DNA of 64,000 nt. Source: Candidatus Nomurabacteria bacterium. Lineage in GTDB: Bacteria > Patescibacteriota > Minisyncoccia > Phycocordibacterales > UBA9973. Below the pieces are notes generated by a model. That model saw only the letters and a list, made by a program, of their open reading frames with translations. It was not told where the DNA came from and did not search any database. A program made the position numbers and the translations under genes. The stretch spans positions 5,219 to 69,218 of the forward strand of contig JACQGC010000018.1 of assembly GCA_016199805.1 (NCBI GenBank). The letters run 5' to 3'. Shown here piece by piece: positions 1 through 64,000 of the stretch (positions within the stretch are counted from its first letter, which is position 1; the number at the start of each line of letters is the position of its first letter).

Positions 1-132
1 GATGTAGACCTAGAATCCGTGAAAAACACAGCGAGCTATGTATCGCCGGTGCCGGGAGGCGTGGGCCCGGTGACAGTGGCCATGCTCTTAAATAATGTAT
101 TAAAAGTAGCGAAGGGACGGAAGAATTTTTAG
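1..132 (+). CDS. folD: 3' end (C-terminal 43 aa) of bifunctional methylenetetrahydrofolate dehydrogenase/cyclohydrolase
   Basis: Frame 1 reads ...YVSPVPGGVGPVTVAMLLNNVLKVAKGRKNF*, which matches the conserved FolD C-terminus (PVPGGVGP-T-AML). The ORF runs off the window start. Confidence 0.6.
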   Translation, partial: DVDLESVKNTASYVSPVPGGVGPVTVAMLLNNVLKVAKGRKNF

Positions 133-138
133 ATTCAG

Positions 139-240
139 CCTCACCCCTGACCCCTCTCCAGCCCCATCCCAACCTTCCCCAGATTACTGGAGAAGGAGTT
201 CGAACCCTCTCTGGTACTTCGGAGAGGGCAGGGTGAGGTC
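139..240. repeat. GC-rich inverted repeat, member of the CCTCCCC/GGGGAGG palindrome family
   Basis: cctcacccctgacccctctcc (139-159) pairs with ggagagggcagggtgaggtc (221-240) across an about 60-nt C-rich loop, in the folD/PAP2 spacer. Confidence 0.4.
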
Positions 241-270
241 TGGCGAGGGGAATGTGGTATTATTATAATT

Positions 271-750
271 ATGAACAACAAAATCTTTTTCTTTTTTTAT
301 AATCTAGCTTATCAGTCGCAAGTCTTCGATGCAGTAGTTGTGTTTTTTGCTTTATATTTTCCTTATTTGGTGGCAATTTCAGTATTGGTATTTCTTTTGT
401 ACTTGAATAAAAAGAAAGAAATTTTGCTGACATTTTTCTCTGCAGGGTTGGCCTATGTCTTTGCTTATATATTTAAGCATTTATTCTCCACTTCTAGACC
501 TTTTGATGCCTTTCCGCAAGTTCACTCTCTCGTTGTAGAAACAGGGTACAGTTTTCCTTCCGGCCATGCCACTTTCTTCATGGCCCTGGCTGTGGCTATT
601 TTCTTTTATCACAAAAAAGCAGGTTATGTCTTTATGTTCTTTGCTTTATTGATAGGTCTGGCTCGTGTCATCGCCGGAGTGCATTTTCCGGTTGATATTT
701 TGGGAGGTTTTGTCTTGGGCGGACTGGTTTCTTGCTTGGTTGCCCGGTAG
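271..750 (+). CDS. PAP2-family phosphatase (undecaprenyl-diphosphatase / phosphatidate phosphatase type)
   Basis: Multi-TM protein carrying the PAP2 signature motifs SFPSGH and SR...GVHFPVD. Confidence 0.8.
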   Translation: MNNKIFFFFYNLAYQSQVFDAVVVFFALYFPYLVAISVLVFLLYLNKKKEILLTFFSAGLAYVFAYIFKHLFSTSRPFDAFPQVHSLVVETGYSFPSGHATFFMALAVAIFFYHKKAGYVFMFFALLIGLARVIAGVHFPVDILGGFVLGGLVSCLVAR

Positions 751-852
751 TGAGACTTTGCGACGCGTCTTTAGATGCATGCTTCGCATATCGCAAAGCT
801 CTACTGCCGGGTTGCATTTTTTACAAAAAATGTATAGTATATATACGTATTT

Positions 853-2226
853 ATGATTAAAAAAATTGTTTTATCTATCGTTATATTAGTCCTAGGCACC
901 GGGGTGGCCTTTTTTGTCTATAAGTCCGAGCCCAAGTTAAACAATCAGCTAAACAAGAATTCTGCCACCGCTTCGTCATTTTTCAAAAATCATCCTTTCC
1001 GTTTGGGACTCGATCTCTCCGGAGGAACACATCTCATATACAAAGCCGACACTTCAGCTGTGCCTGCAGGCCAAGTGGGGGATTCAATGGACGCGCTCCG
1101 TGATGTCATCGAAAGACGCGTAAATCTTTTCGGAGTTTCCGAGCCGGTGGTGCAGGTGCAACATGGCGGATTTGTCTCGGGTGCCGGAGAACAGTTGATT
1201 ATCGACCTTCCGGGCGTGACCGATGTAAAACAGGCAATCACCATGATAGGCCAGACCCCGCTTCTGGAATTTAAGACCGAAGCTCCAGCCGGAACTCCGC
1301 AAAAAGCGACCGTAGGCAAAGACGGTAAAGTGGTTTTGGATGTTGGCGGTCAATATGTCGCCACAGAATTGACCGGAAGATATTTGCAAAAAGCAACTTT
1401 GCAATTTGATGCAAATACCCGCGCCCCGACTGTCAGCTTGCAGTTTGATGACACAGGTACCAAACTCTTTGCTGAAATTACCAAAGCCAATGTCGGTAAA
1501 ACCGTGGCTATCTTTCTAGACGGCGCTCCGATATCCACTCCGGTGGTTCGCGAAGAGATTCCAAACGGCCAAGCGGTTATTTCCGGTTCCTTCACTCCAA
1601 CTGAAGCCAAAACCCTGGTTGGCCGACTAAATTCCGGAGCTCTGCCTGTGCCTATCACCCTTCTTTCCACTCAAACCATCGGTGCAATCTTGGGAGACAA
1701 TGCGGTCAACGCGGGAGTCAAAGCCACGGTCATCGGCTTCTTATTGGTGGCTCTTTTTCTTATATTGCTTTATCGTTTGCCTGGCTTGGTGGCGGTGGTG
1801 TCTTTAAGTATTTTTATAGTAATAATCTTGGCGCTTTTCAAACTTATGCCTGTCACGTTGACGGCGGCTGGTATTGCCGGGTTCATAATTTCCATCGGAG
1901 TGGCGGTGGATGCCAACGTGCTTATTTTCGAACGTATTAAAGAAGAATTGCGTTCCGGGCAAAATATCAAAGATGCGGTCAGGCTTGGTTTCTCCCGAGC
2001 ATGGTTTTCTATCCGGGACTCCAACATTTCAAACTTCATCACCGCGGTCATCCTTTTCTGGTTTGGCACATCCCTCATCAAAGGTTTTGCGCTGACCCTC
2101 GGAACGGGAGTCATCGTGTCGATGTTTAGCGCCATTGTCATCACCCGTGTTTTCTTGGGAGCTCTGGGATTCTTAGGGGAAGGCAAGGTCGCCCGATTCC
2201 TATTTTCAAGTGGAATCGGCAAGTAG
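853..2226 (+). CDS. secD: protein translocase subunit SecD
   Basis: 457 aa with an N-terminal TM, a periplasmic domain and a C-terminal 6-TM SecD/SecF core; lies directly upstream of secF. Confidence 0.9.
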   Translation: MIKKIVLSIVILVLGTGVAFFVYKSEPKLNNQLNKNSATASSFFKNHPFRLGLDLSGGTHLIYKADTSAVPAGQVGDSMDALRDVIERRVNLFGVSEPVVQVQHGGFVSGAGEQLIIDLPGVTDVKQAITMIGQTPLLEFKTEAPAGTPQKATVGKDGKVVLDVGGQYVATELTGRYLQKATLQFDANTRAPTVSLQFDDTGTKLFAEITKANVGKTVAIFLDGAPISTPVVREEIPNGQAVISGSFTPTEAKTLVGRLNSGALPVPITLLSTQTIGAILGDNAVNAGVKATVIGFLLVALFLILLYRLPGLVAVVSLSIFIVIILALFKLMPVTLTAAGIAGFIISIGVAVDANVLIFERIKEELRSGQNIKDAVRLGFSRAWFSIRDSNISNFITAVILFWFGTSLIKGFALTLGTGVIVSMFSAIVITRVFLGALGFLGEGKVARFLFSSGIGK

Positions 2227-2304
2227 AAAATTTATCAAGTTATAATGTCCATAAAGAAAATACTTTACAAACTTTAAAAACTTTCAACTTTATAACTAAC
2301 TTAT

Positions 2305-3210
2305 ATGTTTATAATAAATCACAAAAAAATATTTATCGGCATCTCCATATCATTGGTTGTTTTGTCGCTGGCCTCACTTGCCGTATTCGGATTAAAAATC
2401 GGCATCGACTTCAAGGGTGGCGCTTTGACTGAAGTTTCTTACAAAGTGGAACGCCCGGCGCAAGCCACTTTGGAAAAGCCGCTGGCTGATTTGAATTTTG
2501 GCGCCATTATGTTGCAGCCGACGGGTACTTTGGGTTACATAGTAAAGTCCCGAGACTTGAATGATGCCGAGCACACTTCACTTTTGGGCGCGCTTTCGGA
2601 AAACAATGCCGCTCCTCTGACCGAGCTTAGTTTCAATTCCGTCGGACCTTCGGTGGGCAAGGAGCTCACCAGGAAAGCCATTTTGGCCGTTATTTTAATC
2701 TCGCTCGCGATTATTTGCTTCATCGCTTTTGCTTTCCGAAAAGTTTCCAAACCGATTTCTTCCTGGAGATACGGTATCATTGCCATCGTCACACTTTTGC
2801 ACGACGTGGCTATACCTGTCGGAATATTTGTAGTTCTCTCGCATTTTTATGGGGCGGAGGTGGACAGTCTTTTCGTGGTGGCGGTCTTAACCATTCTCGG
2901 TCTTTCCGTTTCCGATACTATTGTCATCTTTGACCGAATCAGGGAAAATTTGAGAAACCAAGCAAGTGTTGCCAAACAAAACTTCAGCGAAATAGTCGGC
3001 AAAAGTTTGTCGCAATCATTTGTGCGTTCCATCTGCACGTCTCTCACTGTCATTCTGGTTCTTCTTTCCCTGTATTTCTTTGGTCCTGAATCCACAAAAT
3101 ATTTTGCCCTGATGCTCACCGCCGGAATGTTCTTCGGAACCTATTCCTCGATTTTCCTAGCCTCACCGCTACTAGTCTGGGTAGAAGAGTGGCAGAAAAA
3201 GCAGAAATAA
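2305..3210 (+). CDS. secF: protein translocase subunit SecF
   Basis: 301 aa; begins KIGIDFKGGALTEVSY, has a C-terminal multi-TM SecD/SecF domain, and is adjacent to secD. Confidence 0.9.
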   Translation: MFIINHKKIFIGISISLVVLSLASLAVFGLKIGIDFKGGALTEVSYKVERPAQATLEKPLADLNFGAIMLQPTGTLGYIVKSRDLNDAEHTSLLGALSENNAAPLTELSFNSVGPSVGKELTRKAILAVILISLAIICFIAFAFRKVSKPISSWRYGIIAIVTLLHDVAIPVGIFVVLSHFYGAEVDSLFVVAVLTILGLSVSDTIVIFDRIRENLRNQASVAKQNFSEIVGKSLSQSFVRSICTSLTVILVLLSLYFFGPESTKYFALMLTAGMFFGTYSSIFLASPLLVWVEEWQKKQK

Positions 3211-3304
3211 CCTATATAAAATAAGCATAAAAAATCCATTTTCAAAATGGATTTTTTATGCCATACTTTATGGGTTATAAATTATTATTTTAACTATATT
3301 TATT

Positions 3305-3886
3305 ATGGAAAAAAATTTTTGGCAGAGGAATAAAGTGGTTTTAATTATTTTAGCTGTAATCGTTCTTTTGGCGCTTTGGGTTGTCGGAAAATATAATTCT
3401 TTCGTCAGACAAAACGAAGCCATCACCAACCAATGGGCGCAAGTAGACAATCAATTACAAAGACGCTTTGATTTGATTCCAAACGTCGTCAACACCGTCA
3501 AAGGTATCACCAAGCAAGAGAAAGACGTCTTCACCGCTATCGCCGATGCCCGCACGCATTACGCTGGAGCATCAACTGTCGATCAAAAAGCCACCGCGGC
3601 AGGACAAGTGGAATCATCCCTGGGTAGACTTTTAGTTATCACCGAAAATTATCCACAACTATTATCCTCCAAGTCTTTTCAAGATTTGACGGTAGAGCTT
3701 GAAGGGGCGGAAAACAGAATTGCCGTGGAGAGAATGAAATATAACGACTTAGTAAAGAGCTTGAATGCCGGCGTGAAAGTATTTCCGAGCTCTATTGTGG
3801 CCTCTATTTTTGGAGTAAAAGAGCGTGCTTACTTTGAAGTAAAAGACGAAGCAAAAGTGGTTCCAAAAGTTGACTTTACCCAGTAA
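3305..3886 (+). CDS. LemA family protein
   Basis: N-terminal TM followed by YNSFVRQNEAI..QWAQVDNQLQRRFDLIPN, typical of LemA; followed by a TPM-domain gene, the classic LemA-TPM pair. Confidence 0.85.
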   Translation: MEKNFWQRNKVVLIILAVIVLLALWVVGKYNSFVRQNEAITNQWAQVDNQLQRRFDLIPNVVNTVKGITKQEKDVFTAIADARTHYAGASTVDQKATAAGQVESSLGRLLVITENYPQLLSSKSFQDLTVELEGAENRIAVERMKYNDLVKSLNAGVKVFPSSIVASIFGVKERAYFEVKDEAKVVPKVDFTQ

Positions 3887-3896
3887 TTTTAGCTGA

Positions 3897-4775
3897 ATGA
3901 AAAAATTTATTTTTCTGGTTTTTGCTTTTGTGTTTTTTGTGGGAGCTACTAAGGGCTTGGCTTTTGATATTCTAGCCAGACCGCAAAATTTTGTGAACGA
4001 CTACGCCGGAGTTCTTTCGGCGGAAAGCAAAAACGCGCTCGAGAGTAAAATTTCAAACTTCGAGAAACAAACAACTGACGAAATAGCGGTGGTCACAATC
4101 CCGTCCTTAGACGGAGACACGGTAGAAAATGTGGCGCAAGATATTTTCACCAAATGGGGCATCGGCAAAAAAGACAAAAATAATGGAGTGCTAATTTTAG
4201 TCGCCATTTCCGAACACAAGACCCGCATCCAGACCGGCTACGGAGTGGAGGGAGACCTCACCGACTTGGCGACTTCATACATGCAAAGCGAAATAATGGC
4301 CCCGGCTTTCAGGCAAAACGATTATTATTCCGGGCTCTCCGGCGCGGTGGATAAAATAATTGAATCCTTAAACGGTGGCAATGTCGTGCCCGAGGGATAT
4401 TCTTCATCCAAAAAATCAAACACAGATTGGAGTTTTATTTTCTTCCTCATGTTTATCGTTTTGCAGTGGGTTATCGCTATTTTAGGCAGGTCAAAATCTT
4501 GGTGGGGTGGCGGAGTGCTGGGGGCGGCTATCGGCGGAATAATCTGGTTTCTCGGATTGTTTTCTTTTACCATTTCGGCAGTCCTTTTTGCCTTCCTGAT
4601 AATTTTCGGGTTGGGGCTTGATTTTATTGTCTCGCGCGCTTACCAAAATGCGAAAAGCAAAGGCACACGTGTTCCTTGGTGGTTTGGTGGTGGCGGACCA
4701 GGTGGCGGTTCCGGAGGTTTTGGGGGATTTGGCGGCGGAATGTCGGGTGGTGGCGGTTCTTCGGGAGGCTGGTAG
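3897..4775 (+). CDS. TPM-domain protein (YgcG-like) with a Gly-rich C-terminus
   Basis: Signal peptide, then a TPM/methanol-dehydrogenase-like phosphatase domain (GVLILVAISEHKTRIQTGYG), TM segments and a GGGG tail. Confidence 0.8.
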   Translation: MKKFIFLVFAFVFFVGATKGLAFDILARPQNFVNDYAGVLSAESKNALESKISNFEKQTTDEIAVVTIPSLDGDTVENVAQDIFTKWGIGKKDKNNGVLILVAISEHKTRIQTGYGVEGDLTDLATSYMQSEIMAPAFRQNDYYSGLSGAVDKIIESLNGGNVVPEGYSSSKKSNTDWSFIFFLMFIVLQWVIAILGRSKSWWGGGVLGAAIGGIIWFLGLFSFTISAVLFAFLIIFGLGLDFIVSRAYQNAKSKGTRVPWWFGGGGPGGGSGGFGGFGGGMSGGGGSSGGW

Positions 4776-4802
4776 TTTGAATTCAGAATTACCACCCCTA
4801 AC

Positions 4803-4824
4803 CCCTCCTTAATCAAGGAGGGGA
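4803..4824. repeat. 22-bp perfect palindrome CCCCTCCTTAATCAAGGAGGGG (intergenic copy)
   Basis: Exact inverted symmetry. The identical 22-mer recurs at 38803-38824 inside a CDS. Confidence 0.7.
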
Positions 4825-4870
4825 GGAAAACAAAATTCCTATTTTTCAGTGTTTCTGTTATACTATTTTT

Positions 4871-5143
4871 ATGGAAATAAAGGATGTAGAAAATCTTGCC
4901 AATTTGTCCAGGATTGAATTGAGCGAAGAAGAAAAACAAGAAATCCTCAAAGACATGAAGGGTATTTTGGAGTATGTGAAGGTGGTGGAGGGCGTGCAAG
5001 TAGAAGACACAAAGCCGGAATATAATTTAAGAAATGTCTGGCGTGATGATGAAATAATTCCGCGCGAATTTTCACATGAGCTTATCACCGAACAATTCCC
5101 AGCATCACAGGATGGATTTTTAAAAGTAAAAAAGATTTTGTAG
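4871..5143 (+). CDS. gatC: Asp-tRNA(Asn)/Glu-tRNA(Gln) amidotransferase subunit C
   Basis: 90 aa reading LSRIELSEEEKQEILKDMKGILEYV; immediately upstream of gatA. Confidence 0.85.
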   Translation: MEIKDVENLANLSRIELSEEEKQEILKDMKGILEYVKVVEGVQVEDTKPEYNLRNVWRDDEIIPREFSHELITEQFPASQDGFLKVKKIL

Positions 5144-5147
5144 TAAA

Positions 5148-5257
5148 ACCTGTCCCGTACTAAATTTTTTAGAAAATATATTATGATAAAATATAATTAG
5201 AAAGAAAAAAGAAATGAAAATTATTAATAAAAATTTAAAATTTTAGTACTGGGATGA
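5148..5257 (+). repeat. bipartite stem-loop element (copy 1) between gatC and gatA
   Basis: acctgtcccgtactaaattt ... aatttaaaattttagtactgggATGa. The ends are inverted repeats (cccgtactaaa / tttagtactggg) around an AT-rich loop. A second copy lies at 47230-47306. The element ends in the gatA start codon. Confidence 0.45.
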
Positions 5258-6672
5258 TTGATATAGCCAAACTCACAATTGCAGAGGCGAGAAAAAAATT
5301 GGATGCAAAAGAATTTAGCGCGGTAGATTTGGCGCAGGCATATTTGGATGAAATAAAAAAGAAAAACAAAGAACTTAATGCTTATCTGGAAATTTTTGAT
5401 GATGTTTTGGAACAAGCCAAAGAAGTGGATGCTCGAATTGCCAAAGGGGAGTCGTATCCATTGCTCGGTATTCCTATGGCTATCAAAGATGTTATTTTGA
5501 TAAAAGGTAGGCGAGTTTCTGCCGCGTCGAAAATTTTAGAAAATTACAGAGCCACTTATGACGCTACAGTAATAACCAAATTAAAAAAACAAGGTGCAGT
5601 ATTTTTAGGCAGAACAAACATGGATGAATTTGCCATGGGAGGTTCCACAGAAAATTCTGCTTTCGGCCCGACCAGAAATCCACACGACACCAGAAGGGTT
5701 TCTGGGGGGTCTTCGGGTGGATCTGTGGCTGCAGTGGCCTCCAATATGGCCCTAGGAGCACTGGGTTCAGACACAGGGGGTTCTGTGCGAGAGCCGGCAT
5801 CTTTCTGCGGGATAGTGGGTATGAAGCCTACCTATGGCCGTGTATCGCGTTATGGGCTTATAGCCATGGGTTCTTCGTTGGATTGTATAGGCAGTATTGC
5901 TAAAAACACTGAAGATGCAAAAATTATCTATGATGCCATTTATGGGCATGACATCTTGGATAGTACGAGTATTGAAGATACCACTTATGCAAAACCCCAA
6001 ATAAAAAAAGTTATCGGCGTACCTTGGGATTTAGTCAACATGGAAGGGGTGGATGTGAAAGTCAAAGAAAATTTTAAACAGTCTATTTCTAAATTGGAAA
6101 ATCTTGGTTTCAAAATCAATGATATTTCCATAAAAAATATTGATATGGCTCTGGCGACTTACTATATTATTATGCCGGCGGAATCTTCCACAAACTTATC
6201 GCGTTTTGATGGAATGAGATATGGGTTACATAAAGATGGAAAAGATTTACTTGAAGACTATAGATTGACAAAGAGGGCAGGTTTCGGGAAGGAGGTTCGC
6301 AGGAGAATTTTGCTTGGCACATATGTGCTTTCTTCTGGATATTACGATGCCTATTATGGCAAGGCACAAATAGCTAGGAGCGCGTTAAAAGAGGAATTCG
6401 CGAAAGCGTTCAAGGATGTAGACATTGTAGCCACTCCGACTGCTCCATTTGTGGCTTGGAAAATAGGTGAAAAAAGTGATCCGCTGTCCGTATATCTTGC
6501 TGATATTTTTACCATTACGGCAAACATGGTTGGTATTCCGGCGATTTCTATACCCTCCGGTTTTTCGGAAGTAGAAGGCAAAAAATTGCCATTAGGAATT
6601 CAGTTTATGGCGCCACACGGGGCAGAGGACCTGCTTTTTGAAGTTGGTAAGAAGTTTGAGACAGTGTTATAA
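5254..6672 (+). CDS. gatA: Glu-tRNA(Gln) amidotransferase subunit A
   Basis: 472 aa with the amidase signature GGSSGGSVAAVAS and an LTIAEARKKL N-terminus. Confidence 0.9.
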   Translation: MIDIAKLTIAEARKKLDAKEFSAVDLAQAYLDEIKKKNKELNAYLEIFDDVLEQAKEVDARIAKGESYPLLGIPMAIKDVILIKGRRVSAASKILENYRATYDATVITKLKKQGAVFLGRTNMDEFAMGGSTENSAFGPTRNPHDTRRVSGGSSGGSVAAVASNMALGALGSDTGGSVREPASFCGIVGMKPTYGRVSRYGLIAMGSSLDCIGSIAKNTEDAKIIYDAIYGHDILDSTSIEDTTYAKPQIKKVIGVPWDLVNMEGVDVKVKENFKQSISKLENLGFKINDISIKNIDMALATYYIIMPAESSTNLSRFDGMRYGLHKDGKDLLEDYRLTKRAGFGKEVRRRILLGTYVLSSGYYDAYYGKAQIARSALKEEFAKAFKDVDIVATPTAPFVAWKIGEKSDPLSVYLADIFTITANMVGIPAISIPSGFSEVEGKKLPLGIQFMAPHGAEDLLFEVGKKFETVL

Positions 6673-6681
6673 TTTTTATAT

Positions 6682-7326
6682 ATGCAAACAGCTCAAGTTG
6701 TAGCGGAAAATAACCCCAACACCGGAACCTTCCTGGATTCCAGATACCTCGATCCGGGATATCTGTTTAATCACTTATTTCCCTATGTTAAAGATTTTTG
6801 GTTTTTTATCTCCAGTGACCAAGCCATAGCGGTTGAAAAAACCATCCTTGTTTTTCTGGCCATATTCTTTATCGCCATAATTTGCTACACATTTGTGCGT
6901 TTGTTTGAAATTCGAAAAAAAGAACATGCGCACCTGCATCACGAGATGAAGGAATATATGCACAACAAAACCGAGTACGAAAAACACCTGCGAGAAGAAG
7001 TCGGAGGTTCGAAAAATGAACGTTGGGGCAAGACATTAAACTATCTCTTTTCACAACATGGCAGTGATTGGAAACTGGCCATCATCGAGGCGGACTCTAT
7101 GCTCGAAGGCTTGCTCGACCAGCTCGGCTTCAAAGGGGACAACCTGGGTGACAAACTAAAATCTGCCAACCAAGAAAATTTTTCACAGCTTTCCACGGCT
7201 TGGGAAATTCATACTGTGCGAAACAGAATAGCCCACGAAGGACTAGCCTTTGAATTGACCCAGCATGAAGCCAAAAGAGTCATTGCCCTGTACGAGCAAA
7301 TCTTTCATAGTTACGGGTTTATATAA
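6682..7326 (+). CDS. hypothetical membrane-anchored protein
   Basis: 214-aa ORF with one TM (ILVFLAIFFIAIICYTFV) and a charged His-rich cytoplasmic part; no family recognised. Confidence 0.5.
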   Translation: MQTAQVVAENNPNTGTFLDSRYLDPGYLFNHLFPYVKDFWFFISSDQAIAVEKTILVFLAIFFIAIICYTFVRLFEIRKKEHAHLHHEMKEYMHNKTEYEKHLREEVGGSKNERWGKTLNYLFSQHGSDWKLAIIEADSMLEGLLDQLGFKGDNLGDKLKSANQENFSQLSTAWEIHTVRNRIAHEGLAFELTQHEAKRVIALYEQIFHSYGFI

Positions 7327-7374
7327 CCCCACCTCAAATCCTCCCCTTACATTAATGTGAGGAAGTTTTCTAGT

Positions 7375-7445
7375 TGCGGGAGGCCGAATCGAACGGCCGT
7401 CTTAAGGTTATGAGCCTTACGAGATGCCTCTTCTCTATCCCGCTG
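7375..7445 (-). tRNA. tRNA-Met (anticodon CAU), initiator-like
   Basis: Reverse complement folds as AGCGGGA-U8-A-GAGA/UCUC D-stem, UAAGG/CCUUA anticodon stem with loop CUCAUAA, GGCCG/CGGCC T-stem with loop UUCGAUU, and discriminator A. The 1:72 A-A mismatch and A11:U24 resemble initiator features. Confidence 0.75.
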
Positions 7446-7551
7446 TGAAGCAAAAGCTTATGTATGTATTATATTACAAAACAGGATTTTTGCAAGTAAA
7501 AATTTGAAAATAAGCCAGAATATGCTATTCTAAGCTGTGTTTGATATATAT

Positions 7552-7624
7552 GTCGGCGTAGCTCAGGCAGTAGAGCATGGGACTCATAAGCCCAATGTCG
7601 CAAGTGCAAGTCTTGCCGCCGACA
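7552..7624 (+). tRNA. tRNA with anticodon CAU (elongator Met or lysidine-type Ile2)
   Basis: GUCGGCG/CGCCGAC acceptor, GCUC/GAGC D-stem, anticodon loop CUCAUAA, T-stem GCAAG/CUUGC with an unusual T-loop UGCAAGU; 73 nt. Confidence 0.75.
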
Positions 7625-7680
7625 CAAAGCAATATTTATCCACATTGTTGGTTAGTTGTATCTCCTGTCACGGGGTATAA

Positions 7681-8016
7681 TGTTTAGGTCGTGGTTATTT
7701 TGATGGAGATGGTAACGTATGGTCAGGTTTAATGCATAAAGAAAGGAAAACAAAAAACTTTGTTATTTTCGTTGCATTCACTTCATGCTCATATGAGTTT
7801 CTGAATGAATTACAGAAGAGGCTTAATTTAGTCGGCATTGCCGGGGGTAGTATTTATAAGTCTAAAAAAAGAAAATTTTGCAGATTGCAATTCAGCACCT
7901 CCGGAGCTTTGAAATTGTATGATTTTATGTATAATAGGAAGGTAGAAGACTTTTTCGGCCTATTTTTAAATAGAAAGAAGAAAATCTTTGAAAAATTTAA
8001 TAGATTGCGGCTGTAG
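7681..8016 (+). pseudogene. LAGLIDADG homing-endonuclease-like ORF lacking a canonical start; its 3' end overlaps exon 1 of tRNA-Asp
   Basis: In-frame translation after the TAA at 7678 reads CLGRGYFDGDGNVWSGLMHKERKTKNFVIFVAFTSCSYEFLNELQKRLNLVGIAGGSIYKSKKRKFCRLQFSTSGALKLYDFMYNRKV... The GYFDGDG motif plus the downstream beta-strand pattern matches single-motif LAGLIDADG enzymes of the I-CreI type. The first ATG (7732) falls after the motif. The TAG stop lies within tRNA positions 8-10. Confidence 0.5.
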
Positions 8017-8317
8017 CTCAACGGTAGAGCACCCGCCTGTAGATTCGTGCAGCTTTCTGTCGAAAAGGCAGATTGAAACTCTTTGGGATATCGGTGAAGG
8101 CTAACCTCCGACTTTGTGTCGGAGTATGCGAATACCGAGGGAACCCTTCCATATTTTTGCTTTTATAATAAGTAAGCAAAGAGAAGGGGCGCCGTAGAGA
8201 CTAGATACCAAAGCACCTAAAAGTGAAAACTCACGGTGAAGATATAGTCCACGCCATTATGAAAATATTGGACTTAGTGCACGTGGGAGGCCGTGGGGTC
8301 AGCACCCATCAGCCGCG
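8007..8317 (+). tRNA. tRNA-Asp (anticodon GUC) interrupted by a group I intron in the anticodon loop
   Basis: Exon 1 (8007-8040) is GCGGCUG-UA-GCUC-AACGGUA-GAGC-A-CCCGC-CUGU. Exon 2 (8280-8317) is CAC-GUGGG-AGGCC-GUGGG-GUCAGCA-CCCAU-CAGCCGC-G. The joined loop CUGUCAC, G73, G10 and C38 match tRNA-Asp identity. Acceptor halves GCGGCUG/CAGCCGC pair perfectly across the insertion. The exon ends in U and the intron ends in G. Confidence 0.7.
8041..8279 (+). mobile_element. group I intron (about 239 nt) within tRNA-Asp
   Basis: Contains conserved core elements: the R-like sequence GUAGAGACUAGA (8193-8204; compare the Azoarcus intron GUAGAGACUAGACGG) and the S element AAGAUAUAGUCC (8239-8250). Size is typical of tRNA-borne group I introns (200-250 nt). 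Boundaries follow the 5'-exon-U / intron-omegaG rule. Confidence 0.7.
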
Positions 8318-8413
8318 CAAACATTTTCGATCTTAATTTATAAAGGTTTTTTTCTGCTGACTGATTGGATACAGAACTTCATGTTTGTTTAATATTTTTT
8401 GTGTATAATTTAG

Positions 8414-8773
<360 letters not shown>

Positions 8774-8937
8774 ACGCCGGAGCACTGTTTTGATAGTAAT
8801 CAAAACGCGAGGCGGTGCCCAGACCAAAATTTTTGACGAAAAATTTTGAGTCGCGGGAAAGATTCCGGTCGCTCGCGCAAAAAGAGATTTTTTCATCTTC
8901 ACAATTTCTTAATGAGAGAAAGTGTTATAATGAAACA

Positions 8938-9423
8938 ATGCAAGATGCACCCATTCCGGTGGATGAAGAAAAAAGAATAGAAGCAGTACATCGCTTGGCT
9001 ATATTGGATACCAAGCCGGAAGAACGATTTGATATTCTGACGCAGGAAGTAGTGAAGAAATTAAATGTATCTATGTCTATGGTCACCATACTGGATTCAA
9101 ACAGAGAATGGTTCAAGTCTTGCGTGGGGCTGGATAAAAAAGAAGGGGACCGGGCGGCATCTTTCTGCGGGCACGCGCTTCTCGCCAAAAATATTTTTGT
9201 GGTAGAAGATACCTTGAAAGACCCACGTTTTGCCGACAATCCCATGGTGGTTGGTTTTCCGTTTATCAGGTTTTACGCTGGTGTGGCTCTCTTTGATTAT
9301 AAAACCCGGCAGCCCATAGGCGTCTTCTGTGTGAAAGACACCAAACCAAAAAAACTCACCGTGCAAGAGATAGCCATCATTATAGATCTCGCCAATAAAG
9401 CGGAGAAAGAACTCAATAAATAA
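8938..9423 (+). CDS. stand-alone GAF-domain protein
   Basis: EKRIEAVHRLAILDTKPEERFDILTQ...SFCGHALL...FVVEDTLKDPRFADNP is a GAF fold. An extended -10 (TGTTATAAT) ends about 7 nt before the ATG, so the mRNA may be leaderless. A longer ORF from 8815 is possible. Confidence 0.7.
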   Translation: MQDAPIPVDEEKRIEAVHRLAILDTKPEERFDILTQEVVKKLNVSMSMVTILDSNREWFKSCVGLDKKEGDRAASFCGHALLAKNIFVVEDTLKDPRFADNPMVVGFPFIRFYAGVALFDYKTRQPIGVFCVKDTKPKKLTVQEIAIIIDLANKAEKELNK

Positions 9424-9463
9424 TTTTTGCAAAATAAGCCAAAATACACTAAGATAACTGGGT

Positions 9464-9538
9464 GCCGTCGTAGCTTAGCGGTAAAGCACGTCATTGGTAA
9501 TGACGAGACCAAGGGTTCGATCCCCTTCGACGGCTCCA
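9464..9538 (+). tRNA. tRNA-Thr (anticodon GGU)
   Basis: GCCGUCG/CGACGGC acceptor, anticodon stem CGUCA/UGACG with loop UUGGUAA, T-arm GGGUUCGAUCCCC, encoded CCA. Confidence 0.85.
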
Positions 9539-9546
9539 GGTTTTTT

Positions 9547-9619
9547 GCCGCTGTAGCTCAGGTAGTAGAGCAACGAATTCGTAATTCGTGGGTCGGATGT
9601 GCAAGTCATCCCAGCGGCT
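9547..9619 (+). tRNA. tRNA-Thr (anticodon CGU)
   Basis: GCCGCUG/CAGCGGC acceptor, anticodon stem ACGAA/UUCGU with loop UUCGUAA, T-loop UGCAAGU (same variant as the CAU tRNA). Confidence 0.85.
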
Positions 9620-9620
9620 C

Positions 9621-10508
9621 ATGGAACTAGATAAAAGTAATATAGAAAGCGAAATAAAAAAACTGGAAGACGAAATGCAAGCTCCGGATTTTTGGAATGA
9701 CAAAATGAGAGCGCAGGGTATTTTGAAAGAGCTGGCAGAACTAAAAGATAAAAAAGAAGGCGCAAATAAATACGACAAAGGCAACGCGATTGTGACCATA
9801 ATCTCCGGCGCGGGCGGAGACGACGCTGAAGATTTTTCATTGATGCTTTTTTTGATGTACGAAAAATATGCCAAGAAGCGAAGCTGGGGGCTAACGCTCG
9901 TCAGTGAACATAAAAACGACCATGGTGGATACCGAAACATTTCTTTTGAAGTTGCAGGCAAGGGTGTCTACGGGTTGCTCAAAAATGAAGGCGGCGTGCA
10001 CCGATTGGTGCGGATTTCGCCCTTTAACGCTAAAAAATTACGGCACACGTCTTTTTCGTTGGTGGAGATTTTGCCGAAGTTCTCAAAGTTGGAAGAAAAA
10101 GACGTTGTCTTGAGGCCTGAAGATTTAAAAATAGAATTTGCCAAAAGTGGCGGCCCAGGCGGACAAAACGTGAACAAGAGAGAGACAGCAGTACGCATTG
10201 TCCATGTTCCGACCAATATTTCGGCGCACGTTTCTACAGAGCGTTCCCAGGAACAAAACAGGGAATTGGCTATGGCAATACTCCGCGCCAAGATTTTCAA
10301 AAAAGCCGAGGAGGAAAAGAAAAGCATAGAAGAGAGCATGAAGCTGACCAAGAACACCGAGATAGAATGGGGCAGTCAGATACGCTCGTATGTCTTGCAC
10401 CCGTACAAGATGGTTAAAGACCACCGCACCAATGCGGAGACTTCTAACGTGGATGCTGTTTTGGACGGCGACTTGGATATTTTTATTGAAGCCGAGAAAA
10501 TTTTGTAA
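9621..10508 (+). CDS. prfB: peptide chain release factor 2 (compact form, no programmed frameshift)
   Basis: GGQ motif (SGGPGGQNVNK), SPF tripeptide (RISPFN), and C-terminal GWGSQIRSYVLHPYKMVKDHRT. The ATG at 9621 immediately follows tRNA-Thr. At 295 aa it is about 60 residues short in domain 1 compared with E. coli RF2. Confidence 0.85.
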   Translation: MELDKSNIESEIKKLEDEMQAPDFWNDKMRAQGILKELAELKDKKEGANKYDKGNAIVTIISGAGGDDAEDFSLMLFLMYEKYAKKRSWGLTLVSEHKNDHGGYRNISFEVAGKGVYGLLKNEGGVHRLVRISPFNAKKLRHTSFSLVEILPKFSKLEEKDVVLRPEDLKIEFAKSGGPGGQNVNKRETAVRIVHVPTNISAHVSTERSQEQNRELAMAILRAKIFKKAEEEKKSIEESMKLTKNTEIEWGSQIRSYVLHPYKMVKDHRTNAETSNVDAVLDGDLDIFIEAEKIL

Positions 10509-10590
10509 ATTCTTAAATAAAAAAAAGACGTGGGGTTTATCCCCCCACACCTCTTGCCAAGCCACATAAATCTGAAGTATTATTAAGCTT

Positions 10591-11358
10591 ATGAAAATAA
10601 AAATTGGTTTTCTGTTGGCCGTTTTGTTTTTTACTAGTGTGGGTTTTGTGCACGCCGCTGATTTAAATTTTACTAATAACACCAATATAAATATTGGAGC
10701 CAATACATATGTCATTACTGCCGGCTCAGTAGCCACTTCTCCGATGACTTTGAGCGCCACGACCCTGACGGTAACTGTGCCTGCCGGTACTTTTACCTTG
10801 CAATCTGCAAATGGTTTTGCCCTAGGCACAACCGGTAGCTTACCCCAATCCTGCAACGGCGGCACAAACCAAGTTATCATCACCGGAGTAGCCGGACCGA
10901 TAGTTATCACGCCAAACACTGGTTCAGTTGTCTGTCCTAGTAGTGGAAGTGTCACTTCTTCTGGCAGTGGCGGTTTAGTTTCCAGTGCACCATTACCACC
11001 CCCAGTCGTTACTCCACTACCAGCGACAACTCCACCTCCAACCGCAACCACTCCACCAGTCACAACTCCCACAACTCCAGTAACCACTCCAACCGGCAGT
11101 ACATCACAACCAACTGTAGCATCTCCCGTAACCTACAATTTAGGCACCACCACATTAAAGAATGGCAGTACCGGCAACGCCGTCAAAGAACTGCAAAGAT
11201 TTTTAAACAGCGACTTGAAGGCAAACATAGCGGTGGACGGCAAACTTGGACCGAAGACCATCGCCATCATCAAGAAATGGCAGAAAGCCCACAAGTTAAC
11301 CCCCGATGGTCTGATAGGGGCCAAGACCAAGAAATTGATGAATTCCTTAGCCAAGTAG
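10591..11358 (+). CDS. secreted Pro/Thr-rich protein with a C-terminal peptidoglycan-binding (PG_binding_1) domain
   Basis: Signal peptide, an ADLNFTNN motif, a PPVVTPLPATTPPPTATTPP linker, and a C-terminal GNAVKELQRFLN...DGKLGPKTIAIIKKWQKAHKLTPDGLIGAKT. Confidence 0.75.
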   Translation: MKIKIGFLLAVLFFTSVGFVHAADLNFTNNTNINIGANTYVITAGSVATSPMTLSATTLTVTVPAGTFTLQSANGFALGTTGSLPQSCNGGTNQVIITGVAGPIVITPNTGSVVCPSSGSVTSSGSGGLVSSAPLPPPVVTPLPATTPPPTATTPPVTTPTTPVTTPTGSTSQPTVASPVTYNLGTTTLKNGSTGNAVKELQRFLNSDLKANIAVDGKLGPKTIAIIKKWQKAHKLTPDGLIGAKTKKLMNSLAK

Positions 11359-11404
11359 TTTAAATTATTATTAAAATTATTAATTAAGTTTCGTAAAATC
11401 ACAA

Positions 11405-12052
11405 ATGCAAAATCAAAAAAAGTTTCTAATGAGTCTCGCCATATTACTAGCCGTCTTCTTTGTAGCTACCCAAGTCTTGGCTGACCTGACTTTCACCAAC
11501 AATTCCATCTCTGGCACCACAGCTTCTCTTTTAGACGTGGGAGCCGGGAACACCCTTTCATTACAAACCACCAACAATGGTCCGGTTACTTTCGGTAACG
11601 GTGCCATTACCATTGGCAACTTAGCCGGAGGTGGCATCAAATGTCTGCATGTTTCCAATACCGGAGTCGTCTCTGTGGCGGCGGCGGATTGTGGAGCGGG
11701 GGGAACAACTACTTTACAATTTTCTTTTATGTTGGGGGCTGACGGCGGAATTGCTTTAACGGATGGAATAGCTCAAAATACTATTTTCAGTAACCAACTC
11801 GGCAGAGGTATTCATATCACCAAGGTTTGGTGTGAGACGGATGCAGGAACTCCTACATTAAATATGAAAAAGCGCGGGGCTGGGTCCAACCTATTGTCAA
11901 GTAATTTAACTTGTACCACTTCCGGAGCTTCAGGCACGACATTTTCTTCAACTCAAGATGCATATGCTGATGGAGATATTATGGATTTCACATTAGCCAC
12001 AGCGACAACTGCGCGAAGGATTACAGTTGTAGTTCGTTACACTCTTGACTAA
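11405..12052 (+). CDS. secreted hypothetical protein (KCLHV-motif family, paralog of 48484-49233)
   Basis: Signal peptide plus ADLTFTNN; shares DxGAGNTL-x-QT..PVT.G.G..T.GNL..G..KCLHVxNTGxV..AAADCGxGG with the 48.5-kb ORF. Confidence 0.7.
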   Translation: MQNQKKFLMSLAILLAVFFVATQVLADLTFTNNSISGTTASLLDVGAGNTLSLQTTNNGPVTFGNGAITIGNLAGGGIKCLHVSNTGVVSVAAADCGAGGTTTLQFSFMLGADGGIALTDGIAQNTIFSNQLGRGIHITKVWCETDAGTPTLNMKKRGAGSNLLSSNLTCTTSGASGTTFSSTQDAYADGDIMDFTLATATTARRITVVVRYTLD

Positions 12053-12060
12053 ATAAAAAT

Positions 12061-13761
12061 ATGAAAAAACTAATTATATTTTTAATTTGCGTGATTGGTT
12101 TGGGTGCCACCACTGCTTTTGCCGCAACAGGCAAAGTAATTTATACAGGAACACCTATCGGTGACGGAACTATTGCCAATGTTTTTGACGGGAATTTTAC
12201 AAATGACTGGAATGGAACCAACGCCGGTTTTGATTTCGGCTCCGCCATCAATTTGACATCAATCAGGATGGCCATGTCATCATTTTACGGCACATAGTAT
12301 CCAGTTCCTGGCTCCGACACAGTGCAGAGGTCTCCAGATAATTCAACCTGGACGACTTTTCTGACATTTCCAAACTGGTCTCACCCGTATATCCCCAGGT
12401 ATCATTTTCTTGATACTGCAGTTTCACCAGGTGCGGCCTATAGATATTATCGCGTTTCTTCCGGTGGCAGTCCCGTAACATTTGGCGAATTGGAATTTGT
12501 CGGTAACGCAGGAGAGCCATCAAGCGGTTCGCGTCCGGTAGAACCGGTCGTCACACCTGCCGGTGGAGTGGCGCTTTATGGTTCTGTAACAATAAATATG
12601 TCGTCTCTGACAACGTCCGCGACGATGCATTACACGGTGGATGGGTCAACTCCGACATGCAGTAGTACGACATACAGTAGTCCGTTTACCTTGACCGTCG
12701 GAACAGCCACAGTGGTAAAAGCTGTGGCGTGCGATGCTACCTTGACCACTCAAGCATCACTTGTCACAACTTCCGGAACTTTTCGTAATTATGGAATTAA
12801 ACCAGCCGACACATCTTGGTCTGATGTTTCTGGGTATCCGAATTTTCACTCAGGAAGTATAATATTAGTAAACGGTCAGTATTACTATTTTACACAGTGG
12901 GAGGAGTCTTACAATCACGGAAGCGATCTGACTAACAATTCAGGTATTGAAATTTATAAAAGTTCTGATTTGCTGAATTGGACATGGGTTCAAGAAGTGC
13001 CTACTCCTAGTGCTCCGACTAATTGGTATTATGTTGAGAGACCCCATGTATTATACAATTCCAGTACATCAAAATATGTGATGTGGGCGCATTGTACCCA
13101 AACCCACGATGCCAACGACCGCGCTTGTATTTGGACAGCCAATGACCCGTCATCAACATGGACACTTCAAACCGCCACCCTCAACCCAACTGAGGGGGGA
13201 ACCGGGTACGGCTTTAAAGACTTCAACTTATTTCAGGAGTCAGATGGTAACGCTTATGTGGTTTACACCAGTGGCACACCAAATAACGCAGACAACTGGA
13301 TTGCCAAACTCACATCAGACTATTTAAATGTTACAGGTACTGATTATTTGCATCTAAATGCTGGAGTAAGTCGCGAAGCCCCGGTGCTGTTTAAACGTGG
13401 GTCAGCCTACTTCCTTATCACTTCTGCGTCCAACTACTATAATTTTAATGCAACTTTTGATGTCCAATACCAAACCAATATCGGAGCTTCACCACTGGCG
13501 AATAGTTGGTCGGCTTTAAATACCAATTATTTTTATACTTCTGATCCTATCGGAACTGCAAACAATGCTCAACCTACAGCAGTTCTTAATCTCGGCGGGG
13601 ACAACTGGCTTTATTTGGCGGACCACTGGCTAAGCACTGATTTACAACACTCAACTCGGGTTTGGTATATGCTTCGATTTCCAACGGGTACAACCATAGC
13701 ACCACCAAATCCACTACCAGCACAATGGGATATTCCACGACCCCAACGAAGGATGATGTAA
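12061..13761 (+). pseudogene. secreted F5/8 type C (discoidin) domain plus GH43-like beta-propeller protein, interrupted by an in-frame TAG (12295-12297)
   Basis: Both pieces (12061-12297 and 12322-13761) are in the same frame. The discoidin fold spans the stop (FDGNFTNDWNG..FDFG..IRMAMSSFYGT*YPVPGSDTVQRSPDNSTWTTF..YRYYRV). Downstream EAPVLFKRGSAYFLITSA and NGQYYYF are GH43-like. Confidence 0.6.
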
Positions 13762-13808
13762 AATATTTTTTCTTTGTTCGAACAAAAATCTATGGTAAGA
13801 TAAGGGAA

Positions 13809-14477
13809 GTGATTTATTTTAATAATGTTTCAAAAATATATAAGGATGCCACCGCGCTTCTAGACGTTACGTTCGTGATTGAAGCGGGGGAATTCGTTTC
13901 CATTGTCGGGCATTCCGGTGCCGGCAAGACGACCCTGACAAAAATGATATTAGCGGAAGAACCGCCGACCGATGGCACCGTCTTTTTCGAGTCCATAGAT
14001 GTGCACAAGCTGAAAAGCAAAGACCTCACCAATCTCCGCCGCCGCATCGGTGTGGTTTTTCAGGACTACAAACTCCTCTCCAACAAAACCGCCTACGAAA
14101 ACATCGCTTTTGCCATGGAAGCCGTCGGCAAGACCGAAGAAGAAATTGCGAGTGACGTGCCCCACGTCTTGGAATTGGTGGATTTGAGCCATAGGTTAAA
14201 CCATTTTCCGGATGAAATGTCCGGTGGGGAAAAGCAGCGCCTGGCCATCGCCCGGGCCATCATCAACCAGCCCGAGCTTATTATCGCCGACGAGCCCACG
14301 GGCAACCTGGACCCCGTAAATACCCACGAAATAGTGCAGATTTTGAAAAAAATAAACGACTTGGGCACGACGGTGATTTTGACTACCCACAACAGGGGAA
14401 TCATCGAGTCGGTAAATAAACGGGTAATTACGATGGAAAATGGGAAAATTGTTCGAGACACAAAACACAGCAAGTAG
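13809..14477 (+). CDS. ftsE: cell division ATP-binding protein FtsE
   Basis: Walker [13 protein letters not shown] signature [13 protein letters not shown], Walker B IIADEPT. A GTG start gives [11 protein letters not shown], aligning to E. coli MIRFEHVSKAY. Followed by ftsX. Confidence 0.85.
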
Positions 14478-14561
14478 TGGTATAATAGAATTACTTGTCC
14501 CGTTAGAAAATCAACGGACTTGTAAAAGTATGAAGTTTATTATTTTAAATTTTTTAATGGG

Positions 14562-15485
14562 ATGACAATGACGACTTTGAGAAGAATTATAAAGGGCGGA
14601 TTTTTGAACTTTAAAAGAGGCGGCATTGTTTCCTGGGCCGCGGTCTTGGTGGTGACCATCACTCTTTCCGTCATTACGCTCATAATTTTTCTTCAGGCGG
14701 TTTTGCATTTTTCCTTGAGCCAAATTAAAGATAAAGTTGATGTAACTATTTATTTCACTACCAGCGCGCCGGAAGATAAAATTCTGGCCTTGAAATCTTC
14801 TCTGGAGCAATTGCCCGAAGTGGCAAATGTTTCTTATACCAGCGCGGCGCAAGCCCTGCAACTTTTCCGTGACCGTCACCAAAATGATTACCCGACAATT
14901 CAAGCTCTGGATGAAATTGGGGCAAACCCACTCGGGGGATATCTCAATGTCAAAGCCAAAGAAGTTTCGGAGTATGAAAGCATCGCCAACTTTATGAAAT
15001 CCGACAATGCGCTCGTGCTCGGCTCGGCTTCCATCGTAGACAAAGTGAATTATTATCAAAATAAACTGGTCATAGACAGATTGAATACCATCATTGGCGG
15101 CGCGCAAAGACTCGGTTTTCTGTTGACATTTGTTTTGGTGATTATTTCCATCATTATCACTTTCAATACCATTCGTTTGGCCATATTTATCTCCAAAGAA
15201 GAAATTGGTGTCATGCGCCTGGTGGGTGCCTCCAAGATGCACGTGCGGGGACCTTTCATGACGGAGGGCGTGATATACGGTATCGTGGCTACGCTCATCA
15301 CTATGTTTATTTTTTGGCCAATCGGTTTTTGGTTGGGTAAAAACATGACCGATTTCCTCGGAATTAATCTCTACAATTACTATCTTTCCAACTTCTTTCA
15401 AATTTTTGCAATAATTTTATTATCAGGTATACTGCTAGGTGTGATTTCGAGTTTGCTGGCGGTTAGGAGGTATCTTAATAAATAG
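14562..15485 (+). CDS. ftsX: cell division permease-like protein FtsX
   Basis: 307 aa with an N-terminal TM, a periplasmic domain and a C-terminal FtsX-type 3-TM bundle, downstream of ftsE. Confidence 0.85.
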   Translation: MTMTTLRRIIKGGFLNFKRGGIVSWAAVLVVTITLSVITLIIFLQAVLHFSLSQIKDKVDVTIYFTTSAPEDKILALKSSLEQLPEVANVSYTSAAQALQLFRDRHQNDYPTIQALDEIGANPLGGYLNVKAKEVSEYESIANFMKSDNALVLGSASIVDKVNYYQNKLVIDRLNTIIGGAQRLGFLLTFVLVIISIIITFNTIRLAIFISKEEIGVMRLVGASKMHVRGPFMTEGVIYGIVATLITMFIFWPIGFWLGKNMTDFLGINLYNYYLSNFFQIFAIILLSGILLGVISSLLAVRRYLNK

Positions 15486-15518
15486 TTAAAAAGTAGAAAG
15501 TTATAAAATCAATAAAGT

Positions 15519-17150
15519 ATGAAAAATCCAAAATATATTTTTGTGGTGGGGGGAGTTATGTCCAGCGTAGGCAAGGGAATTGCGGCCTCCTCTATCGGAA
15601 AAATATTGCAGTCCCGCGGTTACCGGGTGGCCATTATGAAAGCGGATATGTACGTGAATATTGACGCGGGCACTATTCGCCCCGCCGAACACGGAGAAGT
15701 CTTTGTCGGCGAAGACGGCGTGGAAGCCGACCAGGACCTCGGAAACTATGAGCGTTTTACCGGCCAGACTAGCAAGAGGGTAAACTACATGACCACCGGG
15801 CAAATTTACCAGGAAGTCATCCGCCGTGAGCGAAACTTGGAATACGGCGGGGAAGATGTGGAAGTTTATCCGGATATTCCGAAAGAAATAATCAGGCGCA
15901 TCGAAGTCTGCCAGAAAGAAAATAAATCGGAAATCACGGTCATCGAATACGGTGGCACCGTCGGCGAGCATCAACTCTTTCCGTTTTTGGAAGCGACCAG
16001 AATGATGCGGTCAAAATTTCCCGGCGATGTTTTTGTCGTTTTGACGAGCTACCTGCCGACCCCGTCTCTTCTCGGAGAACAGAAATCAAAACCAACCCAG
16101 CGCGCCGTCTTGGATTTATATTCCGTCGGACTCAAGCCGGACTTTGTATTGTGCCGCGCCGACAAGCCAGCCACAGCTGACATCAAACGCACCATCAGCA
16201 ATGTCTGCAGTATTCCCGTGGAGAGAATAATCTCTGCGCCGGATGTTTACTCCATTTACGACGTGCCGGTTAATTTCGAAAATGAAAATTTTGGCAATAC
16301 TTTGCTCAAAACCATTGGCTTGCACCCGCGCGAGAGGGACTTGGCGGATTGGACGGCTTTGGCCAATAAAATAAAAAAGATAGATAAAGAAGTCACCATC
16401 GGTATCGTCGGTAAATATTTTAATTTTAAATCTTGTAAAGACACTTACATTTCCGTCATAGAATCCATCAATCACGCTTCTTGGGCGCAAGGTTACAAGC
16501 CAAAGATTCTTTGGTTGGATTCGGAAAAATACGAAAATAACCCGAAACTCTTGAGTGAGCTGGATGGTTTGGACGGCATCATCGTGCCGGGAGGCTTTGG
16601 CAACCGGGGAGTGGAAGGGATGATTTTAGCCGCCGATTACGCTCGCCGCAAAAAAATTCCATATTTCGGTTTGTGCCTGGGCGTGCAGATTTTGACTATC
16701 TCTTATGCCAGAAATGTTTTGAAATTGAAGGGCGCGAACTCTACGGAAATGAACGCGAATACACCGCACCCTGTCATCGCCACTATGGCCGACCAGATTG
16801 ATAAAATCAAAAATAAAAATTACGGCGGGTCTATGCGTCTGGGAGCTTATGCCTGCACCTTGGCCAAAGACACTGTCGCTTTTGGCGCTTACAAAACCGT
16901 GAACATTTCCGAACGTCACCGCCATCGATACGAAGTGAACACAAAATACGTAGCCGAATTGGAACAAGCCGGCTTGGTCTTCTCCGGCCGTTCTCCCGAC
17001 GGAGTACTCATGGAGATAGCCGAGCTACCAAAAAAAGTTCATCCGTTTTACCTGGGCACCCAATTTCATCCGGAATTCAAATCCCGCCCACTTTCCCCGC
17101 ACCCGCTCTTCTCCGCTTTCGTCAAAGCTTGCGTTGGCAAGCAGAAATAA
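15519..17150 (+). CDS. pyrG: CTP synthase
   Basis: 543 aa; IFVVGGVMSSVGKGIAASSIG N-terminus; C-terminal glutamine amidotransferase domain with GLCLGVQ and a His. Confidence 0.95.
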   Translation: MKNPKYIFVVGGVMSSVGKGIAASSIGKILQSRGYRVAIMKADMYVNIDAGTIRPAEHGEVFVGEDGVEADQDLGNYERFTGQTSKRVNYMTTGQIYQEVIRRERNLEYGGEDVEVYPDIPKEIIRRIEVCQKENKSEITVIEYGGTVGEHQLFPFLEATRMMRSKFPGDVFVVLTSYLPTPSLLGEQKSKPTQRAVLDLYSVGLKPDFVLCRADKPATADIKRTISNVCSIPVERIISAPDVYSIYDVPVNFENENFGNTLLKTIGLHPRERDLADWTALANKIKKIDKEVTIGIVGKYFNFKSCKDTYISVIESINHASWAQGYKPKILWLDSEKYENNPKLLSELDGLDGIIVPGGFGNRGVEGMILAADYARRKKIPYFGLCLGVQILTISYARNVLKLKGANSTEMNANTPHPVIATMADQIDKIKNKNYGGSMRLGAYACTLAKDTVAFGAYKTVNISERHRHRYEVNTKYVAELEQAGLVFSGRSPDGVLMEIAELPKKVHPFYLGTQFHPEFKSRPLSPHPLFSAFVKACVGKQK

Positions 17151-17167
17151 ATAGATTCAAAAATCCA

Positions 17168-17211
17168 TCCACCCCGTCTCGGAGTACCGAGCCACCCCTC
17201 AAGAGGGGAAT
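17168..17211. repeat. GC-rich palindromic element (contains CCCCTCAAGAGGGG), inverted copy of the 17612-17650 element
   Basis: ccaccccgtctcggagtaccgagccacccctcaagaggggaat. Its reverse complement resembles attcccctcttgaggggtggc...ggggtgga downstream of the DUF559 gene. Confidence 0.5.
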
Positions 17212-17228
17212 CATGCAATCCAAAATCC

Positions 17229-17624
17229 ATGTACCCATATTGGGATATTCCTAAAAATAAACTTTTAGCAGAAAGAACTAGAGATTTAAGAAAAGCTGGT
17301 AATTTGGCTGAGGTTTTGTTTTGGAAAATATTTAATGACAAAAAGAAATTAGGTTTTGATATAGATAGACAAGTAATTATAGGTCAATACATAGTAGATT
17401 TTTTAATTCCCGAACTTGGCTTAGTTTTTGAAATAGACGGCTCCAGCCACGATTCAAAAATAGAATATGATGCGGAAAGGGATGCTTTTATGAAAGACTT
17501 AAATTTGCAGGTGATTAGAATATCTGACTTAGAGGTGAAAAACAACTTAAGTAGCATTTACCACTTAGTGTTAGAGACAGTTGAAAAAAGAAAACAGGAG
17601 GTATTGGAATTATTCCCCTCTTGA
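17229..17624 (+). CDS. DUF559 endonuclease-domain protein (Vsr-like fold)
   Basis: RQVIIGQYIVDFLIPELGLVFEIDGSSHDSKIEYDAERDAFMKDLNLQVIRIS matches the DUF559 pattern. The last codons and the TGA stop lie inside the downstream palindromic repeat. Confidence 0.75.
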   Translation: MYPYWDIPKNKLLAERTRDLRKAGNLAEVLFWKIFNDKKKLGFDIDRQVIIGQYIVDFLIPELGLVFEIDGSSHDSKIEYDAERDAFMKDLNLQVIRISDLEVKNNLSSIYHLVLETVEKRKQEVLELFPS

Positions 17625-17650
17625 GGGGTGGCGCTTGCGCCGGGGTGGAT
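17612..17650. repeat. GC-rich palindromic element attCCCCTCTTGAGGGGtGGCGCTTGCGCCggggtgga
   Basis: Two nested hairpins (CCCCTC-TT-GAGGGG and GGCGC-TT-GCGCC). A nearly identical copy is at 19906-19944. Confidence 0.6.
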
Positions 17651-17718
17651 ATATTTTACTTCTTGACAACCCGCTTCCAATAAAATATACTTAGTCTACC
17701 TAACTATTAGGTAGACAT

Positions 17719-18141
17719 ATGATACATACACATGCTAAATCAAGTTTGGGGGATTTAATTCTAATATTACGAAGGAAAATCATGGAAAGCCTGAAGGCGG
17801 CCGGTTTTGAACATGAGCTTACTTTTTCACAAGTAGAGGTTCTTCATTTTGTCGGTCCGGAAGGCAAGGAAACCATGAAGAGTATTGCCGATTTTCTCAA
17901 AATTACTCCGCCTTCCGCCACGGAGATTGTGGCCGAGATGGAAAAGAAAGGTTTGGTTAAAAGGACCAGCGACGAAAGGGACAGAAGAGTGGTTTTCATC
18001 GTTCTGTCGCCCTTGGCCAAAAAGCTTTTTATTTCACTGCACAAACGCAAAGAATTCGTTTTAAAGAAAATATTTTCCAAATTAAGCAAAAAAGATCATG
18101 AAGAATTTGAACGCATTATTAGAATTTTAATAACTACATAA
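17719..18141 (+). CDS. MarR-family transcriptional regulator
   Basis: 140 aa with a winged-helix region (LTFSQVEVLHFV...MKSIADFLKITPPSATEIVAEMEKKGLVKR..DERDRR); first gene of an efflux operon. Confidence 0.8.
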   Translation: MIHTHAKSSLGDLILILRRKIMESLKAAGFEHELTFSQVEVLHFVGPEGKETMKSIADFLKITPPSATEIVAEMEKKGLVKRTSDERDRRVVFIVLSPLAKKLFISLHKRKEFVLKKIFSKLSKKDHEEFERIIRILITT

Positions 18142-19226
18142 TGATACACAAACATATCAAATCATTGCCACATCACCCCAAGAGAGTAATCATAATTTCT
18201 CTGGTTGTTGCTCTGTCTGTCGGAATATTCGGCTACGTAAAAATAAATAAAAAAGTAGCTAGTCCGGTTATTGAGAACGATATCACGAGCGCCGGAAACA
18301 TGCCTGCTTCAAACCACCTCACTCTCGGTTTCTTGGCTGCTGGCAGGATAAAGTCCGTTTCCGTAAAGGCGGGGGACAAGGTTGTAAAAGGGCAAGTCTT
18401 GGCAGCTCTGGACGCAGAAAATGCGCAAGGCGCCCTCTTGCAAGCCAAAGCAGCTTACCAGACGGCAGAGTCCAATTATCAAAAGATAATCAACGGAGCC
18501 ACTGGTCCGTCCATAGATGTGGCCAAAGCGGCGGTGCATACCGCGCAGGTAAATTTCGACGGGGTGACCAAGCAGCAAAATATTTTAGTGGCCAATGCCT
18601 ATTCAAATCTTTTGAATTCTTCGCTCATAGCGAAATCCAGCATAAGCAATTCTCTGGTTCCTCCTACCTTGAGTGGAGTCTATGGTAAAGATACACAAGG
18701 GACAATCAAAATTACTTTTGGGTTGGGTGGAGGCGCGAGCGAGAGTAAAGATTTTGTAGTCTCCGGTGTTTTAAATGGCATAGGCACGGCCAACACAAAT
18801 ACACCCGAACCGGTTTTAGATACGGGGATTTTTATACAGCTGCCCAAATTTGCCAATATTGAGTCTTATTCCAGCACCATCTGGAGTATAGATGTTCCAA
18901 ACACTACCGCGCCGAATTATCTCGCCAACTACAACGCCTATCAAACTGCTCTCCAGACAAAAACTCAAATGATTGCAAACGCCCAAGCTGTATTGGACCA
19001 AGCCAATGCTTCGCTTTCCGCACTCGTGGCTGCCGCTCGTCCCGAGGATGTAGCCGCGGCACAAGCTCAAGTAAACAATGCCCAGGGCGCGGTGCAGATA
19101 GCCCAAGCCGCAGTGCAAAACACTATTATTACCGCCCCGGCAGACGGCACGGTGACTTCTGTCGCTATTACTCCGGGACAAATCGCCACCCCGAACGCTC
19201 CGGCTATAGAATTTACAAGTAATTAA
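18141..19226 (+). CDS. efflux periplasmic adaptor (HlyD/EmrA family), TM plus coiled-coil part
   Basis: N-terminal TM, biotinyl-lipoyl-like segment (VKAGDKVVKGQVLAALD), and a long Ala/Gln-rich coiled coil. Confidence 0.7.
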   Translation: MIHKHIKSLPHHPKRVIIISLVVALSVGIFGYVKINKKVASPVIENDITSAGNMPASNHLTLGFLAAGRIKSVSVKAGDKVVKGQVLAALDAENAQGALLQAKAAYQTAESNYQKIINGATGPSIDVAKAAVHTAQVNFDGVTKQQNILVANAYSNLLNSSLIAKSSISNSLVPPTLSGVYGKDTQGTIKITFGLGGGASESKDFVVSGVLNGIGTANTNTPEPVLDTGIFIQLPKFANIESYSSTIWSIDVPNTTAPNYLANYNAYQTALQTKTQMIANAQAVLDQANASLSALVAAARPEDVAAAQAQVNNAQGAVQIAQAAVQNTIITAPADGTVTSVAITPGQIATPNAPAIEFTSN

Positions 19227-19265
19227 TCGCCTTATCGGCGACCTGCCGAAGAGGCAGAAAAATTT

Positions 19266-19904
19266 ATGGAAGAAAATAAAGAAAAACAAAATATTTTTAG
19301 CAAACCTTGGGTTCAAAGTCTAACCGCATTTATAGTTATTTTCGGCGTGCTGGCCATATTTTTGTTTTGGCAGGCAAATAGAAACACGATTCTTGTTGAA
19401 AATTCCGACTTGGAAGCGCCTATTATAAATCTGACACCGTCAGCTCCCGGAGTCTTGAATGCGTTATATGTAAAAGAGGGAGATGTCGTGGCGGCCAATG
19501 CGCAGATTGCCTTGGTGGGTTCACAAATCATCTCCACCAAGGTTGCCGGTATCATTGCTAGCGCGCCAAATGTCCTCGGGTCATATTTTTCTCCAGGGCA
19601 AATGGTGGCTTCGCTTGTAAATACCGGAGAAATGAAAGCCGTCGGACAAATAGAAGAAACCAAAGGCTTGAGCGACTTGAAAATCGGACAGCGGGCTACA
19701 TTTATTGTAGATACTTTTCCGGGTAAAACTTATGACGGAATAGTGGACCAAATCAGCCCCGTCTCAAACGACAATGGCATTATCTTTTCCATTTCCGACC
19801 AACGCCCGGTCAAAAAATTTAATATAAAAGTGCGTTTCAATGTGTCCGACTATCCGGAGTTGAAAAGTGGCATGTCTGCAAAAATTACAGTTTATACTAA
19901 ATAA
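19266..19904 (+). CDS. HlyD-family secretion/adaptor protein (lipoyl plus beta-barrel part)
   Basis: TM, then VKEGDVVAANAQIALV, and C-terminal ATFIVDTFPGKTYDGIVDQISPV typical of the HlyD_3 barrel. Confidence 0.75.
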   Translation: MEENKEKQNIFSKPWVQSLTAFIVIFGVLAIFLFWQANRNTILVENSDLEAPIINLTPSAPGVLNALYVKEGDVVAANAQIALVGSQIISTKVAGIIASAPNVLGSYFSPGQMVASLVNTGEMKAVGQIEETKGLSDLKIGQRATFIVDTFPGKTYDGIVDQISPVSNDNGIIFSISDQRPVKKFNIKVRFNVSDYPELKSGMSAKITVYTK

Positions 19905-19905
19905 G

Positions 19906-19990
19906 ATTCCCCTCGTTGAGGGGTGGCGCTTGCGCCGGGGTGGAAATGCATCCACCTCCCCCTAAAGGGTACTCCTCAAGAGGAGAATAA
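19906..19990. repeat. cluster of GC-rich palindromic repeats between the adaptor and MFS genes
   Basis: attcccctcgttgaggggtggcgcttgcgccggggtgga (a copy of the 17612 element), then GGTGGAaatgcaTCCACC, then CTCCTCaaGAGGAG. Confidence 0.6.
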
Positions 19991-20003
19991 AACAACAAAG
20001 AGT

Positions 20004-21491
20004 ATGGAAGAAGAAAATAAGGGTTCAAATTTGCGTTGGTGGATACTTTTGACCGTTATCATCGGGACTTTTTTGGGGCGTCTGGACGAGACCATTGTAA
20101 ACTTAGCCCTCCCAAAAATCATAAACGATTTTGGCATTACTGTTTCCGCGGCGAGTTGGATAGCGACTGCGTATATCTTGGCCAATACCGCTTTTGTTCC
20201 GATATGGGGTAAACTCGGAGACACTATCGGCCGGAAAAAAGTCTATCTTTGGGGTTTTAGTATTTTTATTTTTGGCTCAATTTTGGCGGGGCTATCATGG
20301 AACCTTCCATCTATGATTACTTTTCGTATCATCCAGTCCATCGCTAGCAGTGCGGACTATCCGACGGCTATGGCCATCTTGGCTGTCACCTTCAGACATG
20401 GCAAGGAGCGCGCGCAGGCACTCGGCATCTGGTCTTCTTCTTTCGCCGCGGCGATAGTTTTCGGCCCATTATTGGGAGGGCCACTTATCGACAATTTCGG
20501 CTGGCGCTCTGTTTTTATGATTAATATCCCAATCGGAATTTTGGGAATGTTTATGGCCGTAAGTTTCATAAATGAATCTCGTTCCGAAGTAAAAACCAGA
20601 TTCTTTGACTGGTGGGGTGCCATCACTTTGGGCGGAATGCTTTCCGCTTTGGTTTTGGTTTTGGACCAAGCTTCCATCTGGGGCTGGATGTCATTAAATA
20701 GCTCATTGTGCTATTTGGCCATTTTGGTTCTGCTCGGAGTATTTCTACGGATTGAGCAAAAAGTTCCAGAACCGATTGTGGATTTGAAATTCTTCAAAAT
20801 CCCGGCTTTTGTCAACGTGCTGGTAAACAATTTTATAGTTTTCATGGGTATGATGGGCGGTGTCTTTTTGATACCTATTTTCGCCCAAACTTTTCTCGGG
20901 TTCAACGCGACCCAATCCGGCTACCTATTTATTCCCATGGCAGCATCGTTGATGCTTGCTGCCCCTATCGGCGGGAGACTGATTGGAAAAGTGCAATCTC
21001 GGTTTATAATTTTTGCCAGTACCCTGACCGCCGCTCTCGGCATTTTTCTCTTGACCGGACTTGATCCAAAATCAGGAGCTTTAGCCATCGCCATACCGCT
21101 TTCTATCATGGCCTTTGGTATGGGTTTCGGTATGGCTCAACGCACCAATATTGTGGCCTCTGTGGTGCCGCAAAGCGAGATAGGCATCGCTTCATCCATT
21201 TTAGCATTGGTCCGGAACATAGCCGGCGCATTTGGAATCGCTATTTTTGCCACTATTGTAACCGCTAGAACCAAAACAAATGTTTCAATCATCAACAGTT
21301 TTAGTAGACTAAACAGCCATATACCACTTAATATAAAAACATTCATAGGTTTGATTGAGTTAAAAGCCCAAGTGTCGGCTTATGATTATGTTTTTTTGAC
21401 CGCAGCGCTCATAGTTTTTTTCGGCTCCTTTACCATTTTGTTTCTAAAACTAAAAAGCGAACGCACTGATATCAAAGTGCACGTGGAGTAG
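20004..21491 (+). CDS. MFS drug:H+ antiporter, DHA2/EmrB-like (14-TM type)
   Basis: LTVIIGTFLGRLDETIVNLALPKI..., WGKLGDTIGRKK, about 14 TM segments. The internal ATG at 20004 avoids the upstream repeat cluster. Confidence 0.85.
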   Translation: MEEENKGSNLRWWILLTVIIGTFLGRLDETIVNLALPKIINDFGITVSAASWIATAYILANTAFVPIWGKLGDTIGRKKVYLWGFSIFIFGSILAGLSWNLPSMITFRIIQSIASSADYPTAMAILAVTFRHGKERAQALGIWSSSFAAAIVFGPLLGGPLIDNFGWRSVFMINIPIGILGMFMAVSFINESRSEVKTRFFDWWGAITLGGMLSALVLVLDQASIWGWMSLNSSLCYLAILVLLGVFLRIEQKVPEPIVDLKFFKIPAFVNVLVNNFIVFMGMMGGVFLIPIFAQTFLGFNATQSGYLFIPMAASLMLAAPIGGRLIGKVQSRFIIFASTLTAALGIFLLTGLDPKSGALAIAIPLSIMAFGMGFGMAQRTNIVASVVPQSEIGIASSILALVRNIAGAFGIAIFATIVTARTKTNVSIINSFSRLNSHIPLNIKTFIGLIELKAQVSAYDYVFLTAALIVFFGSFTILFLKLKSERTDIKVHVE

Positions 21492-22112
21492 TTAGTTTTT
21501 TCGCGTTCGCTTTTTATACAGCAAGACTTGGATAAGGTTTACGCCGACACCGAGGGCGAAAACTATCACCCCGGCCTTGAGGAAAAAAGACAGGTTGTTT
21601 TGCCATTCGTTGCCCAAATAGAAACCTGTCATGCCATACATGATGGTATAAGCTATCTCTCCGAACAAGGCAAAAGTAAAAAAAGTTTTGAAAGACACTT
21701 TGGAAATACCAGCCATGATGTTGGTAGCCGGGGAGAGTTCGGTTAGAAACCGGCTGAAAAATATCAGCGAGGGGGCAAAGTCCACGATATAATCTTCAAC
21801 TTCATGAAAAGATTTTGAATGCAAAATATGCCGGAAGAAAACAAATCTGCCCAATACTTTCTCCCCGTATTTTTTTGCCAAAATGTATCCGATTATGTTT
21901 CCGGTCATGCTGCCTAAAAGCGTTATCCCGAGCACCAGGTAAATATTAAAATAGCCCTGAGAAGCAAACCCTCCGGCGGCGGCCAGCACCGTGCTGGCGG
22001 GTATGGGCAGGGCTATGGACGAAAGCAGGGCGACTATAAACAATCCCACGTATTTATAAAGAAGCAAAAAAGAAATTAGGTATTGAAACAAAGGATATAA
22101 AAATGTGGTCAT
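21492..22112 (-). CDS. DedA/VTT-domain membrane protein
   Basis: 206 aa multi-TM with the DedA core (GLFIVALLSSIALPIPASTVLAAAGGFAS..., FSRFLTELSPATNIMAGISKVSF). Confidence 0.8.
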   Translation of the reverse strand: MTTFLYPLFQYLISFLLLYKYVGLFIVALLSSIALPIPASTVLAAAGGFASQGYFNIYLVLGITLLGSMTGNIIGYILAKKYGEKVLGRFVFFRHILHSKSFHEVEDYIVDFAPSLIFFSRFLTELSPATNIMAGISKVSFKTFFTFALFGEIAYTIMYGMTGFYLGNEWQNNLSFFLKAGVIVFALGVGVNLIQVLLYKKRTRKN

Positions 22113-22181
22113 GCTTTAGTGGTCATTGTACCAAATAGAGCCTTTATATTCCAGAGAAAATATGCTAAGTTTAAGTAATAT

Positions 22182-22252
22182 TACGGGATCTGCTAATGGT
22201 AGGCAAACGCTCTCTGAAAGCGTGAATCTTGGTTCGAATCCAAGTCCCGTAG
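22182..22252 (+). tRNA. tRNA-Gln (anticodon CUG)
   Basis: UACGGGA/UCCCGUA acceptor with U1:A72 and G73 as in bacterial tRNA-Gln, anticodon stem ACGCU/AGCGU with loop CUCUGAA, T-arm CUUGG-UUCGAAU-CCAAG. Confidence 0.8.
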
Positions 22253-22253
22253 C
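22236..22253 (+). repeat. 18-bp direct repeat gaatccaagtcccgtagc (left copy, the tRNA-Gln 3' end)
   Basis: Identical 18-mer at 22611-22628; together they bound the GIY-YIG insertion. Confidence 0.8.
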
Positions 22254-22288
22254 ACTTCGGCAAGCTCAGTGTAAACGAAAATATTTAC

Positions 22289-22570
22289 ATGGAAAAACAT
22301 TACGTATACATGCTTCTTTGCGACCAGAAAACTTTTTATATCGGTATTACTTTTGATATTCAGAAAAGGTTAGAAGAACACAAATCCAAGGAATCTTTTT
22401 TTACAAAAAAGTTTTCTGAAGTTAAACTTGTATATTGTGAGAAATATAAAAATAAAAACGAGGCTGCAAAAAGAGAACGACAATTAAAGGGTTGGAGTCG
22501 CAAAAAGAAGCAAATGTTGCTTAATGGAAAAATCGGAATAAACTGCATTGAGCTGGATGAAGTGCTGTAG
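22289..22570 (+). CDS. GIY-YIG nuclease-family protein (YhbQ/UPF0213-like)
   Basis: YVYMLLCDQKTFYIGITFDIQKRLEEH...R: the GIY-X10-YIG core with conserved Arg and Glu. Confidence 0.75.
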   Translation: MEKHYVYMLLCDQKTFYIGITFDIQKRLEEHKSKESFFTKKFSEVKLVYCEKYKNKNEAAKRERQLKGWSRKKKQMLLNGKIGINCIELDEVL

Positions 22571-22610
22571 TATAATTGAGATGAGACGTTTGCCTTGAGC
22601 TTGCCGAAAG

Positions 22611-22628
22611 GAATCCAAGTCCCGTAGC
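22611..22628 (+). repeat. 18-bp direct repeat gaatccaagtcccgtagc (right copy)
   Basis: Exact duplicate of 22236-22253. Confidence 0.8.
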
Positions 22629-22653
22629 CAGCAGCAAACTTAGCATATTTTTT

Positions 22654-23040
22654 GTGGAATTAGAAGCGTTGTGCTATTATGGGGGTATGGGAACAGGAAA
22701 TTTTGGTCACCCTCCCGAGGGTGCGTTTATAATAGACAAGAAAAAGGCGGAATTTAAGAAACTGCTGTCTTCCTTGACTTCTTTGCTGGAAAAACTTTCC
22801 TTTGGACAAAGGCAAAAATTCATTGCCGAAGTCTCCCGTTTGAGCGAACAGCTTTTACATACTGACCCGGAACTCTTATTGGAAGAGGTAAACATTTTAG
22901 CCCAGCTTTATGGGGGCTTGTCCACATCTCTGAAAGGGGAAGCAAACAGAGAGATTATCAGCGCCGCCACGTTTCAGCTCGGAGAGATTTCTGCCGCCGC
23001 GCAAGAACTGCAAAAAATAAAACCGGGTGCAAGAGCTTAA
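22654..23040 (+). CDS. hypothetical protein
   Basis: 128-aa ORF with a GTG start, ending just before a strong terminator; no recognisable domain. Confidence 0.45.
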   Translation: MELEALCYYGGMGTGNFGHPPEGAFIIDKKKAEFKKLLSSLTSLLEKLSFGQRQKFIAEVSRLSEQLLHTDPELLLEEVNILAQLYGGLSTSLKGEANREIISAATFQLGEISAAAQELQKIKPGARA

Positions 23041-23065
23041 TAATAAATAAAAATAAATTAGAATT

Positions 23066-23100
23066 GCCCCGCGTTCAGCTGAACGCGGGGCTGTTTCTTT
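23066..23100 (+). terminator. rho-independent terminator GCCCCGCGUUCAGCUGAACGCGGGGC plus U-tract
   Basis: Perfect 11-bp GC-rich stem followed by TGTTTCTTT. Confidence 0.6.
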
Positions 23101-23104
23101 CTCC

Positions 23105-23132
23105 TTGTCAAAAACCCCCAAAGATGTACTAT
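23105..23132 (+). promoter_or_regulatory. sigma70-like promoter (TTGTCA, 16 nt, TACTAT)
   Basis: -35 at 23105-23110 and -10 at 23127-23132. The predicted start (about 23139) coincides with the first base of the long stem of the downstream structured RNA. Confidence 0.4.
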
Positions 23133-23139
23133 TAAAGCA

Positions 23140-23309
23140 GTCCAGAGGAAGAACGCTTTGAGTTGACCTGGGGTGTGACAGCCCCGGCTGGCGACCCGGG
23201 CTGTCCTCCCGCACGGCCTCGCGCTTCTCCTCTGGACTGAGAATTGTTTTTGTCTTGTCCTATCGTTTTTTACCCGAGCTTCCTTCACTGGCGCTCGGGT
23301 TTGTTTTTT
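23140..23309 (+). ncRNA. candidate small structured RNA (about 170 nt, unclassified; long closing stem, asymmetric internal loop, apical hairpin)
   Basis: GUCCAGAGGAAGAACGC (23140-23156) pairs perfectly with GCGCUUCUCCUCUGGAC (23221-23237). Inner hairpin GACAGCCC/GGGCUGUC. About 62% GC in a 40% GC genome. Own promoter. Ends at terminator ACCCGAGC...GCUCGGGU plus U6 (23272-23309). No ORF. Confidence 0.4.
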
Positions 23310-23676
23310 ATATGGGCTATTGCCATTTCAATTTTTTTATATATACTAAAGTAAATGTAGTTTAGGTTCCTTTGTAAAGGAGTACCACGTGGTAAACATA
23401 CAAACCGTTTTCTGTCCTAACTGCCAACTTAGGACAAACGTTCAATTCCCCAATTGCGTACATTGCGGGAAGAGTCTTGTTGTTTCGACCAAACAAAGCC
23501 AACCCGTCGCCACCGCTGCCCGCCCGCGGCAATGGCCAACGGTAGCCGTTCACTAGGTTCTGCATTTCCGCCGAAAGGCATCGTAAAGGGCAGGCTCGCC
23601 AAGCTTGCCCTTTTTCATTGCTTGCAATGTGCTAAAAAGGAGTATAATTAAATTATTAATAACCTATTAAAAATAT

Positions 23677-23916
23677 ATGAATCAAAACAAAAATTGTGAG
23701 AGTTGTATGATGCCTTTGGCAAAGGACCCTATGGTTAGTGGGAGTGACAAGTATTGCAGTTATTGTTTCCAGGGTGGCCGGTTGGTTTACGAGGGGAATG
23801 ACGTGAATGAATTTAAAAAAGCCAGTTATGAGAAGATGGTAGCAAGCGGCATGAACAAACTGAAAGCCAAATTTTTCGTTTGGATGATTGGCTTCGCGCC
23901 CCGCTGGAAGAAGTAA
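23677..23916 (+). CDS. small zinc-ribbon protein
   Basis: CESC...16...CSYC arrangement in 79 aa. Confidence 0.5.
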   Translation: MNQNKNCESCMMPLAKDPMVSGSDKYCSYCFQGGRLVYEGNDVNEFKKASYEKMVASGMNKLKAKFFVWMIGFAPRWKK

Positions 23917-23938
23917 AATAAGTGGTATACTTAAACAT

Positions 23939-24484
23939 ATGAAAATAGAATCAGAATGGAAAAAAGTACCAAAACCTAGATTAGAAAAGACGTATCCAAA
24001 ATCTCCGGAAGATAGCAAAAAGCTATATGATATGAATGTTGCCTTGCTCAATTATTTGGAGCGTTATTCCGGTGATGCTGATATGCAGTTTATAAAAGAA
24101 GATTTTGAAAGATCCGAAGAATTTGGAGAAAAAATCTCTGTCTTAAAGGACGCATTGTCGGTTTTTGAAAAGGAAACAGTGGATCAAGTCAAGGCAAGTT
24201 GTCGGGCACAAATTGACGAACTCTCTGCCGCTTGGCTCAATAAAAAAAATGGAGAAGAGGTTGTGCGTCTGATAGATATCAGACTAGGTAATATTTCTGG
24301 GGATTTTGGAGTTGATATTAAAAAAGAGGCTGATAATTTCATAGCTATGTTGCGCAAAAAGCCCGAGCTTTGGGCTTTTTGTAATCTTTTGATTGTCGGG
24401 GCTCAAGTAAAAAAAGATTTAACATATTTTAGAAAAGTTACAGAAACAGCTATAGCAAGTAATTCTGGTAATACAGTTCAGTAA
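23939..24484 (+). CDS. hypothetical protein
   Basis: About 180-aa charged, helical ORF. The internal ATG at 23939 was chosen because the longer ORF overlaps the upstream gene. Confidence 0.45.
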
Positions 24485-24489
24485 AATTT

Positions 24490-24699
24490 ATGTATCTTGT
24501 TTACATTTTGGAATGCGCCGACAAGACTTTGTATGTGGGTTGCACAAACAACCTGGAGAAAAGATTAAATCAGCACAATAATCATAAATCCGGAGCCCAT
24601 TACACCAAAATCCGCCGCCCGGTGGTTTTGAAATATTTTGAGAAATATAGAACTCTAAAAAGGGGACGAGCTCGGGAACGGAAAGAAGTAAAAATTTAA
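24490..24699 (+). CDS. GIY-YIG nuclease-family protein (second copy, YhbQ-like)
   Basis: [30 protein letters not shown]...R. A palindromic hairpin follows at 24702-24724. Confidence 0.75.
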
Positions 24700-24803
24700 A
24701 TTTCGCGAGGACCGTCCTCGCGAAACTCGATTTATATTTGATTGATATCTTTTCCTTTTAGGTATAGAGTGAATTTGAAGCGGAGTTCCGATAAGGGGGA
24801 AAA

Positions 24804-25100
24804 ATGAATAGCCACAGGATCTTGTGCAAATGTGAGTGTGGTAATTACGTACAACCGTTCTCTTTGCGGGTTACAGACCAGAAGTCTTTGATGGTCATCG
24901 GAAAATGCATTGCTTGTGAGTCGCTGGTCAATGTGTTCTTCCCGCTAGATTACCTCGAGGAGTCTTGTCCGGCTCCGGCCCCGACTCTGTTAATTGAGGA
25001 AGGAAAGCCCATGCCGGGGAAACCCTTCCATTTCACGGTGGAAGATGTAAGGATGTTGCGCTCGGGGAAAATTGACCCAGAAGAGGAAGGAGAAGGATGA
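24804..25100 (+). CDS. Cys-rich hypothetical protein (putative zinc finger)
   Basis: CKCECG...CIACES; good Shine-Dalgarno (AAGGGGGAAAAATG); higher local GC. Confidence 0.5.
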   Translation: MNSHRILCKCECGNYVQPFSLRVTDQKSLMVIGKCIACESLVNVFFPLDYLEESCPAPAPTLLIEEGKPMPGKPFHFTVEDVRMLRSGKIDPEEEGEG

Positions 25101-25242
25101 GTCCTCGGGCTTTTCAAGAAGAAGGGTACTAGGGGAGGCGAGCTTCGGCTTACCTCCCCATTTAAATTATAAATTTGCAAAAAATACTACTGCTCTTGTA
25201 ATTTTCTATAAATATGTTACAGTGTTTTTGAAAGGAGCACAT

Positions 25243-25473
25243 ATGCAGAACCGAGTTATTATGGTTTCTTCGGTCAACTTGCCCGACGAAGCCGCACAGC
25301 AGATGAACGACGAAATCAAAAAGTTGGGAGAAGGCTGGAGCGTGGTTGATATCAGCACCAACGTCGAAGTATTTGGTGTTGTTGTGGACGGCATAAACAT
25401 ACCGCCCTTACACCACGCTGTATACGCCATAACCGTCGCGTTACAGAAGCCGGACTTTGAAGAGGTCGACTGA
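25243..25473 (+). CDS. hypothetical small protein
   Basis: 76-aa ORF with Shine-Dalgarno AAAGGAGCACATATG, followed by a terminator. Confidence 0.45.
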   Translation: MQNRVIMVSSVNLPDEAAQQMNDEIKKLGEGWSVVDISTNVEVFGVVVDGINIPPLHHAVYAITVALQKPDFEEVD

Positions 25474-25566
25474 CATATCGTGGCGGCGAGGACTAAAATC
25501 GGTTTCATCGGGTCGGGCGTCCGCAAGGACGTCCGGCCTTTCACTTTAAATTTAATACAAACTTTT

Positions 25567-25606
25567 ACTGGCGGTGCTCCTCGAGGGGGCGACCGCCAGT
25601 TTTTTT
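25567..25606 (+). terminator. rho-independent terminator ACUGGCGGU...ACCGCCAGU plus U7
   Basis: 9-bp stem, GC-rich loop, TTTTTTT. Confidence 0.6.
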
Positions 25607-25617
25607 GACCTTATGAC

Positions 25618-25764
25618 TTTAAAACGGAACCCATTCAGCCAGCTGGTCGTAGGCGACCCAGCCTCCCCAGAAAATTACCACAAGCATTAACAATGCTATC
25701 ACCGCCAACGTTTTCTTGCTCTTTGCCAAGACAACGTTTCCCAAACTCTCCAAGAAATAGGACA
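25618..25764 (-). CDS. small hydrophobic protein (48 aa), not in the ORF track
   Basis: Strong Shine-Dalgarno on the - strand (GGAGGCTCCATG); product MSYFLESLGNVVLAKSKKTLAVIALLMLVVIFWGGWVAYDQLAEWVPF has one TM. Confidence 0.35.
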
Positions 25765-25786
25765 TGGAGCCTCCAAATAATATACT

Positions 25787-26137
25787 ATGCTCAAAAAGAT
25801 TTTAGTCAAATTAAAAAATAGGGAGTATAATAATAGTATGAATTACATACAAAAATATAAGGAATATTTACAAGATAACCCGGAGGGTTATTGGTTCAAG
25901 AGGAAACTTTACGGCTGGGGATGGACGCCGGCCAAATGGGAAGGGTGGATGGTGATTTTTATATTTTTACTTTTGATTTTATTGGTTGCCTGGAGCCTGG
26001 GCTCAAATCCTATGCCGACAGATTGGGATATTGATTTATATTTTACAAAAATTATTTTGCTGGTGGCTCTGCTCATTCTAGTCTGCTACAAAAAAGGCGA
26101 GAAGCCAAAATGGCAGTGGGGCAAGAGAAAAGAGTAA
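25787..26137 (+). CDS. hypothetical membrane protein
   Basis: Trp-rich, one to two TM; alternative start at 25838. Confidence 0.5.
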   Translation: MLKKILVKLKNREYNNSMNYIQKYKEYLQDNPEGYWFKRKLYGWGWTPAKWEGWMVIFIFLLLILLVAWSLGSNPMPTDWDIDLYFTKIILLVALLILVCYKKGEKPKWQWGKRKE

Positions 26138-26150
26138 GAATAAGAAATAA

Positions 26151-26624
26151 ATGGAAAAAGATTACATTTTCAAAACCAATCCGCAAAAGTCGGCCAACAA
26201 GGTCACTATCAATAGTTTTATGATGGGTTCTTTGTTTTTCGTTTTGACTCTCATCATCACCCTCGGCTCAAGCGAATTTTCGCATGCCATAATCTTCCAG
26301 CTGTTCTTGGCAGTGCCCTTGCTTTATGTTTCCAGCTTGGCTTATTCCAAAATCGGCTACTGGAAAGAAACTTATGAGTGGGATGCTTTGGGGTGGTTTA
26401 CAAACACTCTTGGCAACCTGTTTGTCATCAACGCCATCGGCTTGCTCGCGCTAAAATTCAGCTTAGGTTTGTCTCAGATTTACTTTGCTTTGTTCTCTTT
26501 CCTGATGGTCATTTACACCCTTATTAATATCCGGCAAAACAAAAAAATATTTTACGAAAAAATGTTCAAGTTAATTTTTCTCTTGTTGGTCGTGTTCCTC
26601 GGGGGAATTTTGTTTATAATGTAA
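26151..26624 (+). CDS. hypothetical polytopic membrane protein
   Basis: 157 aa, four predicted TM segments. Confidence 0.5.
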   Translation: MEKDYIFKTNPQKSANKVTINSFMMGSLFFVLTLIITLGSSEFSHAIIFQLFLAVPLLYVSSLAYSKIGYWKETYEWDALGWFTNTLGNLFVINAIGLLALKFSLGLSQIYFALFSFLMVIYTLINIRQNKKIFYEKMFKLIFLLLVVFLGGILFIM

Positions 26625-26630
26625 ATATAA

Positions 26631-26684
26631 TTTCGGCCGAGCTTTAATGGACGATTGCGCGGCATGATTTCGCAAAATCAAATG
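26631..26684 (+). repeat. about 45-nt conserved leader element (copy A); second copy at 35801-35850
   Basis: gcTTTAATGGACGATTGCGCGGCATGATTTCGC(a/t)AAATCAAAT is shared. It forms hairpin GCCGNGC...GCGCGGC and contains an ATG opening a short uORF in copy B. Confidence 0.45.
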
Positions 26685-26984
26685 CAAAACATCAAAAAAC
26701 CATTTTTACACGCTTTCGCCGCAGCTTTATATATTGTGTTTATTGTTTTCGCTATAAGCACCATAGGTTCTAAGATACCGCAGGATAAAGCCATTCTTAC
26801 GCCCATGGTTGTCTTGAGTTTATTTGTCTTGTCCGCAGCCGTCATGGGATATTTGTTTGTCTCGCAACCACTTATGCTCTATATGGAGAATAAAAAACAA
26901 GAAGCTATGGCTTTCTTTGGCAAAACCGTGATTATCTTCGCCTGCTTCGTGGCTCTCTTTGTGATTTTACTTTTCATTTTTTAA
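26655..26984 (+). CDS. hypothetical membrane protein
   Basis: 3-TM ORF. The annotated ATG lies inside the repeated leader; the true start may be ATG 26676. Confidence 0.5.
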   Translation: MRGMISQNQMQNIKKPFLHAFAAALYIVFIVFAISTIGSKIPQDKAILTPMVVLSLFVLSAAVMGYLFVSQPLMLYMENKKQEAMAFFGKTVIIFACFVALFVILLFIF

Positions 26985-27019
26985 ACTTTACAAATACGCA
27001 ATAGTGTATAGAATGTTTT

Positions 27020-27313
27020 TTGGGGGTGCAAATGACAAAAGAAAGGGTACCAACGGTTAAGTTCTACCGGGCTACTGGGGCAGATGTTTTCGAGCCGGAA
27101 GACCAGCCCGGAAACTATTTTGTTCCGCGACGCTTGCAGCTTGGCGATGAAATGGCCGCTCTGCGTGTGAAGAAGGATGGGCGGGAGTGGGTTCCGTTTG
27201 AGTGCCTGCCAGACCACGGGGTCCGCCCACCCCTTCGGGCTGAATTGACTTTTTTCCTCCGGCACGAGCCCGGACGGATTGTCGGAAAGATTGCCAGACG
27301 GAGCTTGGCGTGA
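27020..27313 (+). CDS. hypothetical protein encoded in a GC-rich island
   Basis: 97-aa ORF in an about 58% GC segment; no recognisable domain. Confidence 0.4.
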   Translation: MGVQMTKERVPTVKFYRATGADVFEPEDQPGNYFVPRRLQLGDEMAALRVKKDGREWVPFECLPDHGVRPPLRAELTFFLRHEPGRIVGKIARRSLA

Positions 27314-27466
27314 CCCAAGCTTGGCGGGTGGCCGATTCCACCCACAAAAAACACAAGTCGTTAAGATTTCCTATGGAAAAACACTGGCGGCTTTTTATAT
27401 TTTTTCATAATGTATTCATAATTTAATTATATTGTTCTCGTGGACGTTCTACAAAAGGAGAGAAAA

Positions 27467-27970
27467 ATGTCCACACTGATGTTGGAGTTTATGGTTCGGG
27501 AATCGCGCGGGATTATAGATCTTTTCGGGTTTTTCCCGGGGAAAAGAGTAAAGATTGACAAGGCCTTCCATGAGCTGGCTTTGGGCGAGAATGGTGACCC
27601 CGACTATTCTTGTGGCGAATTGAAATGTCGTTTGTTCGAGGGCAGTACCGATGATATTCAAATGGCTGCGCTGTTCGGCGCCCCAAAGGTGGCGAACTCC
27701 AGCCGTTTGTGTTCAATTCTCAGGTACCTCGGCAACGAAGGGGAGTCGTTGTTGGATATACCGGCGGGGGCAGACAGGAAAGTTGTTATCGTGGGGTATC
27801 TCTACAACCGCGATTGGCAACCCAGCCGGGTGATTTTCGTGGAGCATGAGTTTCAGCAACGCGTAGAGCAATTTTGCCTGCGTGTCCGGACGCTCTCAAA
27901 GGGTGAGTGGCAGCTAAACAAAAACAAATGGAGGGCCGAGAATCCTCCGGCAGTACTGGTCGCCGAGTAG
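27467..27970 (+). CDS. hypothetical protein (GC-rich cassette)
   Basis: Strong Shine-Dalgarno AAAAGGAGAGAAAAATG; 167 aa. Flanked by imperfect direct repeats (cataatgtattcataat / cacaatgtattcataat) and followed by a strong terminator. Confidence 0.5.
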   Translation: MSTLMLEFMVRESRGIIDLFGFFPGKRVKIDKAFHELALGENGDPDYSCGELKCRLFEGSTDDIQMAALFGAPKVANSSRLCSILRYLGNEGESLLDIPAGADRKVVIVGYLYNRDWQPSRVIFVEHEFQQRVEQFCLRVRTLSKGEWQLNKNKWRAENPPAVLVAE

Positions 27971-27979
27971 AAATCTTTA

Positions 27980-28017
27980 CAGTCCCGCCGGTCACTACCG
28001 GCGGGACTGGTTTGTTC
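27980..28017 (+). terminator. rho-independent terminator CAGUCCCGCCGGU-CACU-ACCGGCGGGACUG plus UUUGUU
   Basis: Perfect 13-bp stem. Confidence 0.6.
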
Positions 28018-28111
28018 ACAATGTATTCATAATCTAACGATATTATTTCAAAGTCGGAAATTATAAATTTTAATTCGCAACCCAGTAGGTGATTCTACTG
28101 AATCAAATAAT

Positions 28112-28537
28112 ATGAATAAAAGCAATCCAGTAGTACATTTTGAAGTGCCGGGAGAAAATATGGACCGGATGAAAAAGTTTTATGAAACCGCTTTTGGCTG
28201 GAAGTTGAACCAACTCGGCAAAGACATGGGAGATTACGTGGTCGTAATGACGGCGGAGTCGAACGAAAAAGACCCCATGGGTCGCCCGAAAATGCCGGGC
28301 GCCATCAATGGTGGATTTTACAAAAAGACAGACGACCCCATGAGTCAGTATCCGTCCATCGTGGTGGCGGTGGATGACATAAACGAAGCGACGAAAAAAG
28401 TTAAGGATGCGGGCGGGAAAGTAATCGGCGGAATGAAAAAAGACGGCACGCCGGACGAGATTCCCGGGGTTGGCCTCTTCTCATCAATTATTGACACTGA
28501 AGGCAACAGAATAAGTATTCTTCAGCCAAAGAAATAA
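28112..28537 (+). CDS. VOC-family (glyoxalase/bleomycin-resistance fold) protein
   Basis: VVHFEVPGENMDRMKKFYETAFGWK..., about 140 aa single VOC module. Confidence 0.7.
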   Translation: MNKSNPVVHFEVPGENMDRMKKFYETAFGWKLNQLGKDMGDYVVVMTAESNEKDPMGRPKMPGAINGGFYKKTDDPMSQYPSIVVAVDDINEATKKVKDAGGKVIGGMKKDGTPDEIPGVGLFSSIIDTEGNRISILQPKK

Positions 28538-28538
28538 G

Positions 28539-29024
28539 ATGCAGCAAAAAATTACACCTTTTTTATGGTTTGATAAAAATTGCGAGGAAGCAATGAATTT
28601 CTATTGCTCGATTTTCAAGAATTCAAAAATTTTGAGTGTCAAACGCTATCCGGACGAAGACTTGGAAGGTCCGCCCAAGGGTATGCAGGGCAAAATCATA
28701 ACAGCAGTATTTGAGCTCGAAGGGCAAAAGTTTATGGCTCTAGACGGAGGTCCATATTTTAAGCCGAGTGGGGCTGTCTCTTTCTACATCGAATGCGATA
28801 CCCAAGAAGAAGTGGATTATTATTGGAATAAACTAAAAGAAGGCGGAGATGAAAAAGCCCAGCAGTGCGGATGGCTGCAGGACAGATTTGGTTTCTCCTG
28901 GCAAGTTATTCCCAAGATTCTTCCGGAACTACTAAATAGCCCCGATGCGGCGAAGGCGGACCGCACTTTAAAAGCCATGCTAAAAATGAAAAAAATTGAT
29001 ATTGAAGGTTTGAAAAATGCTTAA
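28539..29024 (+). CDS. PhnB-like VOC protein (3-demethylubiquinone-9 3-methyltransferase-domain family)
   Basis: ITPFLWFDKNCEEAMNFYCSIF...GQKFMALDGGP...CGWLQDRFGFSWQV. Confidence 0.7.
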   Translation: MQQKITPFLWFDKNCEEAMNFYCSIFKNSKILSVKRYPDEDLEGPPKGMQGKIITAVFELEGQKFMALDGGPYFKPSGAVSFYIECDTQEEVDYYWNKLKEGGDEKAQQCGWLQDRFGFSWQVIPKILPELLNSPDAAKADRTLKAMLKMKKIDIEGLKNA

Positions 29025-29130
29025 TCCCGGATATACCAAATCCCTGGACGAATTTTTCATAAAGCTTTCATAAAAATCTGGTATTTTCTTAGGGTCGAGT
29101 AGATTAAAAAAACAAGTATCAATAAATTTT

Positions 29131-29316
29131 ATGATGAAATTAGCTTGTAAAGATTTAAATCCCGCTTCCACTTGCGATTTTGTGGCCACGGGTAGTTCGC
29201 AGTCGAAAGTCGTAGGTAAAATGATGGCTCATGCCAAAGTAAATCACCCTGAAGACTTGATAGGAATGTCCGATGATGAAATTGAAAGTATGATGGACTC
29301 CAAAGTTCACGAATAA
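29131..29316 (+). CDS. DUF1059-like small metal-binding protein
   Basis: 61 aa reading MKLACKDLNPASTCDFVATG...MAHAKVNHPE. Confidence 0.55.
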   Translation: MMKLACKDLNPASTCDFVATGSSQSKVVGKMMAHAKVNHPEDLIGMSDDEIESMMDSKVHE

Positions 29317-29338
29317 AACTTCGTGTTATACTTGGTGT

Positions 29339-30331
29339 ATGACTAAATCAGCAAAAATTTTGCTATCATTAATAATTATTATTATTATTATCTTAACTTT
29401 TGTTACTGTTTTTTATTTTAGCAACAAAAAAGGAGATAACATTCCGGTGTCAGTGCAAACGGTTTCGGTTTTGGGCTGTTATATCGCCAAACTTTCGCAG
29501 GATGTTTATACGCTTCAAATTCAATCTGAAAACGACGGAGCAGAGATTGGCATACTGGCTTACAACAACTACGAGAAAGACAGTTCGTCGGGAGTTTTCA
29601 TCGGAAAACTTTCCGGAGATGTTCTCTTGGGCAACTACTCTTTTGATTCGGAAGGAATGCATTCAAACCGGCAGTTGATATTCAAAAAAGTCGGCGACAA
29701 TCTAGTGGAAGGGTTTGGCGACGTGAAAACAGCGGGAGACACCGAAACACTCGCAGATACCAGCAAGGTCATCTATGACCCTAAAGTCACTTTTGTGAAA
29801 AGCAACGACTGCTTGGAGAATTTCACTGCAGGCAATGGTTCTTTTTCTTTCAACTACAATGCTTTTTTTAGAGCAATGTCCGGCAACAGCACTCTTTCCA
29901 AAGACTGGGAATTGAATTCAAAACAAAACGGGCTTCTCTTGGCGAGTGTGTACGTACCCCAAAGTTATATGCCAAAGACAAACTTTTCCGAGGCTACACT
30001 AACGATAGGCAAGTCGGCAGACATAAGCGCCATCAAGAATTGCTTAGTGGACACAAACGGTCCTTCTGTTAAAAAAGAAGTGGCCATGGTAAGTGGATAC
30101 CCATTTACCAAGTATGTTTTTGGTGATGCCGGGGCTGGAAATTACTATGAAACAACCAGTTACCGAGGTATTGTCGGCGGAGATTGTTATGCTGTGGAAT
30201 ACACCGTTCATTCCACCAACATCGGCAATTACGACCCGAGTCAAGGCATAAAACAATTTGATAGGGACAAAATAACCGGCGATATGGAGTCTGTTATACA
30301 TAGCCTCCGGCTGATTGTCGCCAGTAACTAA
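29339..30331 (+). CDS. hypothetical membrane-anchored extracytoplasmic protein
   Basis: N-terminal TM (ILLSLIIIIIIILTFVTVFYF) and a 300-aa Ser/Asn/Gly-rich ectodomain. Confidence 0.5.
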   Translation: MTKSAKILLSLIIIIIIILTFVTVFYFSNKKGDNIPVSVQTVSVLGCYIAKLSQDVYTLQIQSENDGAEIGILAYNNYEKDSSSGVFIGKLSGDVLLGNYSFDSEGMHSNRQLIFKKVGDNLVEGFGDVKTAGDTETLADTSKVIYDPKVTFVKSNDCLENFTAGNGSFSFNYNAFFRAMSGNSTLSKDWELNSKQNGLLLASVYVPQSYMPKTNFSEATLTIGKSADISAIKNCLVDTNGPSVKKEVAMVSGYPFTKYVFGDAGAGNYYETTSYRGIVGGDCYAVEYTVHSTNIGNYDPSQGIKQFDRDKITGDMESVIHSLRLIVASN

Positions 30332-30336
30332 ATAAA

Positions 30337-31443
30337 ATGGCTCCCATAATAATTATATTTTTTGCAGGAATAGTTTCACTGGTACTCGCACTAGTGCATG
30401 TGATTGTTTACAAGGCATTTGTTTCTATTTTTTCCCTGACCGCAACGGGGAAGTTGTTTTTAGGAATTATTTTAGCCGCCTTGTGTCTGAGCTTTGTTTT
30501 GGCTTCAATTCTAACCTTTAATTTCAATAATTTATTTACCAGGACTTATTACACCATCTCGGCGACGTGGCTTGGTTTCGCTTTTTATCTGTTTTTGGCT
30601 TCGTGTATATATGTCTTGACTATTTTATTGTCACGAATTTTTGGTATTGATACTCCAAAGTTGTTTGGCATTCTGTGTCTAGTGTTGGCTCTCGCGGTGA
30701 GTATCTACGGTGTGGTTCACGCGCGCACTCTTTTGGTAAAAAATATAAATGTGACATTGCCAAACTTGCCGGCAGGGTGGCAGGGCAAGCGAGTCGTCTT
30801 TGTCAGTGACATACATCTGGGCGTGGTGCTGGGGCGGGATTTTGCGCAGAAAATTGTGGATAAAATAAACGAAATCAATCCGGACATAGTTTTTATAGGG
30901 GGCGATCTTTACGACGGAGTGAAAGTGGATGAAAACCAAATTGTTCAGCCGTTTGCAGGTTTGCATCCGGCGCTCGGTACATATTTTATCACTGGAAACC
31001 ATGAAGAATTTCGCGATAATAAGCCCTATCTGGAAGCCGTAAAAAATATAGGTATACGCGTTTTAAATAATGAGCTGGTGAATATAAATGGTTTGCAGCT
31101 TATCGGCGTGGATGACCGTGATTCTGTAAATCTGGCCAAGTTTCAAAATATTCTCGCCAATCTAAACATAAATAAAAATGAACCGTCCATTTTGTTAAAA
31201 CATGAACCATTTCAGCTGGACGAAGCTGCCAGGGTGGGCATAAGTATGCAAATTTCCGGGCATACTCACCGTGCGCAAGTTTTTCCACTGAACGGTTTTA
31301 CCTATTTAATTTACAAAGGTTATGATTATGGTCTTCATCTTTTTGGTAAAATGTCCGTGTATACTTCGAGCGGAGTGGGTACTTGGGGGCCACCGCTAAG
31401 GGTGGGTAGCGACAGTGAAATAGTTGTTTTTACATTTAGTTAA
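30337..31443 (+). CDS. membrane-bound metallophosphoesterase (calcineurin-like)
   Basis: 4 TM N-terminus; VVFVSDIHLG, GGDLYDG, GNHE and GHTH motifs. Confidence 0.75.
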   Translation: MAPIIIIFFAGIVSLVLALVHVIVYKAFVSIFSLTATGKLFLGIILAALCLSFVLASILTFNFNNLFTRTYYTISATWLGFAFYLFLASCIYVLTILLSRIFGIDTPKLFGILCLVLALAVSIYGVVHARTLLVKNINVTLPNLPAGWQGKRVVFVSDIHLGVVLGRDFAQKIVDKINEINPDIVFIGGDLYDGVKVDENQIVQPFAGLHPALGTYFITGNHEEFRDNKPYLEAVKNIGIRVLNNELVNINGLQLIGVDDRDSVNLAKFQNILANLNINKNEPSILLKHEPFQLDEAARVGISMQISGHTHRAQVFPLNGFTYLIYKGYDYGLHLFGKMSVYTSSGVGTWGPPLRVGSDSEIVVFTFS

Positions 31444-31481
31444 TAGTTTGAATTTTTGCAAATTTTTGGTAAAATAAAGAG

Positions 31482-32027
31482 ATGATGGATAAATTAAAAT
31501 TTGCTCTATTTTCAATAGTCGTTTTGGCTGTAGTCGGACTCATCGGGTATTGGGCTGTGGTCACCATCCAGTCCGGCAGTGAATTTGGAACAACCCAAAA
31601 AATTACCCAACTACAAAAAGAAAACGAAGATTTGACGAAACAATTGGCAGACCTGACTGACAAATTAAATACGCTTACACCAGAGCCGGTGGATACCACC
31701 CCTGTGGCCCAGAATCCAGATCCCCAAACACCGACTACCCCGACACAACCGACCACATATAAAAACCAATCTCTCGTAAACGAATTGCAGGTGCTTGTAT
31801 CCAATAAAGTGTTTATGAAATTAAAATCAAGCGGTACCCGGGTGGGCACCGTGCAGAAATTCTTAAATCTTTACAACAAAACTTCCAACAAAATTGATAA
31901 TGATTACGGAGCAAACATGGTCAAAGCTGTGTCCGCCTTTCAAAAAGACCAGGGTCTTTCCGCCGATGGACAAGCGGGTCCAAGCACCTACAGCAAAATG
32001 ATTGATTGGCTCAAGAAGCAGGGATAA
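31482..32027 (+). CDS. membrane-anchored protein with a putative peptidoglycan-binding domain
   Basis: TM, coiled coil, Pro/Thr linker, and C-terminal GTRVGTVQKFLN...VSAFQKDQGLSADGQAGPSTY (PG_binding_1-like). Confidence 0.6.
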   Translation: MMDKLKFALFSIVVLAVVGLIGYWAVVTIQSGSEFGTTQKITQLQKENEDLTKQLADLTDKLNTLTPEPVDTTPVAQNPDPQTPTTPTQPTTYKNQSLVNELQVLVSNKVFMKLKSSGTRVGTVQKFLNLYNKTSNKIDNDYGANMVKAVSAFQKDQGLSADGQAGPSTYSKMIDWLKKQG

Positions 32028-32033
32028 AAAACT

Positions 32034-33113
32034 ATGTATCAAGAAAAAAGACACAAACTAATAGCATTTTTCTGTGTTGCGATTGTTTTAATCGGTGGAT
32101 ATTTTACTTACACACATTCCGGGAAAAATAAAATGCCGGAAGTGAAACAAATAGATACCACCCCCACCACACAAACAGTTGCCGTGAACGTACCCATAAA
32201 AATACCGGCGAAACCTACTCCGCCGCCGTTACCTCTCGGCACGGACCAATTTGTGGTTTCGCTCGCGGCCACTTCGGATGATGTTTCCGGAAAGTTGCTG
32301 GATGGAGAATACATAAAAGATGCTTCGGCTTTTACGACACTTATAGGCGCAAAAGTAATTGCACCCGGCGCGTATAAAATTTCTAAAGACATGACCCCGG
32401 CACAACTTTTGCAAGTTTTGCGCGGCAAGCCGTATATGAAATGGATAGTCATTCCGCCCGGATTGCGCAAGGAAGAGATTGCCGCCCTGCTCGCGCCCGC
32501 CCTCGGTTGGACAAAAAAACAAACCACGGAATGGATTACCAAAGACACGATCACCAAACCGGAATACATTGAGGGAGTATATGCTCCGGATACATATTTG
32601 ATTCCGGTGGGGGAAAAACCGGTAGATGTCACCACCCGGCTCATTTCCAAATTCAACGAAGGGTTCGCGCCATACTTACCACAATTCACGGCGAAGAATA
32701 TTAAGTGGACTACAGCTCTCACTCTCGCTTCCATAGTGCAAAGAGAAGCCGCCAATGTGTCTGACATGCCGCTCATTTCCGGCATACTTTGGAACAGGCT
32801 CAATCAAAACATGATGCTGGGTGTAGATGCCACATTGCAATACATACGCGGCAACAAAGGCGCAGGCTGGTGGGCTCCGATTACTGTGGCTGACAAACAA
32901 ACCGACTCTCCATACAATACATACAAACATACCAGTTTGCCTCCGCACCCGATAGCCAACCCGAGCCTGCAAGCCATAGATGCAGTCTTAAATCCTACCA
33001 AGACAGATTGCCTGTATTATATTCACGATAAAAACCATATCACTCACTGCGCCGCCACCTACGAAGAACACCAGGTGAATATACAGAAATATTTAATCAG
33101 CCCCGCAAATTAA
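32034..33113 (+). CDS. mltG: endolytic murein transglycosylase MltG (YceG-like)
   Basis: N-terminal TM; C-terminal YceG signature (GLYSPDTYLIP..., ASIVQREA, LQ.D.T..Y). Confidence 0.75.
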   Translation: MYQEKRHKLIAFFCVAIVLIGGYFTYTHSGKNKMPEVKQIDTTPTTQTVAVNVPIKIPAKPTPPPLPLGTDQFVVSLAATSDDVSGKLLDGEYIKDASAFTTLIGAKVIAPGAYKISKDMTPAQLLQVLRGKPYMKWIVIPPGLRKEEIAALLAPALGWTKKQTTEWITKDTITKPEYIEGVYAPDTYLIPVGEKPVDVTTRLISKFNEGFAPYLPQFTAKNIKWTTALTLASIVQREAANVSDMPLISGILWNRLNQNMMLGVDATLQYIRGNKGAGWWAPITVADKQTDSPYNTYKHTSLPPHPIANPSLQAIDAVLNPTKTDCLYYIHDKNHITHCAATYEEHQVNIQKYLISPAN

Positions 33114-33157
33114 ATTACATAAAAAGTTATCCACACCCGCCATTGTGGGGAATTGAC

Positions 33158-33178
33158 ATATACCCCCAGGGGGTATAT
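33158..33178 (+). promoter_or_regulatory. CsoR-type operator ATATACCCCCAGGGGGTATAT overlapping a promoter (TTGACA at 33153-33158)
   Basis: Perfect GC-cored inverted repeat of the TACCC-N-GGGTA class bound by CsoR repressors, placed between a consensus -35 and the csoR start. Confidence 0.55.
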
Positions 33179-33187
33179 GCTGTTTAC

Positions 33188-33454
33188 ATGAAACAAGACA
33201 TAAAAAATAAAGCCTTACGCAGATTGAAGATTGTGGAAGGTCAGGTGCGGGGCTTGCAAGAGATGGTGAACAAAGAAAAATACTGTATTGATATTATTAC
33301 CCAAACCAGCGCGGTGAGAAAAGCGCTTTCCAGCGTGGAAGATTTGATCTTGGAAAATCACTTATCTACGCATGTTATTCACCAGATTAAACATGGACAG
33401 GAAGACACACCCATTAAAGAAATATTAAAAATTTATAAGCTAAAAAGCAAATGA
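33188..33454 (+). CDS. csoR: CsoR/RcnR-family metal-sensing repressor
   Basis: LRRLKIVEGQVRGLQEMV...C.D...Q..A...AL with conserved Cys and His. The stop overlaps the copA start (ATGA). Confidence 0.75.
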   Translation: MKQDIKNKALRRLKIVEGQVRGLQEMVNKEKYCIDIITQTSAVRKALSSVEDLILENHLSTHVIHQIKHGQEDTPIKEILKIYKLKSK

Positions 33455-35796
33455 ATACACCTAAAACATTTAGAATAAAAGGCATGCATTGCGCATCTTG
33501 CGCGAGCATCATAGAGAGAACCGTAAAAAAGATTGCGGGAGTGGAAGATATATCTGTAAACAACGGAACAGAAAATGTCAGGATTTCTTTTGACGAAAGT
33601 AAAACAAGTCCAGAGTATTTTAATAAAAAACTGGAACCGCTCGGATATTCTTTGGTGGTACCAGATATGAATATGCAAGGCACGGCTATGCAAATGGGCA
33701 TGAGTGAAAACGAACATGCGGCGCACCTGGGACTGAACCAGACAAAAAAAGAAAAACTGGCCGAACTAAAAGACATGCGCAATAAGCTTTTCTCACTCAT
33801 CCCGATTGTGCTGGTAAGTATTTTTGTCATGGGCTGGGATATTTCTGCGCAATTTAAAATTTTTCCGGAAATGTCCGCGACTTTCGAAAACTTTTTTCAC
33901 TATCTTTTGCCGATACTCGCCACCTATACGCTCTTTGTGGTGGGCAAGCCATATCTGCTCGGCCTGTATCGTTTTTTCCGCTACGGCAAAGCCAATATGG
34001 ACACACTGATTGGGCTCGGCACAGGAGTGGCCTTTTTATATAGTTTCATCATCAGCGCTTTCGGGGAAAGTTTGAAAAATTTTGTAAACGTTAATCAAAG
34101 TTACTACGATGTTTCGATTGTGGTCATTGCTTTCATCACCCTCGGAAAATATCTGGAGGCCCGGTCAAAACTAAAAACCGGCGATGCCATAGAAAAACTT
34201 TTAAATCTACAGGCCAAGACAGCTTTGGTAATCCGCGAAGGCAAAGACCCCGAAGGAAAGCAAGCTTCCTACGGGGCAGGGATTGAAATCCCCATCGAGC
34301 AGGTTGTTCATGGTGATCTTATTATTGTAAAGCCCGGGGCAAAAATTCCGGTGGATGGCGTCATCACTGAGGGTTCTTCTTTTGTGGATGAAGCCATGGT
34401 CACCGGAGAATCTATGCCGGTTAAGAAAAGTATCGGTGACAGTGTGGTGTCGGGAACAATAAACACGACAGGGTCTTTCGTTTTCAAAGCCACGAAAATC
34501 GGCTCGGAAACTCTCCTTGCGCATATCGTGAAAATGGTGGAAGAAGCGCAGGGCAGCAAGGCGCCCATTCAGGCCTTGGCCGATAAAATTTCAGCTATTT
34601 TCGTTCCAATTGTTTTGGGCATTGCCGTGGTCACTTTGGCTTTGTGGCTCTTGATTGGCACGCAGTATCTGGGTTTCTCGCAAGCATTTTCATTTGGGCT
34701 GGTTTCTTTTGTAGGGATTTTGGTGATAGCTTGCCCGTGCGCGCTCGGTCTGGCTACTCCAACTGCGATAATTGTCGGTGTAGGTAAAGGAGCTAAAGAG
34801 GGAATACTCATCAAAGACGCAGCTACGCTCGAAAAATTGCACAAAGTGGATACGGTGATTGTGGACAAGACCGGGACCATAACAATAGGCAAACCGACTC
34901 TGGTTGATATACAAAATTTTACGGACAAAAAAGATGAGGAAATAATTTCCATTTTAGCTTCACTCGAAAATAAATCGGAGCACCCGATAGCTCACGCGAT
35001 TATGAATTACACGAAAGAAAAAAATATTCCAATATTTGAAGTTTCAAATTTTGAAAGTATAAAAGGAAAAGGATTAAAAGGGTCAGTCGCGGGTGAAGAA
35101 TATTTTGTTGGGAATGTGAAACTAGTGCAGGATCTCAATGTGTCCTTTGATATTTCAAAAATCGAAGAATTTACAAAGCAGGGGAAAACACCGGTAATTT
35201 TAACCACAGCAGAAAAAGTGATGGGTTTTGTGATGGTGGCAGATGAAATAAAAACCGAATCAAAAAAAGCAGTGGAAGATTTACACAGACTCGGCATCAA
35301 AGTCATAATGGTGACAGGGGATGACGAGAGAACAGCCAAGCATATTGCCTCGTTGGTTGGCATCGACAGTGTCTTGGCCCACGTATTACCCGAAGATAAA
35401 TTAAACAAAATAAAAGAGTTACAAAAAGAAGGGCACGTAGTAGCCATGGCCGGAGATGGAGTCAACGACGCGCCAGCACTCGCGCAGGCGGACGTGGGCA
35501 TAGCCATGGCTACAGGCACAGACGTGGCTATCGAGAGCGCCGGCATCACCCTCCTCGGCGGAGACATTTCCAAGCTGGTCAAAGCCATAAAGCTTTCCAA
35601 GATGACCATGCTCGGCATCAAACAAAATCTCTTCTGGGCTTTTTTCTACAATGTTGTCGGTATTCCGCTCGCGGCAGGAGTATTCTATCCGCTTGGGGGT
35701 TGGCTTTTAAACCCGGTATTTGCCGGCATGGCTATGGCTTTTTCCAGTGTTTCCGTAGTCGGGAATTCATTGCGCATTAAAAGCAAAAAATTGTAA
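33451..35796 (+). CDS. copA: copper-translocating P-type ATPase
   Basis: N-terminal HMA (GMHCASCASIIE), CPC motif (CPCALGLATP), DKTGT, and GDGVNDAP. Confidence 0.9.
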   Translation: MNTPKTFRIKGMHCASCASIIERTVKKIAGVEDISVNNGTENVRISFDESKTSPEYFNKKLEPLGYSLVVPDMNMQGTAMQMGMSENEHAAHLGLNQTKKEKLAELKDMRNKLFSLIPIVLVSIFVMGWDISAQFKIFPEMSATFENFFHYLLPILATYTLFVVGKPYLLGLYRFFRYGKANMDTLIGLGTGVAFLYSFIISAFGESLKNFVNVNQSYYDVSIVVIAFITLGKYLEARSKLKTGDAIEKLLNLQAKTALVIREGKDPEGKQASYGAGIEIPIEQVVHGDLIIVKPGAKIPVDGVITEGSSFVDEAMVTGESMPVKKSIGDSVVSGTINTTGSFVFKATKIGSETLLAHIVKMVEEAQGSKAPIQALADKISAIFVPIVLGIAVVTLALWLLIGTQYLGFSQAFSFGLVSFVGILVIACPCALGLATPTAIIVGVGKGAKEGILIKDAATLEKLHKVDTVIVDKTGTITIGKPTLVDIQNFTDKKDEEIISILASLENKSEHPIAHAIMNYTKEKNIPIFEVSNFESIKGKGLKGSVAGEEYFVGNVKLVQDLNVSFDISKIEEFTKQGKTPVILTTAEKVMGFVMVADEIKTESKKAVEDLHRLGIKVIMVTGDDERTAKHIASLVGIDSVLAHVLPEDKLNKIKELQKEGHVVAMAGDGVNDAPALAQADVGIAMATGTDVAIESAGITLLGGDISKLVKAIKLSKMTMLGIKQNLFWAFFYNVVGIPLAAGVFYPLGGWLLNPVFAGMAMAFSSVSVVGNSLRIKSKKL

Positions 35797-35800
35797 AATA

Positions 35801-35850
35801 AAGCCGCGCTTTAATGGACGATTGCGCGGCATGATTTCGCTAAATCAAAT
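35801..35850 (+). repeat. about 45-nt conserved leader element (copy B)
   Basis: See 26631-26684. Hairpin GCCGCGC-N14-GCGCGGC followed by ATGATTTCGCTAAATCAAAT (a uORF MISLNQIL*). Confidence 0.45.
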
Positions 35851-35853
35851 ATT

Positions 35854-36876
35854 ATGAAAAAATACACATTCCATGTAAAAGGCACACATTGCGCATCTTG
35901 CAAAATATTGATTGAAGATATTTTCAAGGAACAGGATTTCATTGTGAGTTCAAAAGTTGATTTGAGAAATGAAACCGTAGAAATAGAAACCAATAACGAA
36001 AAAAATGCCGAAGAAATAGCTGAAATCTTAAACACGAAAATAAAACAAAACGGGTATATGCTTTCGGTGGGAAAAATCACGGAAGAGCAAAAAGAAGATA
36101 ACACTATTTGGCAAGCCATACCTATAGGACTGGCATTTTTGGTTTTGTTTTTCATGTTGCAAAAATCCGGTATTCTAAATCTGGGTGTTGGTGGCAAGAC
36201 TACACCGGTCACTGGGTTTATTATCGGAATCATCGCTTCGCTTTCGAGTTGCTTGGCGATAGTCGGGGGACTCATACTATCGTTATCCGCCAAAGTCGCA
36301 CAAGACGAGCAGTATGGCAATTTGGAAGGAGCGAAAAAACCCTTGATGTTGTTCCATGCCGGAAGATTGTTCGGCTTTGCGGTTTTGGGCGGAGTGCTGG
36401 GGTTGATTGGTGAGGCTGTCGGCATAAGCTTTGTCTTTTCGGCAATACTGGGGCTCATCGCTTCCGCGGTGATGATAATACTCGGGCTGAATCTCATCGG
36501 AATATTTAAAAAGAGCACCATCACATTACCCTCAAATATATTTTCTTTCTTTAGAAAAGTGGAACATGCCACATGGGCGCCTGTTTTGATAGGGCTAGGA
36601 ACTTTTTTCTTGCCTTGCGGTTTTACCCAGTCCATGCAAATCGCCGCCCTGTCCAGTGGTTCGTTTATTTCCGGAATGCTTATAATGTTTGCCTTTGCCT
36701 TAGGGACACTGCCGGTCCTTTCACTTCTTTCTTTCGGGTCAATGTCTTTCGCCCAGTCTAAATACGCGCCGCTATTTTTTAAATCAGCGGGAATAGTTGT
36801 GGTGGGCTTAGGAATATTCGCCTTATTAGCCCAACTTGCCGGGTTGGGAATTATTAACCCGCTTTTTAATTTATGA
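35854..36876 (+). CDS. HMA-domain protein fused to a TauE/SafE- or DsbD_2-like membrane domain
   Basis: KGTHCASCKILIE N-terminal metal-binding domain plus a 6-8 TM C-terminal domain with a conserved LPCGF motif. Confidence 0.7.
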   Translation: MKKYTFHVKGTHCASCKILIEDIFKEQDFIVSSKVDLRNETVEIETNNEKNAEEIAEILNTKIKQNGYMLSVGKITEEQKEDNTIWQAIPIGLAFLVLFFMLQKSGILNLGVGGKTTPVTGFIIGIIASLSSCLAIVGGLILSLSAKVAQDEQYGNLEGAKKPLMLFHAGRLFGFAVLGGVLGLIGEAVGISFVFSAILGLIASAVMIILGLNLIGIFKKSTITLPSNIFSFFRKVEHATWAPVLIGLGTFFLPCGFTQSMQIAALSSGSFISGMLIMFAFALGTLPVLSLLSFGSMSFAQSKYAPLFFKSAGIVVVGLGIFALLAQLAGLGIINPLFNL

Positions 36877-37265
36877 ACAAAAATACTTTAATCGCCATAA
36901 CCGTTATTTGTGTAGCAATCGTCGCTTTTATTTTTATCAGTGGAATCGGTACCGGCAACCCTTCGGGTTCGGCTGTGGAAAACGCGCAAATCAAAGATGG
37001 TGTCCAGTATGTCACTATCAATGCCGGAGGTGGATACTCGCCAAGGATTTCCAGTGCCAAGGCGGGCGTGCCAACAAAATTAATAATGAAAACAAACGGC
37101 ATATATGATTGCTCGGCCTCACTGGTCATAAATTCCATCGGCTATAGGAAAATTCTGCCTCAAACGGGGGAGACGGAAATAGACATAGGCACTCCACAAG
37201 CAGGTGTGCCGTTACGGGGTGTATGCGGCATGGGCATGTACAGCTTTTCTGTTAACTTTAAATAA
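36873..37265 (+). CDS. cupredoxin-like domain protein (membrane anchored)
   Basis: TM, then YVTINAGGGYSPRISSAKAGVPTKLIM...CGMGMYSF, consistent with a Cupredoxin_1-type fold and Cys/Met ligands. Confidence 0.55.
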   Translation: MNKNTLIAITVICVAIVAFIFISGIGTGNPSGSAVENAQIKDGVQYVTINAGGGYSPRISSAKAGVPTKLIMKTNGIYDCSASLVINSIGYRKILPQTGETEIDIGTPQAGVPLRGVCGMGMYSFSVNFK

Positions 37266-37287
37266 GAAAAGTGGTATAATATCCCGC

Positions 37288-37743
37288 ATGGAAAACCAAG
37301 AAAAACAAAATGTTTCGGAGCCGCATGTCAGGATTTTCAACGAAGAAGTGAATTCACGGGATAAGGGAAAAGAAAAAGTCGATGAGCAAAAGAACGATTT
37401 TCACCATTACCATCATCATTATCATGAAGGCAGGCATTTTGGTAGTGGAGTTTCCGGACTGGCTGTCTTCTTTGTGGGAATTTTACTTTTACTCAACACC
37501 TTTGGGTTAGCTTCGAGGGGTGTTTGGAATTACATCTGGCCATTTTGGCCGGTCTTGTTGATATTGATGGGAATCAGAATTATTACCGGGTATAACAAAG
37601 TCGCCAGGTTTTTCATTTTCATTTTTTCCCTGGTCATGTTTAGTTTTATTGTTTTATATGCGCTCATTCATGTCGGCTCTCCGCTTGTTTATAATTTAAA
37701 CTTGTCTCCGGACTTTATCAATTATATTCTCCAATTAAGATAA
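37288..37743 (+). CDS. His-rich membrane protein (DUF5668 / LiaF-N-like)
   Basis: HHYHHHYHEGRH tract followed by 3-4 TM. Confidence 0.5.
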   Translation: MENQEKQNVSEPHVRIFNEEVNSRDKGKEKVDEQKNDFHHYHHHYHEGRHFGSGVSGLAVFFVGILLLLNTFGLASRGVWNYIWPFWPVLLILMGIRIITGYNKVARFFIFIFSLVMFSFIVLYALIHVGSPLVYNLNLSPDFINYILQLR

Positions 37744-37755
37744 TAAGATAATTTT

Positions 37756-38253
37756 ATGAGAAAAATAATTTTTGGAACCATCTTGATAGTTTTAGGTCTC
37801 TCGGCTCTCTTGGGTATTTCTTTGCTAAAGTTTTTCTTTGCTTTTATTCTGATAGCTATAGGCATAAAGATAATCATCGGGAACGAGTACAATTTGAATT
37901 TTGATGCGGCAAAACCGTTTTCCAGCGAGAACTTAATAAATGAATTGAATATTTTCAGTTCCGCCGACAGAGTCATCAAATCCGAGAATTTCAAAGGGGG
38001 CAGAATAACCATGATTTTTAGTGGCGGCAAGATAGACCTGCGCCACATCAGCACGTCCGAAAGTGTCATCAATCTGGAAATAATAGCAATCTTCGGCGGA
38101 GCGGAACTCATCGTTCCAAAAGGCTGGAAAGTAAATTCACAAGGGACTTCAATCTTCGGTGGTTATGACACAAAGATAGAAGGAGAGGGAAACAGCATAA
38201 CCTTAAATCTAAAAGGCGTGGCAATTTTTGGAGGAGTAAAGGTCACAAACTAG
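37756..38253 (+). CDS. LiaF-like (DUF2154-type) membrane protein
   Basis: 2 TM, then beta-rich repeats IFGG.E.IVPKGW..., IFGG.D..., IFGGVKV. Confidence 0.55.
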   Translation: MRKIIFGTILIVLGLSALLGISLLKFFFAFILIAIGIKIIIGNEYNLNFDAAKPFSSENLINELNIFSSADRVIKSENFKGGRITMIFSGGKIDLRHISTSESVINLEIIAIFGGAELIVPKGWKVNSQGTSIFGGYDTKIEGEGNSITLNLKGVAIFGGVKVTN

Positions 38254-38268
38254 CTCGGAATTATAAAC

Positions 38269-38619
38269 ATGGAAACAAATATTTGTCCGGTTTGTCATCA
38301 GCCCATACTTCCCACTTATTATTTTTGTCCCAATTGCGGCGCAAAGGTAAACGAACCTCCGCTTTCCACCAGTGCGGGAACGCAGGCTCTCATATACCTA
38401 GAGAGTATAGTTTTGCCTATAGTCCTTTTTCTTTTTATCAAAAAATGGCCGGGAGTAAAATATTTCAAATCAAAAGATCCGAAAGCGAACAGAATCGGGC
38501 AGGTTGCCTGGGTGCTCCTGATAGTTTCCACAATTTTTGTCATATGGTTTTCGTATGTCTGGACCGAGCAGGCCATTCAGTCTTCAGTAGACAGTATAAA
38601 TACCGATTTTAATTTCTAG
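38269..38619 (+). CDS. zinc-ribbon membrane protein
   Basis: CPVC...CPNC N-terminus plus two TM. Confidence 0.55.
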   Translation: METNICPVCHQPILPTYYFCPNCGAKVNEPPLSTSAGTQALIYLESIVLPIVLFLFIKKWPGVKYFKSKDPKANRIGQVAWVLLIVSTIFVIWFSYVWTEQAIQSSVDSINTDFNF

Positions 38620-38681
38620 CGCACCATCTTCATTAGTTCTTTCGTATATAGCCTGTATTATCAATATCAAACACACAACAC

Positions 38682-39191
38682 ATGGAACCAAAAAATAATT
38701 CACAAAAAAATATAGCCATCGCCCTAGTCGCCGTCGCCATAGCCGCAGTTTTATCTGTGCCTATTTTCTTGGGAAAGAAAACCACCACCCTGCCTTCGGC
38801 ACCCCTCCTTAATCAAGGAGGGGATGGGAGTGGTAATTCTACTCCAGTCGTTTCGAAAACTCCTCCGGTAGACGTTCCCAAGAAAACTCTTTCGGTTTAC
38901 AAAGATGGCACCTATACGGCTACAGGTTCTTACGATTCTCCGGGTGGAATGGATAAAGTCACCGTCACCCTTACGCTAAAAAGTGATGTCGTCACCGATG
39001 TTTCGGTGACTCCGATAGCAGGTGATAGTCTTTCAAAGAAATATCAGGATATGTTTGTCTCCGGCTACAAGCAATTTGTCGTCGGGCAAAAAATAGCCGG
39101 CTTGCAGCTCTCAAAAGTTTCCGGTTCATCTCTTACTCCAATCGGTTTCAACGCTGCGCTCACCCAAATAAAAGCGCAAGCCAAGGCATAG
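38682..39191 (+). CDS. FMN-binding domain protein (extracytoplasmic flavoprotein)
   Basis: TM, then YKDGTYTATGSYDSPGGMDKVTVTLTLK...TPIGFNAAL (FMN_bind; the conserved Thr/Ser flavinylation site context). Confidence 0.7.
   Translation: MEPKNNSQKNIAIALVAVAIAAVLSVPIFLGKKTTTLPSAPLLNQGGDGSGNSTPVVSKTPPVDVPKKTLSVYKDGTYTATGSYDSPGGMDKVTVTLTLKSDVVTDVSVTPIAGDSLSKKYQDMFVSGYKQFVVGQKIAGLQLSKVSGSSLTPIGFNAALTQIKAQAKA
38803..38824. repeat. 22-bp palindrome CCCCTCCTTAATCAAGGAGGGG embedded in-frame in the FMN-binding protein CDS
   Basis: Identical to 4803-4824. Encodes PLLNQGG within a low-complexity linker after the TM. Confidence 0.7.
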
Positions 39192-39194
39192 TTT

Positions 39195-40067
39195 ATGGCG
39201 CAATTTACTTTTGACGGTATCGGCACGAAGTGGCAGATAGATATATTTGAAGATTTATCGGAAATAGACCAAGACAAACTTCTGGCTCGCGTAAAAAATC
39301 GCATCGAAGTTTTTGACAAAAACTATTCGCGTTTTCGCGATGATTCGCTAGTGACTAAAATGTCCAAAGAAACGGGCGTTTTTGCGCTACCCGACGACGC
39401 GGAAAAGATGTTTACCCTTTATTATGATTTATATAAAATTACCGACGGATATTTTACACCGTTAGTCGGAAACATATTATCCGACGCGGGATATGATGCG
39501 AAATATACTTTAAAGCAAAAAAAAGAACTGGAAAAAGCGCCGATCTGGGAAGATGTGATGGAATATAAATTTCCAAACATCGAAATTAAAAAACCGGTCA
39601 TCTTGGATTTTGGCGCGGGAGGAAAAGGGTACTTGCTCGATTTGGTGGCAAAAGAAATTGAAGCGAGTGGAATTTTTGAATATTGCATTGATGCGGGCGG
39701 AGATATCTTGCACAAAAATAAAGTACCGACTCGGGTAGGCTTGGAGAATCCGGAAAACACAGAGGAGGCGATAGGTGTTTACAACTTACAAAACAAAAGT
39801 ATAGCCGGTTCAGCTGGCAACAGGCGTGCGTGGGGAAATTTCACCCACATAATGAATCCCAAAACCCTAATTTCACCGAGAGACATAATAGCAGTCTGGG
39901 TAGTGGCGGAAACTGGTCTCGTGGCAGATGCGCTTGCCACCTGCCTATTTTTCGTTCCAGTATCCACCTTGTCAGACAAATACAAATTTGAATACGTTTT
40001 AGTAAAAAAAGACCATTCCATAGAAAAATCGTCCAATTTCAAAGGTGAGATGTTTTTAAAATCTTAA
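39195..40067 (+). CDS. apbE: FAD:protein FMN transferase (ApbE family)
   Basis: DGIGTKWQIDI..., LDFGAGGKGYLLD, CIDAGGDI; directly downstream of its likely substrate, the FMN-binding protein. Confidence 0.85.
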   Translation: MAQFTFDGIGTKWQIDIFEDLSEIDQDKLLARVKNRIEVFDKNYSRFRDDSLVTKMSKETGVFALPDDAEKMFTLYYDLYKITDGYFTPLVGNILSDAGYDAKYTLKQKKELEKAPIWEDVMEYKFPNIEIKKPVILDFGAGGKGYLLDLVAKEIEASGIFEYCIDAGGDILHKNKVPTRVGLENPENTEEAIGVYNLQNKSIAGSAGNRRAWGNFTHIMNPKTLISPRDIIAVWVVAETGLVADALATCLFFVPVSTLSDKYKFEYVLVKKDHSIEKSSNFKGEMFLKS

Positions 40068-40096
40068 ATTATATTGTTACCCCTAGATCAATACCT

Positions 40097-40516
40097 ATGC
40101 CCCATTTCAGCCATGGCGTAAATGGGGCAGTGTGGTATCATATATACATGAGCCCAAGATATAAAGGTATGCGAGTAAATGCTTTCGGTTTGCCAGCATT
40201 TAAAAATGGCAGGAAAAGCCGTGCAAAAACTGAAAACAGGAAAAAATCTTTTTATCATGTCACTTTTCTTTCACCTTTTAAAAAAGATTCTTCAAAGAAT
40301 TTGATTGTAATGTACGACATTCCACATTTACAGAAAAAGGAGCGGGATTGGTTTCGTCGGCAATTAATAAAATTTGATTATATAATGATTCAAAAAAGTG
40401 TTTGGGTTGGACCGTCTCCACTACCCAAAAATTTCTTAGACTACTTAAAAGAAATAAAAATAGGGGATAAGTTTAAAACCTTTACATTGGCAAAATCTTA
40501 TACAGAAAAACTTTAA
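40097..40516 (+). CDS. hypothetical small protein with a Cas2/VapD-like C-terminal half
   Basis: NLIVMYDIPHLQKKERDWFRRQLIKFDYIMIQKSVW...GDKFKTFTLA resembles the Cas2 pattern (hydrophobic strand-YD, ...R..R..L...G..IQ.SVF, ...D.V.I..L). The ORF start lies inside a palindrome, so the true start may be internal. Confidence 0.4.
   Translation: MPHFSHGVNGAVWYHIYMSPRYKGMRVNAFGLPAFKNGRKSRAKTENRKKSFYHVTFLSPFKKDSSKNLIVMYDIPHLQKKERDWFRRQLIKFDYIMIQKSVWVGPSPLPKNFLDYLKEIKIGDKFKTFTLAKSYTEKL
40098..40129. repeat. 32-bp palindrome TGCCCCATTTCAGCCATGGCGTAAATGGGGCA (near-perfect; upstream copy)
   Basis: Centred on CCATGG; differs from the downstream copy by a CA/AC swap. Confidence 0.75.
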
Positions 40517-40537
40517 TTTACTACATTACTTACCGAC

Positions 40538-40569
40538 TGCCCCATTTACGCCATGGCGTAAATGGGGCA
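40538..40569. repeat. 32-bp perfect palindrome TGCCCCATTTACGCCATGGCGTAAATGGGGCA (downstream copy)
   Basis: Its reverse complement equals itself. Second copy 440 bp upstream; together they bracket the Cas2-like ORF. Confidence 0.8.
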
Positions 40570-40617
40570 CGATGTCTTGATGTATAATTTTTTTCATAAT
40601 TTTGCTATAATAGCTTC

Positions 40618-42360
40618 GTGGAATCACAAACTAAACAGTGCCAGAATTGCCAGAAAGACTTTATAATAGAGCCGGATGATTTCGGTTTTTACGAGAAAAT
40701 AAAAGTCCCTCCGCCGACCTTTTGCCCGGAATGCCGGCTACAAAGGCGCTTGGCCTGGCGTAACGAGCGGGCCTTGTACAAACGCAAGTGCGGTTTATGC
40801 CAAAAAAGTATTATTGCAATGTATCATGAATCCATGCCATTTCCCGTATATTGTCGAGAGTGTTGGTTCGGAGATGGATGGGACCCAACTTTATATGGAA
40901 AGAAATACGATTTCAATAGAACATTTTTCGAACAATATAAAGAATTTTCAAATACTGTGCCCAGGCTAGCTTTGTGGCAAAGGAGTTCTACAAATTCAGA
41001 TTATTCCAATATGGTTGGAGAATCGAAAAATGTATATCTATCTTCTTCGGTTGTAAAAGAATCAGAAAATGTTTTTTATTCAAAGTCGGTAGATAGATCC
41101 AGAGATATCGTTGATTGTTTAAATATAATAAACGGATCAGAGAGTTTGTATGAGAACGTGGAAGCACAAAGTAATTATAATTCTCAATATCTTTTACTCT
41201 GCAGGAGTTGTTTGGATTCATACTATTCTGTTGATTGTATAAATTGTAGTAATTGTTTTCTTTCTTACAATTTGCGAAATAAAAAATTTTGTATTCGCAA
41301 TCAGCAATATGAAAAGGAAGATTATTTTAAGAAAATAGAAAAATTAAATTTAAGGAGCAGGGCTTCACGTGATTTTTTGCTGGAAGAATTTGCAGAAATT
41401 AAAAAGAAGGCAATTTATCGTTTTGGAAATATCACTAAATGTATTAATGTGACAGGAAATAATCTTTTGAATGTAAAAAATGGTAAAGATTGTTTTGAAA
41501 TTTATGATGTGGAAAATGCGAAATATTGTTATCGAGCGTTTAATCTCAAAGACTGTATGGATTTTGATTATGGAGGGTGGTCAGAATTGATGTATGAGTA
41601 CGTAACTGGCAGTCTAAATGATTATAATGTTAAATTTAGTTATTCTGCGATGGAATCCGTAAGAAATGCCGATTATACGGAATTTTGTCGAAATTGTTCT
41701 AATCTGTTTGGTTGTATTTCACTTAAAAATACAGAAAATGCAATTCTGAATATAATTTATTCCAAGGAAGAATACGAAAAACTCCGGACGCAAATCATGG
41801 AACATATGAATAGCAATCCATTTATAGACAAAGCAGGCAAAGTTTATCGATATGGAGAATTTTTTCCTATAGAAGTTTCTCCTTGGGTATATAATGAGAC
41901 TTTGTCTCAGGAATTTTTCCCAATTACCAAAGAAGAGGCGGAGAGGAATGGTTATCCATGGCGGGAACCGGATGTAAAAAATTTCGAGATTACAATTCCT
42001 ACAGAAAACATTCTGGACAATATTGACGATGTTAGTGAAGATATTTTAAAAGATGTTCTGGGTTGTGCCCACGCAGGAGAGTGTGCTCATCAATGCAATA
42101 CTGCTTTTCGTTTAACAAACTATGAACTGGTTTTTTATAAAAAACATAACATACCGCTTCCAATTCTTTGCCCCAACTGTCGTTATTACGAAAGATTCAA
42201 AGTTATGCCAGCATTGAAATTATGGCACAGGCAATGCATGTGTGATAAGAAACACACGCACCATGAGGGCAGATGCGAGATTGAATTTGAGACCAGCTAT
42301 GCGCCAGATAGGCCGGAAATAGTATATTGTGAAAAGTGTTACCAGCAGGAGGTTTACTAG
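40618..42360 (+). CDS. 580-aa cysteine-rich protein with N- and C-terminal zinc-ribbon modules and a central Asn/Ser/Cys repeat region
   Basis: GTG start after an extended -10 (GCTATAAT). Termini: CQNC-17-CPECRLQRR...C.LC and CPNCRYYERF...C.C, each with the shared FY.K..(V/I)P.P..CP.CR motif. The middle has about 20-aa periodic repeats (C.NCSN.F...). Confidence 0.6.
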   Translation: MESQTKQCQNCQKDFIIEPDDFGFYEKIKVPPPTFCPECRLQRRLAWRNERALYKRKCGLCQKSIIAMYHESMPFPVYCRECWFGDGWDPTLYGKKYDFNRTFFEQYKEFSNTVPRLALWQRSSTNSDYSNMVGESKNVYLSSSVVKESENVFYSKSVDRSRDIVDCLNIINGSESLYENVEAQSNYNSQYLLLCRSCLDSYYSVDCINCSNCFLSYNLRNKKFCIRNQQYEKEDYFKKIEKLNLRSRASRDFLLEEFAEIKKKAIYRFGNITKCINVTGNNLLNVKNGKDCFEIYDVENAKYCYRAFNLKDCMDFDYGGWSELMYEYVTGSLNDYNVKFSYSAMESVRNADYTEFCRNCSNLFGCISLKNTENAILNIIYSKEEYEKLRTQIMEHMNSNPFIDKAGKVYRYGEFFPIEVSPWVYNETLSQEFFPITKEEAERNGYPWREPDVKNFEITIPTENILDNIDDVSEDILKDVLGCAHAGECAHQCNTAFRLTNYELVFYKKHNIPLPILCPNCRYYERFKVMPALKLWHRQCMCDKKHTHHEGRCEIEFETSYAPDRPEIVYCEKCYQQEVY

Positions 42361-42383
42361 CCTTTGGCTAGTGTACTGATTTT

Positions 42384-42406
42384 CCTCCCCCTAATGTAGG
42401 GGGAGG
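42384..42406. repeat. palindrome CCTCCCCCTA-ATG-TAGGGGGAGG
   Basis: 10-bp arms. Nearly identical element at 56997-57018 (CCTCCCCCTACGTAGGGGGAGG). Confidence 0.7.
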
Positions 42407-42441
42407 TTAGGTGGGGGTATAATTTAGTGCTGAGGTGAATT

Positions 42442-44322
42442 TTGCACCACTTTTTTGTAATTTGGCGTATAATATGGGGTATGAGCAAAAAATCACACAA
42501 AAGAATATTTGGTTTTTCATTTTTAATTTTAACAATAATGTTTTTGTCTTTTACCAGTAAGGCTTTTGCCATGACTCCCACATTGTCGCTTTCTCCGACA
42601 GGGGACGGGGACTCGGTGCAAGTAAATGTCACCGGCGACCCGAATTCCAGTGTGCTTATTTTCTATATTAAAACCGGGTCTGGTCCACAGACTCTTTCTC
42701 TCGGAACTACCAATACAAACGGGACTTTGACAAACACAGTCAGTACTTCAAACTATGGTGTGGCGGCAGGCAGTTCGGTGTATATCACTACGGGTGGCAT
42801 CAATGGTGCCCATTCCAACACAGTAGCTTGGCCGGCAGTCAGTTCTCTTCTCTCTAGCAGTAACATGCTGACCTTGAGCCAGACGGGCCTCGTGCTCACC
42901 CTCGGGCAAGCTATGTCTGTTACCGCCACCAATCTGAACAACAGTCAGCTTTATCAAGCCAGCAATACCAGTCCGCAAATCGCAAATTTTAGCATCAGTG
43001 GCTCTCAAATAAATGTCACCGCCAACAGCTACGGCACCACCACGGCTTCTTTTTGCTTGATTAACAACACTTCAAACTGTGGAAGTATTTATGTCATCGT
43101 TCAAAGCAGCAGTGCGCAACCGCTCACCTTCAGCCAGAGCAGTGTGACACTGTCTCCAGGGCAAACTGTCTCCGTACAAATTTCCGGCGGTTCCGGAGTT
43201 TATTCGGTGCTCAATAATTCCAGTCAAAACAATGGTGTGGTTACGACCAGTATCTCTAGTAGCACCATCACTTTGACCACGAGTGGTACGACCGGTTCGT
43301 CATCTATAACTGTTTGTTCTACAGACATGAATTCTTGCGGTATCATCAACGTGACTATCGGCAATACTGTTTCTTCGGCAGTTTCATTTAGTCAGCAAAA
43401 CCCAACCCTTGCCGTAGCCCAAAGTCTGAACATCAGTATTTTTGGTCCGACCAACAGCTTATTTTATGTGAATTCAAATTCAAACCCAAGCATCGTTCAA
43501 GCCAATCTCTCGGGTAGCACTCTAACTCTTCTTGGAATCACCACCGGCTCTTCGACAATAAGTATCTGTGCCTCTACGAGTAATTGTGCCAATTTGAGTG
43601 TAACCGTCAGCACTAGTTCGAGTGGTGGGGCGTTGATTTTGAGCCAACAAAGTGTAAATCTTTCTGTTGGGCAGACGAGTACAGTGACAATTTCCGGAGG
43701 CACGATGCCATACAATATTTTCACAAACTCCAGTAATATTTTTCAAGCAACTTTAAATAGTAATATACTTACACTCGTAGGTTTGAGTAACGGAACTTCT
43801 CTTATGAACGTATGTTCTGCGGGAGGGAATTGCCTAACATTATCTGTGTATGTGGGAGTAACCAATCCCAATGCCTTGCCTACAGGTTGTGTATCTACGA
43901 CGGGTTTTAGCCAGACGACTGGCCAGTCGTGCAATACCACAACCACAACCACAACCACTACCAATACATACGTACCCGTAGATTGCACCGGGGCCGCTTT
44001 TAGTGTTTCTACTGGAGTGGCTTGTCCCGCCAACACTATTACCACTACTCCCGTAACTACGGTCACTGTTCCAGACGATACTATCAACACTCCGACAACG
44101 AGCACTGCCTTTAAATTCACCAAAGCAATCAAGCTTGGCTCAAAAGGCGCAGAAGTTACGCAGCTACAGAAAAAATTAAAAACTCTGGGATATTTTAATA
44201 CCACAGCCACCGGAACCTTTGGCCCCATTACAGAAAAAGCAGTCAAAGCATTTCAAAAAGCACACAAACTTCCGCAAGTGGGCAATGTGGGACCGCTCAC
44301 GCGCGCGCTTCTCAATAAATAA
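42442..44322 (+). CDS. cell-surface protein: signal peptide, five Ig-like (about 80-aa) repeats, Thr-rich stalk, C-terminal PG_binding_1 domain
   Basis: Tandem repeats (L.LSQ..V.L..GQ..SV...)...C..L.V. C-terminus GSKGAEVTQLQKKLKTLGYF...FGPITEKAVKAFQKAHKL. Confidence 0.7.
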   Translation: MHHFFVIWRIIWGMSKKSHKRIFGFSFLILTIMFLSFTSKAFAMTPTLSLSPTGDGDSVQVNVTGDPNSSVLIFYIKTGSGPQTLSLGTTNTNGTLTNTVSTSNYGVAAGSSVYITTGGINGAHSNTVAWPAVSSLLSSSNMLTLSQTGLVLTLGQAMSVTATNLNNSQLYQASNTSPQIANFSISGSQINVTANSYGTTTASFCLINNTSNCGSIYVIVQSSSAQPLTFSQSSVTLSPGQTVSVQISGGSGVYSVLNNSSQNNGVVTTSISSSTITLTTSGTTGSSSITVCSTDMNSCGIINVTIGNTVSSAVSFSQQNPTLAVAQSLNISIFGPTNSLFYVNSNSNPSIVQANLSGSTLTLLGITTGSSTISICASTSNCANLSVTVSTSSSGGALILSQQSVNLSVGQTSTVTISGGTMPYNIFTNSSNIFQATLNSNILTLVGLSNGTSLMNVCSAGGNCLTLSVYVGVTNPNALPTGCVSTTGFSQTTGQSCNTTTTTTTTTNTYVPVDCTGAAFSVSTGVACPANTITTTPVTTVTVPDDTINTPTTSTAFKFTKAIKLGSKGAEVTQLQKKLKTLGYFNTTATGTFGPITEKAVKAFQKAHKLPQVGNVGPLTRALLNK

Positions 44323-44364
44323 AATACTTAGGCAAAAACCAAGCGTTGATGTATACTACAGGTA

Positions 44365-45516
44365 ATGAAAAAGAATCTTTTCTGGATTATTTTGGTACTG
44401 CTTATTATTATCGGTGCCTGTTTTTTCTTCCCGGGATTTTTGGGCGGGGCTGTTTCGTATAAAAAAAGCGCGCAAGTAATAAATACCAGTTTACCCGAAG
44501 TAAAAGCTAACCCAATTACTTCGAATAAAGCTCCTCTCGACGTTATCGCCTATGATAAAAAATTAAATGAAATAGCCAACAATCCACCGGATCCTATCAT
44601 TTACACAACCGTCAAAACTCCCGGGAAAGATAAGAACGGCAAAGCTATAACCATAACCACCAAAGTTCCTCTTGACCCACAGCCGGTAAAAACCCATCTC
44701 TGGCCGGTAAAAACAGTTTATCCGAATGCCGGCGCGCTTTTGCCTTTCAACCGCATCGTCGCTTATTATGGAAATTTATATTCAACCAAAATGGGAGTGC
44801 TCGGGGAATATCCCGAAGCTATAATGCTAGAGAAGTTGGAAGCAGAAGTAAAAAAATGGGAAATAGCTGACCCGACGACTCCGGTGATTCCGGCCTTGCA
44901 CTACATCGCAGTAGTTGCCCAAGGAGCTCCCGGCGATAGTGGTAAATATAGATTGCGGATGCCAGGCTCTGAAATAGATAAAGTGCTGGCCATGGCGGGG
45001 AAAATAAACGCGATAGTTTTTTTGGATATTCAGGTTGGCTTTTCCAATGTGCAAACAGAAATTCCGCTGTTGGAAAAATATTTAAAATTGCCAAATGTGC
45101 ACTTGGCCATTGACCCGGAGTTTTCCATGAAGACCGGCATCCGTCCGGGAAAAGTCGTGGGCACCCTCGACGCGGCTGATATAAATTTTGCCGCTAATTA
45201 TCTGGCCAATCTCGTGAAAGAAAATAATCTCACTCCGAAAATTCTCATCATTCACCGATACACGCAAAAAATGGTGACGAATTACAAACTTATCAAACCA
45301 CTGCCAGAAGTTCAATTCATTATGAATATGGATGGCTGGGGCGGGGAGGCAAAAAAAATCGGCACCTATAAAAACTTTATTTATCCGGAGCCGGTGCAAT
45401 TTACCGGTTTCAAATTATTCTACAAAAATGACATTTTGACTCCTGGCACCACCCTGATGACACCGACTACTTTGCTCAAATTAAATCCACAGCCCATATA
45501 TATACAGTATCAGTAA
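44365..45516 (+). CDS. hypothetical exported protein
   Basis: N-terminal TM or signal peptide; 383 aa; no confident family. Confidence 0.5.
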   Translation: MKKNLFWIILVLLIIIGACFFFPGFLGGAVSYKKSAQVINTSLPEVKANPITSNKAPLDVIAYDKKLNEIANNPPDPIIYTTVKTPGKDKNGKAITITTKVPLDPQPVKTHLWPVKTVYPNAGALLPFNRIVAYYGNLYSTKMGVLGEYPEAIMLEKLEAEVKKWEIADPTTPVIPALHYIAVVAQGAPGDSGKYRLRMPGSEIDKVLAMAGKINAIVFLDIQVGFSNVQTEIPLLEKYLKLPNVHLAIDPEFSMKTGIRPGKVVGTLDAADINFAANYLANLVKENNLTPKILIIHRYTQKMVTNYKLIKPLPEVQFIMNMDGWGGEAKKIGTYKNFIYPEPVQFTGFKLFYKNDILTPGTTLMTPTTLLKLNPQPIYIQYQ

Positions 45517-45699
45517 ATAGGTGTTATAATATAAAAATGCCGGGTATTGAAAGCCAAAATTCTAGTCCCAAAAAGGTACTCTCTCCGGAAGAGGAATTTC
45601 CGCTAACCCATTCAGAAAGAGAAAAAAATATTTTAAGAAATAGAATCAGGATGAAAGGATACAAGAATCTTTCCGAAGAAGAATCAATGCAATGGTATC

Positions 45700-46119
45700 T
45701 TGACACAGAAGAGAGTAAAAATGACAATAGCCCACATCATGGAAACTAAAGAACAAAAAGCTTGGCGGGAAGTAAAATATCACGAGAAATTTTTAAACGC
45801 CTTTCGGGGGTTGCGGGTTTTTTGGAGTACGACCAGGAATTTATACGTGCATATTTTTGTGGCGCTGGTGGCTGTATTTTTTGGATTTTATTTTGAAATT
45901 TCCGGTTTTGAATGGATTGCTTTGATTTTTGCCATATCTTTTGTTTTTGTTTCCGAAGCATTTAATACGGCCATTGAGATAGACATAGATCTGACCTCTC
46001 CTGAATATCATCCTTTTGCCAGAGACACCAAAGACGTAGCTGCCGCGGCTGTCTTGCTGGCTGTGTTTACGGCCATCATTATCGGGCTGATAATTTTCTT
46101 GCCGAAAATCTTCATCTAG
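45700..46119 (+). CDS. dgkA: diacylglycerol kinase / undecaprenol kinase family (DgkA)
   Basis: REVKYHEKFLNAFRGL...VSEAFNTAIE...AKD.AAAAVL: 3-TM prokaryotic DAGK signature. Confidence 0.75.
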   Translation: MTQKRVKMTIAHIMETKEQKAWREVKYHEKFLNAFRGLRVFWSTTRNLYVHIFVALVAVFFGFYFEISGFEWIALIFAISFVFVSEAFNTAIEIDIDLTSPEYHPFARDTKDVAAAAVLLAVFTAIIIGLIIFLPKIFI

Positions 46120-46187
46120 TTTTCATTAGATTTTTATAATCTTACAAAAGAATTTAAAAAGTAGTTCCTTTAAAAAGGAGGGGGCAG

Positions 46188-46733
46188 ATGGGGATAGACG
46201 AAAATGTTGGACGAATAGTTTTTTCTTTCGCGAGGGATACACCTTGGGAAGAAATCAGCCACGAGTTCTATGAGCCCTTTCTTGCTCTTCCTCCGGAGAA
46301 GCGCGGGAAAATATGGGCAGATTTTGTGCGTTCCGGCTGTGGGGTTCGGACTATCTCTGTTCCAGACACAGAGATTTTAAAAGTCAGAAGAATAATTACC
46401 AATGTCAGGGATTTGGAAGAATGGCAGCACCCCGCGCAGACCATAGGCGCTGTAAAAGGCCACATGATTTACGACTTCTTGGAAAAAAGTAAAATGCTGG
46501 ATAGGTGTATTAACCTGACCAGCCTGAAGTTGATTCAGGCCAAGGGACCCTCCTTTTACCGCCACTACTGGGCCGGAAAAAAGATTTTCGCCTGGAAGTC
46601 GGTTAGACCCAGGAGCCCAAAAAGCAAGTTACGGCGCGCCCCATTTCTCTGTGAGTGCGGTGATAAGATTTTGCTGGATTATCGCTTTCTGGATGACAAT
46701 TGGCCCAGCGACAGCCCTGCTTTGATGTATTGA
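46188..46733 (+). CDS. hypothetical protein
   Basis: 181 aa, slightly GC-enriched, followed by a terminator. Confidence 0.45.
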   Translation: MGIDENVGRIVFSFARDTPWEEISHEFYEPFLALPPEKRGKIWADFVRSGCGVRTISVPDTEILKVRRIITNVRDLEEWQHPAQTIGAVKGHMIYDFLEKSKMLDRCINLTSLKLIQAKGPSFYRHYWAGKKIFAWKSVRPRSPKSKLRRAPFLCECGDKILLDYRFLDDNWPSDSPALMY

Positions 46734-46750
46734 AGATTATCTGTTTTTTG

Positions 46751-46797
46751 GGTCTGGTGAGCTATTAAGGCGCGCCAGACCTTGCTGTATGTTTTTT
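46751..46797 (+). terminator. hairpin GGUCUGG...CCAGACC plus U-tract
   Basis: 7-bp stem, GC loop, then TTGCTGTATGTTTTTT. Confidence 0.5.
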
Positions 46798-46816
46798 AAA
46801 TTGTTAAAATGTATGT

Positions 46817-47227
46817 ATGGGAAATAATAATGTTAAAATTTTCATTGGAATAATCGGTCTTTTGATTCTGGGCACAATTGCCGCAGTATTATTGCAGTCA
46901 AACAGCACCCCTCCGGGGCCAGGCAAATATGATACTTTTGCGACTTGCCTGAAAGACAAAGGCGCCGTGTTTTACGGAGCTTGGTGGTGTCCACATTGCC
47001 AGGCTCAAAAGAAAGCTTTTGGTTCTTCCGCTAAATACTTGCCTTATGTCGAATGCTCTACAGCTGACGCGACTGGACAGTTGCAAGTATGTACAGATCA
47101 AAAAATACAAAGCTATCCGACTTGGAAACTGGCCGATGGTACTATTATTCCCGACGATTCACCAGATGGAGCCGGAGTGAAGCTTGAAACCTTGGCCGCC
47201 AAGACGGGCTGCGTGTTGCCACAATAA
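46817..47227 (+). CDS. membrane-anchored thioredoxin-fold thiol:disulfide oxidoreductase
   Basis: TM, then WCPHC active site (CxxC) and a second Cys pair. Confidence 0.7.
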   Translation: MGNNNVKIFIGIIGLLILGTIAAVLLQSNSTPPGPGKYDTFATCLKDKGAVFYGAWWCPHCQAQKKAFGSSAKYLPYVECSTADATGQLQVCTDQKIQSYPTWKLADGTIIPDDSPDGAGVKLETLAAKTGCVLPQ

Positions 47228-47229
47228 AT

Positions 47230-47306
47230 ACCTGTCCCGTACTAAATTTCACCTAAAAACAAATGACCACTATTATTAACAATTTAAAATTTTAGTACTG
47301 GGATGA
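47230..47306 (+). repeat. bipartite stem-loop element (copy 2) between the thioredoxin-like and DsbB-like genes
   Basis: Same end sequences as 5148-5257, including the ...tagtactgggATGa start-codon context. Confidence 0.45.
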
Positions 47307-47854
47307 ACCCTGTCACCATTCACTATTTAAACGTTTCTCTGGGGTTTGGGGTTATCATTGCCCAGATTTTTTGTGTCGTGGCTTTATTTTTACTGTTTTT
47401 CGGACCGAAAAAGAATTTTTATCTTGATTTCATAAACAAGCATGTTCTCATTTTGGGGTTTTTGATTTCTTTTGTCTCCGCGGTGTTTCCCTTAGTCTAT
47501 TCCGAAATCATTCATTTTCTGCCGTGTTATCTGTGCTGGTGGCAGAGAGTTTTTATGTTCCCGTTGGTGCTGATGTTCGCAGTTGCTTTATGGGACAAAG
47601 ACAGAAAAGTGATTCGTTATGCTCTGCCACTGCTCTGTGCGGGTTTCCTTGTCTCTCTATATCAGAATTTTTTCTATTATTTTGGAGAAAGTTCGGCTTT
47701 ACCCTGCGACGCATCCGGAGTTTCCTGTTATCAGCACCTAGTTTCCGAATTTGGCGGGTACATTTCAATACCAATGATGGCGCTCACGGCCTTTTTTGCC
47801 TTGCTGACTCTTCTGGTTGTTGCTCATTTTTATGGAAAGAATAAAATAGATTAG
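47303..47854 (+). CDS. DsbB/BdbC-like disulfide bond formation protein
   Basis: 4 TM with paired Cys motifs (LPCYLCWWQR and C..SGVSC). Confidence 0.7.
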   Translation: MNPVTIHYLNVSLGFGVIIAQIFCVVALFLLFFGPKKNFYLDFINKHVLILGFLISFVSAVFPLVYSEIIHFLPCYLCWWQRVFMFPLVLMFAVALWDKDRKVIRYALPLLCAGFLVSLYQNFFYYFGESSALPCDASGVSCYQHLVSEFGGYISIPMMALTAFFALLTLLVVAHFYGKNKID

Positions 47855-47957
47855 AAGATTATTAATTAATTTCGCTTCGGCGGGAAAATTTTATGGGAAA
47901 AGGAAACAACGCATACAGAAAAGATGTGAAGAAGCCAAAGAAAGCTAAGAAGAAATA

Positions 47958-48389
47958 ATGGTTAAAAAAATTATTTTAATTCTTTTAGGGTTGGAAGTTC
48001 TCGCGGGGCTGGGGTTTTTGGTTGTGAATAAAAATAACCAAACGGCACGGCCCGTGACAGAAAATCCTATAAAAAACACAACAGAGTTCAGTAAAGAAAT
48101 TACATTGAGTCCAAGTGACAAAATTACTTTTTCCGATGGTTTAAGTGTAGTTTTGAAAGAAATTAACGATTCCCGTTGTCCGAAAAATGTGCAATGTATT
48201 TGGGCAGGGGAACTCGCGGGGACTTTTGATATATCAGGCGGTAAACTTACCACTCTTAAAGAAATTACTCTTGGAACAATAAACAACAAAAGTGTGACTT
48301 TAGATGGATACACTTTTTCTCTGCAAAACGCGACCGTAAATAAAATCACAATCCTTGTTCAATATGAGAAAAAAGTTATCCCCACTTAA
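47958..48389 (+). CDS. hypothetical secreted protein
   Basis: Signal peptide, 143 aa. Confidence 0.5.
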   Translation: MVKKIILILLGLEVLAGLGFLVVNKNNQTARPVTENPIKNTTEFSKEITLSPSDKITFSDGLSVVLKEINDSRCPKNVQCIWAGELAGTFDISGGKLTTLKEITLGTINNKSVTLDGYTFSLQNATVNKITILVQYEKKVIPT

Positions 48390-48483
48390 ATGATTGCTGG
48401 ACTCTTGTAAAATAAGGTATTATTAACTTAATTGTCATTAAAAATTAATTTTTTAAGTTGTGCTCGGCATGATTTTAAATCAT

Positions 48484-49233
48484 ATGCAAAATAAAAAAAT
48501 ATTCTATACAGTTCTGTTTGTTTTTGTTTTATTCGGTTTTGCTTCTATGGCGGCCGCATCGGTCACGATTAGCGGTACTAGTATCATCGGTACAGTCGGT
48601 TCTACTATAGATATCGGAGCTGGCAACACTCTTTTAATCCAAACTGTCGGGAACGCTCCTGTCACCATAGGCACCGGTCTGGTTACCTTGGGTGGTAATT
48701 TGAAAATTGTCGGTCTGGCTGGCAGTGGCACAAAATGTCTGCATGTGGACAATACTGGAGCGGTAGGTTTAGCTGCAGCGGATTGCGGCAGTGGTGGAGG
48801 CTCGCAACCTACGATTTTTAGCAGTGGCACAGCTGTTCAACAAGCAGTGGAGTGCGCGCATGGCACTGTCGGCACAGCCCAACTCTCCGGATTGGCGGCT
48901 GGTGCAAGTGGTGAAGTCACTCTTCAAACAGGGATTTCCGGTGATGTAAGGTGGCAAGGTATTTTACTTTCTGAAACAACTCAATTTACCGGCACAAACT
49001 TAACAGTCTCAATGGGACGCCCAGGTTCTACTACTCACGCCGAAATGACAAATGGAGTTAACTTTCCTTTAGGAGTAGGTTCTAGTGACACAAATTATTT
49101 CAGTACTCGTCCAATACCACCACAAATCACAAGTACTTACGGTGTTGTGTTAAATTTTGCTGTTACTTCCGGAAACGTCAATGCTTCCACTGGCTCTCTG
49201 ACCTGGGAAATGTGCGGATACAAAGCTCGCTAG
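48484..49233 (+). CDS. secreted hypothetical protein (KCLHV-motif family, paralog of 11405-12052)
   Basis: IDIGAGNTLLIQTVGNAPVTIGTGLVTLGGNLKIVGLAGSGTKCLHVDNTGAVGLAAADCGSGGG aligns with the 11.4-kb ORF. Confidence 0.7.
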   Translation: MQNKKIFYTVLFVFVLFGFASMAAASVTISGTSIIGTVGSTIDIGAGNTLLIQTVGNAPVTIGTGLVTLGGNLKIVGLAGSGTKCLHVDNTGAVGLAAADCGSGGGSQPTIFSSGTAVQQAVECAHGTVGTAQLSGLAAGASGEVTLQTGISGDVRWQGILLSETTQFTGTNLTVSMGRPGSTTHAEMTNGVNFPLGVGSSDTNYFSTRPIPPQITSTYGVVLNFAVTSGNVNASTGSLTWEMCGYKAR

Positions 49234-49251
49234 GTTTTACGCAAAAAATCT

Positions 49252-51558
49252 ATGAAAAAAAATTTAATCTTTTATTTTATTTTTATAATCTTGTTGGGAT
49301 TTTCCGTGAATGTCGGAGCTTTGCACGCCGGTGCGCCGATTGGTATGGGTCCCGGAGGGAAGGTGGATTTATTTGATTGGTATAATGCCACGGCCTCAGG
49401 TTGTTCGCCAAGTAGTCCTTTTCCGGCTTTGATGTGTGTAGGTGGCGCGGCAAGTTCCAAACCCCAAGGCGATACGTATTACTTTAGTGCGTGGCTTCCC
49501 AATGCATCCCAATTGCCCGTGACAACCGGACTACCTCTTGTGGGAACTTTTAACGATGGAACGTCTCAAAACTGTAATGGCAATTTGGCTCTTATGCAAC
49601 TAGCTGCGTTTGATTGGAGTAATAGAAATGCAAGTAAAATATCAGAAGTAAATTGTATGTCAGGGTATAGTCCTGGTTCAAATGTACCCGCCGGGTGGTT
49701 TGCTCATTGCACCAGTGGCGATGACGGAGTGGGAAATACCTGTGGTTGGAAGACACGTTCTCCACTTTCAAAAGGTGGGCTGATATATTTGCCTATGGAA
49801 AGACAAATTGGTAGTGGTGCTGCGTCGGCTCATGACTCTACAGTAATAGTATCTCCAGATTCAGGTGCTCATTGGTGCAATCCGTACACAGTTACCAATC
49901 GTGCTGGAAGTCCAGGATGCGACAGCAGTAATTGGTCTGCCACAGGGGACGCTCCAAAATGCGGAGCAGCCAGTGGAACATCCGGTGTACAATGCTTGGA
50001 CGCAGCTTATGCAGGAGGGATGATGTGGCACAATATGCCAGCATCAGTCAACGGAACACCAATTTATAATTGGAATTTTTATCAATACGGGCAGGACGGT
50101 TCTCTTCCCGCGAATATAGGAGGTGATTGCGACCCTGCAACATATACTTGCGCAATGCTTGATGACGGAAGTATCGCTCGTGTATTAAATACCGATTTAC
50201 CATCACTTGATGTGACAAAATGGCAGTATGTAGCAAGTACTGATGCACAATCAAATCCCACTTGGACTTCAACATTTACCAGCCGAAAGTCCGTTATTGC
50301 TTTTTCTCCGAACAGTGACAACGATTTAATGAAACCGCGAGGAATTCTTAGCGCACCGGTTTATATAAAAGAATTTAAATCTTATATTTTAACTGGGTTC
50401 AAGTATGGTCCAAGTAGGGTTGAGTTTTTATCTTCTCCTAGCGCATTTGGTCCATTTAAGCCTATTGGAATATTTCCCGGATATATTGGGTTTAATGCCG
50501 CAAATTTGGGTATAGGGTATACAGTGGTATCCACAAACCCGCCACACGTTCAAATAACAGTCGTGGCAGATGAAAAAAGTTTTGCTGGAGCAGGCGGCGG
50601 AGTGCCAACTTTCCAAAAATTTGACCTCGTGCTTGGTCCTCAGTATGGCGGTGTGGGAGATGTTCCGTCATATTTAGACACGAGTATGGGAAAAGTTAAT
50701 TCCGGATGGCAATTTACATCCGGGGAAGAGCCGGGAACATTCATTCGCAAAGGTCTTATTTGGGCTTTTGATTTTATGGACCATGGTGGAGTTACTGCCA
50801 GTACTTATCAATTCTTTCATGATGTTGCCAACGGCGGAGCAGTGATGTCACCATGTTTTACAGATGGGGCAACAAATTGCAATGATGGAATTATGGGTTT
50901 GAAGGGGTTAAGTTTACTTACGAATGGAATACGAATTCAAGATGGATATTCTGCACGCTATGAATCAAATATATCGGACATCAATAGAGGTACTACAGCG
51001 GGCAACCAGAATGCGCCTTCGGTTATGCAGGGAAATGGCACGTATTCCGTTGTTGGTATTTACAAACTGGACTCTATCGGATACACGACATCTTTGTGGA
51101 TAACAGGTAACCCATCAGACGGAAATGCATCAGTCGGTCTAACGACTCAGCAAACAACAGGCTATATGGGAATTGACTGGGGTAATGTTTATACTTTCAG
51201 ATGGGCTTACAGAAGTGCGTTTGCCCCTATAGCCGGGAATTGGTATTTTATGTCGGCTACAGTAACTGCTGGCAGTCCTCCCACTGCAAAATTATGGGTT
51301 GGTGGAGCGGTAACTCCCGGTGTGCTCACAGATGTAATATCTGGCGTCTCTAGGACAAAAAATGGTGGAACCCCTGCTACTGTTCCGGCAGTTTCAGCCG
51401 GACCACTTGTTCTTGAAAATGACGGTTCAGGACACATTCCAAATGCATCTTATGCTGGATTGATGCTTTACAATCGTGCTCTCAGTGATACAGAAAATCA
51501 ACAATTATATCAAAGCTTTAAAATTAAAATGAAGGAGAGAAACATTATTATTCAATAA
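49252..51558 (+). CDS. large secreted protein with a C-terminal LamG/concanavalin-like jelly-roll domain
   Basis: Signal peptide; 768 aa; C-terminal ...WYFMSATV...LWVGG...LMLYNRALSDTENQQLY typical of LamG_3. Confidence 0.6.
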   Translation: MKKNLIFYFIFIILLGFSVNVGALHAGAPIGMGPGGKVDLFDWYNATASGCSPSSPFPALMCVGGAASSKPQGDTYYFSAWLPNASQLPVTTGLPLVGTFNDGTSQNCNGNLALMQLAAFDWSNRNASKISEVNCMSGYSPGSNVPAGWFAHCTSGDDGVGNTCGWKTRSPLSKGGLIYLPMERQIGSGAASAHDSTVIVSPDSGAHWCNPYTVTNRAGSPGCDSSNWSATGDAPKCGAASGTSGVQCLDAAYAGGMMWHNMPASVNGTPIYNWNFYQYGQDGSLPANIGGDCDPATYTCAMLDDGSIARVLNTDLPSLDVTKWQYVASTDAQSNPTWTSTFTSRKSVIAFSPNSDNDLMKPRGILSAPVYIKEFKSYILTGFKYGPSRVEFLSSPSAFGPFKPIGIFPGYIGFNAANLGIGYTVVSTNPPHVQITVVADEKSFAGAGGGVPTFQKFDLVLGPQYGGVGDVPSYLDTSMGKVNSGWQFTSGEEPGTFIRKGLIWAFDFMDHGGVTASTYQFFHDVANGGAVMSPCFTDGATNCNDGIMGLKGLSLLTNGIRIQDGYSARYESNISDINRGTTAGNQNAPSVMQGNGTYSVVGIYKLDSIGYTTSLWITGNPSDGNASVGLTTQQTTGYMGIDWGNVYTFRWAYRSAFAPIAGNWYFMSATVTAGSPPTAKLWVGGAVTPGVLTDVISGVSRTKNGGTPATVPAVSAGPLVLENDGSGHIPNASYAGLMLYNRALSDTENQQLYQSFKIKMKERNIIIQ

Positions 51559-51576
51559 GGTGTATAATTATAAATT

Positions 51577-54033
51577 ATGAATAAAAAAATAATTTCTTTT
51601 CTTACAATATTTTTTCTGATTACAACAATGTTGAATTTTCTATTGTTTTTTACTTCGCAGCGTACATATGCTGTCATGACCGTAAATGCCTTGGTGGTAG
51701 GTGCTGGCGGCGGCGGCGGTGGTGCTGGCGGCGGCGGCGGTGGTGCTGGCGGTTATTTAGTTGATGCTACTCACGTTGTAACGGCACAGGCATACACTAT
51801 TACAGTTGGAGGTGGAGGTACAGGATCGACTGGTAACACGGCTACAGCTGGAGGCAATAGCGTTTTTGATACACTGACAGCTGTCGGTGGAGGTAAAGGT
51901 GCTGGGGCAGTTGGTGGTAATATCAATAATGGTGGTAACGGAGGATCAGGTGGCGGAGGATCAGGAGTAAACGGAGGTACTTCAAGCGGAGGTACGGGTA
52001 GTCAAGGTCAGAGTGGAGGTGGTAATGGAGGGTTTGCTGGAAGTGGTCCTGGAGGAGGAGGAGGAGGAGCATTAACAGCAGGAACTAGTGGGACATCCAC
52101 TACTGTAGCAGGAGTTGGAGGGAACGGTATAGCTAATAGCATTTCTGGCGTTTCAGTGACTTATGCTGGAGGAGGAGGCGGCGGAATGTATAACAATGGT
52201 ACCCCTGGTTCTGGTGGAGCAGGAGGAGGCGGAACAGGTACTAATCAGGGTCTCGGTGGCGGGAATGGAACTTCTAATACTGGTGGTGGTGGTGGTGGAG
52301 CTGGTAACACACAATCTGGAGGACAGGGTGGTTCAGGCGTCGTGATTATCGCCTACCCAACCGGATCACTTACAGCTACTGGCGGTACTATTACAACTAG
52401 TGGTGGAAATACCATTCATACTTTTACGGTTAGTGGTACATTTACCGTGTCATCTTCTGCCGCTACTTCTTACACCATCACTCCTCCATCGCCAGCTTCC
52501 GGTGGTGTAGGGAATGCCTCCGGAAATTTCACGGTCGCTGCAAACGGTCCGTACACTGGTAGTATGACACTTTCCGATGGCGGAGCTGGTGGAACTTTTT
52601 CCCCAACATCACTAACCTTTTCAAATTCTTCTTCGCAAACATTTACGTACACACCGTCTACTCTTGGAGTAAGAACAATCAGCACTGCCGCTTCTCCGGC
52701 CTTAGGAACTGATCAAAGTACCACATATACTTCTTTATCAACTGCCAAAGCTATCACTTTATTTAATTTTAATGGACTTGCCCCCACTGTGACTGGTGTA
52801 GTCACTGAAGGCTCTCACACCATAGCTCTGACGGTTCCATTTGGTACGAACGTCACGGCCTTGGTAGCGACTTTCACAACTACCGGAAGTTCAGTCGCCG
52901 TTGGAGCAACAACACAGGTAAGTGCAACTACACCAAACAATTTCACGTCTCCAGTTACCTATACCGTCACCGCTGCTGACAGCTCTACTCAACCGTATGT
53001 TGTTACAGTGACAGTAGCTCCGAATTCTGCTAAAGCCATCACGGCATTTAATTTCACCCCTCCGGCCACCACAGTCATAATTGACCAGGGGGATCATACC
53101 ATCAGCATGTTTGTTCCAAATGGTACAAATGTCACGGCTTTAGTTCCGACAACTATCACCATTACCGGAGCATCTGTCAGTCCAAACGTGGGTGTTGCTC
53201 AAGATTTTTCCACTTCAAAAATATATACTGTTACTGCCGCTGATGGTTCCACCCAGCCGTACACAGTTTCAGTGACGGTAGCCGCCGCGGTTCCACCCGT
53301 TTTGTTTCTTAGTGACACTATTCTCGCTCTGACTTCTCCGGTTGTTAATCTTACGGCTCTTACTGGTTCTGCAGCAGACTCCGTGACGGTAAATGCAGGT
53401 AACGTGGTTGTTGTCATTTCTTCCACTTATGGTGGCAACTTTAGGTTAACTTCACCAGTAGCAATGACAGTCACCGGAGGCACAATTTCTCAAACTTGTT
53501 CAACCGGAGTAGAAACCGAAACCATCACTCAAGTAAGTGGCACGGGCACATACACACTTACTCCGACTGGTTCCGCTTGCAGCGGTGGGGCAGTAGTAAC
53601 TCCATCCGGTGGCGGGGGATTGATTACTGACTATGTTCCGCCTGCAGTCACTCCTCCGGCAGCAGTAGACAATAATAACCAAAATGGAATATTGCCTCCA
53701 CCGCCGACAACCACCACAACTCCATCGATAGTCACTCCTCCGGCAACAATTCCAGTTCCTCCCGTTGTTCCTGTTAATCCTCCACAAACAACAGGAGGAC
53801 AAACGTCTTATAACTTTGGCCCGACCACTCTGAAGTTTTGGAGCCAAGGTGAAGGCGTCAAAGAATTGCAAAGATTCTTGAACAATGAATTAAAGCTTGG
53901 TCTAACAATAGATGGCAGATTGGGCTTAAAGACAATTACTGTCATAAAAAAATGGCAGAAAGCGCATGGACTCACTCCCGACGGATTGATTGGCGCCAAG
54001 ACCAAGGCTTTGATGAATAAGTTGGCAAAATAA
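51577..54033 (+). CDS. Gly-rich/Thr-rich cell-surface protein with a C-terminal PG_binding_1 domain
   Basis: Signal peptide; GGGGGAGGGGGGAGG tracts encoded by a 21-bp tandem repeat (51703-51750); Ig-like Thr-rich repeats. The C-terminal 60 aa are near-identical to the ORF at 10591. Confidence 0.7.
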   Translation: MNKKIISFLTIFFLITTMLNFLLFFTSQRTYAVMTVNALVVGAGGGGGGAGGGGGGAGGYLVDATHVVTAQAYTITVGGGGTGSTGNTATAGGNSVFDTLTAVGGGKGAGAVGGNINNGGNGGSGGGGSGVNGGTSSGGTGSQGQSGGGNGGFAGSGPGGGGGGALTAGTSGTSTTVAGVGGNGIANSISGVSVTYAGGGGGGMYNNGTPGSGGAGGGGTGTNQGLGGGNGTSNTGGGGGGAGNTQSGGQGGSGVVIIAYPTGSLTATGGTITTSGGNTIHTFTVSGTFTVSSSAATSYTITPPSPASGGVGNASGNFTVAANGPYTGSMTLSDGGAGGTFSPTSLTFSNSSSQTFTYTPSTLGVRTISTAASPALGTDQSTTYTSLSTAKAITLFNFNGLAPTVTGVVTEGSHTIALTVPFGTNVTALVATFTTTGSSVAVGATTQVSATTPNNFTSPVTYTVTAADSSTQPYVVTVTVAPNSAKAITAFNFTPPATTVIIDQGDHTISMFVPNGTNVTALVPTTITITGASVSPNVGVAQDFSTSKIYTVTAADGSTQPYTVSVTVAAAVPPVLFLSDTILALTSPVVNLTALTGSAADSVTVNAGNVVVVISSTYGGNFRLTSPVAMTVTGGTISQTCSTGVETETITQVSGTGTYTLTPTGSACSGGAVVTPSGGGGLITDYVPPAVTPPAAVDNNNQNGILPPPPTTTTTPSIVTPPATIPVPPVVPVNPPQTTGGQTSYNFGPTTLKFWSQGEGVKELQRFLNNELKLGLTIDGRLGLKTITVIKKWQKAHGLTPDGLIGAKTKALMNKLAK

Positions 54034-54035
54034 AG

Positions 54036-54644
54036 ATGCTGGGTTTTACCCAAAAAGAAAAAGCATTGTTCCAAAAATTAAACACCCCATCAAAAGTGCA
54101 AGATTTTTTGAACAGTTTGAAGTTTAATTTTGAAAGGGGCGGGGAGACATTAAAAAGCCCACTTTTTACTAGTAGGCATAAGAATGCGCATTGCTTTGAA
54201 GCTGCGCTCCTCGGGGCTTATATGCTCTCCCTGCAGGGTTTTAAGCCTTATTTGGTTCATCTAAAGTCTACCATAGAGGATTACGACCACGTGATTGCGC
54301 CTTTTAAAATAGGTGGATTTTGGGGAGCTTTATCCAAAACTAATCATGCTGTCCTGCGATACCGCGAACCAATTTACAAAAACATCCGCGAGCTGGCTAT
54401 GTCGTATTTTCATGAATATTTTTTAAATAGTGGAGAAAAAACCTTAAGGCAATATTCAGAATTATTTAATTTGAATAATTTAAATAAAGATTGGGTAACC
54501 AGAGAGGGGAACCTTTGGGATATAGATAAAAAGCTTGATAAAATAAAACATTATGACATTGTGCCAAAAGTTTATATAAAGAAATTGAGAAAAGCGGACA
54601 ACTTAGAAATTAAGGCGGGGAAAATTGTGGAATGGAAAAAGTAG
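54036..54644 (+). CDS. hypothetical protein
   Basis: 202 aa, soluble; a conserved Cys/His (AHCFEAALLGAY) suggests a possible papain/transglutaminase-like fold but this is unconfirmed. Confidence 0.5.
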   Translation: MLGFTQKEKALFQKLNTPSKVQDFLNSLKFNFERGGETLKSPLFTSRHKNAHCFEAALLGAYMLSLQGFKPYLVHLKSTIEDYDHVIAPFKIGGFWGALSKTNHAVLRYREPIYKNIRELAMSYFHEYFLNSGEKTLRQYSELFNLNNLNKDWVTREGNLWDIDKKLDKIKHYDIVPKVYIKKLRKADNLEIKAGKIVEWKK

Positions 54645-54685
54645 AGTATAATATAGAATTATTATTAGTTTAACACAAAAAAACC

Positions 54686-55066
54686 ATGCCCATTTTATTT
54701 ATTTTTGGTAGAGTTTTGTTCGGGGGTTACTTTATTATGAGCGGTTACAATCATTTCAGGCATCATCGCATGTTCACGGGCTATGCGCAGTCCAAGGGCG
54801 TGCCTTTGGCGCCGCTAGCCGTGTGGTTCACCGGTTTGATGCTCATCTTTGGAGGGGTGGGAATACTTCTCTGGGTTTACTTAAAATTTTCAATTATTTT
54901 ATTAGCTGTATTCTTGCTCGTGACGACTTTAGTCATGCATCAGTACTGGAAAGTCACCGACCAAAACATGAGAATGACAGAGCAAATCAACTTCAATAAA
55001 AACATGGCGCTTTTGGGTGCTTTACTTCTCTTTTTTTCTATTCCTCTGCCTTGGTCGGTTTCTTAA
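54686..55066 (+). CDS. DoxX-family membrane protein
   Basis: LFIFGRVLFGGYFIMSGYNHF..., 4 TM. Confidence 0.75.
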   Translation: MPILFIFGRVLFGGYFIMSGYNHFRHHRMFTGYAQSKGVPLAPLAVWFTGLMLIFGGVGILLWVYLKFSIILLAVFLLVTTLVMHQYWKVTDQNMRMTEQINFNKNMALLGALLLFFSIPLPWSVS

Positions 55067-56727
55067 TTGCCGAAAATATTTCCGAGCAATCTCATAAACC
55101 AATTCTTTTTTGGAGTTTCCGTCTGCGGTACTTCGGGAGCTGGTGTGAGCGCATTTATTACTGATGCGGTGTTTTGAGTGCTGGGATTATTTGCGACATT
55201 CATTGATTTTGGTTTAGGGTTTTTTGTTGCGCTTATTTCCGGGATGGGGGCGCTTTTTACTTTTACTAGTGGGGTTTCCGTGACTGCTGGCATTTCCGGT
55301 TTTGTAAAACTTTGCATTACCTGGTTCCAGCTTTTGCCGGAAAGGGCAGAGGTTACATAGGCGGTTTCCCAGGTTTTATTGGTAACGCTTTCATTTTTTA
55401 CTCCGCCGTCCGTGTCTTGGATTGTTGCCAAATAATCAGATGGAGTATTGCCATTTTTTGCCCAATCTTCCGGTTTTTCATTCATGGCCAATATTCCTTC
55501 CAGTGCCCAAGCGGTGGAAGAAGCATTGTCATTCCAGCTACCGTCATCTTTTTGATTTTGTTTTAAGAAATCTTCAGCCTTAGTTAAAGCATTTGGTATC
55601 TTTTCCTCCCCTGACAAGGGGAGGGCAGGGAGGGGTTGTATTTTATTGAACATTGCCAGCGCCTCTATCGCCGCGCCGGTCATATCCACAGAACCATCCC
55701 AAGAACCGTTTGTGTTTTGCTCGCTCAAAACAAAGGAGATGTCAGCATTTATCATTTGGTCATTTTGTGTGTAACCGGCATTTTGCAGAACAATCAATGC
55801 AAAGATGTCGTCATTGTCTTGGTTTGCATCTCCGAATTGTTTGCCGTCGAAAGAATCGGTTATTTTTTTGATATAATTTTCGCCGTTGGTGTCGTATGGG
55901 TTGAGTCCGAGCGACATCAATGCCATAGCATGTCTTTCATAATCGGTTATATTTAAAGCTGTGATTTTTGAAATCCCAAAATATTTTATCAATTTCAATA
56001 CCTGCGCCTGATTGTTTCCGGAAGCCAGAGATAAAGCAGCCCAGTCGGTGTATAAATCGGAACCCCAAGACCCGTCGGCGTTTTGTTGTGCAATCAAAAA
56101 ATCGTAAGCTTTTTGTGTGTCAAAAGCTAGCTTGGCGGGTGGTGTAGCTGGGGCTGTTATCGTAGGTGAATCGGTAGTAGTGGGGTTTGTATATGTAATA
56201 AGCGGACCTCCGCCACTACTTACGGGGATTAATGAATTAATGTGAAGTATTACTTGGTCGCTTGCAGTGCTGCCAGGAGCCCAATTATCAATCTTAAAAA
56301 TTATCGTATCTTGCGCCACCACTGGCAGGGAAGAAATACCAAGCATAGAAAAATTATCTGGCGAAGTTCCATTTTTATATATTGCCCAATATTGGCTAGA
56401 TGGATCAGGCACAACGTCATTAATTGAGTCAATCTGTAATCCAAGACCCGGAAAATTTGAAAATTTTGCACCCAAAACCGAAGAGCCGTTTTTTGTTGCA
56501 GCATCAAATGCACAAATAGCTAGATAAGAACCCATAGAAGTTGTTTCTGGGTAACTATATACTACTCCATTCTTGTCGGTTACTGTACAGCTGGCTGGTA
56601 CATCTATCATTATGTCAATGTTTAGCGGTGCCGCATGCGCTGTGCCAAAAAAACCAAGAACCATAAAACCTAGCAACACTATTTTAAAAATTTGATTTTT
56701 CATATTTCCAGGAGACCATGTCCCCAA
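55063..56727 (-). CDS. secreted prenyltransferase/squalene-oxidase-repeat (alpha/alpha-toroid) protein; transcobalamin alpha-domain-like
   Basis: Signal peptide; repeated QxxDGSWG motifs (DGSWGSD, NGSWDGS, DGSWNDN) characteristic of PFTB/terpene-cyclase repeats. Confidence 0.7.
   Translation of the reverse strand: MGTWSPGNMKNQIFKIVLLGFMVLGFFGTAHAAPLNIDIMIDVPASCTVTDKNGVVYSYPETTSMGSYLAICAFDAATKNGSSVLGAKFSNFPGLGLQIDSINDVVPDPSSQYWAIYKNGTSPDNFSMLGISSLPVVAQDTIIFKIDNWAPGSTASDQVILHINSLIPVSSGGGPLITYTNPTTTDSPTITAPATPPAKLAFDTQKAYDFLIAQQNADGSWGSDLYTDWAALSLASGNNQAQVLKLIKYFGISKITALNITDYERHAMALMSLGLNPYDTNGENYIKKITDSFDGKQFGDANQDNDDIFALIVLQNAGYTQNDQMINADISFVLSEQNTNGSWDGSVDMTGAAIEALAMFNKIQPLPALPLSGEEKIPNALTKAEDFLKQNQKDDGSWNDNASSTAWALEGILAMNEKPEDWAKNGNTPSDYLATIQDTDGGVKNESVTNKTWETAYVTSALSGKSWNQVMQSFTKPEMPAVTETPLVKVKSAPIPEISATKNPKPKSMNVANNPSTQNTASVINALTPAPEVPQTETPKKNWFMRLLGNIFGN
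55605..55624. repeat. palindrome CCTCCCCTGACAAGGGGAGG inside the - strand CDS
   Basis: Same family as 139-240. Encodes PLSGEE in-frame. Confidence 0.6.
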
Positions 56728-57133
56728 TTTTTATTTTATAATTTGAAACGCCGACAGACGCTTCGACCCCGTTCACATAATAAATCCAACTCATACTATT
56801 ATTATTTTTTATTTCATTTATGCTATCAATGAATTTTCCCATTCCGGTGTACTCTTTTTCAGTAAAGTTAATTTTTTTCTCACTCCGGAGCTTGTCCATA
56901 AAGTCATAAACACTCGTTTCACCCGGTATATCGTCTTTTAGGTCTAATTTCTTTATCTCGGGAGTTGTTTTTGGCGGTGAAAGTACCCCTACCCGTCCTC
57001 CCCCTACGTAGGGGGAGGAGAAAGGAGGGGGTATATACCTAGAATTTTGCTTTTGAATATTTTTATAAACAAAAATAGAGCCCAGACAAGCTATAAGTAA
57101 AACTATTAAAATTATTTTCTTGGTTTTAAACAT
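56684..57133 (-). CDS. DUF4430 domain protein (transcobalamin beta-domain-like)
   Basis: TM, then YVNGVEASVGVSNYKIKIGDMVSWKY C-terminal DUF4430 signature. Start taken at the ATG at 57133 so that the upstream terminator hairpin is not coding. Confidence 0.7.
   Translation of the reverse strand: MFKTKKIILIVLLIACLGSIFVYKNIQKQNSRYIPPPFSSPYVGGGRVGVLSPPKTTPEIKKLDLKDDIPGETSVYDFMDKLRSEKKINFTEKEYTGMGKFIDSINEIKNNNSMSWIYYVNGVEASVGVSNYKIKIGDMVSWKYEKSNF
56997..57018. repeat. palindrome CCTCCCCCTACGTAGGGGGAGG inside the DUF4430 CDS
   Basis: Near-identical to 42384-42406. Encodes SPPYVGGG in-frame. Confidence 0.65.
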
Positions 57134-57140
57134 AAAAAAA

Positions 57141-57325
57141 CTGCCTTGCGGGCAGAATTGGGGAACCTTCACCCTGTCATTCGCGAATGACGGGGTTCAA
57201 ATAAAGAAGAAGGTTTATCCTGCTCGGGACTAATGAAATAATTGGTATTCGGACTTGTTCCCGACCTAAATCGAGACTTACCGTAGCGGCACTGTACTGG
57301 AATCTAACCAGTTTCCCCAATCACT
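57141..57325 (-). promoter_or_regulatory. probable cobalamin riboswitch (aptamer plus intrinsic terminator) upstream of the DUF4430 operon
   Basis: The - strand RNA reads GAUUGGGGAAACUGGUUAGAUUCCAGUACAGUGCCGCUACGGUAAG..., resembling the cobalamin-riboswitch core (AGGGAA, GGUGAAAUUCC, GCAGCGGUAAGG as in E. coli btuB). Its 3' end is CUGCCCGCAAGGCAG plus U7 immediately before the ATG. Confidence 0.55.
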
Positions 57326-57375
57326 TCTTTTGGTTTTTAAATGAACGTCTTTAGTATATACTGGTTTCATACGCT

Positions 57376-57807
57376 ATGTCAAAAAAAGGTGTGGATAAAA
57401 AAATAATGGTCTTTGGAACCTTTGATGGCCTGCATAAAGGGCATCTTAATTTCTTCAAACAGGCTAGACTTTTGCACCAATTTCCAATTCTCGTCGTATC
57501 TATTGCTAGGGATAAAAATGTTTTTAAGATAAAAGGGAAGTATCCGGAATTGAACGAGAGAGCCAGAATGGCTCTGATAAAAAAATGTGCCTTGGTTGAT
57601 AAAGTGGTTTTATCCGGCATAAAAGATCACCTGCCGCACATTACAAGAGAGCATCCGGATATTATAGCGCTCGGTTATGACCAGAGAGATTATGTGCGGA
57701 ATCTTAAAAAAGATTTGAAAAATAAGGGTGTTTTGGTTAGGATTGCGCGCCTGAAACCCTTTAAAGAAAAAAAATATAAAAATCACTTGCTAAAAACAAA
57801 AAGATAA
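57376..57807 (+). CDS. cytidylyltransferase-like nucleotidyltransferase (FAD synthetase / FMN adenylyltransferase-like)
   Basis: VFGTFDGLHKGHLNFF: the (H/T)xGH motif of the nucleotidyltransferase alpha/beta phosphodiesterase superfamily. Confidence 0.65.
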   Translation: MSKKGVDKKIMVFGTFDGLHKGHLNFFKQARLLHQFPILVVSIARDKNVFKIKGKYPELNERARMALIKKCALVDKVVLSGIKDHLPHITREHPDIIALGYDQRDYVRNLKKDLKNKGVLVRIARLKPFKEKKYKNHLLKTKR

Positions 57808-57822
57808 ATATAATTTTATATT

Positions 57823-59112
57823 ATGAAAGATATATTTAAAAATAAAGATTTTCACACTATATTTTTTACAAGTTTTTTATCTCTGCTCGTTGTTATTGTC
57901 GTGGGACTCGGTTTGGTTTGGCGTTTTCGCGGAAATATTTTCGGATGTTTTGCTAAAGAATATTTGGCGGAAACACAAAATGCAAGTGTTGTTGAAAAAG
58001 ATGTTGCTGGAAATACCACCCTAAAGCAGCCCATTTTCTCGCAAGATTCCTTAGTGGTGAACGCCGTAAAAAAAACAAATCCGGCCGTCGTGTCTATAAC
58101 TATATCGCAAGAAGTTCCCAAATATGAGAATTGTATTAATCCAAATCAACAACAACAGCAAAATCCCTTTGGTGACTTATTCCCAGGTTTCAATTTCAAT
58201 ATTCCCCAATATCAGTTGTGTCAAAATGGTACCCAGAAAAAAGAAGTCGGCGGCGGGTCGGGGTTTTTTGTATCGAGTGACGGATTGATTGTAACCAACA
58301 AGCACGTGGTGGACCAAAAAAGTGCGGAGTATACGGTATTTACAAATGACGGTAAAAAACACACGGCTACCATTGTCGCCCGTGACCCGGTTTTGGATAT
58401 TGCTCTTATTAAAATTTCCGGAAGCGGTTTTTCATATTTATCACTGGGAAATTCTGATGATTTGGATGTGGGGCAGAGTGTCATTGCTATAGGTAATGCT
58501 CTCGGAGAATTCAGAAATACCGTTTCCGTGGGGGTAGTCTCGGGACTAGCGCGGTCAGTCACCGCCGGCGACAGTTCTTCCGGAAATACGGAAGTTTTAG
58601 ACCACGTCATTCAAACCGATGCCGCTATCAATCCCGGAAATTCCGGTGGACCTCTTTTAAACCTAAACGGGGAAGTTGTGGGCGTAAACGTCGCCATTGC
58701 CGAGGGTTCCCAAAATATTGGTTTTGCTCTGCCCATAAACAGCGTAAAGAATTCTATTGAATCCGTAAAATCCACCGGTAAAATTGTTCGTCCATATCTA
58801 GGGGTTCGCTATGTGGCCATAAACGCGGACTTGAAAGATAAAAATAATTTAACAGTTGATTACGGAGTACTGGTAAAAGCAGGGGCGACCGCGAGCGACC
58901 TCGCCATCATTCCTGGTTCTCCCGCCGACCGGGCCGGCATAGTGGAAAATGATATTATTTTGGAAATTGACGGAGTAAAGCTGGATGATAATACCAGCTT
59001 GGCTTCGCTTATCAGACAAAAAACCATAGGTCAAGTAATTAACCTAAAAATTATCCACAAGGGCGTGGAAAAAACAGTGTCGGTCACTCTCACTGCCGCG
59101 CCGGATAACTAA
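57823..59112 (+). CDS. htrA: HtrA/DegP-family serine protease with a PDZ domain
   Basis: TM; GSGFFVS...TNKHVV (His), D, GNSGGPLLNLNGEVVGVN (Ser); C-terminal PDZ. Confidence 0.85.
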   Translation: MKDIFKNKDFHTIFFTSFLSLLVVIVVGLGLVWRFRGNIFGCFAKEYLAETQNASVVEKDVAGNTTLKQPIFSQDSLVVNAVKKTNPAVVSITISQEVPKYENCINPNQQQQQNPFGDLFPGFNFNIPQYQLCQNGTQKKEVGGGSGFFVSSDGLIVTNKHVVDQKSAEYTVFTNDGKKHTATIVARDPVLDIALIKISGSGFSYLSLGNSDDLDVGQSVIAIGNALGEFRNTVSVGVVSGLARSVTAGDSSSGNTEVLDHVIQTDAAINPGNSGGPLLNLNGEVVGVNVAIAEGSQNIGFALPINSVKNSIESVKSTGKIVRPYLGVRYVAINADLKDKNNLTVDYGVLVKAGATASDLAIIPGSPADRAGIVENDIILEIDGVKLDDNTSLASLIRQKTIGQVINLKIIHKGVEKTVSVTLTAAPDN

Positions 59113-60260
59113 ATATCCCCCTTCTCGATTGTCGAAGACAAGTAAACTCCATAAAGCATTAGTGTTCCCAAGATTAGAAAGATAAATTTAAATGATGGCA
59201 CCAAGTAAAAAATAGCCAGAGCTGCGAGTGGAGCTACGATGTAGGCCACAGGGGAAGCGCTGCGGTATACCCCGACAAACTCTTCATTTTCCGGTCTGAT
59301 ATGTTTGAAGAAATAAGCGTCACTCATGGATTCCACGGCGGAAGCGCCGATGCGGGTCAAAAAGAGTACGAGTGCCCAGACCAAAACAGTATGCCGGGTG
59401 ATAAAAAAGAGAGATATCGTGGCCAGCGCGGTAATGGCAAAACCAAACATTAATATTTTTCTTTCGCCGACAATGTCGGCATATTTGCCTAATTTAATCG
59501 GTACAAACAAGAAAGGTAAAAGCATGATTGTAAAAATAAGTCCGATTTGTTCCCAGGAAAATCCCAAATGAGCAGATAAATATATCGGGGTATAGATGAC
59601 CATAGCGCAGTAAAAACACTGTAACAAGAAAGTGAGCCCATATGCTCTTAGTAAGTTTTTATTTCTAAAAAATTCACCCACATAATTTGTTATATTTTTT
59701 TTATCATAATTCGGATCGGGTATCTTTTTGAGGTTAAAAAAAGACACGAGGAAAAACAGCAGCATTATGGCAAAACTGGCCAGGTAAATATGCCGGAAAT
59801 CAAAATTTCTGCCGAATATTCCAAAAGATAAGACAGCCAGTATCCAAGCCAAGTTTGACAGCACTATATAAGTGCCCCTGATTTTACCGGTAAGTTTGTC
59901 TTCGGAAAATATTTTCAGTATTTCATCCAGAGAGAAAATTAGCAAAGTGTTTGCGGAAAGAAATACAATGAATAAAACAACCACCAGCCATGTATTATGC
60001 ACAAAAGCGAGTGCTTCAAAAATCATAGCAAAAACAAAAGACACCAAAAGTATAAATTTATATCCTCCCAGTACCCTCCAAATTTTTGGAACAATCAGGA
60101 GCGCTATGATTGAAAAGAACGAACCTAGGGCATACACTATGCCTGCCAGTTTTTCCCCGGTGAAAGAAGAAATAAAACTGGAGTTTATATAAGCAGCTAG
60201 GGCTACCGGAAGAGAATACAAAAACCCGGCCAAATATATTATTTTTCTATTGTGTTGCAT
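59109..60260 (-). CDS. MFS transporter
   Basis: 383 aa with 12 predicted TM. Confidence 0.8.
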   Translation of the reverse strand: MQHNRKIIYLAGFLYSLPVALAAYINSSFISSFTGEKLAGIVYALGSFFSIIALLIVPKIWRVLGGYKFILLVSFVFAMIFEALAFVHNTWLVVVLFIVFLSANTLLIFSLDEILKIFSEDKLTGKIRGTYIVLSNLAWILAVLSFGIFGRNFDFRHIYLASFAIMLLFFLVSFFNLKKIPDPNYDKKNITNYVGEFFRNKNLLRAYGLTFLLQCFYCAMVIYTPIYLSAHLGFSWEQIGLIFTIMLLPFLFVPIKLGKYADIVGERKILMFGFAITALATISLFFITRHTVLVWALVLFLTRIGASAVESMSDAYFFKHIRPENEEFVGVYRSASPVAYIVAPLAALAIFYLVPSFKFIFLILGTLMLYGVYLSSTIEKGDI

Positions 60261-60263
60261 TGT

Positions 60264-62204
60264 TTATACACTCAAAATTACCGGTATGACCAAAGGTCTC
60301 TTGGCGGTTTTCTGATACAAGAACTTGGATATATTTTCTCCGAGGTCTGCCTTGATGATGTCGAAATCCACTACCGGCATTTTGACGACTGCATTTTCTA
60401 TTCCGCTTTTGATTATGATTCTTACCTGGCGCAAAAGCTCTTGGTTTTCTTTGAGGTAAACGAACCCGCGGGAAATCAAATCCGGGGATTTTTTCAGTTT
60501 GCCGGTTTTTTGGTCAATGAGTGCGATGATGACAAACATCCCGTCTTGCGAGAGCATCTGTCTGTCTCGGATTACCACGTCTTGGGTGTCAGAAATGGAA
60601 GTGCCATCTACCAACATATTTCCAGAGGGCGCTTTCTCTTTGCGAGCAGCTATTTTTTGTCCGTCGGCAGATATTTCGATGATAGAACCATTGTCCGGTA
60701 CCACGATATTTTCTTCACTCATACCCAAGTCGACAGCGAGCTCTTTGTGTTTTTCCAAGAAAGAATGGTGTCCGTGAATCGGTATAAAGAATTTTGGATG
60801 AGTCTTGCGGTGTAGCCATTTTATATCTTCTTGGTTGCCGTGACCGGTGGCATGCACGAAATCTTCACCCGCAGTGCGATAACTGATTATTTTAACACCC
60901 TGCCTAGTCAATCCGTCTTTCATTTTTTGGACCTTTAACTCATTGCCCGGGATTATCGAAGCCGAAAGTATTATCGTGTCTCCCTTATGCAGTTTAAATT
61001 TGGTGTGCGATTTATTGGCCGCGCGGTTGAGTGAGGCAAACTCTTCTCCTTGAGCGCCGGTCATCAATATAACCACTTTGTTTGGCGGATAATTATCTGC
61101 ATCTTCTATCGGGATGATGGTGCCTTTTTTAGGAGTGAAAAGTCCGGCTTCTATGGCCACGTCGATGTTTGTCTTCATTGAACGTCCATCGAGAACTATC
61201 TTTTTACCCATTGATTCGGCAAATTTGACTATGAAAGCCAATCGGGTGATGTGAGAAGCAAAGGCGGCGATAATCATCCGGCCACTTACTTTTCTGATTA
61301 GATTTTCAAGTCCTTGGTGCACTTTTATTTCCGGCAAAGAAAAACCTTCGTTTTCAATGTTGGTGGAATCGGTCATCAAGAGGAGCACTTTGGCCTTGTC
61401 AAAAATCGAATATTCTTTTTCTTCTTCTTTAGAAACAATGCCATCCACTTGGTCGAGCTTGTAATCTCCCGGGGTTACTATCCAACCATGCTGTGTTTCC
61501 ACGATTATACCCATAGAGTCGGGAATGGTGTGGGTCACGCCGAAGAATTTAACTTTTATTTTTCCACAAGTCACCACTTCATCTTTTTCCACCATATTTT
61601 CCTTCATGGCTGGCAAGTGTGGAAATTCCGCTTGGCGTTTTCGCATCATCAAGATGGAAAGTTTCCTGGAATAAACAGGTGGGTTGCCGATACGTGAAAG
61701 CACCAAAGGCACGCCACCGATATGGTCGAGGTGTCCGTGAGTTATAAACAATGCTCGTATTTTTTCTTTGCGTTCTTCCAAGTAGGTAGTGTTGGGTATT
61801 ACGTAATCAACACCCGGAGTTGCTTCCGTAGAAAAGTGCATTCCGGCATCGATGATGATGATATCTTCGCCGATTTCAATGGCGGTCATATTTTTACCGA
61901 TTTCTTCCACTCCGCCGAGCGGAATTATACGTACTACTCCGGCTTCCGGCGCGGGAATTTTTGCGCTACTCACATTGCCGGCATTTGAATATTGATTTTT
62001 TGCGCCAAAAGGCCGGGAACCTTTATTTTGCCCAAATCTTTTTTTGGTATATTGGTAAGTGGAGCTCTTGGAAATCCTTTTTGCCCCTCCAGATGTACCT
62101 CGTCCAAATTTTGTATGAGTAATGTCCAGAGGAGTTGTTTTTTGTTCTATTTTTTTCTCATCAACGCTTATTGCGCTGAAAGATAGTCTTGTTTTTTTTG
62201 TCAT
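60264..62204 (-). CDS. rnj: ribonuclease J (beta-CASP metallo-beta-lactamase RNase) with a basic N-terminal extension
   Basis: HGHLDHIGGVP motif, beta-CASP motifs, and an about 80-aa Lys/Gly-rich N-terminal tail. Confidence 0.85.
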   Translation of the reverse strand: MTKKTRLSFSAISVDEKKIEQKTTPLDITHTKFGRGTSGGAKRISKSSTYQYTKKRFGQNKGSRPFGAKNQYSNAGNVSSAKIPAPEAGVVRIIPLGGVEEIGKNMTAIEIGEDIIIIDAGMHFSTEATPGVDYVIPNTTYLEERKEKIRALFITHGHLDHIGGVPLVLSRIGNPPVYSRKLSILMMRKRQAEFPHLPAMKENMVEKDEVVTCGKIKVKFFGVTHTIPDSMGIIVETQHGWIVTPGDYKLDQVDGIVSKEEEKEYSIFDKAKVLLLMTDSTNIENEGFSLPEIKVHQGLENLIRKVSGRMIIAAFASHITRLAFIVKFAESMGKKIVLDGRSMKTNIDVAIEAGLFTPKKGTIIPIEDADNYPPNKVVILMTGAQGEEFASLNRAANKSHTKFKLHKGDTIILSASIIPGNELKVQKMKDGLTRQGVKIISYRTAGEDFVHATGHGNQEDIKWLHRKTHPKFFIPIHGHHSFLEKHKELAVDLGMSEENIVVPDNGSIIEISADGQKIAARKEKAPSGNMLVDGTSISDTQDVVIRDRQMLSQDGMFVIIALIDQKTGKLKKSPDLISRGFVYLKENQELLRQVRIIIKSGIENAVVKMPVVDFDIIKADLGENISKFLYQKTAKRPLVIPVILSV

Positions 62205-62227
62205 TAAGTTTACTTATAGTTTTTATT

Positions 62228-63991
62228 TTAATAATTAGTTGATTTAGTAAAATCACCTTGGGTTGCGAATATTTTCCAGACATTTTCAGTGTCTGTGTAC
62301 CAATGATATACGTTTGAAAAACGGTCTTTGGGGGAGATGACATGGTTTATAGAAAATCCTTTTAGATTTGGAGATACCACATATATGAAATTCGGACTAT
62401 AAAGAAAAACAGCAGGCATATCTTTTCTGATTTCATCCTCAAATTGCGCGTATTTCTTAATCCTAGCTTGTTCATCTATGGTGACAGAAGCGTCTTCCAG
62501 TATTTTGTCCACTTTTACATTGGTATACATGGCTACATTCAGCCCCGGGTCTTTCCGTTGCGTCGAGTGCCAAAAAGCAAACAAGTCTGATTCGTGATTT
62601 ATTATTTCTCCGAACAAAAGAGCGTCATAATTGCGAGGACGGATAACGCTTTGGTTCAAATTGCCAATCTCAAAAGTTTTTATGTCGACTTTCATTCCAA
62701 CATTAGCCAAATCTTGCCTTATCATCTCGGCTGTTTTGGCGAGTTCGGGAGCATTTCCGGTCGAGATGGAAAACTCCAAAGTGGTAACAGTTTTTTTCTT
62801 GCTTTTGTCAGCTGTAGTTTTTTGTAGAAATCCATCGGGTCCTTTTGACCAGCCGTCTTTAGCCAGATTGCTTTGCATTGTTTGTAGTATTTGTTCACGT
62901 GAAGTGTTGCTTGCCTTGGACATTTCTTGAAAGGAGATTACTCCGGGTGGTATAGGGCCATCGATTGCGGTTGCATACCCGAAAAGCACTTCGCGGATTA
63001 TCTTATCTTTATCTATCACTTGGCCTATGGACTTGGTGATGACTTTGTCGGTAAAGAGGCGGTTCTGATTTTGGTTGAAGAAAAGCCCGAAAATTCTCGG
63101 TAACACCGAAGAGTTTATCTCGTAATTTCTTTCCTTTAAAATATCGGCATTGAGCGGGGTGATGGAGCTTATCTGGTCTACCACTCCCGCTTCCAGGGCA
63201 TCCAAGAGGTCGTTCTCGTTTGAATAAAAATATAAATTCAAACTAGCAACATACGGCTCACCCAGTATAAATTTTTTGAACGGTACCAATTCATATGACT
63301 CTATGGCTCCCGATGTTTGCTTGATGACATTTTTTATCATATAAGGTCCGGAGCCGACGGGGGAAGTGTTTGCGTTGTTGAGTTCTATGGCTGAACCACT
63401 CCACAGATAGCTGGGCATGATGCCGATAGTCGCATTTTCCAAAAATGATTGATAAGGTTGTTTCAAGGCGAATTGAATTGTTTTATTGTCTACTTTTGTA
63501 ACCATTACTCCATCCCAGTCCACTTTGTGCGGACTTTTTATAATCGAATCTTTTGCTTCATTTATGGTGAAAAGAACATCATCTGCTGTCACTGGTTTGC
63601 CGTCTTGAAAAAATATTTTGTCTTTTAGAGTAAAAGTGTACATCAAACCATCTTTAGACATTTCATATTTTTCCGCCAAGTCTGGAATCAATGTTCCGTC
63701 TCCGTTTTTCCTCATCAATCCGGAATAAATGAGCGAAGTCATATCCAGGTCGGCCGGAGTACTGGATAGAATCGGATTTATAAAACGGGGAGTTCCGATG
63801 ATACCTTCGGAGATAGTTCCTCCGCGGGAAGGAATACTCACCATCATGGATTTATTTATTTTTTCGAGCATTGAGATGGTGCTTATAAAAAGCAGTGCTA
63901 CAAAAGCAATAAAAAATACCCATTCCTTTTTCGAGAAGGCATTAAAAACAGAATTGATTTGGTCTTTTGTAGGCAATTTAAAACTACTCAT
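62228..63991 (-). CDS. ABC transporter substrate-binding protein, family 5 (peptide/nickel type)
   Basis: N-terminal TM anchor; SBP_bac_5 fold pattern (...LIYSGLMRKNGDG.LIPDLAEKYE.S.DG..YTF.LK....F.DG.P.TA.DV.F). Confidence 0.8.
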   Translation of the reverse strand: MSSFKLPTKDQINSVFNAFSKKEWVFFIAFVALLFISTISMLEKINKSMMVSIPSRGGTISEGIIGTPRFINPILSSTPADLDMTSLIYSGLMRKNGDGTLIPDLAEKYEMSKDGLMYTFTLKDKIFFQDGKPVTADDVLFTINEAKDSIIKSPHKVDWDGVMVTKVDNKTIQFALKQPYQSFLENATIGIMPSYLWSGSAIELNNANTSPVGSGPYMIKNVIKQTSGAIESYELVPFKKFILGEPYVASLNLYFYSNENDLLDALEAGVVDQISSITPLNADILKERNYEINSSVLPRIFGLFFNQNQNRLFTDKVITKSIGQVIDKDKIIREVLFGYATAIDGPIPPGVISFQEMSKASNTSREQILQTMQSNLAKDGWSKGPDGFLQKTTADKSKKKTVTTLEFSISTGNAPELAKTAEMIRQDLANVGMKVDIKTFEIGNLNQSVIRPRNYDALLFGEIINHESDLFAFWHSTQRKDPGLNVAMYTNVKVDKILEDASVTIDEQARIKKYAQFEDEIRKDMPAVFLYSPNFIYVVSPNLKGFSINHVISPKDRFSNVYHWYTDTENVWKIFATQGDFTKSTNY

Positions 63992-64000
63992 ATCAAGTTG

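Follow-up and report, generated by a model that had tools for sequence, protein, structure and literature searches.

The window analysed here is a stretch of 64,000 nucleotides from a contig of Candidatus Nomurabacteria, with a GC content of 42.7%. It carries a set of short GC-rich hairpins, together with a gene for a DUF559 protein that is bracketed by two of them. All nine palindromic sites listed in the initial annotation were found again, and the expectation that they exceed what composition alone would give was confirmed: perfect hairpins whose arm is C-rich, made up of pyrimidines only and 6 nt or longer occur at 11 sites, versus 0.41±0.62 (maximum 3) in 200 dinucleotide shuffles, and GC-rich perfect hairpins with a stem of at least 7 nt occur 8 times, versus 1.07±1.09 in 60 shuffles. 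The eleventh hairpin (53778-53799), which has no G-rich tail, is probably due to chance. What had been described as a single CCTCCCC family proved to comprise at least six sequence sub-families, and the palindromes, while real as units, are only the cores of composite modules of 36-124 nt. That first reading had overlooked the length of the modules, the inverted bracketing of the DUF559 gene on both sides, and the conservation of gene and module across phyla. None of the sites scored at or above the gathering threshold of any Rfam family. The features are as follows.

139..257, plus strand: type F composite nested array, directly 3' of the stop of a folD-like gene; outer palindrome CCTCACCCC-TGA-CCCCTCTCC ... 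GGAGAGGG-CA-GGGTGAGG, enclosing the hairpin CCTTCCCCAG ATTA CTGGAGAAGG (173-196) and a hairpin at 205-228; DNA fold -25 kcal/mol, z = -2.4.
4785..4826, minus strand: type E module, intergenic between a TPM-domain gene (stop 4775) and gatC (start 4871); on the minus strand CCCCTCC TTGATTAA GGAGGGG TTA GGGGTGGTAA; fold z = -3.1.
17160..17214, minus strand: left-hand type A module of the DUF559 cassette, beginning 10 nt past the pyrG stop; ATCCACCCCG - hp2 (CTCGGAGTACCGAG) - CCACCCCTC AA GAGGGG AAT.
17229..17624, plus strand: DUF559 (PF04480) gene, 131 aa, Vsr-like PD-(D/E)XK nuclease; Pfam E = 7.9e-22.
17609..17656, plus strand: right-hand type A module of the DUF559 cassette; ATTCCCCTC TT GAGGGG TGG - hp2 (GCGCTTGCGC) - CGGGGTGGAT.
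19906..19944, plus strand: solo type A module, beginning 2 nt past the stop of an HlyD-like gene; first half of an A+B doublet.
19949..19990, minus strand: type B module, inverted partner of the type A module at 19906; TCCACCTCCC - CCTAAAGGG - TACTCCTC AA GAGGAG AAT; fold of the whole doublet -19.9 kcal/mol, z = -3.2.
38775..38840, plus strand: type E module including both flanks, in frame within the linker that follows the membrane helix encoded by an FMN-binding-like gene; CCACCACCC - TGCCTTCGGCA - CCCCTCC TTAATCAA GGAGGGG - ATGGGAGTGGTAA, encoding TTTLPSAPLLNQGGDGSGN; fold z = -5.95.
42384..42419, plus strand: type C module, intergenic, after a stop at 42360; CCTCCCCC TAATGTA GGGGGAGG TTA GGTGGGGGTA; fold z = -3.7.
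55605..55640, plus strand: type D module, inside a 554-aa prenyltransferase/terpene-cyclase-like gene on the minus strand; CCTCCCC TGACAA GGGGAGG GCA GGGAGGGG TTG, encoding the inserted IQPLPALPLSGEEK.
56984..57035, no strand assigned: type C module, full 52-nt palindrome, in frame in the linker of a DUF4430 gene on the minus strand; TACCCCTACCCGT CCTCCCCC TACGTA GGGGGAGG AGAAAGGAGGGGGTA, encoding IPPPFSSPYVGGGRVGV.

The modules share a common anatomy. A sequence-conserved hairpin, hp1, has its loop between a pyrimidine arm and a purine arm, and in every type A module it follows ATT. It is followed by a short linker or by an optional second hairpin, hp2, which is free in sequence with its pairing kept: changes on both sides were found at all 8 pairs, with a covariation score of 0.441 versus 0.151 after shuffling (0/500). 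Among hp2 loops, 37% are C(GNA)G triloops, which are typical of very stable DNA mini-hairpins. The module ends in a G-rich tail mirroring the hp1 purine arm, and arm and tail covary in this mirror sense in independent types (GAGGGG>GGGGTG, GGAGGGG>GGGGTGG, GAAGGGG>GGGGTAG, AGAGGGG>GGGGTGT, AAAGGGG>GGGGTAT, GGGGAGAGGG>GGGTGAGGGG). Types A and B are one C/T and one G/A transition apart. The other sub-families of the window keep the same mirror rule and recur in other Paceibacteria contigs, where some directly abut type A. The tail GGGTGAGG of the type F array mirrors its arm GGAGAGGG, and the CCTCACCCCTRACCCCTCTCC unit of that array is present in other contigs, twice abutting a type A module; a near-identical copy of the type E unit at 4785 adjoins a type A module in L093; further copies of the type C module at 42384 occur in L104, L115 and L134, and of the type D unit in L108, L118 and L193. 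Close matches also exist within the window. The 22-mer CCCCTCCTTAATCAAGGAGGGG, reported as an exact duplicate, is indeed identical at 4802-4823 and 38802-38823, with a likeness that reaches 39 nt at 87% in inverted orientation; the composites at 17612 and 19906, said to be nearly equal, are 97% identical over 32 nt (17621-17652 versus 19916-19947); and the left type A module of the cassette forms an inverted repeat with 17609-17632 (24 nt at 96%).

G.T wobbles and tandem G.A mismatches are found only on the G-rich strand. Models in which arm and tail are direct repeats, or alternative Watson-Crick pairing partners, both fail for several types. Tentatively, and with the odds against it, the sequence patterns could mean that the modules are single-strand DNA devices, in which the G-rich strand would fold hp1, the mirror tail would fold back along the purine arm to form an antiparallel purine-motif triplex (G.G-C, T.A-T, A.A-T) with hp2 as the turn, and DUF559 would be the structure- and sequence-specific recogniser. 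If true, selfish DNA would gain a new class, separate from REP/RAYT and spread over more than 10 bacterial phyla, and DUF559, a very large family of unknown function, would be given a role.

The DUF559 gene is present in a single copy in the window, with pyrG and a MarR-family gene as neighbours and no adjacent cytosine methyltransferase; a marR promoter-like site lies at 17663, 3' of the right-hand module. Besides DUF559, the Pfam scan gave a second match, below the cutoff, to MTES_1575. The closest solved structure is 3HRL, an endonuclease-like protein (E = 5e-12), and the D/E/H motif columns D57, E68, D70 and H74 are invariant among homologues. The two type A modules bracket the gene in inverted orientation, with a solo A+B doublet at a distance of 2.3 kb. 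As had been proposed, a repeat supplies the last codons and the stop of the gene, the frame ending TTC CCC TCT TGA within the hairpin at 17615-17628. Close homologues (70-87% identical) all end in ...FPS*, and most start with a translated module; since the module is translated in different frames (HPSRGE or PPLKRG), conservation acts at the DNA level. In Paceibacteria the cassettes are tail-out; the reading frame overlaps hp1 at both ends and, in all homologues, terminates within the hp1 loop.

Bracketing of the gene by modules was also found across a comparison set of 80 related DUF559 loci spread over about a dozen phyla, with many host labels taken from binned MAGs. An hp1 hairpin lies within 230 bp of the gene ends in 78 of the 80; in about 70, the surroundings of the gene score higher for inverted repeats than any of 368 shifted controls, which peak at 30. 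With the strict module pattern, 47 of the 75 judgeable loci have modules on both sides, inverted in 43, and module density is 3.18 per kb beside the gene versus 0.017 per kb at more than 1 kb. In 33 loci outside Paceibacteria, the gene is bracketed in the layout of gene-free A+A doublets (hp1-hp2-tail / spacer / tail-hp2-hp1). Even distant DUF559 genes (30-38% identity) from Deinococcus, Sinorhizobium, Sphingobium and Synechocystis have hairpin-plus-tail inverted repeats on their flanks, scoring 41-208 versus at most 24 in controls. Module type follows the nuclease clade and not the host phylum: in 74 of 78 cases a protein and its nearest neighbour share a module type, types cross host phyla, and mean protein identity is 0.706 within a type versus 0.570 between types (0/1000 permutations). 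One filled and one empty site could be compared. In D. proteolyticus, hpaE and an oxidoreductase gene overlap, and in Deinococcus NW-56 a cassette of about 530 bp lies between them on the opposite strand. There was no clear target-site duplication at this one comparison, where a possible 3-4 nt (G/A)TGA repeat coincides with the stop/start overlap and is indistinguishable from codon selection. In a published screen, 'DUF559 domain-containing protein' was 14-fold enriched among predicted inversion targets, i.e. inverted-repeat-associated genes (PMC9881135).

Most modules are found away from any such gene. In fragmented metagenome contigs searched with an exact 19-mer, 7 of 94 judgeable hp1 matches lie within 150 bp of a DUF559 gene, and a broader HMM gave 7 of 87 module copies near one, so that a DUF559 gene is missing from the vicinity of more than 90% of the metagenome copies sampled. 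On a replicon of S. meliloti, the flanking module occurs in at least 40 places, with one matching gene. The other copies are mostly solo or doublets, in both orientations relative to genes and mainly just 3' of them; in metagenomes, 26 of 129 type A copies belong to A+B doublets of the 19906 kind and 12 of 129 to gene-free inverted A+A doublets. About one-sixth of copies are in frame in tolerant parts of proteins, and about 83% lie outside long open frames. The three in-frame copies noted before in the window, measuring 36-66 nt, are indeed inside open frames (38802 in ORF 38682-39191; 55605 in ORF 55063-56727 and 56997 in ORF 56684-57172, both on the minus strand), and alignments of homologues for the three proteins support the suggestion that they are lineage-specific insertions. 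In the 554-aa protein, the inserted segment IQPLPALPLSGEEK is 12 residues long and 36 of 39 homologues lack it, and in the DUF4430 and FMN-binding-like proteins the element is present in a subset of homologues only, always in a hypervariable linker. These copies are conserved at the nucleotide level far above the flanking codons: the type C element (56984..57035) is identical at 50 of 51 nt to two orthologues whose flanks have diverged to 40-60% identity, and the type E element (38775..38840) has about 93% nucleotide identity to the P0002 gene versus 40-70% in the flanks.

We favour the reading, at a probability of roughly 0.6, that the palindromes form part of a superfamily of REP-like, short composite modules coupled genetically to DUF559, a Vsr-like PD-(D/E)XK nuclease. 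The pattern is that of REP/RAYT, with a Vsr-like nuclease taking the place of the tyrosine transposase. DUF559 genes and modules are shown to be associated, and a role of the enzyme in spreading or maintaining the modules is inferred. DUF559 might bind the folded G-rich strand or the cruciform of its cognate module and then nick it, host repair or replication might copy or homogenise the modules by dispersal or gene conversion, and the gene-plus-module cassette might act as a selfish unit and pass from genome to genome. For types C, D, E and F, with no DUF559 partner within the window, shared grammar, co-occurrence and the analogy with other phyla suggest the same link. We know of no strand-transfer activity in a 131-aa nuclease domain of this kind. 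Against mobility, no transposition event was directly seen in the sequences compared, and module positions are kept between two syntenic Paceibacteria genomes (L002 and L004), which points to slow turnover or to elements that are maintained rather than mobile. No description of the DUF559-module link was found in the literature searched; Caulobacter VsrA, the sole DUF559 protein with experimental data, was read as a mismatch-repair nuclease (PMC12907096).

Other explanations have to be weighed against this one. DUF559 could be a free-standing, homing-type selfish gene that uses pre-existing modules and doublets, with an origin and a host function of their own, as landing sites: the nuclease would cut the centre of an empty doublet, and repair would copy the gene in, with the two modules as homology arms. 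We consider this unlikely, in spite of the gene-free inverted A+A doublets that share the layout of the 33 gene loci outside Paceibacteria, the occurrence of the cassette in unrelated contexts and within operons, and the use of a Vsr-like EDxHD fold by a known homing endonuclease family, as cited in PMC9403480. The Paceibacteria layout is reversed, and its tail-out modules, overlapped by the frame at both ends with the stop in the hp1 loop, look like co-evolved ends; the dispersal of solo modules is left unexplained, as is the tracking of type and clade across phyla unless the target is transferred together with the gene.

Less probable still is that the modules are host-beneficial structures (transcript-end stabilisers, protein-binding or nucleoid sites, triplex or G-quadruplex DNA) and that DUF559 is a very-short-patch-type T:G nickase keeping the C/G-rich sites of an AT-rich genome safe from C-to-T decay, thus maintaining the modules and not mobilising them. 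The Vsr fold of DUF559, the proposed action of Caulobacter VsrA on T:G mismatches (PMC12907096), the near-invariance of the modules while nearby DNA diverges and the positions kept between syntenic genomes all agree with it, as does the A+B doublet, which when folded would show one T:G and one C:A mismatch because of the transitions between the two types. The many copies just after stop codons also speak for it. Both orientations relative to genes would be unexpected for a role at the transcript level. This reading leaves unexplained the inverted bracketing of the gene in nearly every locus, the insertion on the opposite strand into unrelated operons and the nested or composite arrays, and the gene in the window has pyrG and marR beside it instead of a cytosine methyltransferase. 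Finally, we give hardly any credence to ordinary intrinsic terminators or chance low-complexity sequence, a reading refuted by counts and contexts. Several copies do lie just 3' of stop codons (139, 4785, 19906, 42384), but the 11 hairpins stand against 0.41 expected, three copies lie within genes, and the same sequences turn up in further genomes and phyla. On the sense strand the hairpins are not followed by a T-run, and a terminator scan flagged only 19923-19909 and 17186-17170, both antisense. The motif excess and the missing T-tracts support the original suggestion of a selfish, REP- or MITE-like repeat rather than terminators.

The coupled modules and nuclease that we favour most resemble the REP/REPIN elements and their REP-associated tyrosine transposases (RAYT), reportedly described by Nunvar in 2010, Bertels and Rainey in 2011 and Ton-Hoang in 2012. 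Both consist of short GC-rich imperfect palindromes, mostly intergenic, as singles and inverted doublets; both include a low-copy nuclease gene flanked by inverted copies, with its own repeat type for each enzyme clade and copies that greatly outnumber the gene. By contrast, the partner here is a Vsr-like PD-(D/E)XK DUF559 protein and not an HUH/Y1 transposase of the IS200/IS605 kind, and a Pfam scan of the bracketed gene gave no match to Y1_Tnp. There is no conserved GTAG or CGTC head, GTAG occurring in the modules of the window only within the type C loop-to-arm junction. The modules add a structure-only hp2 and a mirror-image G-rich tail, in-frame copies within genes are common, and the range covers CPR, Planctomycetota, Bacteroidota, Proteobacteria, Deinococcota, Cyanobacteria and other phyla.

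The likeness to Rickettsia palindromic elements drawn in the initial annotation stands in function, as both are palindromic in-frame insertions tolerated as extra peptide and absent from orthologues, but not in size or sequence. Those elements are about 100-150 bp long and restricted to Rickettsia and relatives, and we know of no nuclease associated with them, whereas the elements here are 36-66 nt, strongly GC-rich, mostly intergenic and hosted by Candidatus Nomurabacteria. Classical Vsr is co-transcribed with a cytosine methyltransferase, and we know of no report of repeat elements flanking its gene. DUF559 shares its fold and catalytic core as a small stand-alone protein, and Caulobacter VsrA is likewise unlinked to a methyltransferase gene (PMC12907096); the mismatch activity of the present clade is putative. 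The EDxHD homing endonucleases of the I-Bth0305I family also place a Vsr-like nuclease domain in a selfish element, but they sit in group I introns or inteins and have an extra DNA-binding region, whereas the DUF559 gene is free-standing, encodes the nuclease domain only and has inverted hairpin modules on its flanks. MITEs (Correia/NEMIS, Nezha, RUP, BOX) and the cyanobacterial small dispersed repeats, the latter reportedly described by Elhai in 2008, are likewise small and non-autonomous, with nested insertions and occasional in-frame copies. MITEs carry target-site duplications and share their terminal inverted repeats with an IS element that has a DDE transposase; no clear instance of either was seen for the modules examined, nor was any transposase beside them. 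For the cyanobacterial repeats we know of no assigned enzyme. Since a Picosynechococcus DUF559 gene has hairpin-plus-tail units on its flanks, these repeats may, by analogy and as a lead, belong to the same DUF559-module superfamily.

The nine GC-rich palindromes of the initial annotation were all located in the window sequence, but they proved to be only the cores of longer modules. Its claims of copying also hold: the 22-mer at 4802 equals that at 38802, with a likeness that reaches 39 nt in inverted orientation, and 17621–17652 and 19916–19947 are 97% identical. The window, with a GC content of 42.7%, belongs to a contig of Candidatus Nomurabacteria (CPR/Patescibacteria). Perfect hairpins with a C-rich, pyrimidine-only arm are clearly in excess over the expectation from composition, with 11 in the window versus 0.41 ± 0.62 in 200 dinucleotide shuffles; for GC-rich perfect hairpins with a stem of at least 7 nt, the corresponding figures are 8 and 1.07 ± 1.09. 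The initial annotation favoured a mobile or selfish repeat over simple terminators, and intrinsic terminators were indeed rejected because none of the sites carries a T-tract on the sense strand. At gathering thresholds, Rfam placed no family at any palindrome site; its matches in the window are five tRNAs and a cobalamin riboswitch, and nothing else. A tRNA relic at 139–257, the region that holds GAGTTCGAACCC, was likewise rejected, as ARAGORN found no tRNA there. The hairpin at 53778–53799, which lacks a tail and lies inside a coding repeat, was excluded from the family and probably arose by chance. The 818-aa ORF in which it lies (51577–54033) also contains a low-complexity, glycine-rich coding stretch at 51700–52300, made of GGT/GGC-rich 21-nt repeats that are both tandem and dispersed.

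Read on the G-rich strand, a module opens with the conserved hairpin hp1 (pyrimidine arm, loop, purine arm), continues with 2–3 nt or a small second hairpin (hp2), and closes with a G-rich tail. Six sequence types are present in the window:

Module types in the window, with the positions of their copies
Type A, at 17160, 17609, and 19906: ATTCCCCTC-TT-GAGGGG-TGG-hp2-CGGGGTGGA
Type B, at 19949: ATTCTCCTC-TT-GAGGAG-TAC-hp2-GGGAGGTGGA
Type C, at 42384 and 56984: CCTCCCCC-loop-GGGGGAGG-TTA-GGTGGGGGTA
Type D, at 55605: CCTCCCC-TGACAA-GGGGAGG-GCA-GGGAGGGG
Type E, at 4785 and 38775: CCCCTCC-loop-GGAGGGG-TTA-GGGGTGGTAA
Type F, at 139–257, nested with another hairpin: CCCTCTC(C)-loop-GGAGAGGG-CA-GGGTGAGG

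All six types have stable predicted folds as single-stranded DNA. Sequence is kept in hp1 and in the tail, not in hp2, for which 216 unique modules display 167 different sequences. What is maintained in hp2 is pairing. In the 46-nt class, two-sided changes are found at all 8 pairs, and the covariation score is 0.441 versus 0.151 after shuffling (reached in 0 of 500 shuffles), slid controls scoring far lower; in the 40-nt class, pairing is 100%, with covariation at 3 of 4 pairs. G.T wobbles and tandem G.A mismatches are confined to the G-rich strand. C(GNA)G triloops, a mark of very stable DNA mini-hairpins, account for 77 of 210 hp2 loops, a share that hints at single-stranded DNA as the folded species. 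The tail mirrors the purine arm, such that G faces G, and T or A faces A. At the first variable position, tail and arm change together, with (A,A) in 21 modules, (G,G) in 142, and off-diagonal combinations in 8, and the same mirror rule is valid for the Sinorhizobium and Deinococcus modules and for types C–F of the window. Judged by its symmetry alone, this geometry would be that of an antiparallel purine-motif triplex, and the rule predicts a natural intramolecular DNA triplex. Two other models of the tail were discarded: alternative Watson-Crick pairing with the pyrimidine arm does not fit (for example, CCCCTC versus GGGGTG), and a direct repeat of GGGGTGG breaks down for the GAAGGGG/GGGGTAG and AGAGGGG/GGGGTGT types.

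The single DUF559 (PF04480) gene of the window, at 17229–17624, encodes a 131-aa Vsr-like PD-(D/E)XK nuclease and has inverted type A modules on both sides, the right-hand one, as initially described, supplying its last codons and stop. Its homologues are 70–87% identical across many Paceibacteria, far above the level of neighbouring proteins. All of them end in FPS*, and most begin with a translated left module, read in differing frames (HPSRGE or PPLKRG). The gene contexts are unrelated: pyrG and marR in the window, rpoD and dsbA in the Paceibacteria contig L003, and a type IV pilus cluster in contigs L002 and L004. In L003, the gene lies just downstream of rpoD, and a Sphingomonas DUF559 gene lies just upstream of dnaG-rpoD. 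Phages and plasmids were rejected as vehicles of the cassette, since close DUF559 relatives were found in neither (one phage match at 35%; all plasmid matches below 60%). The PADLOC matches were all partial and weak (E no better than 1e-4), and DUF559 is therefore not assigned to a defence system.

The bracketed arrangement extends well beyond Paceibacteria. Scanning one genome per species with a protein pattern yielded 80 DUF559 loci from Paceibacteria, Brocadiaceae, Gracilibacteria, Dojkabacteria, Flavobacteriia, Ignavibacteria, Methylotenera, Desulfobulbaceae, Cycloclasticus, Cloacimonadota, Nitrospirota, spirochaetes, and others. Complete genomes that are cassette carriers include NZ_CP123443.1 (Ca. 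Haliotispira prima), OZ253439.1 (Polaribacter), and JAJTXE010000002 (Brocadia), as well as S. meliloti and Deinococcus. When the 200 nt upstream of each gene were compared with the 200 nt downstream, about 70 of the 80 loci had an inverted-repeat score above that of every shifted control (368 controls; mean 17.8, maximum 30), and the repeats had the same module grammar in every case. An hp1 hairpin lies within 230 bp of the gene ends in 78 of 80 loci. Under a strict pattern, modules occupy both sides of the gene in 47 of 75 judgeable loci and are inverted in 43 of these 47, with tails pointing toward the gene in 33 and away from it in 10, all of the latter in Paceibacteria. Module density is 3.18 per kb adjoining the gene versus 0.017 per kb at more than 1 kb. 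Distant DUF559 genes (30–38% identity) from isolates of Deinococcus, Sinorhizobium, Sphingobium, and Synechocystis have the same arrangement, with module sequences of their own. In Deinococcus, a cassette of about 530 bp on the opposite strand separates two hpa-operon genes that overlap in a sister species, and this one filled-versus-empty comparison shows that the cassette is a discrete insertion. Cassettes on the opposite strand within otherwise co-directional operons are recorded for the Deinococcus hpa operons (L219, 6381–6893; L221, 6378–6866) together with loci L220 and L223, and two Deinococcus species carry the cassette at different junctions of one operon.

Most module copies sampled from metagenomes lie away from any DUF559 gene. 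At least 120 metagenome stretches contain an exact 19-mer of hp1, and only 7 of 94 judgeable copies (7 of 87 with a broader HMM) are within 150 bp of a DUF559 gene. Single copies make up 91 of the 129 type A modules; a further 26 belong to A+B doublets such as that at 19906–19990, and 12 to inverted A+A doublets. One S. meliloti replicon has at least 40 places for the flanking module, unannotated in all matches listed, and one matching DUF559 gene. The 119 nt flanking DUF559 in the S. meliloti locus L216 (6368–6486) match 902 places in 285 rhizobial replicons, namely plasmids and chromids of Rhizobium, Sinorhizobium, Azospirillum, and Shinella; this region may correspond to repeats long known in rhizobia as intergenic mosaic or Sm repeats. 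Types C–F of the window recur in other Paceibacteria contigs, some abutting type A or nested in one another. Module positions are kept between syntenic genomes, which argues for slow turnover. The module type at a locus follows the nuclease clade: protein identity is 0.706 within and 0.570 between module types (0 of 1000 permutations), and the nearest protein neighbour is of like type in 74 of 78 cases, with each type occurring in several phyla.

One rival explanation, homing of DUF559 into pre-existing doublets, we regard as unlikely. The two hp1 of A+B doublets (window, L091, L104, L105, L112, L113, and other contigs) differ at two fixed positions, CCCCTC/GAGGGG versus CTCCTC/GAGGAG, in every genome seen. 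Folded as one long hairpin, such a doublet would contain one T:G and one C:A mismatch, a point of interest given that the partner enzyme is folded like a nuclease for T:G mismatches. A repair role, in which DUF559 would guard modules from C-to-T decay, draws support from VsrA of Caulobacter, a DUF559 protein that has been interpreted as a nuclease acting on mismatches (PMC12907096), and seems to us less probable still than homing.

The peptides of the in-frame copies had been suspected to be lineage-specific insertions, and they are indeed missing from most homologues or variable among them. In a 554-aa prenyltransferase/terpene-cyclase-like protein, 12 inserted residues, IQPLPALPLSGEEK, are missing in 36 of 39 homologues, and two others carry different hairpin-like inserts at the same spot. 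Many DUF4430 homologues contain IPPPFSSPYVGGGRVGV, others an LPLxKGEE variant, and others no insert, always in a hypervariable linker after the membrane helix. The FMN-binding-like protein (169 aa, ORF 38682–39191, identical to NCBI HY311_03875) shares APLLNQ(G/V/S) with 3 of 29 aligned homologues. The DUF4430 element of the window matches that of two orthologues at 50 of 51 nt, against 40–60% identity in the flanks, and the FMN-binding-like element shows about 93% identity. With element DNA near-identical amid diverged flanks, the conserved object is, on sequence comparison, the DNA and not the peptide. In the metagenome sample, 18 of 109 type A modules lie inside long open frames.

The DUF4430 and 554-aa genes, both with in-frame modules, adjoin a cobalamin riboswitch (RF00174, 57223–57362, minus strand; 36.6 bits, gathering score 31.5). 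Its position directly upstream suggests B12 control of the two genes, which may serve uptake or binding. The window contains other repeats as well. A 34-nt palindrome, TGCCCCATTTxxGCCATGGCGTAAATGGGGCA (40098–40131 and 40536–40569; copies 94% alike), flanks a 139-aa ORF (40097–40516) with weak PaaX_M/Cas2-like matches; an AT-rich stretch resembling a promoter comes after each copy, and the palindrome, outside the module family, looks like the operator of an autoregulated small regulator. A 48-nt direct repeat, GCCGAGCTTTAATGGACGATTGCGCGGCATGATTTCGCAAAATCAAAT (26636–26683 and 35803–35850), has two copies that are 96% identical and lie 9 kb apart; it bears no relation to the palindromic family. 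An AT-rich direct repeat of 52 nt (5206–5257 and 47255–47306; 88% identical) runs up to the gatA start codon (5254) in one copy and to that of ORF 47303–47854 in the other, and may be a shared promoter or leader.

To our knowledge, no biological role has been assigned to DUF559, a large bacterial family. Genome annotations of many phyla contain GC-rich sequences of the hairpin-plus-tail kind, along with the Pro/Gly/Ser/Arg-rich 'junk' peptides that these encode. Within the searchable literature, we found no report tying DUF559 to repeats and no paper with the exact 14-mers of the palindromes; the nearest published hint is the enrichment of DUF559 proteins among predicted inversion targets (PMC9881135). 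If the coupling is functional, DUF559 gains a role, and one common origin is explained both for lineage-specific peptide insertions and for mis-called extensions of ORFs, the N-terminal ones of DUF559 proteins among them. With an enzyme of 131 aa and a substrate near 45 nt, the system would also make a simple model for studying the spread or uniformity of short palindromic repeats.

The pattern has four parts: a nuclease gene in low copy number between inverted copies of a short palindromic module, numerous solo or paired modules elsewhere, cognate types of enzyme and repeat, and an occurrence across phyla. It is the pattern of REP repeats and their RAYT genes. Two differences can be noted: the enzyme is a Vsr-like PD-(D/E)XK nuclease, whereas RAYT is a tyrosine transposase, and the modules lack the GTAG head. 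The modules are classed here as REP-like repeats that have another partner enzyme and a grammar not described before and, should the coupling be functional, would form a second, mechanistically different REP-like system in which a PD-(D/E)XK nuclease replaces the tyrosine transposase.

Follow-up and report, generated by a model that had tools for sequence, protein, structure and literature searches.

A MITE-like inverted-repeat family at the 5' edge of start codons in Candidatus Nomurabacteria/Paceibacterota that may loop itself out of the mRNA

The 64,000-nucleotide stretch of Candidatus Nomurabacteria DNA analyzed here (the window) holds two copies of a short element, which we call F1. One copy lies between the genes for GatC and GatA and the other between the genes for a thioredoxin-like and a DsbB-like protein (Table 1). 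The sequence-only reading that had pointed to the duplication named all four genes correctly (GatC, GatA/Amidase, Thioredoxin and DsbB), and both of its conserved ends are exact at the two loci: the 5' end, ACCTGTCCCGTACTAAATTT, at 5148-5167 and 47230-47249, and the 3' end, AATTTAAAATTTTAGTACTGGGATGA, at 5232-5257 and 47281-47306. A search of the window with up to three mismatches allowed gave no further match to either end. With 100 shuffles, 0 matches were expected, which rules out a chance repeat as the origin of the two copies. The interval between the ends had been put at 60-90 nt; the spacers between the arm cores actually measure 77 and 44 nt, and the similarity of the 3' module, approximately 57 nt, is longer than had been stated.

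Table 1. Coordinates of genes and element features in the window.
Feature	Position	Strand	Remark
GatC gene	4871-5143		stop 5141-5143
F1 element, long form, 106 nt	5148..5253	+	spans the gap from gatC stop to gatA ATG
5' flank ACCTGT, conserved	5148..5153	+	G and last T able to pair with U and A of ATG
5' arm CCCGTACTAAA	5154..5164	+	
Putative promoter TTTAGA-18-TATAAT in interior	5168..5197	+	consensus match only
Putative 10-codon upstream ORF MKIINKNLKF*	5214..5246	+	stop 7 nt before gatA ATG
3' arm TTTAGTACTGGG	5242..5253	+	bulged T at 5250; gatA ATG directly after
GatA/Amidase gene	5254-6672		ATG 5254-5256
Leaderless-type extended -10 (TGGTATAAT)	14478..14486	+	6 nt before first base of F2a
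F2a element ACTTGT CCCGTTAGAA...TTTTAATGGG	14493..14561	+	directly before ATG at 14562
F2a arms	14499-14508 and 14552-14561		
Thioredoxin-like gene	46817-47227		stop 47225-47227
F1 element, short form, 73 nt, interior type B	47230..47302	+	from thioredoxin-like stop to DsbB-like ATG
Arms of the thioredoxin-DsbB copy	47236-47246 and 47291-47302		
Upstream ORF in the thioredoxin-DsbB copy	47263-47295		
DsbB-like gene	47303-47854		ATG 47303-47305

The gatC-gatA copy belongs to a size class of 99-104 nt and has an interior of type C. Its putative promoter is the counterpart of a TTGAGn-N18/19-nATAAT motif that is conserved in type C copies of seven species. Both window copies contain an upstream ORF; the length of this 10-codon ORF (MKIINKNLKF / MTTIINNLKF) is kept in types B and C. 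We rejected a conserved upstream peptide as the core function: the substitutions are non-synonymous, several copies have ATA in place of the ATG, one carries a frameshift, and the ORF is absent from type A. A TAAAAT motif, a candidate leaderless promoter for the downstream gene, is found 12 nt before the ATG, compared with 6-8 nt for genuine leaderless-type promoters in the genome. A scan of the whole window against Rfam 15 at the gathering score gave no match at the element, and a permissive Rfam scan of 5100-5300 returned chance-level matches only (E above 1); identity with a known RNA family was rejected on these grounds. A viral_contigs search, bearing on a viral origin, gave no match.

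Using a pattern that required exact arms, a scan of the collection identified at least 117 F1 loci, all in species-level Candidatus Nomurabacteria/Paceibacterota MAGs. F1 is widespread in Nomurabacteria, which are tiny uncultured bacteria. The matches listed contain 121 copies; measured from arm to arm, these form size classes of 64-72 nt and 99-104 nt. The unit as a whole measures 73-110 nt and has no conserved ORF. An ATG follows directly 3' of the element in 107 of the 121 listed copies, and the orientation relative to the downstream gene is identical in every one of them. Further copies adjoin start codons, as the sequence-only reading had foreseen, and are not strewn over random positions. 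The 105 downstream proteins among the matches listed fall into 77 clusters. F1 stands before about 77 unrelated gene families and is not a device specific to gatA or dsbB; a regulon is ruled out by the same diversity.

The 5' flank is strongly conserved (A108 C106 Y112 T110 G107 T118 out of 120 copies). The conservation of the arms is partly selected, as the retrieval pattern demanded exact arms; of the extra copies that the fetched loci yielded without this selection, the arms are exact in two and carry one or two mismatches in three, and one copy is 5'-truncated. Locus L076 retains only the 3' half of the element, and a 5'-truncated copy still stands before an intact gene. Five orthologous copies have an ORF that begins within the element, with translation of the 3' arm as KILVLG. 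There are also hairpin-only minimal forms without an interior and with a 4-5 nt loop (for example, L117, 7939-7971), which still adjoin an ATG. Two further candidates were rejected. For a terminator family, only two short F1-like hairpins were found, with a T-run after one; for a divergent gene starting from the other arm (CAT-CCCG in L037, L072, and L075), the reverse ORFs are short and lack conservation.

No element separates gatC from gatA in the closest relatives (L119, L120, and L041, with GatA identities of 80, 79, and 73%); one is present at this junction in the window and in a distant clade with a GatA identity of 55%. At many further junctions, some species have the element and others lack it (70-91% identity), and the break between filled and empty sites always lies exactly 5' of the ATG. 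Since orthologous junctions are empty in close relatives, the element is an insertion. The ATG and the following codons are the same at empty and filled sites; thus, the ATG belongs to the gene and not to F1. The earlier proposal of a small MITE carrying its own start codon survives in its first part, the mobile inverted-repeat element; the start codon is the gene's, and only the subfamily F2b, described below, duplicates it.

The mobility of F1 is well supported by these comparisons. F1 resembles prokaryotic MITEs (PMC10969869): the unit is small and non-coding and has terminal inverted repeats, its copies are dispersed over non-homologous sites, orthologous sites show presence/absence polymorphism, and there are subfamilies. 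It differs from them in the target-site duplication, of which none above the permutation expectation was seen in F1 at any offset, whereas one is present in F2b. Approximately 1.25 Mb of fetched loci contained neither arm pairs more than 170 nt apart, the sign of an autonomous insertion sequence with the same ends, nor a transposase partner with such ends.

The conserved ends are inverted repeats, and the predicted hairpin buries the A and U of the ATG, both as the sequence-only reading had it. TCCCGTACTAAA pairs with TTTAGTAC(T)GGGA in a 13-bp stem that contains a single bulged T and whose last pair involves the A of the downstream ATG. The RNA folds proposed for the two window copies gave weak z-scores for the whole element (-1.4 and -1.8) because the interior is AT-rich. 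The pairing of the 16 nt up to and including the AU of the ATG with the upstream region is much stronger, at -15.8 kcal/mol versus -7.0 +/- 3.4 for 68 window genes. The three window elements (two F1 and one of a sister family) are the top three of the 68 genes for such start-proximal long-range pairing. Other start-proximal stems in the window, at 22687 and 37288, look like chance.

In the comparison of the arms, 92% of cells paired, and both sides had changed in 10 of 16 pairs. No shuffle out of 500 reached the observed level, and slid controls paired at 33-51%. The ends covary, as was expected of a genuine stem. On the sense strand, G.U outnumbers A.C by 11 to 2, and in L022 and L028, a C-G pair is present where the start codon is GTG. 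The arms of the sister family carry compensatory changes as well. Such changes would also be expected if the hairpin were needed for transposition as single-stranded DNA.

The sister family, F2, was found by an unbiased search for inverted repeats abutting start codons. Its single window copy, of the subfamily F2a, ranks first among the window genes for start-proximal long-range pairing (-16.9 kcal/mol) and has an MFE hairpin of -18.3 kcal/mol. Given the extended -10 located 6 nt upstream, the predicted transcription start is the first A of this copy. The F2b subfamily shows a direct repeat of 4-6 bp, consisting of the ATG plus the next bases (ATGNN), in nine of ten copies. F2b therefore duplicates the start codon as a target-site-like repeat, which F1 does not. 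From L126 and the empty L124, an insertion into the overlapping gatC/gatA junction could be reconstructed.

The 16S 3' ends of two element-bearing species lack CCUCC, the anti-Shine-Dalgarno sequence (anti-SD). Window genes start 6-8 nt after TGnTAnAAT, that is, after leaderless-type promoters. This -10-to-ATG spacing is found at many window genes, and element copies keep it when compared with empty orthologous sites: the spacing to the element equals that to the ATG of the empty site (for example, L093 versus L091, L006 versus L051, and L074 versus L056). The first base of the element falls 1-5 nt past an upstream stop codon or on the predicted transcription start. An upstream stop lies within 12 nt of the element in 71 of 120 listed copies, most often at 1-4 nt. 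Among copies without a near stop, 10 of 49 have a TG-extended -10 at 5-9 nt before the element's first base, compared with 2 of 71 for the others. Where both upstream inputs are missing, an internal TG-extended -10 is found in 10 of 28 copies versus 6 of 92 elsewhere, and it is kept among orthologous copies of one gene. The mRNA from such internal promoters would not include the 5' arm, so the hairpin would not be needed for the translation of these copies. The geometry fits the translational coupling that had been suggested for the element at the outset; the role itself may be of this kind.

The explanation that we favor, to which we give an even chance as a whole, is that F1 is a non-autonomous, MITE-like insertion family confined to Candidatus Nomurabacteria/Paceibacterota at the 5' edge of start codons. 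Its arms would loop the insert out of the mRNA and so preserve coupled or 5'-end-dependent initiation, and some interiors would supply a promoter. With no anti-SD in the host, ribosomes would arrive at a start codon either on a leaderless mRNA, from its 5' end, or through re-initiation after an upstream stop. The element's first base would take the place that the ATG held before the insertion, either 1-5 nt past the upstream stop or at the transcription start. The arms would then pair in the mRNA, including the A and U of the AUG, with the 45-80 nt AT-rich interior looped out and the AUG held beside the point at which ribosomes arrive. The AUG may stay masked until the 5' arm is melted by a ribosome that terminates upstream or has loaded at the 5' end, and downstream translation would stay coupled despite the insertion. 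Where there is no upstream transcription, the interior would supply its own promoter.

The strongest alternative, which we consider unlikely, is a selfish MITE or a portable promoter-plus-leader cassette, with the arms serving as terminal inverted repeats or as a DNA hairpin for transposition and having no function in RNA. The ATG adjacency would arise from insertion-site specificity and purifying selection in a gene-dense genome, and expression of the downstream gene would depend on the internal promoter and on the AU-rich 3' end. The filled and empty orthologous sites, the duplicated start codon of F2b, the enrichment of the internal TG-extended -10 where it is needed, and the truncated copy before an intact gene are all in keeping with this, as are the type C interiors, which carry their promoter-like motif and are 71-91% identical across species at different genes. 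However, it leaves unexplained the single orientation of all listed copies, the excess of G.U on the sense strand, and a stem that reaches into the AUG and covaries with the GTG start. The fixed short distance of the element's first base from an upstream stop or -10 and the hairpin-only forms next to the ATG also speak against it. A bolder form of the favored loop-out reading, itself doubtful, is a transposon that neutralizes itself at the RNA level: a ribosome fresh from termination at the upstream stop, or loaded at the transcript's 5' end, would cross the insert of 80-115 nt and reach the AUG at the stem's 3' base, a bacterial counterpart of shunting or bypassing in a lineage without Shine-Dalgarno initiation. 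The ATGNN on both sides of the F2b hairpin would then be matched take-off and landing sites for the initiator tRNA.

We regard as improbable a signal for RNA processing, in which RNase III acting on the stem, or an RNase Y/E-type cut after the GGG, would excise the insert and leave an mRNA that starts at the AUG or shortly before it and can be translated in leaderless mode. The host has leaderless-type starts and no anti-SD, and in F1 and F2 alike the stem stops precisely at the AUG (...GGG/AUG). RNase III is known to act on the Correia elements of Neisseria (PMC2649163) and is reported to be retained in Candidate Phyla Radiation genomes (PMC12641178). However, RNase III cleaves within stems and not at the base, the stem is short, at 13-20 bp, and imperfect, having a bulge and a mismatch, and the interior types differ, so that there is no ribozyme-like conserved core.

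Less probable again is a dedicated switch (a thermometer, or one bound by a protein or ligand) in which the long-range stem would be the off state and a hairpin between the 5' arm and an anti-arm the on state, governing one regulon. The interiors of F1 type A and F2a do hold a segment complementary to the 5' arm (UUACGGGG in F1, AACGGAC in F2a), and this segment changes together with the arm between the families; the local hairpin would have -12.3 and -7.2 kcal/mol, respectively, versus -21.1 and -18.3 kcal/mol for the full stem. Types B and C have no anti-arm, however, and there is no matching Rfam family; the downstream genes are unrelated housekeeping genes that differ between species, and presence at a given gene is not conserved. 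A pair of DNA operators, with the arms as half-sites for a protein that loops or occludes a promoter between them, is very improbable: promoter-like motifs do lie between the arms and the arms are far more conserved than the interior, but a DNA site would not have to lie at zero distance from the ATG, identical half-sites do not fit with the G.U asymmetry and the bulge, the arm spacing of 44-81 bp has no evident helical phasing between the size classes, and the hairpin-only forms have loops of just 4-5 nt.

In the literature, neither an element of this kind in Patescibacteria nor a MITE that abuts start codons was found; the term 'start codon' is absent from a 2024 review of MITEs (PMC10969869). 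The Correia elements (CREE) of Neisseria measure approximately 100-150 bp, form hairpins in mRNA, can supply promoters, and are co-transcribed (PMC2649163, PMC5039591). CREE/NEMIS and F1 are alike in being non-coding and gene-adjacent, with terminal inverted repeats and two size classes. They differ in sequence and host phylum; CREE duplicate TA, F1 duplicates nothing, and F2b duplicates ATGNN. CREE are fixed neither at zero distance from start codons nor in one orientation, and the F1 host has no anti-SD. F1 has neither the 26-bp Correia repeat nor the TA duplication nor a Neisseria host, and its arms and flanks are different.

REP/REPIN sequences share with F1 the hairpin-forming intergenic repeat, the compensatory changes that keep the stem, and singlet-like hairpin-only forms. 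REPINs are typically extragenic and downstream of genes, with a GTAG head, hundreds of copies, and an association with RAYT. In contrast, the elements described here have a CCCGT head, number about three per 64 kb, and are tied to start codons. Integron attC sites have R''/R' cores (RYYYAAC / GTTRRRY) and lie in cassette arrays next to intI; the ends of F1 (ACYTGTCCCG...CTGGG) lack such cores, and its copies are scattered singly before housekeeping genes. Putative mobile promoters, reportedly described by Matus-Garcia et al. in Nucleic Acids Res in 2012, are homologous upstream regions before unrelated genes, some of them repeat-derived. They are defined by the repeated upstream sequence, with no hairpin closing onto the start codon. 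Two viral systems offer analogies for a possible mechanism. In the 'Min Jou' interaction of the MS2 coat and replicase genes, the start site is masked by upstream pairing and opened by ribosomes translating upstream; in ribosome shunting over a hairpin in the CaMV 35S leader, a short distance from the stop to the stem base leads to ribosome transfer to the 3' base of the hairpin. Both are single viral loci and not a mobile family.

The Candidate Phyla Radiation makes up a large share of bacterial diversity, and to our knowledge, almost nothing is known of how these bacteria start translation. For annotation, which is difficult in these genomes, the elements serve as markers of true start codons and probably of transcription starts. 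F1 may show how translation of a gene survives an insertion in cells without Shine-Dalgarno initiation. Should the hairpin bring back coupled or 5'-end-dependent initiation, it would define a new cis-acting mechanism of initiation and a new means by which a mobile element remains harmless. If F1 is only a MITE that targets start codons, its insertion specificity, with the ATG duplicated in F2b and nothing duplicated in F1, would point to an undescribed mechanism of transposition. The family amounts to more than 100 natural experiments, each the insertion of 70-110 nt between a start codon and its supply of ribosomes in a host without an anti-SD. The affected genes include the essential gatA, murC, and a ribosomal protein S19-like gene.

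The two window copies of the hairpin element family (called F1 here) lie in the gatC–gatA junction and between the thioredoxin-like and DsbB-like genes, the neighbors that the sequence-only reading had named. Both conserved ends were recovered exactly as it gave them, ACCTGTCCCGTACTAAATTT at 5148–5167 and 47230–47249, and AATTTAAAATTTTAGTACTGGGATGA at 5232–5257 and 47281–47306. No further match to either end with up to three mismatches was found in the window, and the number expected from shuffles is 0. As inverted repeats, TCCCGTACTAAA and TTTAGTAC(T)GGGA form a 13-bp stem in which a single T is bulged. The start codon contributes its A to the terminal pair, and its U can be added through a G·U pair. 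Folded as a whole, the elements reach only weak z-scores (−1.4 and −1.8), an effect of the AT-rich interior between the arms. We also calculated, for 68 window genes, the pairing of the 16 nt ending at the AU of the ATG with the upstream 110 nt (mean −7.0 kcal/mol, sd 3.4). The strongest pairing, −16.9 kcal/mol, belongs to the start at 14562, followed by 5254 and 47303 at −15.8 kcal/mol each. The start at 14562 revealed a third, related element (Table).

The bipartite pattern CCCGTACTAAA...TTTAGTACTGGG was run against a single genome of each species and matched at least 117 loci. The matches listed come from MAGs labelled Candidatus Nomurabacteria, Paceibacterota or Patescibacteria, and some from third-party assemblies labelled Saccharibacteria. 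With those of the window, F1 has at least 121 copies in two arm-to-arm size classes, 64–72 nt and 99–104 nt. The conserved 5′ end is tACYTGT-CCCGTACTAAATTTTTGATTA and the 3′ end is TTAAAATTTTAGTACTGGG, directly followed by ATG in 107 of 121 copies among the matches listed. The interiors fall into type A (with UUACGGGR), type B (with ATGACC), a long type C, and others, and different types are present together in the same genome. We found no Rfam match for the element and no copies in viral contigs. Among the matches listed, the 105 downstream proteins form 77 clusters; the element therefore does not mark a regulon, and that reading was rejected.

We consider F1, with good confidence, to be a MITE-like, insertion-polymorphic family bound to the start-codon edge. 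Among the matches listed, the GatA proteins closest to that of the window are those of loci L119, L120, and L041 (80, 79, and 73 % identity), and their gatC–gatA junctions are empty; that of L119 reads ...attctaTAAaaaag|ATGATTGAT, and L120 has an overlapping ATGA. In the distant clade of L004, L011, and L030, at 55 % identity to the window, the junction is filled, and the interiors are of three types. Many orthologous junctions in the fetched loci are filled or empty depending on the species, at 70–91 % protein identity, and the break lies without exception exactly 5′ of the ATG, as in filled L002, gaaTAAat[ACCTGT...CTGGG]ATG, versus empty L101, gaaTAAaaat ATG. Therefore, the ATG belongs to the gene and ACYTGT to the element, and the proposal that the element carries its own start codon does not hold. 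For F1, none of the offsets gave a target-site duplication. When we searched without bias for inverted repeats that terminate at a start codon, a second family emerged, F2 (arms CCCGTTAGAR/YTCTAAYGGG). Its subfamily F2a, to which the third window element belongs, has the ACTTGT flank in common with F1. The arms of subfamily F2b are perfect, and 9 of 10 copies have on either side a 4–6 bp direct repeat that comprises the start codon plus the bases following it, e.g., ATGAGT[CCCG...CGGG]ATGAGA. The comparison of L126 with empty L124 allowed us to reconstruct an insertion into an overlapping gatC/gatA junction. We interpret the F2b repeat as a target-site duplication, in support of transposition.

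The position of F1 relative to upstream signals is also constrained. Among the matches listed, 71 of 120 copies have a same-strand upstream ORF stop within 12 nt of the first base of the element, most commonly at 1–4 nt. TAnnnT occurs 5–9 nt before the first base in 21 of the 49 copies without a near stop; ten of these 21 boxes are TG-extended (10/49 versus 2/71 with a near stop). The spacing from the −10 box to the element equals that from −10 to ATG in empty orthologues (L093 versus L091, L006 versus L051, L074 versus L056), and the window F2a copy has equal spacing behind TGGTATAAT. The first A of the element thus sits where the A of the ATG was before insertion. An internal TG-extended −10 is present in 10/28 copies lacking both upstream inputs versus 6/92 others (among the matches listed), and it is kept in orthologous copies before one gene (L007, L058, L064, L078, L108). 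Type C interiors are 71–91 % identical between species at different genes, with TTGAGn-N18/19-nATAAT kept. A rival view sees the element as nothing more than a selfish MITE or a promoter cassette.

Two Nomurabacteria that bear the element have 16S rRNA ending in ...GGAAGCTGGTCGTGGAATAATTCAAT, and both lack the CCUCC anti-Shine–Dalgarno core. Most window genes start 6–8 nt after an extended −10 (TGnTAnAAT), a leaderless arrangement, and operon-internal genes start a few nt past the previous stop without a Shine–Dalgarno (SD) sequence. Another rival is cleavage by an RNase at the element, which would restore a leaderless mRNA. For an element bound to the start-codon edge, we infer that the arms would pair on transcripts entering from upstream, with the interior looped out and the AUG kept masked close to the 5′ end or to the stop codon upstream. 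The AUG would become accessible once the 5′ arm is melted by a ribosome that either terminates 1–5 nt ahead of the stem or loads at the 5′ end. An SD-less organism relies on coupled or 5′-end-dependent initiation and would thereby retain it, and the interior would add a promoter where needed. Several copies speak against the hairpin being strictly required: those with an internal promoter are predicted to give mRNA without the 5′ arm, only the 3′ half is left in L076, the ORF starts inside the element in five orthologous copies, whose 3′ arm codes for KILVLG of the signal peptide, and an 8-codon mini-ORF separates the element from the real start in murC copies. This mini-ORF is conserved in L009, where it starts with ATA, and in L057 (MKLIKKLK/IKIIKKLK); its end lies 1 nt ahead of the true murC ATG.

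A further rival is a regulated switch that would use an anti-arm complementary to the 5′ arm, which is UUACGGGG in F1 type A (e.g., L035 20–85) and AACGGAC in F2a (window 14513–14519). The alternative local hairpin has −12.3 and −7.2 kcal/mol, respectively, and the AUG would stay unpaired. The weakest alternative is a DNA operator pair. Non-Watson–Crick arm pairs on the sense strand are G·U rather than A·C by 11 versus 2. In 45 distinct rows of F1 and F2 arm constructs, whose complementarity is in part a product of how the searches selected them, 92 % of cells are paired and both-side changes occur at 10/16 arm pairs, with 0/500 shuffles equalling the observed pairing and slid controls at 33–51 %. 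L022 and L028 have a GTG start codon with a C–G pair there.

Coordinates of elements and other features in the window and in fetched loci (L-numbers)
Feature	Location	Strand	Detail
F2a element, ACTTGT CCCGTTAGAA...TTTTAATGGG	window 14493–14561		adjoins ATG at 14562
TGGTATAAT	window 14478–14486		5′ of F2a element
16S rRNA 3′ end	L047 3940–4001	+	
16S rRNA 3′ end	L034 7160–7098	−	
Starts 6–8 nt past extended −10 (examples)	window 4871, 8938, 23939, 29339, 37288, 42481, 44365, 46817, 51577		
ORF start at ATG within element	L068, L072, L075, L085, L103		element then ATT; one orthologous secreted-protein gene
ORF-less F1 copy	L034 4916–5017		ATA in place of ATG
ORF-less F1 copy	L047 5680–5782	−	ATA in place of ATG
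ORF-less F1 copy	L097 1228–1330		ATA in place of ATG
Cobalamin riboswitch, Rfam RF00174	window 57223–57362	−	36.6 bits
tRNA genes	window 7373–7444, 7552–7625, 9464–9538, 9547–9620, 22182–22253		

Of known elements, the Correia elements of Neisseria come closest: they too have inverted repeats, fall into two size classes, carry promoters, and form hairpins in mRNA (PMC2649163). Unlike F1, these have another sequence and host, a TA duplication, and no start-codon rule. The term “start codon” is absent from a 2024 review of prokaryotic MITEs, and our literature searches for such elements in Patescibacteria found nothing. F1 is relevant to SD-independent initiation among bacteria of the Candidate Phyla Radiation.

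The ORF-less F1 copies represent one locus in three species, with a terminator-like hairpin 3′ of each, and perhaps specify a small RNA. In L034 and L047, they are about 2 kb from a 16S rRNA gene. The gatC–gatA gap of Patescibacteria L138 (ca. 880–990) holds a different inverted repeat, TTTTTCTGTCCGTACCCTGAACTTTTT...AAAAAGTCCAGAGTACAGACAGAAAAA, with the CTGTCCGTAC core in common, and that of L128 (ca. 1455–1490) a simple hairpin. Minimal hairpin-only forms with a 4–5 nt loop and without the interior occur in L117 (7939–7971), L027 (524–552, minus strand), and L067 (5704–5732, minus strand); one of the three adjoins an ATG, and another is followed by a T run, like an intrinsic terminator.

Follow-up and report, generated by a model that had tools for sequence, protein, structure and literature searches.

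The apposition of a LAGLIDADG reading frame and a split tRNA-Asp gene in a genome of Candidatus Nomurabacteria raises the question of whether endonuclease and intron belong to one mobile unit, and of what each still contributes to the locus. We analysed the locus within its 64-kb window, by which we mean the whole stretch of DNA under study, and compared it with related loci from genomes and metagenomes; the features that we identified are collected in Table 1.

Table 1. Features of the tRNA-Asp locus, numbered from the first nucleotide of the window.
Feature	Position	Strand	Description	Basis
tRNA-Met(CAU)	7552..7625	+	Conserved upstream neighbour of the endonuclease/tRNA-Asp unit	ARAGORN, Rfam
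Leader of endonuclease gene	7650..7681	+	GGTTAG 7650-7655, N8, CCTGTCACG 7664-7672, GGG, TATAAT 7676-7681; candidate operator and -10 box	
LAGLIDADG endonuclease gene remnant	7681..8016	+	C-terminal domain, homologous to residues ~117-223; startless	Translation, Pfam, homologues, AlphaFold and Foldseek
Deletion junction	7682..7687	+	~350 nt gone (start codon and codons 1-116, LAGLIDADG domain 1)	blastn against L112
Promoter-like element	7909..7935	+	TTGAAA 7909-7914, N15, TATAAT 7930-7935; in codons ...LKLYDFMYN; end 72 nt before tRNA-Asp +1	
tRNA-Asp(GUC) exon 1	8007..8040	+	tRNA positions 1-35, last base U35; sequence GCGGCTGTAGCTCAACGGTAGAGCACCCGCCTGT	ARAGORN with intron search
Group I intron	8041..8279	+	239 nt, without ORF, anticodon position 35/36	Rfam RF00028, covariation
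Intron P1	8037-8041/8048-8052		CUGUA/UGCAG, U8040.G8049 wobble	Read by eye
Intron P10 guide	8046-8049		CGUG	Read by eye
Intron P2	8056-8061/8067-8072			Read by eye
Intron P3	8081-8086/8208-8213			Read by eye
Intron P4	8091-8096/8133-8138			Read by eye
Intron R element	8194-8205		GTAGAGACTAGA	
Intron P7	8199-8203/8245-8249		GACUA/UAGUC	Read by eye
Intron P8	8214-8217/8235-8238			Read by eye
Intron S element	8239-8250		AAGATATAGTCC	
Intron P9	8254-8260/8265-8271			Read by eye
Intron omegaG	8279		Last intron base	
tRNA-Asp exon 2	8280..8317	+	tRNA positions 36-73, CACG...CAGCCGCG, discriminator G8317	ARAGORN on joined exons, sequence

The tRNA-Asp gene was missed by ARAGORN when run without intron search; with intron search on and the threshold lowered, the program called tRNA-Asp(gtc) with a 239-nt intron, and the joined exons were recognized as tRNA-Asp at the default threshold. 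The spliced molecule folds into a cloverleaf with a 7-bp acceptor stem, the anticodon GUC and discriminator G73 (ARAGORN, joined exons); CCA is absent from the gene. These results bear out the original prediction that the halves of a canonical tRNA-Asp lie 239 nt apart, with the correction that exon 1 starts at 8007 instead of 8008. The T-loop reads GUCAGCA and departs from the canonical T54-Psi55-C56...A58 pattern; because the same loop is found in many intron-less relatives, we regard it as a lineage trait and not as a sign of decay. No second tRNA-Asp gene was found within the 64-kb window.

The sequence between the exons matches the group I intron model RF00028 with 43.8 bits (E = 9.4e-10 in a search of the 851-nt region), which is lower than the gathering score of 50 bits, and for this reason the whole-window Rfam scan at the gathering threshold returned no match at the intron locus. 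The tRNA-Asp introns of relatives score 29.9-49.4 bits on the same model. Their E-values are still 1e-9 to 1e-3 despite the sub-threshold scores, which implies that RF00028 covers this intron lineage poorly. In an alignment of 31 homologous introns, compensatory changes occur in 28 of the 57 predicted pairs, far beyond chance, and fall in P2, P3, P4, P5, P6, P8 and P9. All 31 homologues retain the P1 pairs, two of them with C-G in place of an A-U pair, and P7 is uninformative for covariation because it is invariant. The R and S core elements, the exon-U/intron-omegaG boundary (U8040 ends exon 1 and G8279 ends the intron) and the match to RF00028 that had been anticipated from the letters are all present, the last below the gathering score. 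The window holds a single copy of this intron lineage (nhmmer), and two unrelated intron lineages occupy the same 35/36 site. Sequence and covariation show that a group I intron interrupts the tRNA-Asp gene at position 35/36.

Group I introns at position 35/36 of tRNA-Asp, tRNA-Asn and tRNA-Tyr have been described in Patescibacteria (Nakagawa et al., mSystems 2026, PMC13011429; bioRxiv 10.1101/2025.07.03.662931). Precise self-splicing in vitro with a guanosine cofactor was demonstrated there for the tRNA-Asp intron of GCA_001029755.1, and the supplement lists the intron lineage of our window for the Paceibacteria genome GCA_023898525.1 (PMC13011429). The window intron is identical to the published ones in phylum, tRNA, insertion site (between U35 and C36) and U/omegaG rule, and its tRNA-Asp gene, like theirs, escapes standard tools. 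The expectation that intron-bearing tRNA genes are rare is thus not borne out for Patescibacteria, and since introns of this kind were published in 2025/26 together with in vitro splicing (PMC13011429), this side of the observation already has a precedent. By analogy with that in vitro test of a homologous case, the window intron would be expected to splice. The sub-threshold Rfam score and the failure of default tools to find the tRNA mean that genome-completeness estimates of these bacteria are affected.

The reading frame directly upstream of exon 1 had been taken for a complete single-motif LAGLIDADG fold; instead, it is the C-terminal half of a two-domain protein of about 223 residues. 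The frame is open from 7681, right after a TAA at 7678-7680, to a TAG at 8014-8016, and is annotated by NCBI as the 94-aa hypothetical protein HY311_03650 of Candidatus Nomurabacteria bacterium. No ATG, GTG or TTG precedes the GYFDGDG motif in this frame, where the first ATG is at 7732. Searches of PDB sequences with the remnant ORF gave no match (phmmer), and the family profile found only a weak match to I-MsoI (E = 0.07); the identity of the domain came from the fold search that followed, in which all top PDB matches of the AlphaFold model (mean pLDDT 77) were LAGLIDADG homing endonucleases (Foldseek, probability 1.0, TM about 0.5-0.64). The first nine residues, the sole remainder of the LAGLIDADG helix, are disordered in this model; the window copy has lost domain 1 by deletion and retains domain 2 with a truncated helix. 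Comparison of window positions 7626-8007 with an intact relative (locus L112) by blastn gave two pieces, 7635-7681 aligned with 768-814 and 7683-7940 aligned with 1171-1415. The dN/dS of the remnant against relatives is 0.10-0.16, a value that is uninformative because dS is saturated (> 1.8) and mostly reflects divergence before the deletion. Read from the DNA, the loss of about 350 nt with the start codon and domain 1 shows that the endonuclease gene of the window is dead.

The other features that the original prediction had attributed to this frame are upheld. It is startless before its motif and adjoins exon 1, it matches Pfam LAGLIDADG_3 (26 bits against a cut-off of 22.5), and it belongs to a free-standing homing endonuclease gene in decay, as the deletion relative to intact relatives demonstrates. 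The TAG stop does fall within tRNA positions 8-10, coinciding with U8-A9-G10, and this overlap is a conserved design of the family and not an accident of decay.

Full-length members of the family are about 223 aa long and contain two motifs, GFFAADG and GYFDGDG, which are 99-100% conserved among 87 intact genes, including the terminal Asp of each. They match LAGLIDADG_3 in two stretches with 52-55 bits, and no member has a single domain. A genome scan identified at least 496 relatives, patchily distributed among 185,579 species genomes, and in at least 80, probably about 500, Paceibacteria species the gene occupies the interval from tRNA-Met to tRNA-Asp. The intact genes of loci L008 (2501-3172) and L185 are identical. 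For the comparisons below we used the best 80 of the at least 496 genome loci, picked by score, a choice that favours intact genes. In the 78 of these with a readable gene end, tRNA-Asp follows the endonuclease gene in nearly all and contains its stop codon in most, while tRNA-Met lies upstream in most related loci with enough upstream sequence. Some loci hold, at the 3' end of the gene, its own copy of tRNA nucleotides 1-12/16. A dN/dS of 0.09-0.19 between intact genes indicates that these are under selection at the protein level. The possibility that the endonuclease gene of locus L082 lies inside the intron was ruled out, as exon 1 is found at 3165-3198 and the ORF simply continues through it. 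Further upstream in the window is a gene for a 214-aa protein (6682-7326), just 20-26% identical to the 226-aa ORFs of relatives in that place. We considered this neighbour as an anchor for endonuclease-free loci and rejected it, since the ORFs of the relatives encode a different HTH protein.

Endonuclease genes were previously sought solely inside the introns, where most tRNA introns were found to have none and transfer was judged to be limited (PMC13011429). On this published view, tRNA introns, being mostly without homing endonucleases, rarely move and may persist for regulation. We sampled metagenome loci with an intron-only pattern, independently of endonuclease state, and obtained 120 loci, including 34 tRNA-Asp, 75 tRNA-Asn and 6 tRNA-Tyr. 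The endonuclease is restricted to the tRNA-Asp loci among these matches, and there it or its remnant is present in 28 of about 30 assessable loci (15 with an intact gene, 4 with one truncated by the end of the contig, about 9-11 with a remnant, and 2 lacking any). An ORF-less intron with a free-standing endonuclease gene beside it is also the arrangement at 43 genome loci in addition to the window. In contrast to the published view, therefore, an endonuclease gene accompanies almost every sampled tRNA-Asp intron, outside the intron and directly 5' of exon 1; our data suggest that for tRNA-Asp the endonuclease is there after all.

The association is not symmetrical, as the intron is absent from 36 of the 79 endonuclease-bearing genome loci. 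The endonuclease genes of loci L002-L005, which lie beside an intron-less tRNA-Asp, rule out that the endonuclease always travels with the intron, and we replaced this simple idea with an analysis of target variants, in which the intron state of the loci was called by a regex classifier and corrected by hand. Where the genome carries the endonuclease, a tRNA-Asp gene that matches the consensus GGTTAGAGC-N5-CCTGTCACG has the intron in 28 cases and lacks it in none, while variant genes have it in 15 and lack it in 36. The variants include the D-arm forms GGTTAGTAGC and GGTAGAGC, and also GGTTAACA and C32U. The contrast is strong (Fisher p ~1e-9, a value that ignores shared ancestry and applies to endonuclease-bearing genomes only), and it recurs in at least six sister pairs of the endonuclease tree, a rough NJ tree. 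The 36 apparently intact endonucleases next to an intron-less tRNA-Asp imply either that those variants are uncuttable or that the enzyme lacks nuclease activity in these genomes.

The leader of the endonuclease gene resembles the same stretch of tRNA-Asp. Its half-sites and their spacing equal those from the D-loop to the anticodon loop, and its centre differs (TATAATnT). With up to two mismatches the motif occurs in 48 of the 79 leaders, against a background of 2 matches in 596 kb; for 35 of them the distance from its end to the start codon is exactly 16 nt. The window leader is 83% identical to that of the intact locus L112; its -35 match is weak. Pairing expected of an RNA hairpin that mimics the anticodon arm is not kept, as judged by eye at many loci, and for this reason we treat the motif as a DNA element. 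As an alternative to an operator, it could be a relic of a duplicated 5' half of tRNA-Asp.

A second promoter-like element lies within the coding sequence of the endonuclease. Here the synonymous sites are frozen, with Leu encoded by TTG in 67 of 79 genes, Lys by AAA in 54 of 55, Tyr by TAT in 84 of 87 and Asn by AAT in 73 of 73, whereas other Leu, Lys, Tyr and Asn columns of the 87 intact genes show free synonymous variation. TTGAAA-N15-TATAAT is exact in 45 of 81 loci, is present with up to two mismatches in 67 of them, and has been retained in independent short remnants. Both the frozen sites and this retention suggest that the element is probably the promoter of tRNA-Asp. Its 15-nt spacer is short for sigma-70, and a generic promoter scan listed neither this element nor the leader.

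Phage collaborative homing offers a model for this arrangement. It is known for F-CphI and the psbA intron of cyanophage S-PM2 (Zeng et al. 2009) and for T4 mobE and the I-TevIII-defective nrdB intron; in these systems the endonuclease target is the site where the intron inserts, and the intron shields the allele that carries it and undergoes co-conversion along with the endonuclease gene (PMC6083498; PMC2790892; review PMC3984707). Common to the phage systems and the tRNA-Asp locus is a free-standing endonuclease gene beside a group I intron devoid of an ORF, and both the anatomy and the statistics at tRNA-Asp fit the phage scheme. The tRNA-Asp case differs in being located on a bacterial chromosome and in a tRNA gene instead of a phage protein gene, in its LAGLIDADG protein where the phages have Endo VII-like or HNH proteins, and in an ORF that overlaps its putative target gene and seems to hold its promoter. 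I-TevI is said to repress its own synthesis via an operator that imitates the homing site. The leader described here is similar in placing a near-copy of the presumed target, with the half-sites GGTTAG...CCTGTCACG kept, over the promoter region of an endonuclease; in contrast to I-TevI, the enzyme is of a different family and the operator is a candidate. LAGLIDADG endonucleases are also encoded by introns and insertions in the rRNA genes of CPR bacteria (PMC11270868; Brown et al. 2015). These share phylum and enzyme superfamily with the family at tRNA-Asp, but they are encoded within the rRNA-gene insertions, while the present family is free-standing and tied to tRNA-Asp.

We propose, with good though not complete confidence, that the window contains a decayed collaborative-homing pair, a two-part mobile unit on the tRNA-Asp gene of Paceibacteria. 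In this scheme the intron would excise itself from the precursor to yield tRNA-Asp(GUC), and the endonuclease would recognize the intron-less gene around GGTTAGAGC-N5-CCTGTCACG, from the D-loop to the anticodon loop. The intron would interrupt this target site, so that the host's own gene is protected, and repair of a cut allele would copy the intron along with the endonuclease gene beside it, which amounts to collaborative, or trans, homing. The near-copy of the target in the leader may act as an operator for autorepression. In decayed copies the C-terminal piece probably survives because its last ~40 codons hold TTGAAA-N15-TATAAT, about 70 nt from the tRNA; the remnant would thus be kept for the tRNA-Asp promoter.

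The main competitor to a homing pair is that endonuclease and intron are independent residents of one gene, their adjacency having no mechanistic meaning; the endonuclease would have the spacer between tRNA-Met and tRNA-Asp, or the 5' end of the tRNA, as its homing site, and the intron would be inherited vertically or spread by reverse splicing. The 36 of 79 endonuclease-bearing loci that lack the intron are in keeping with such independence, as are the gene-borne copies of tRNA nucleotides 1-12/16, which suggest that recombination uses the tRNA 5' end as an arm. It does not predict, however, that an endonuclease or remnant should lie at 28 of about 30 tRNA-Asp loci found through their intron, nor that a consensus tRNA-Asp beside an endonuclease should never be intron-less (28 to 0), and we consider it unlikely.

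Two further explanations concern the protein itself. The LAGLIDADG protein might be a domesticated host factor, acting as a maturase in splicing or as regulator of the tRNA cluster, that has been lost in the window; LAGLIDADG maturases and WhiA regulators are known precedents, and the intact ORFs in most species-level genomes, their dN/dS of 0.09-0.19, their fixed position and the conserved motif in their own leader, which resembles a protein-binding site, would all suit such a role. Yet in a sample unbiased towards intact genes about 40% of the copies have decayed or disappeared beside an intact tRNA gene, close to half of the loci offer a maturase no intron, and the family is patchy in its distribution, with members in at least 496 of 185,579 species genomes. 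Both motifs moreover retain their terminal Asp at 99-100%, as an active nuclease predicts, and domestication therefore seems to us quite improbable. That the 94- to 111-codon frame of the window works as a single-domain LAGLIDADG homodimer is scarcely credible: the frame is open for 111 codons with a dN/dS of 0.10-0.16 against relatives, and NCBI annotates a 94-aa protein, but the motif is not preceded by a start codon (the ATG at 7732 is downstream of it), the nine interface-helix residues that are left are disordered in the AlphaFold model, the family has no single-domain members, and the low dN/dS, at dS > 1.8, is mostly pre-deletion divergence.

Beyond the homing pair, a more far-reaching and more tentative interpretation, which as a whole we hold to be possible but rather doubtful, joins five claims: the gene's place immediately 5' of the tRNA with its stop at U8-A9-G10, the embedded promoter, recognition of the consensus, pressure on the host and autorepression by a target mimic. 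On this view the tRNA promoter lies in the last 40 codons of the endonuclease gene, so that the host would be unable to delete it cleanly, and pressure from the recognition of the consensus may have favoured either the 35/36 intron as an immunity element or odd variants of tRNA-Asp (GGTTAGTAGC and GGTAGAGC in the D-arm, C32U). As part of this interpretation, and with the same reserve, a LAGLIDADG family may have colonized the tRNA-Asp gene of Paceibacteria in a manner not described before. If it is true, an arms race against an adjacent nuclease, and not regulation, would account for the tRNA-Asp introns of this phylum.

Taken together, the position of the family with its stop at U8-A9-G10, the link to the intron, the target statistics, the leader motif and the embedded promoter-like element are new here. 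They offer a concrete, testable explanation for the retention of an intron by a genome-reduced bacterium in what could be its sole tRNA-Asp gene. If the homing pair is real, the range of collaborative homing, hitherto described for a handful of phage genes, would come to include bacterial chromosomes and a tRNA gene. Furthermore, the frozen synonymous sites indicate that a selfish gene appears to have become entangled with the promoter of an essential gene, from which the persistence of dead fragments such as the window remnant would follow.

The default ARAGORN search of the 64-kb window reported only two tRNA-Met, two tRNA-Thr and one tRNA-Gln gene and no tRNA-Asp; with the intron search switched on and the score threshold lowered, it called a tRNA-Asp(gtc) with a 239-nt intron, and the joined exons were recognized as tRNA-Asp at the default threshold. 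Both results bear out the split tRNA-Asp gene of the original prediction. The T-loop of this tRNA, expected as T54-Psi55-C56...A58, reads GUCAGCA, a non-canonical form that recurs in many relatives, and the tRNA-Met (7552-7625) and tRNA-Thr(CGU) (9547-9620) genes have non-canonical UGCAAGU T-loops. Just downstream of the tRNA-Asp, the first ~48 codons of the frame at 8456-8773 resemble an aldo/keto reductase N-terminus (Pfam 16.5 bits, cut-off 24), after which the similarity is lost; this is probably a truncated pseudogene, followed by a hairpin-like GCCCCTTGGGGGC near 8719-8731. Elsewhere in the window there is a cobalamin riboswitch, and the G+C content falls to 0.34 at 40001-42000 against about 0.43 in the remainder.

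A whole-window Rfam scan at the gathering score reported no group I intron, while a search of an 851-nt region matched RF00028 at 7956-8271 (43.8 bits, E = 9.4e-10); the 5' end of this alignment strays spuriously into the ORF, and the P3 to P9 core aligns well. By eye, exon CUGU and A8041 pair with UGCAG (8048-8052) to form P1, which places U8040.G8049 at the splice site, CGUG (8046-8049) could form P10 with the four bases that open exon 2, P7 is GACUA/UAGUC, and G8279 ends the intron, in keeping with the proposed exon-U/intron-omegaG boundary. In an alignment of the window intron with 30 homologues from the tRNA-Asp genes of other genomes, RNAalifold recovered P1, P2, P3, P4, P5, P6, P8 and P9, and 28 of the 57 pairs had changes on both sides that preserve pairing; these observations show the structure to be real and conserved and, with the RF00028 match, support the predicted core. 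An HMM built from the alignment found a single copy of the intron in the window. The introns of the relatives score likewise under the Rfam threshold (29.9-49.4 bits), and annotation pipelines therefore miss the lineage. A second, unrelated group I lineage, with the core ...GGTTCAGAGACTATCC...GATGATATAGTCC, lies at the same tRNA-Asp 35/36 site in four related loci from other genomes or metagenomes, which we number with the prefix L.

In Patescibacteria, position 35/36 of tRNA-Asn, tRNA-Asp and tRNA-Tyr is a known insertion site of group I introns, as described by Nakagawa et al. (bioRxiv July 2025; mSystems January 2026, PMC13011429), who reported that standard tools overlook or misname the intron-bearing genes and demonstrated, against an omegaG-to-C control, precise in vitro self-splicing of one intron each from tRNA-Asn and tRNA-Asp. 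As the window's lineage is represented in their supplement by a tRNA-Asp intron from Paceibacteria (GCA_023898525.1), the window intron is a further member of a published kind and is not new as such. Endonuclease genes were sought inside introns only in that work, with none found for tRNA-Asp, and horizontal transfer was concluded to be probably infrequent (PMC13011429).

The frame abutting exon 1 (7681-8016) begins right after a TAA and reaches GYFDGDG without a start codon, in line with the original reading; the earliest ATG is at 7732. A profile search recognized it as LAGLIDADG (Pfam LAGLIDADG_3, 26 bits, cut-off 22.5), and its product is identical to the 94-aa hypothetical protein HY311_03650 of Candidatus Nomurabacteria bacterium, which places the window in a Patescibacteria (CPR) genome. 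Twenty protein-database homologues extend further N-terminally, and most terminate in M/L-R-x-stop, encoded by xTG-CGG-CTG-TAG, which is tRNA bases 1-10. The contigs of three homologues (L001, L002 and L005) carry a gene of ~223 aa with two motifs, GFFAADG and GYFDGDG, between tRNA-Met and tRNA-Asp, each copy having one defect: a frameshift in L001 and an in-frame TAG in L002 and L005. The same Trp codon is broken in L001 (~2970, 1-nt loss in a T run) and L002 (~2296, TGG to TAG), whose genes are otherwise intact, and the single TAG of L005 is located elsewhere; these breaks could represent recent inactivation, sequencing error or recoding. Compared with L112, which is the nearest relative with an intact gene, the window retains the leader (7635-7681, 83% identity) and resumes at codon ~117, so that ~350 nt with the start codon and the entire first domain are missing. 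The AlphaFold model of the fragment (mean pLDDT 77) has a strand-strand-helix-strand-strand-helix-helix order with residues 1-9 disordered, and all of its top PDB matches are LAGLIDADG homing endonucleases. The window copy is a dead remnant: the description of it as decaying was right, and that as a complete single-motif fold was wrong, because its relatives have two motifs and the first domain was lost in the deletion.

A scan covering a single genome for each species identified at least 496 relatives of the endonuclease, and the best 80 of these all lie on Paceibacteria/Parcubacteria-type contigs, usually with tRNA-Met upstream. In nearly all of the 78 loci of this set where the gene end was readable tRNA-Asp comes next, with the stop codon mostly within the tRNA at U8-A9-G10 and, in other frames, 14 or 20-22 nt in. 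The majority of the best-80 ORFs are free of stops and frameshifts, and dN/dS among intact genes is 0.09-0.19. At five loci a separate copy of tRNA bases 1-12/16 closes the gene, with the true tRNA-Asp 70-100 nt further on, from which we conclude that the 5' end of the tRNA is part of the gene unit. Orphan copies of the tRNA-Asp 3' end occur 150-200 nt downstream in L001 (~3955) and L055 (~3470). Three Paceibacteria-type tRNA-Met/endonuclease/tRNA-Asp loci come from MAGs labelled Nitrospira sp., Azotimanducaceae and Gammaproteobacteria (L011, L054 and L068), and are probably mis-binned contigs.

Coordinates of features in the window and in related loci
Feature	Locus	Position	Strand	Basis
Leader motif	window	7650-7672		
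TTGAAA-N15-TATAAT, exact copy	window	7909-7935		
tRNA-Asp 5' part, acceptor stem to U35	window	8007-8040	+	sequence reading
tRNA-Asp 3' part, C36 to discriminator G	window	8280-8317	+	sequence reading
Cobalamin riboswitch	window	57223-57362	-	Rfam gathering score, 36.6 bits
Partial tRNA-Asp duplication (fused nt 1-12/16)	L021	1466-1560		
Partial tRNA-Asp duplication (fused nt 1-12/16)	L030	3166-3235		
Partial tRNA-Asp duplication (fused nt 1-12/16)	L048	1132-1200		
Partial tRNA-Asp duplication (fused nt 1-12/16)	L054	3210-3290		
Partial tRNA-Asp duplication (fused nt 1-12/16)	L055	3173-3250		
Second-lineage intron	L047	1045-1285		
Second-lineage intron	L056	3216-3460		
Second-lineage intron	L060	1165-1424		
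Second-lineage intron	L061	1303-1548		
Further group I intron	L001	1663-1900	-	Rfam, 51-56 bits
Further group I intron	L003	385-573		Rfam, 51-56 bits
Further group I intron	L005	1888-2107		Rfam, 51-56 bits
Further group I intron	L006	1505-1724		Rfam, 51-56 bits
226-aa ORF	L001	1996-2676		
226-aa ORF	L002	1313-1993		
226-aa ORF	L005	1099-1779		

Among genome loci with the endonuclease, the tRNA-Asp intron is present in 43 and absent from 36. A metagenome scan by intron-core pattern alone, which avoids the bias of a protein search, gave 120 loci (75 tRNA-Asn, 34 tRNA-Asp, 6 tRNA-Tyr and five unassigned), those of the three tRNAs all being split at 35/36, and the endonuclease family was found upstream of tRNA-Asp only. 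About 30 tRNA-Asp loci had enough upstream sequence: 15 carried an intact gene, 4 a gene truncated where the contig stops and about 9-11 remnants. With only 2 showing nothing detectable, the tRNA-Asp intron is almost never without the endonuclease or its remains. Remnants like that of the window are common, several retaining just the last ~40 codons. The tRNA-Asn and tRNA-Tyr introns (75 and 6 genes among L087-L206) are of the window lineage, and at many of the tRNA-Asn loci an ORF ending in ...C..CxNCH..., which looks like the HNH endonucleases of PMC13011429, reaches the P1 3' strand. Further group I introns were seen in four loci, and the nearby 226-aa ORFs, with an N-terminal helix-turn-helix and a LAGLIDADG-like GLYWGEG motif, may form with them another intron/endonuclease pair of the same tRNA cluster.

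Of 79 endonuclease-gene leaders, 48 carry GGTTAG-N8-CCTGTCACG (two mismatches or fewer), and in 35 of those 48 the motif's end lies precisely 16 nt upstream of the start codon; the background is two matches in 596 kb. A TATAAT follows about 7 nt before the start. In bases and spacing the motif corresponds to the stretch of the consensus bacterial tRNA-Asp gene that runs from GGTTAGAGC in the D-loop to CCTGTCACG in the anticodon loop, and it recalls the I-TevI operator. In endonuclease-bearing genomes, spliced tRNA-Asp of the form GGTTAGAGC-N5-CCTGTCACG has the intron in 28 of 28 cases, whereas among the variants (GGTTAGTAGC, GGTAGAGC, GGTTAACA, GGCTA... or C32U) 15 have it and 36 do not (Fisher p ~1e-9, within these genomes only and in a test that ignores phylogeny). 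Six or more sister pairs in a rough tree of the endonuclease show the same contrast, and the 35/36 site is home to two unrelated intron lineages. Such a pattern would follow if the enzyme cut the consensus tRNA-Asp gene and either the intron or a change in the D-arm shielded it, for which it is indirect evidence.

In 87 intact genes, synonymous sites are frozen in the codons for S-L-K-L-Y-x-x-M-Y-N (Leu TTG, 67/79; Lys AAA, 54/55; Tyr TAT, 84/87; Asn AAT, 73/73), while codon use is free in the remaining columns of these four residues. The frozen bases spell TTGAAA-N15-TATAAT, an element that 45 of 81 loci match exactly and 67 with no more than two mismatches. It ends 60-72 nt before tRNA-Asp +1 and is kept in independent short remnants (L117, L132, L158, L168, L174, L195 and L126). 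The simplest reading is that this element is the tRNA-Asp promoter, in which case the 3' end of the endonuclease gene could not be lost. Its spacer, at 15 nt, is short, and a generic promoter scan of the sequence did not list the element; for these reasons we infer its function and call it a candidate.

Taken together, the observation is confirmed and its interpretation is supported with corrections. What is new is a widespread free-standing LAGLIDADG gene that is fused to tRNA-Asp and statistically tied to its intron; no description of the family or of this tie was found in the literature searched. In the collaborative, or trans, homing of F-CphI with the psbA intron in cyanophage S-PM2 and of mobE with the nrdB intron in T4, a free-standing endonuclease aims at the insertion site of a neighbouring ORF-less intron (PMC6083498; PMC2790892; PMC3984707). 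The tRNA-Asp intron and endonuclease are arranged in the same way; unlike in the phage cases, the pair resides on a bacterial chromosome and involves a tRNA gene and a LAGLIDADG enzyme, and the ORF runs into the tRNA, whose promoter it appears to contain. The link between the tRNA-Asp endonuclease and intron is probably a new form of collaborative homing that merits experimental test.
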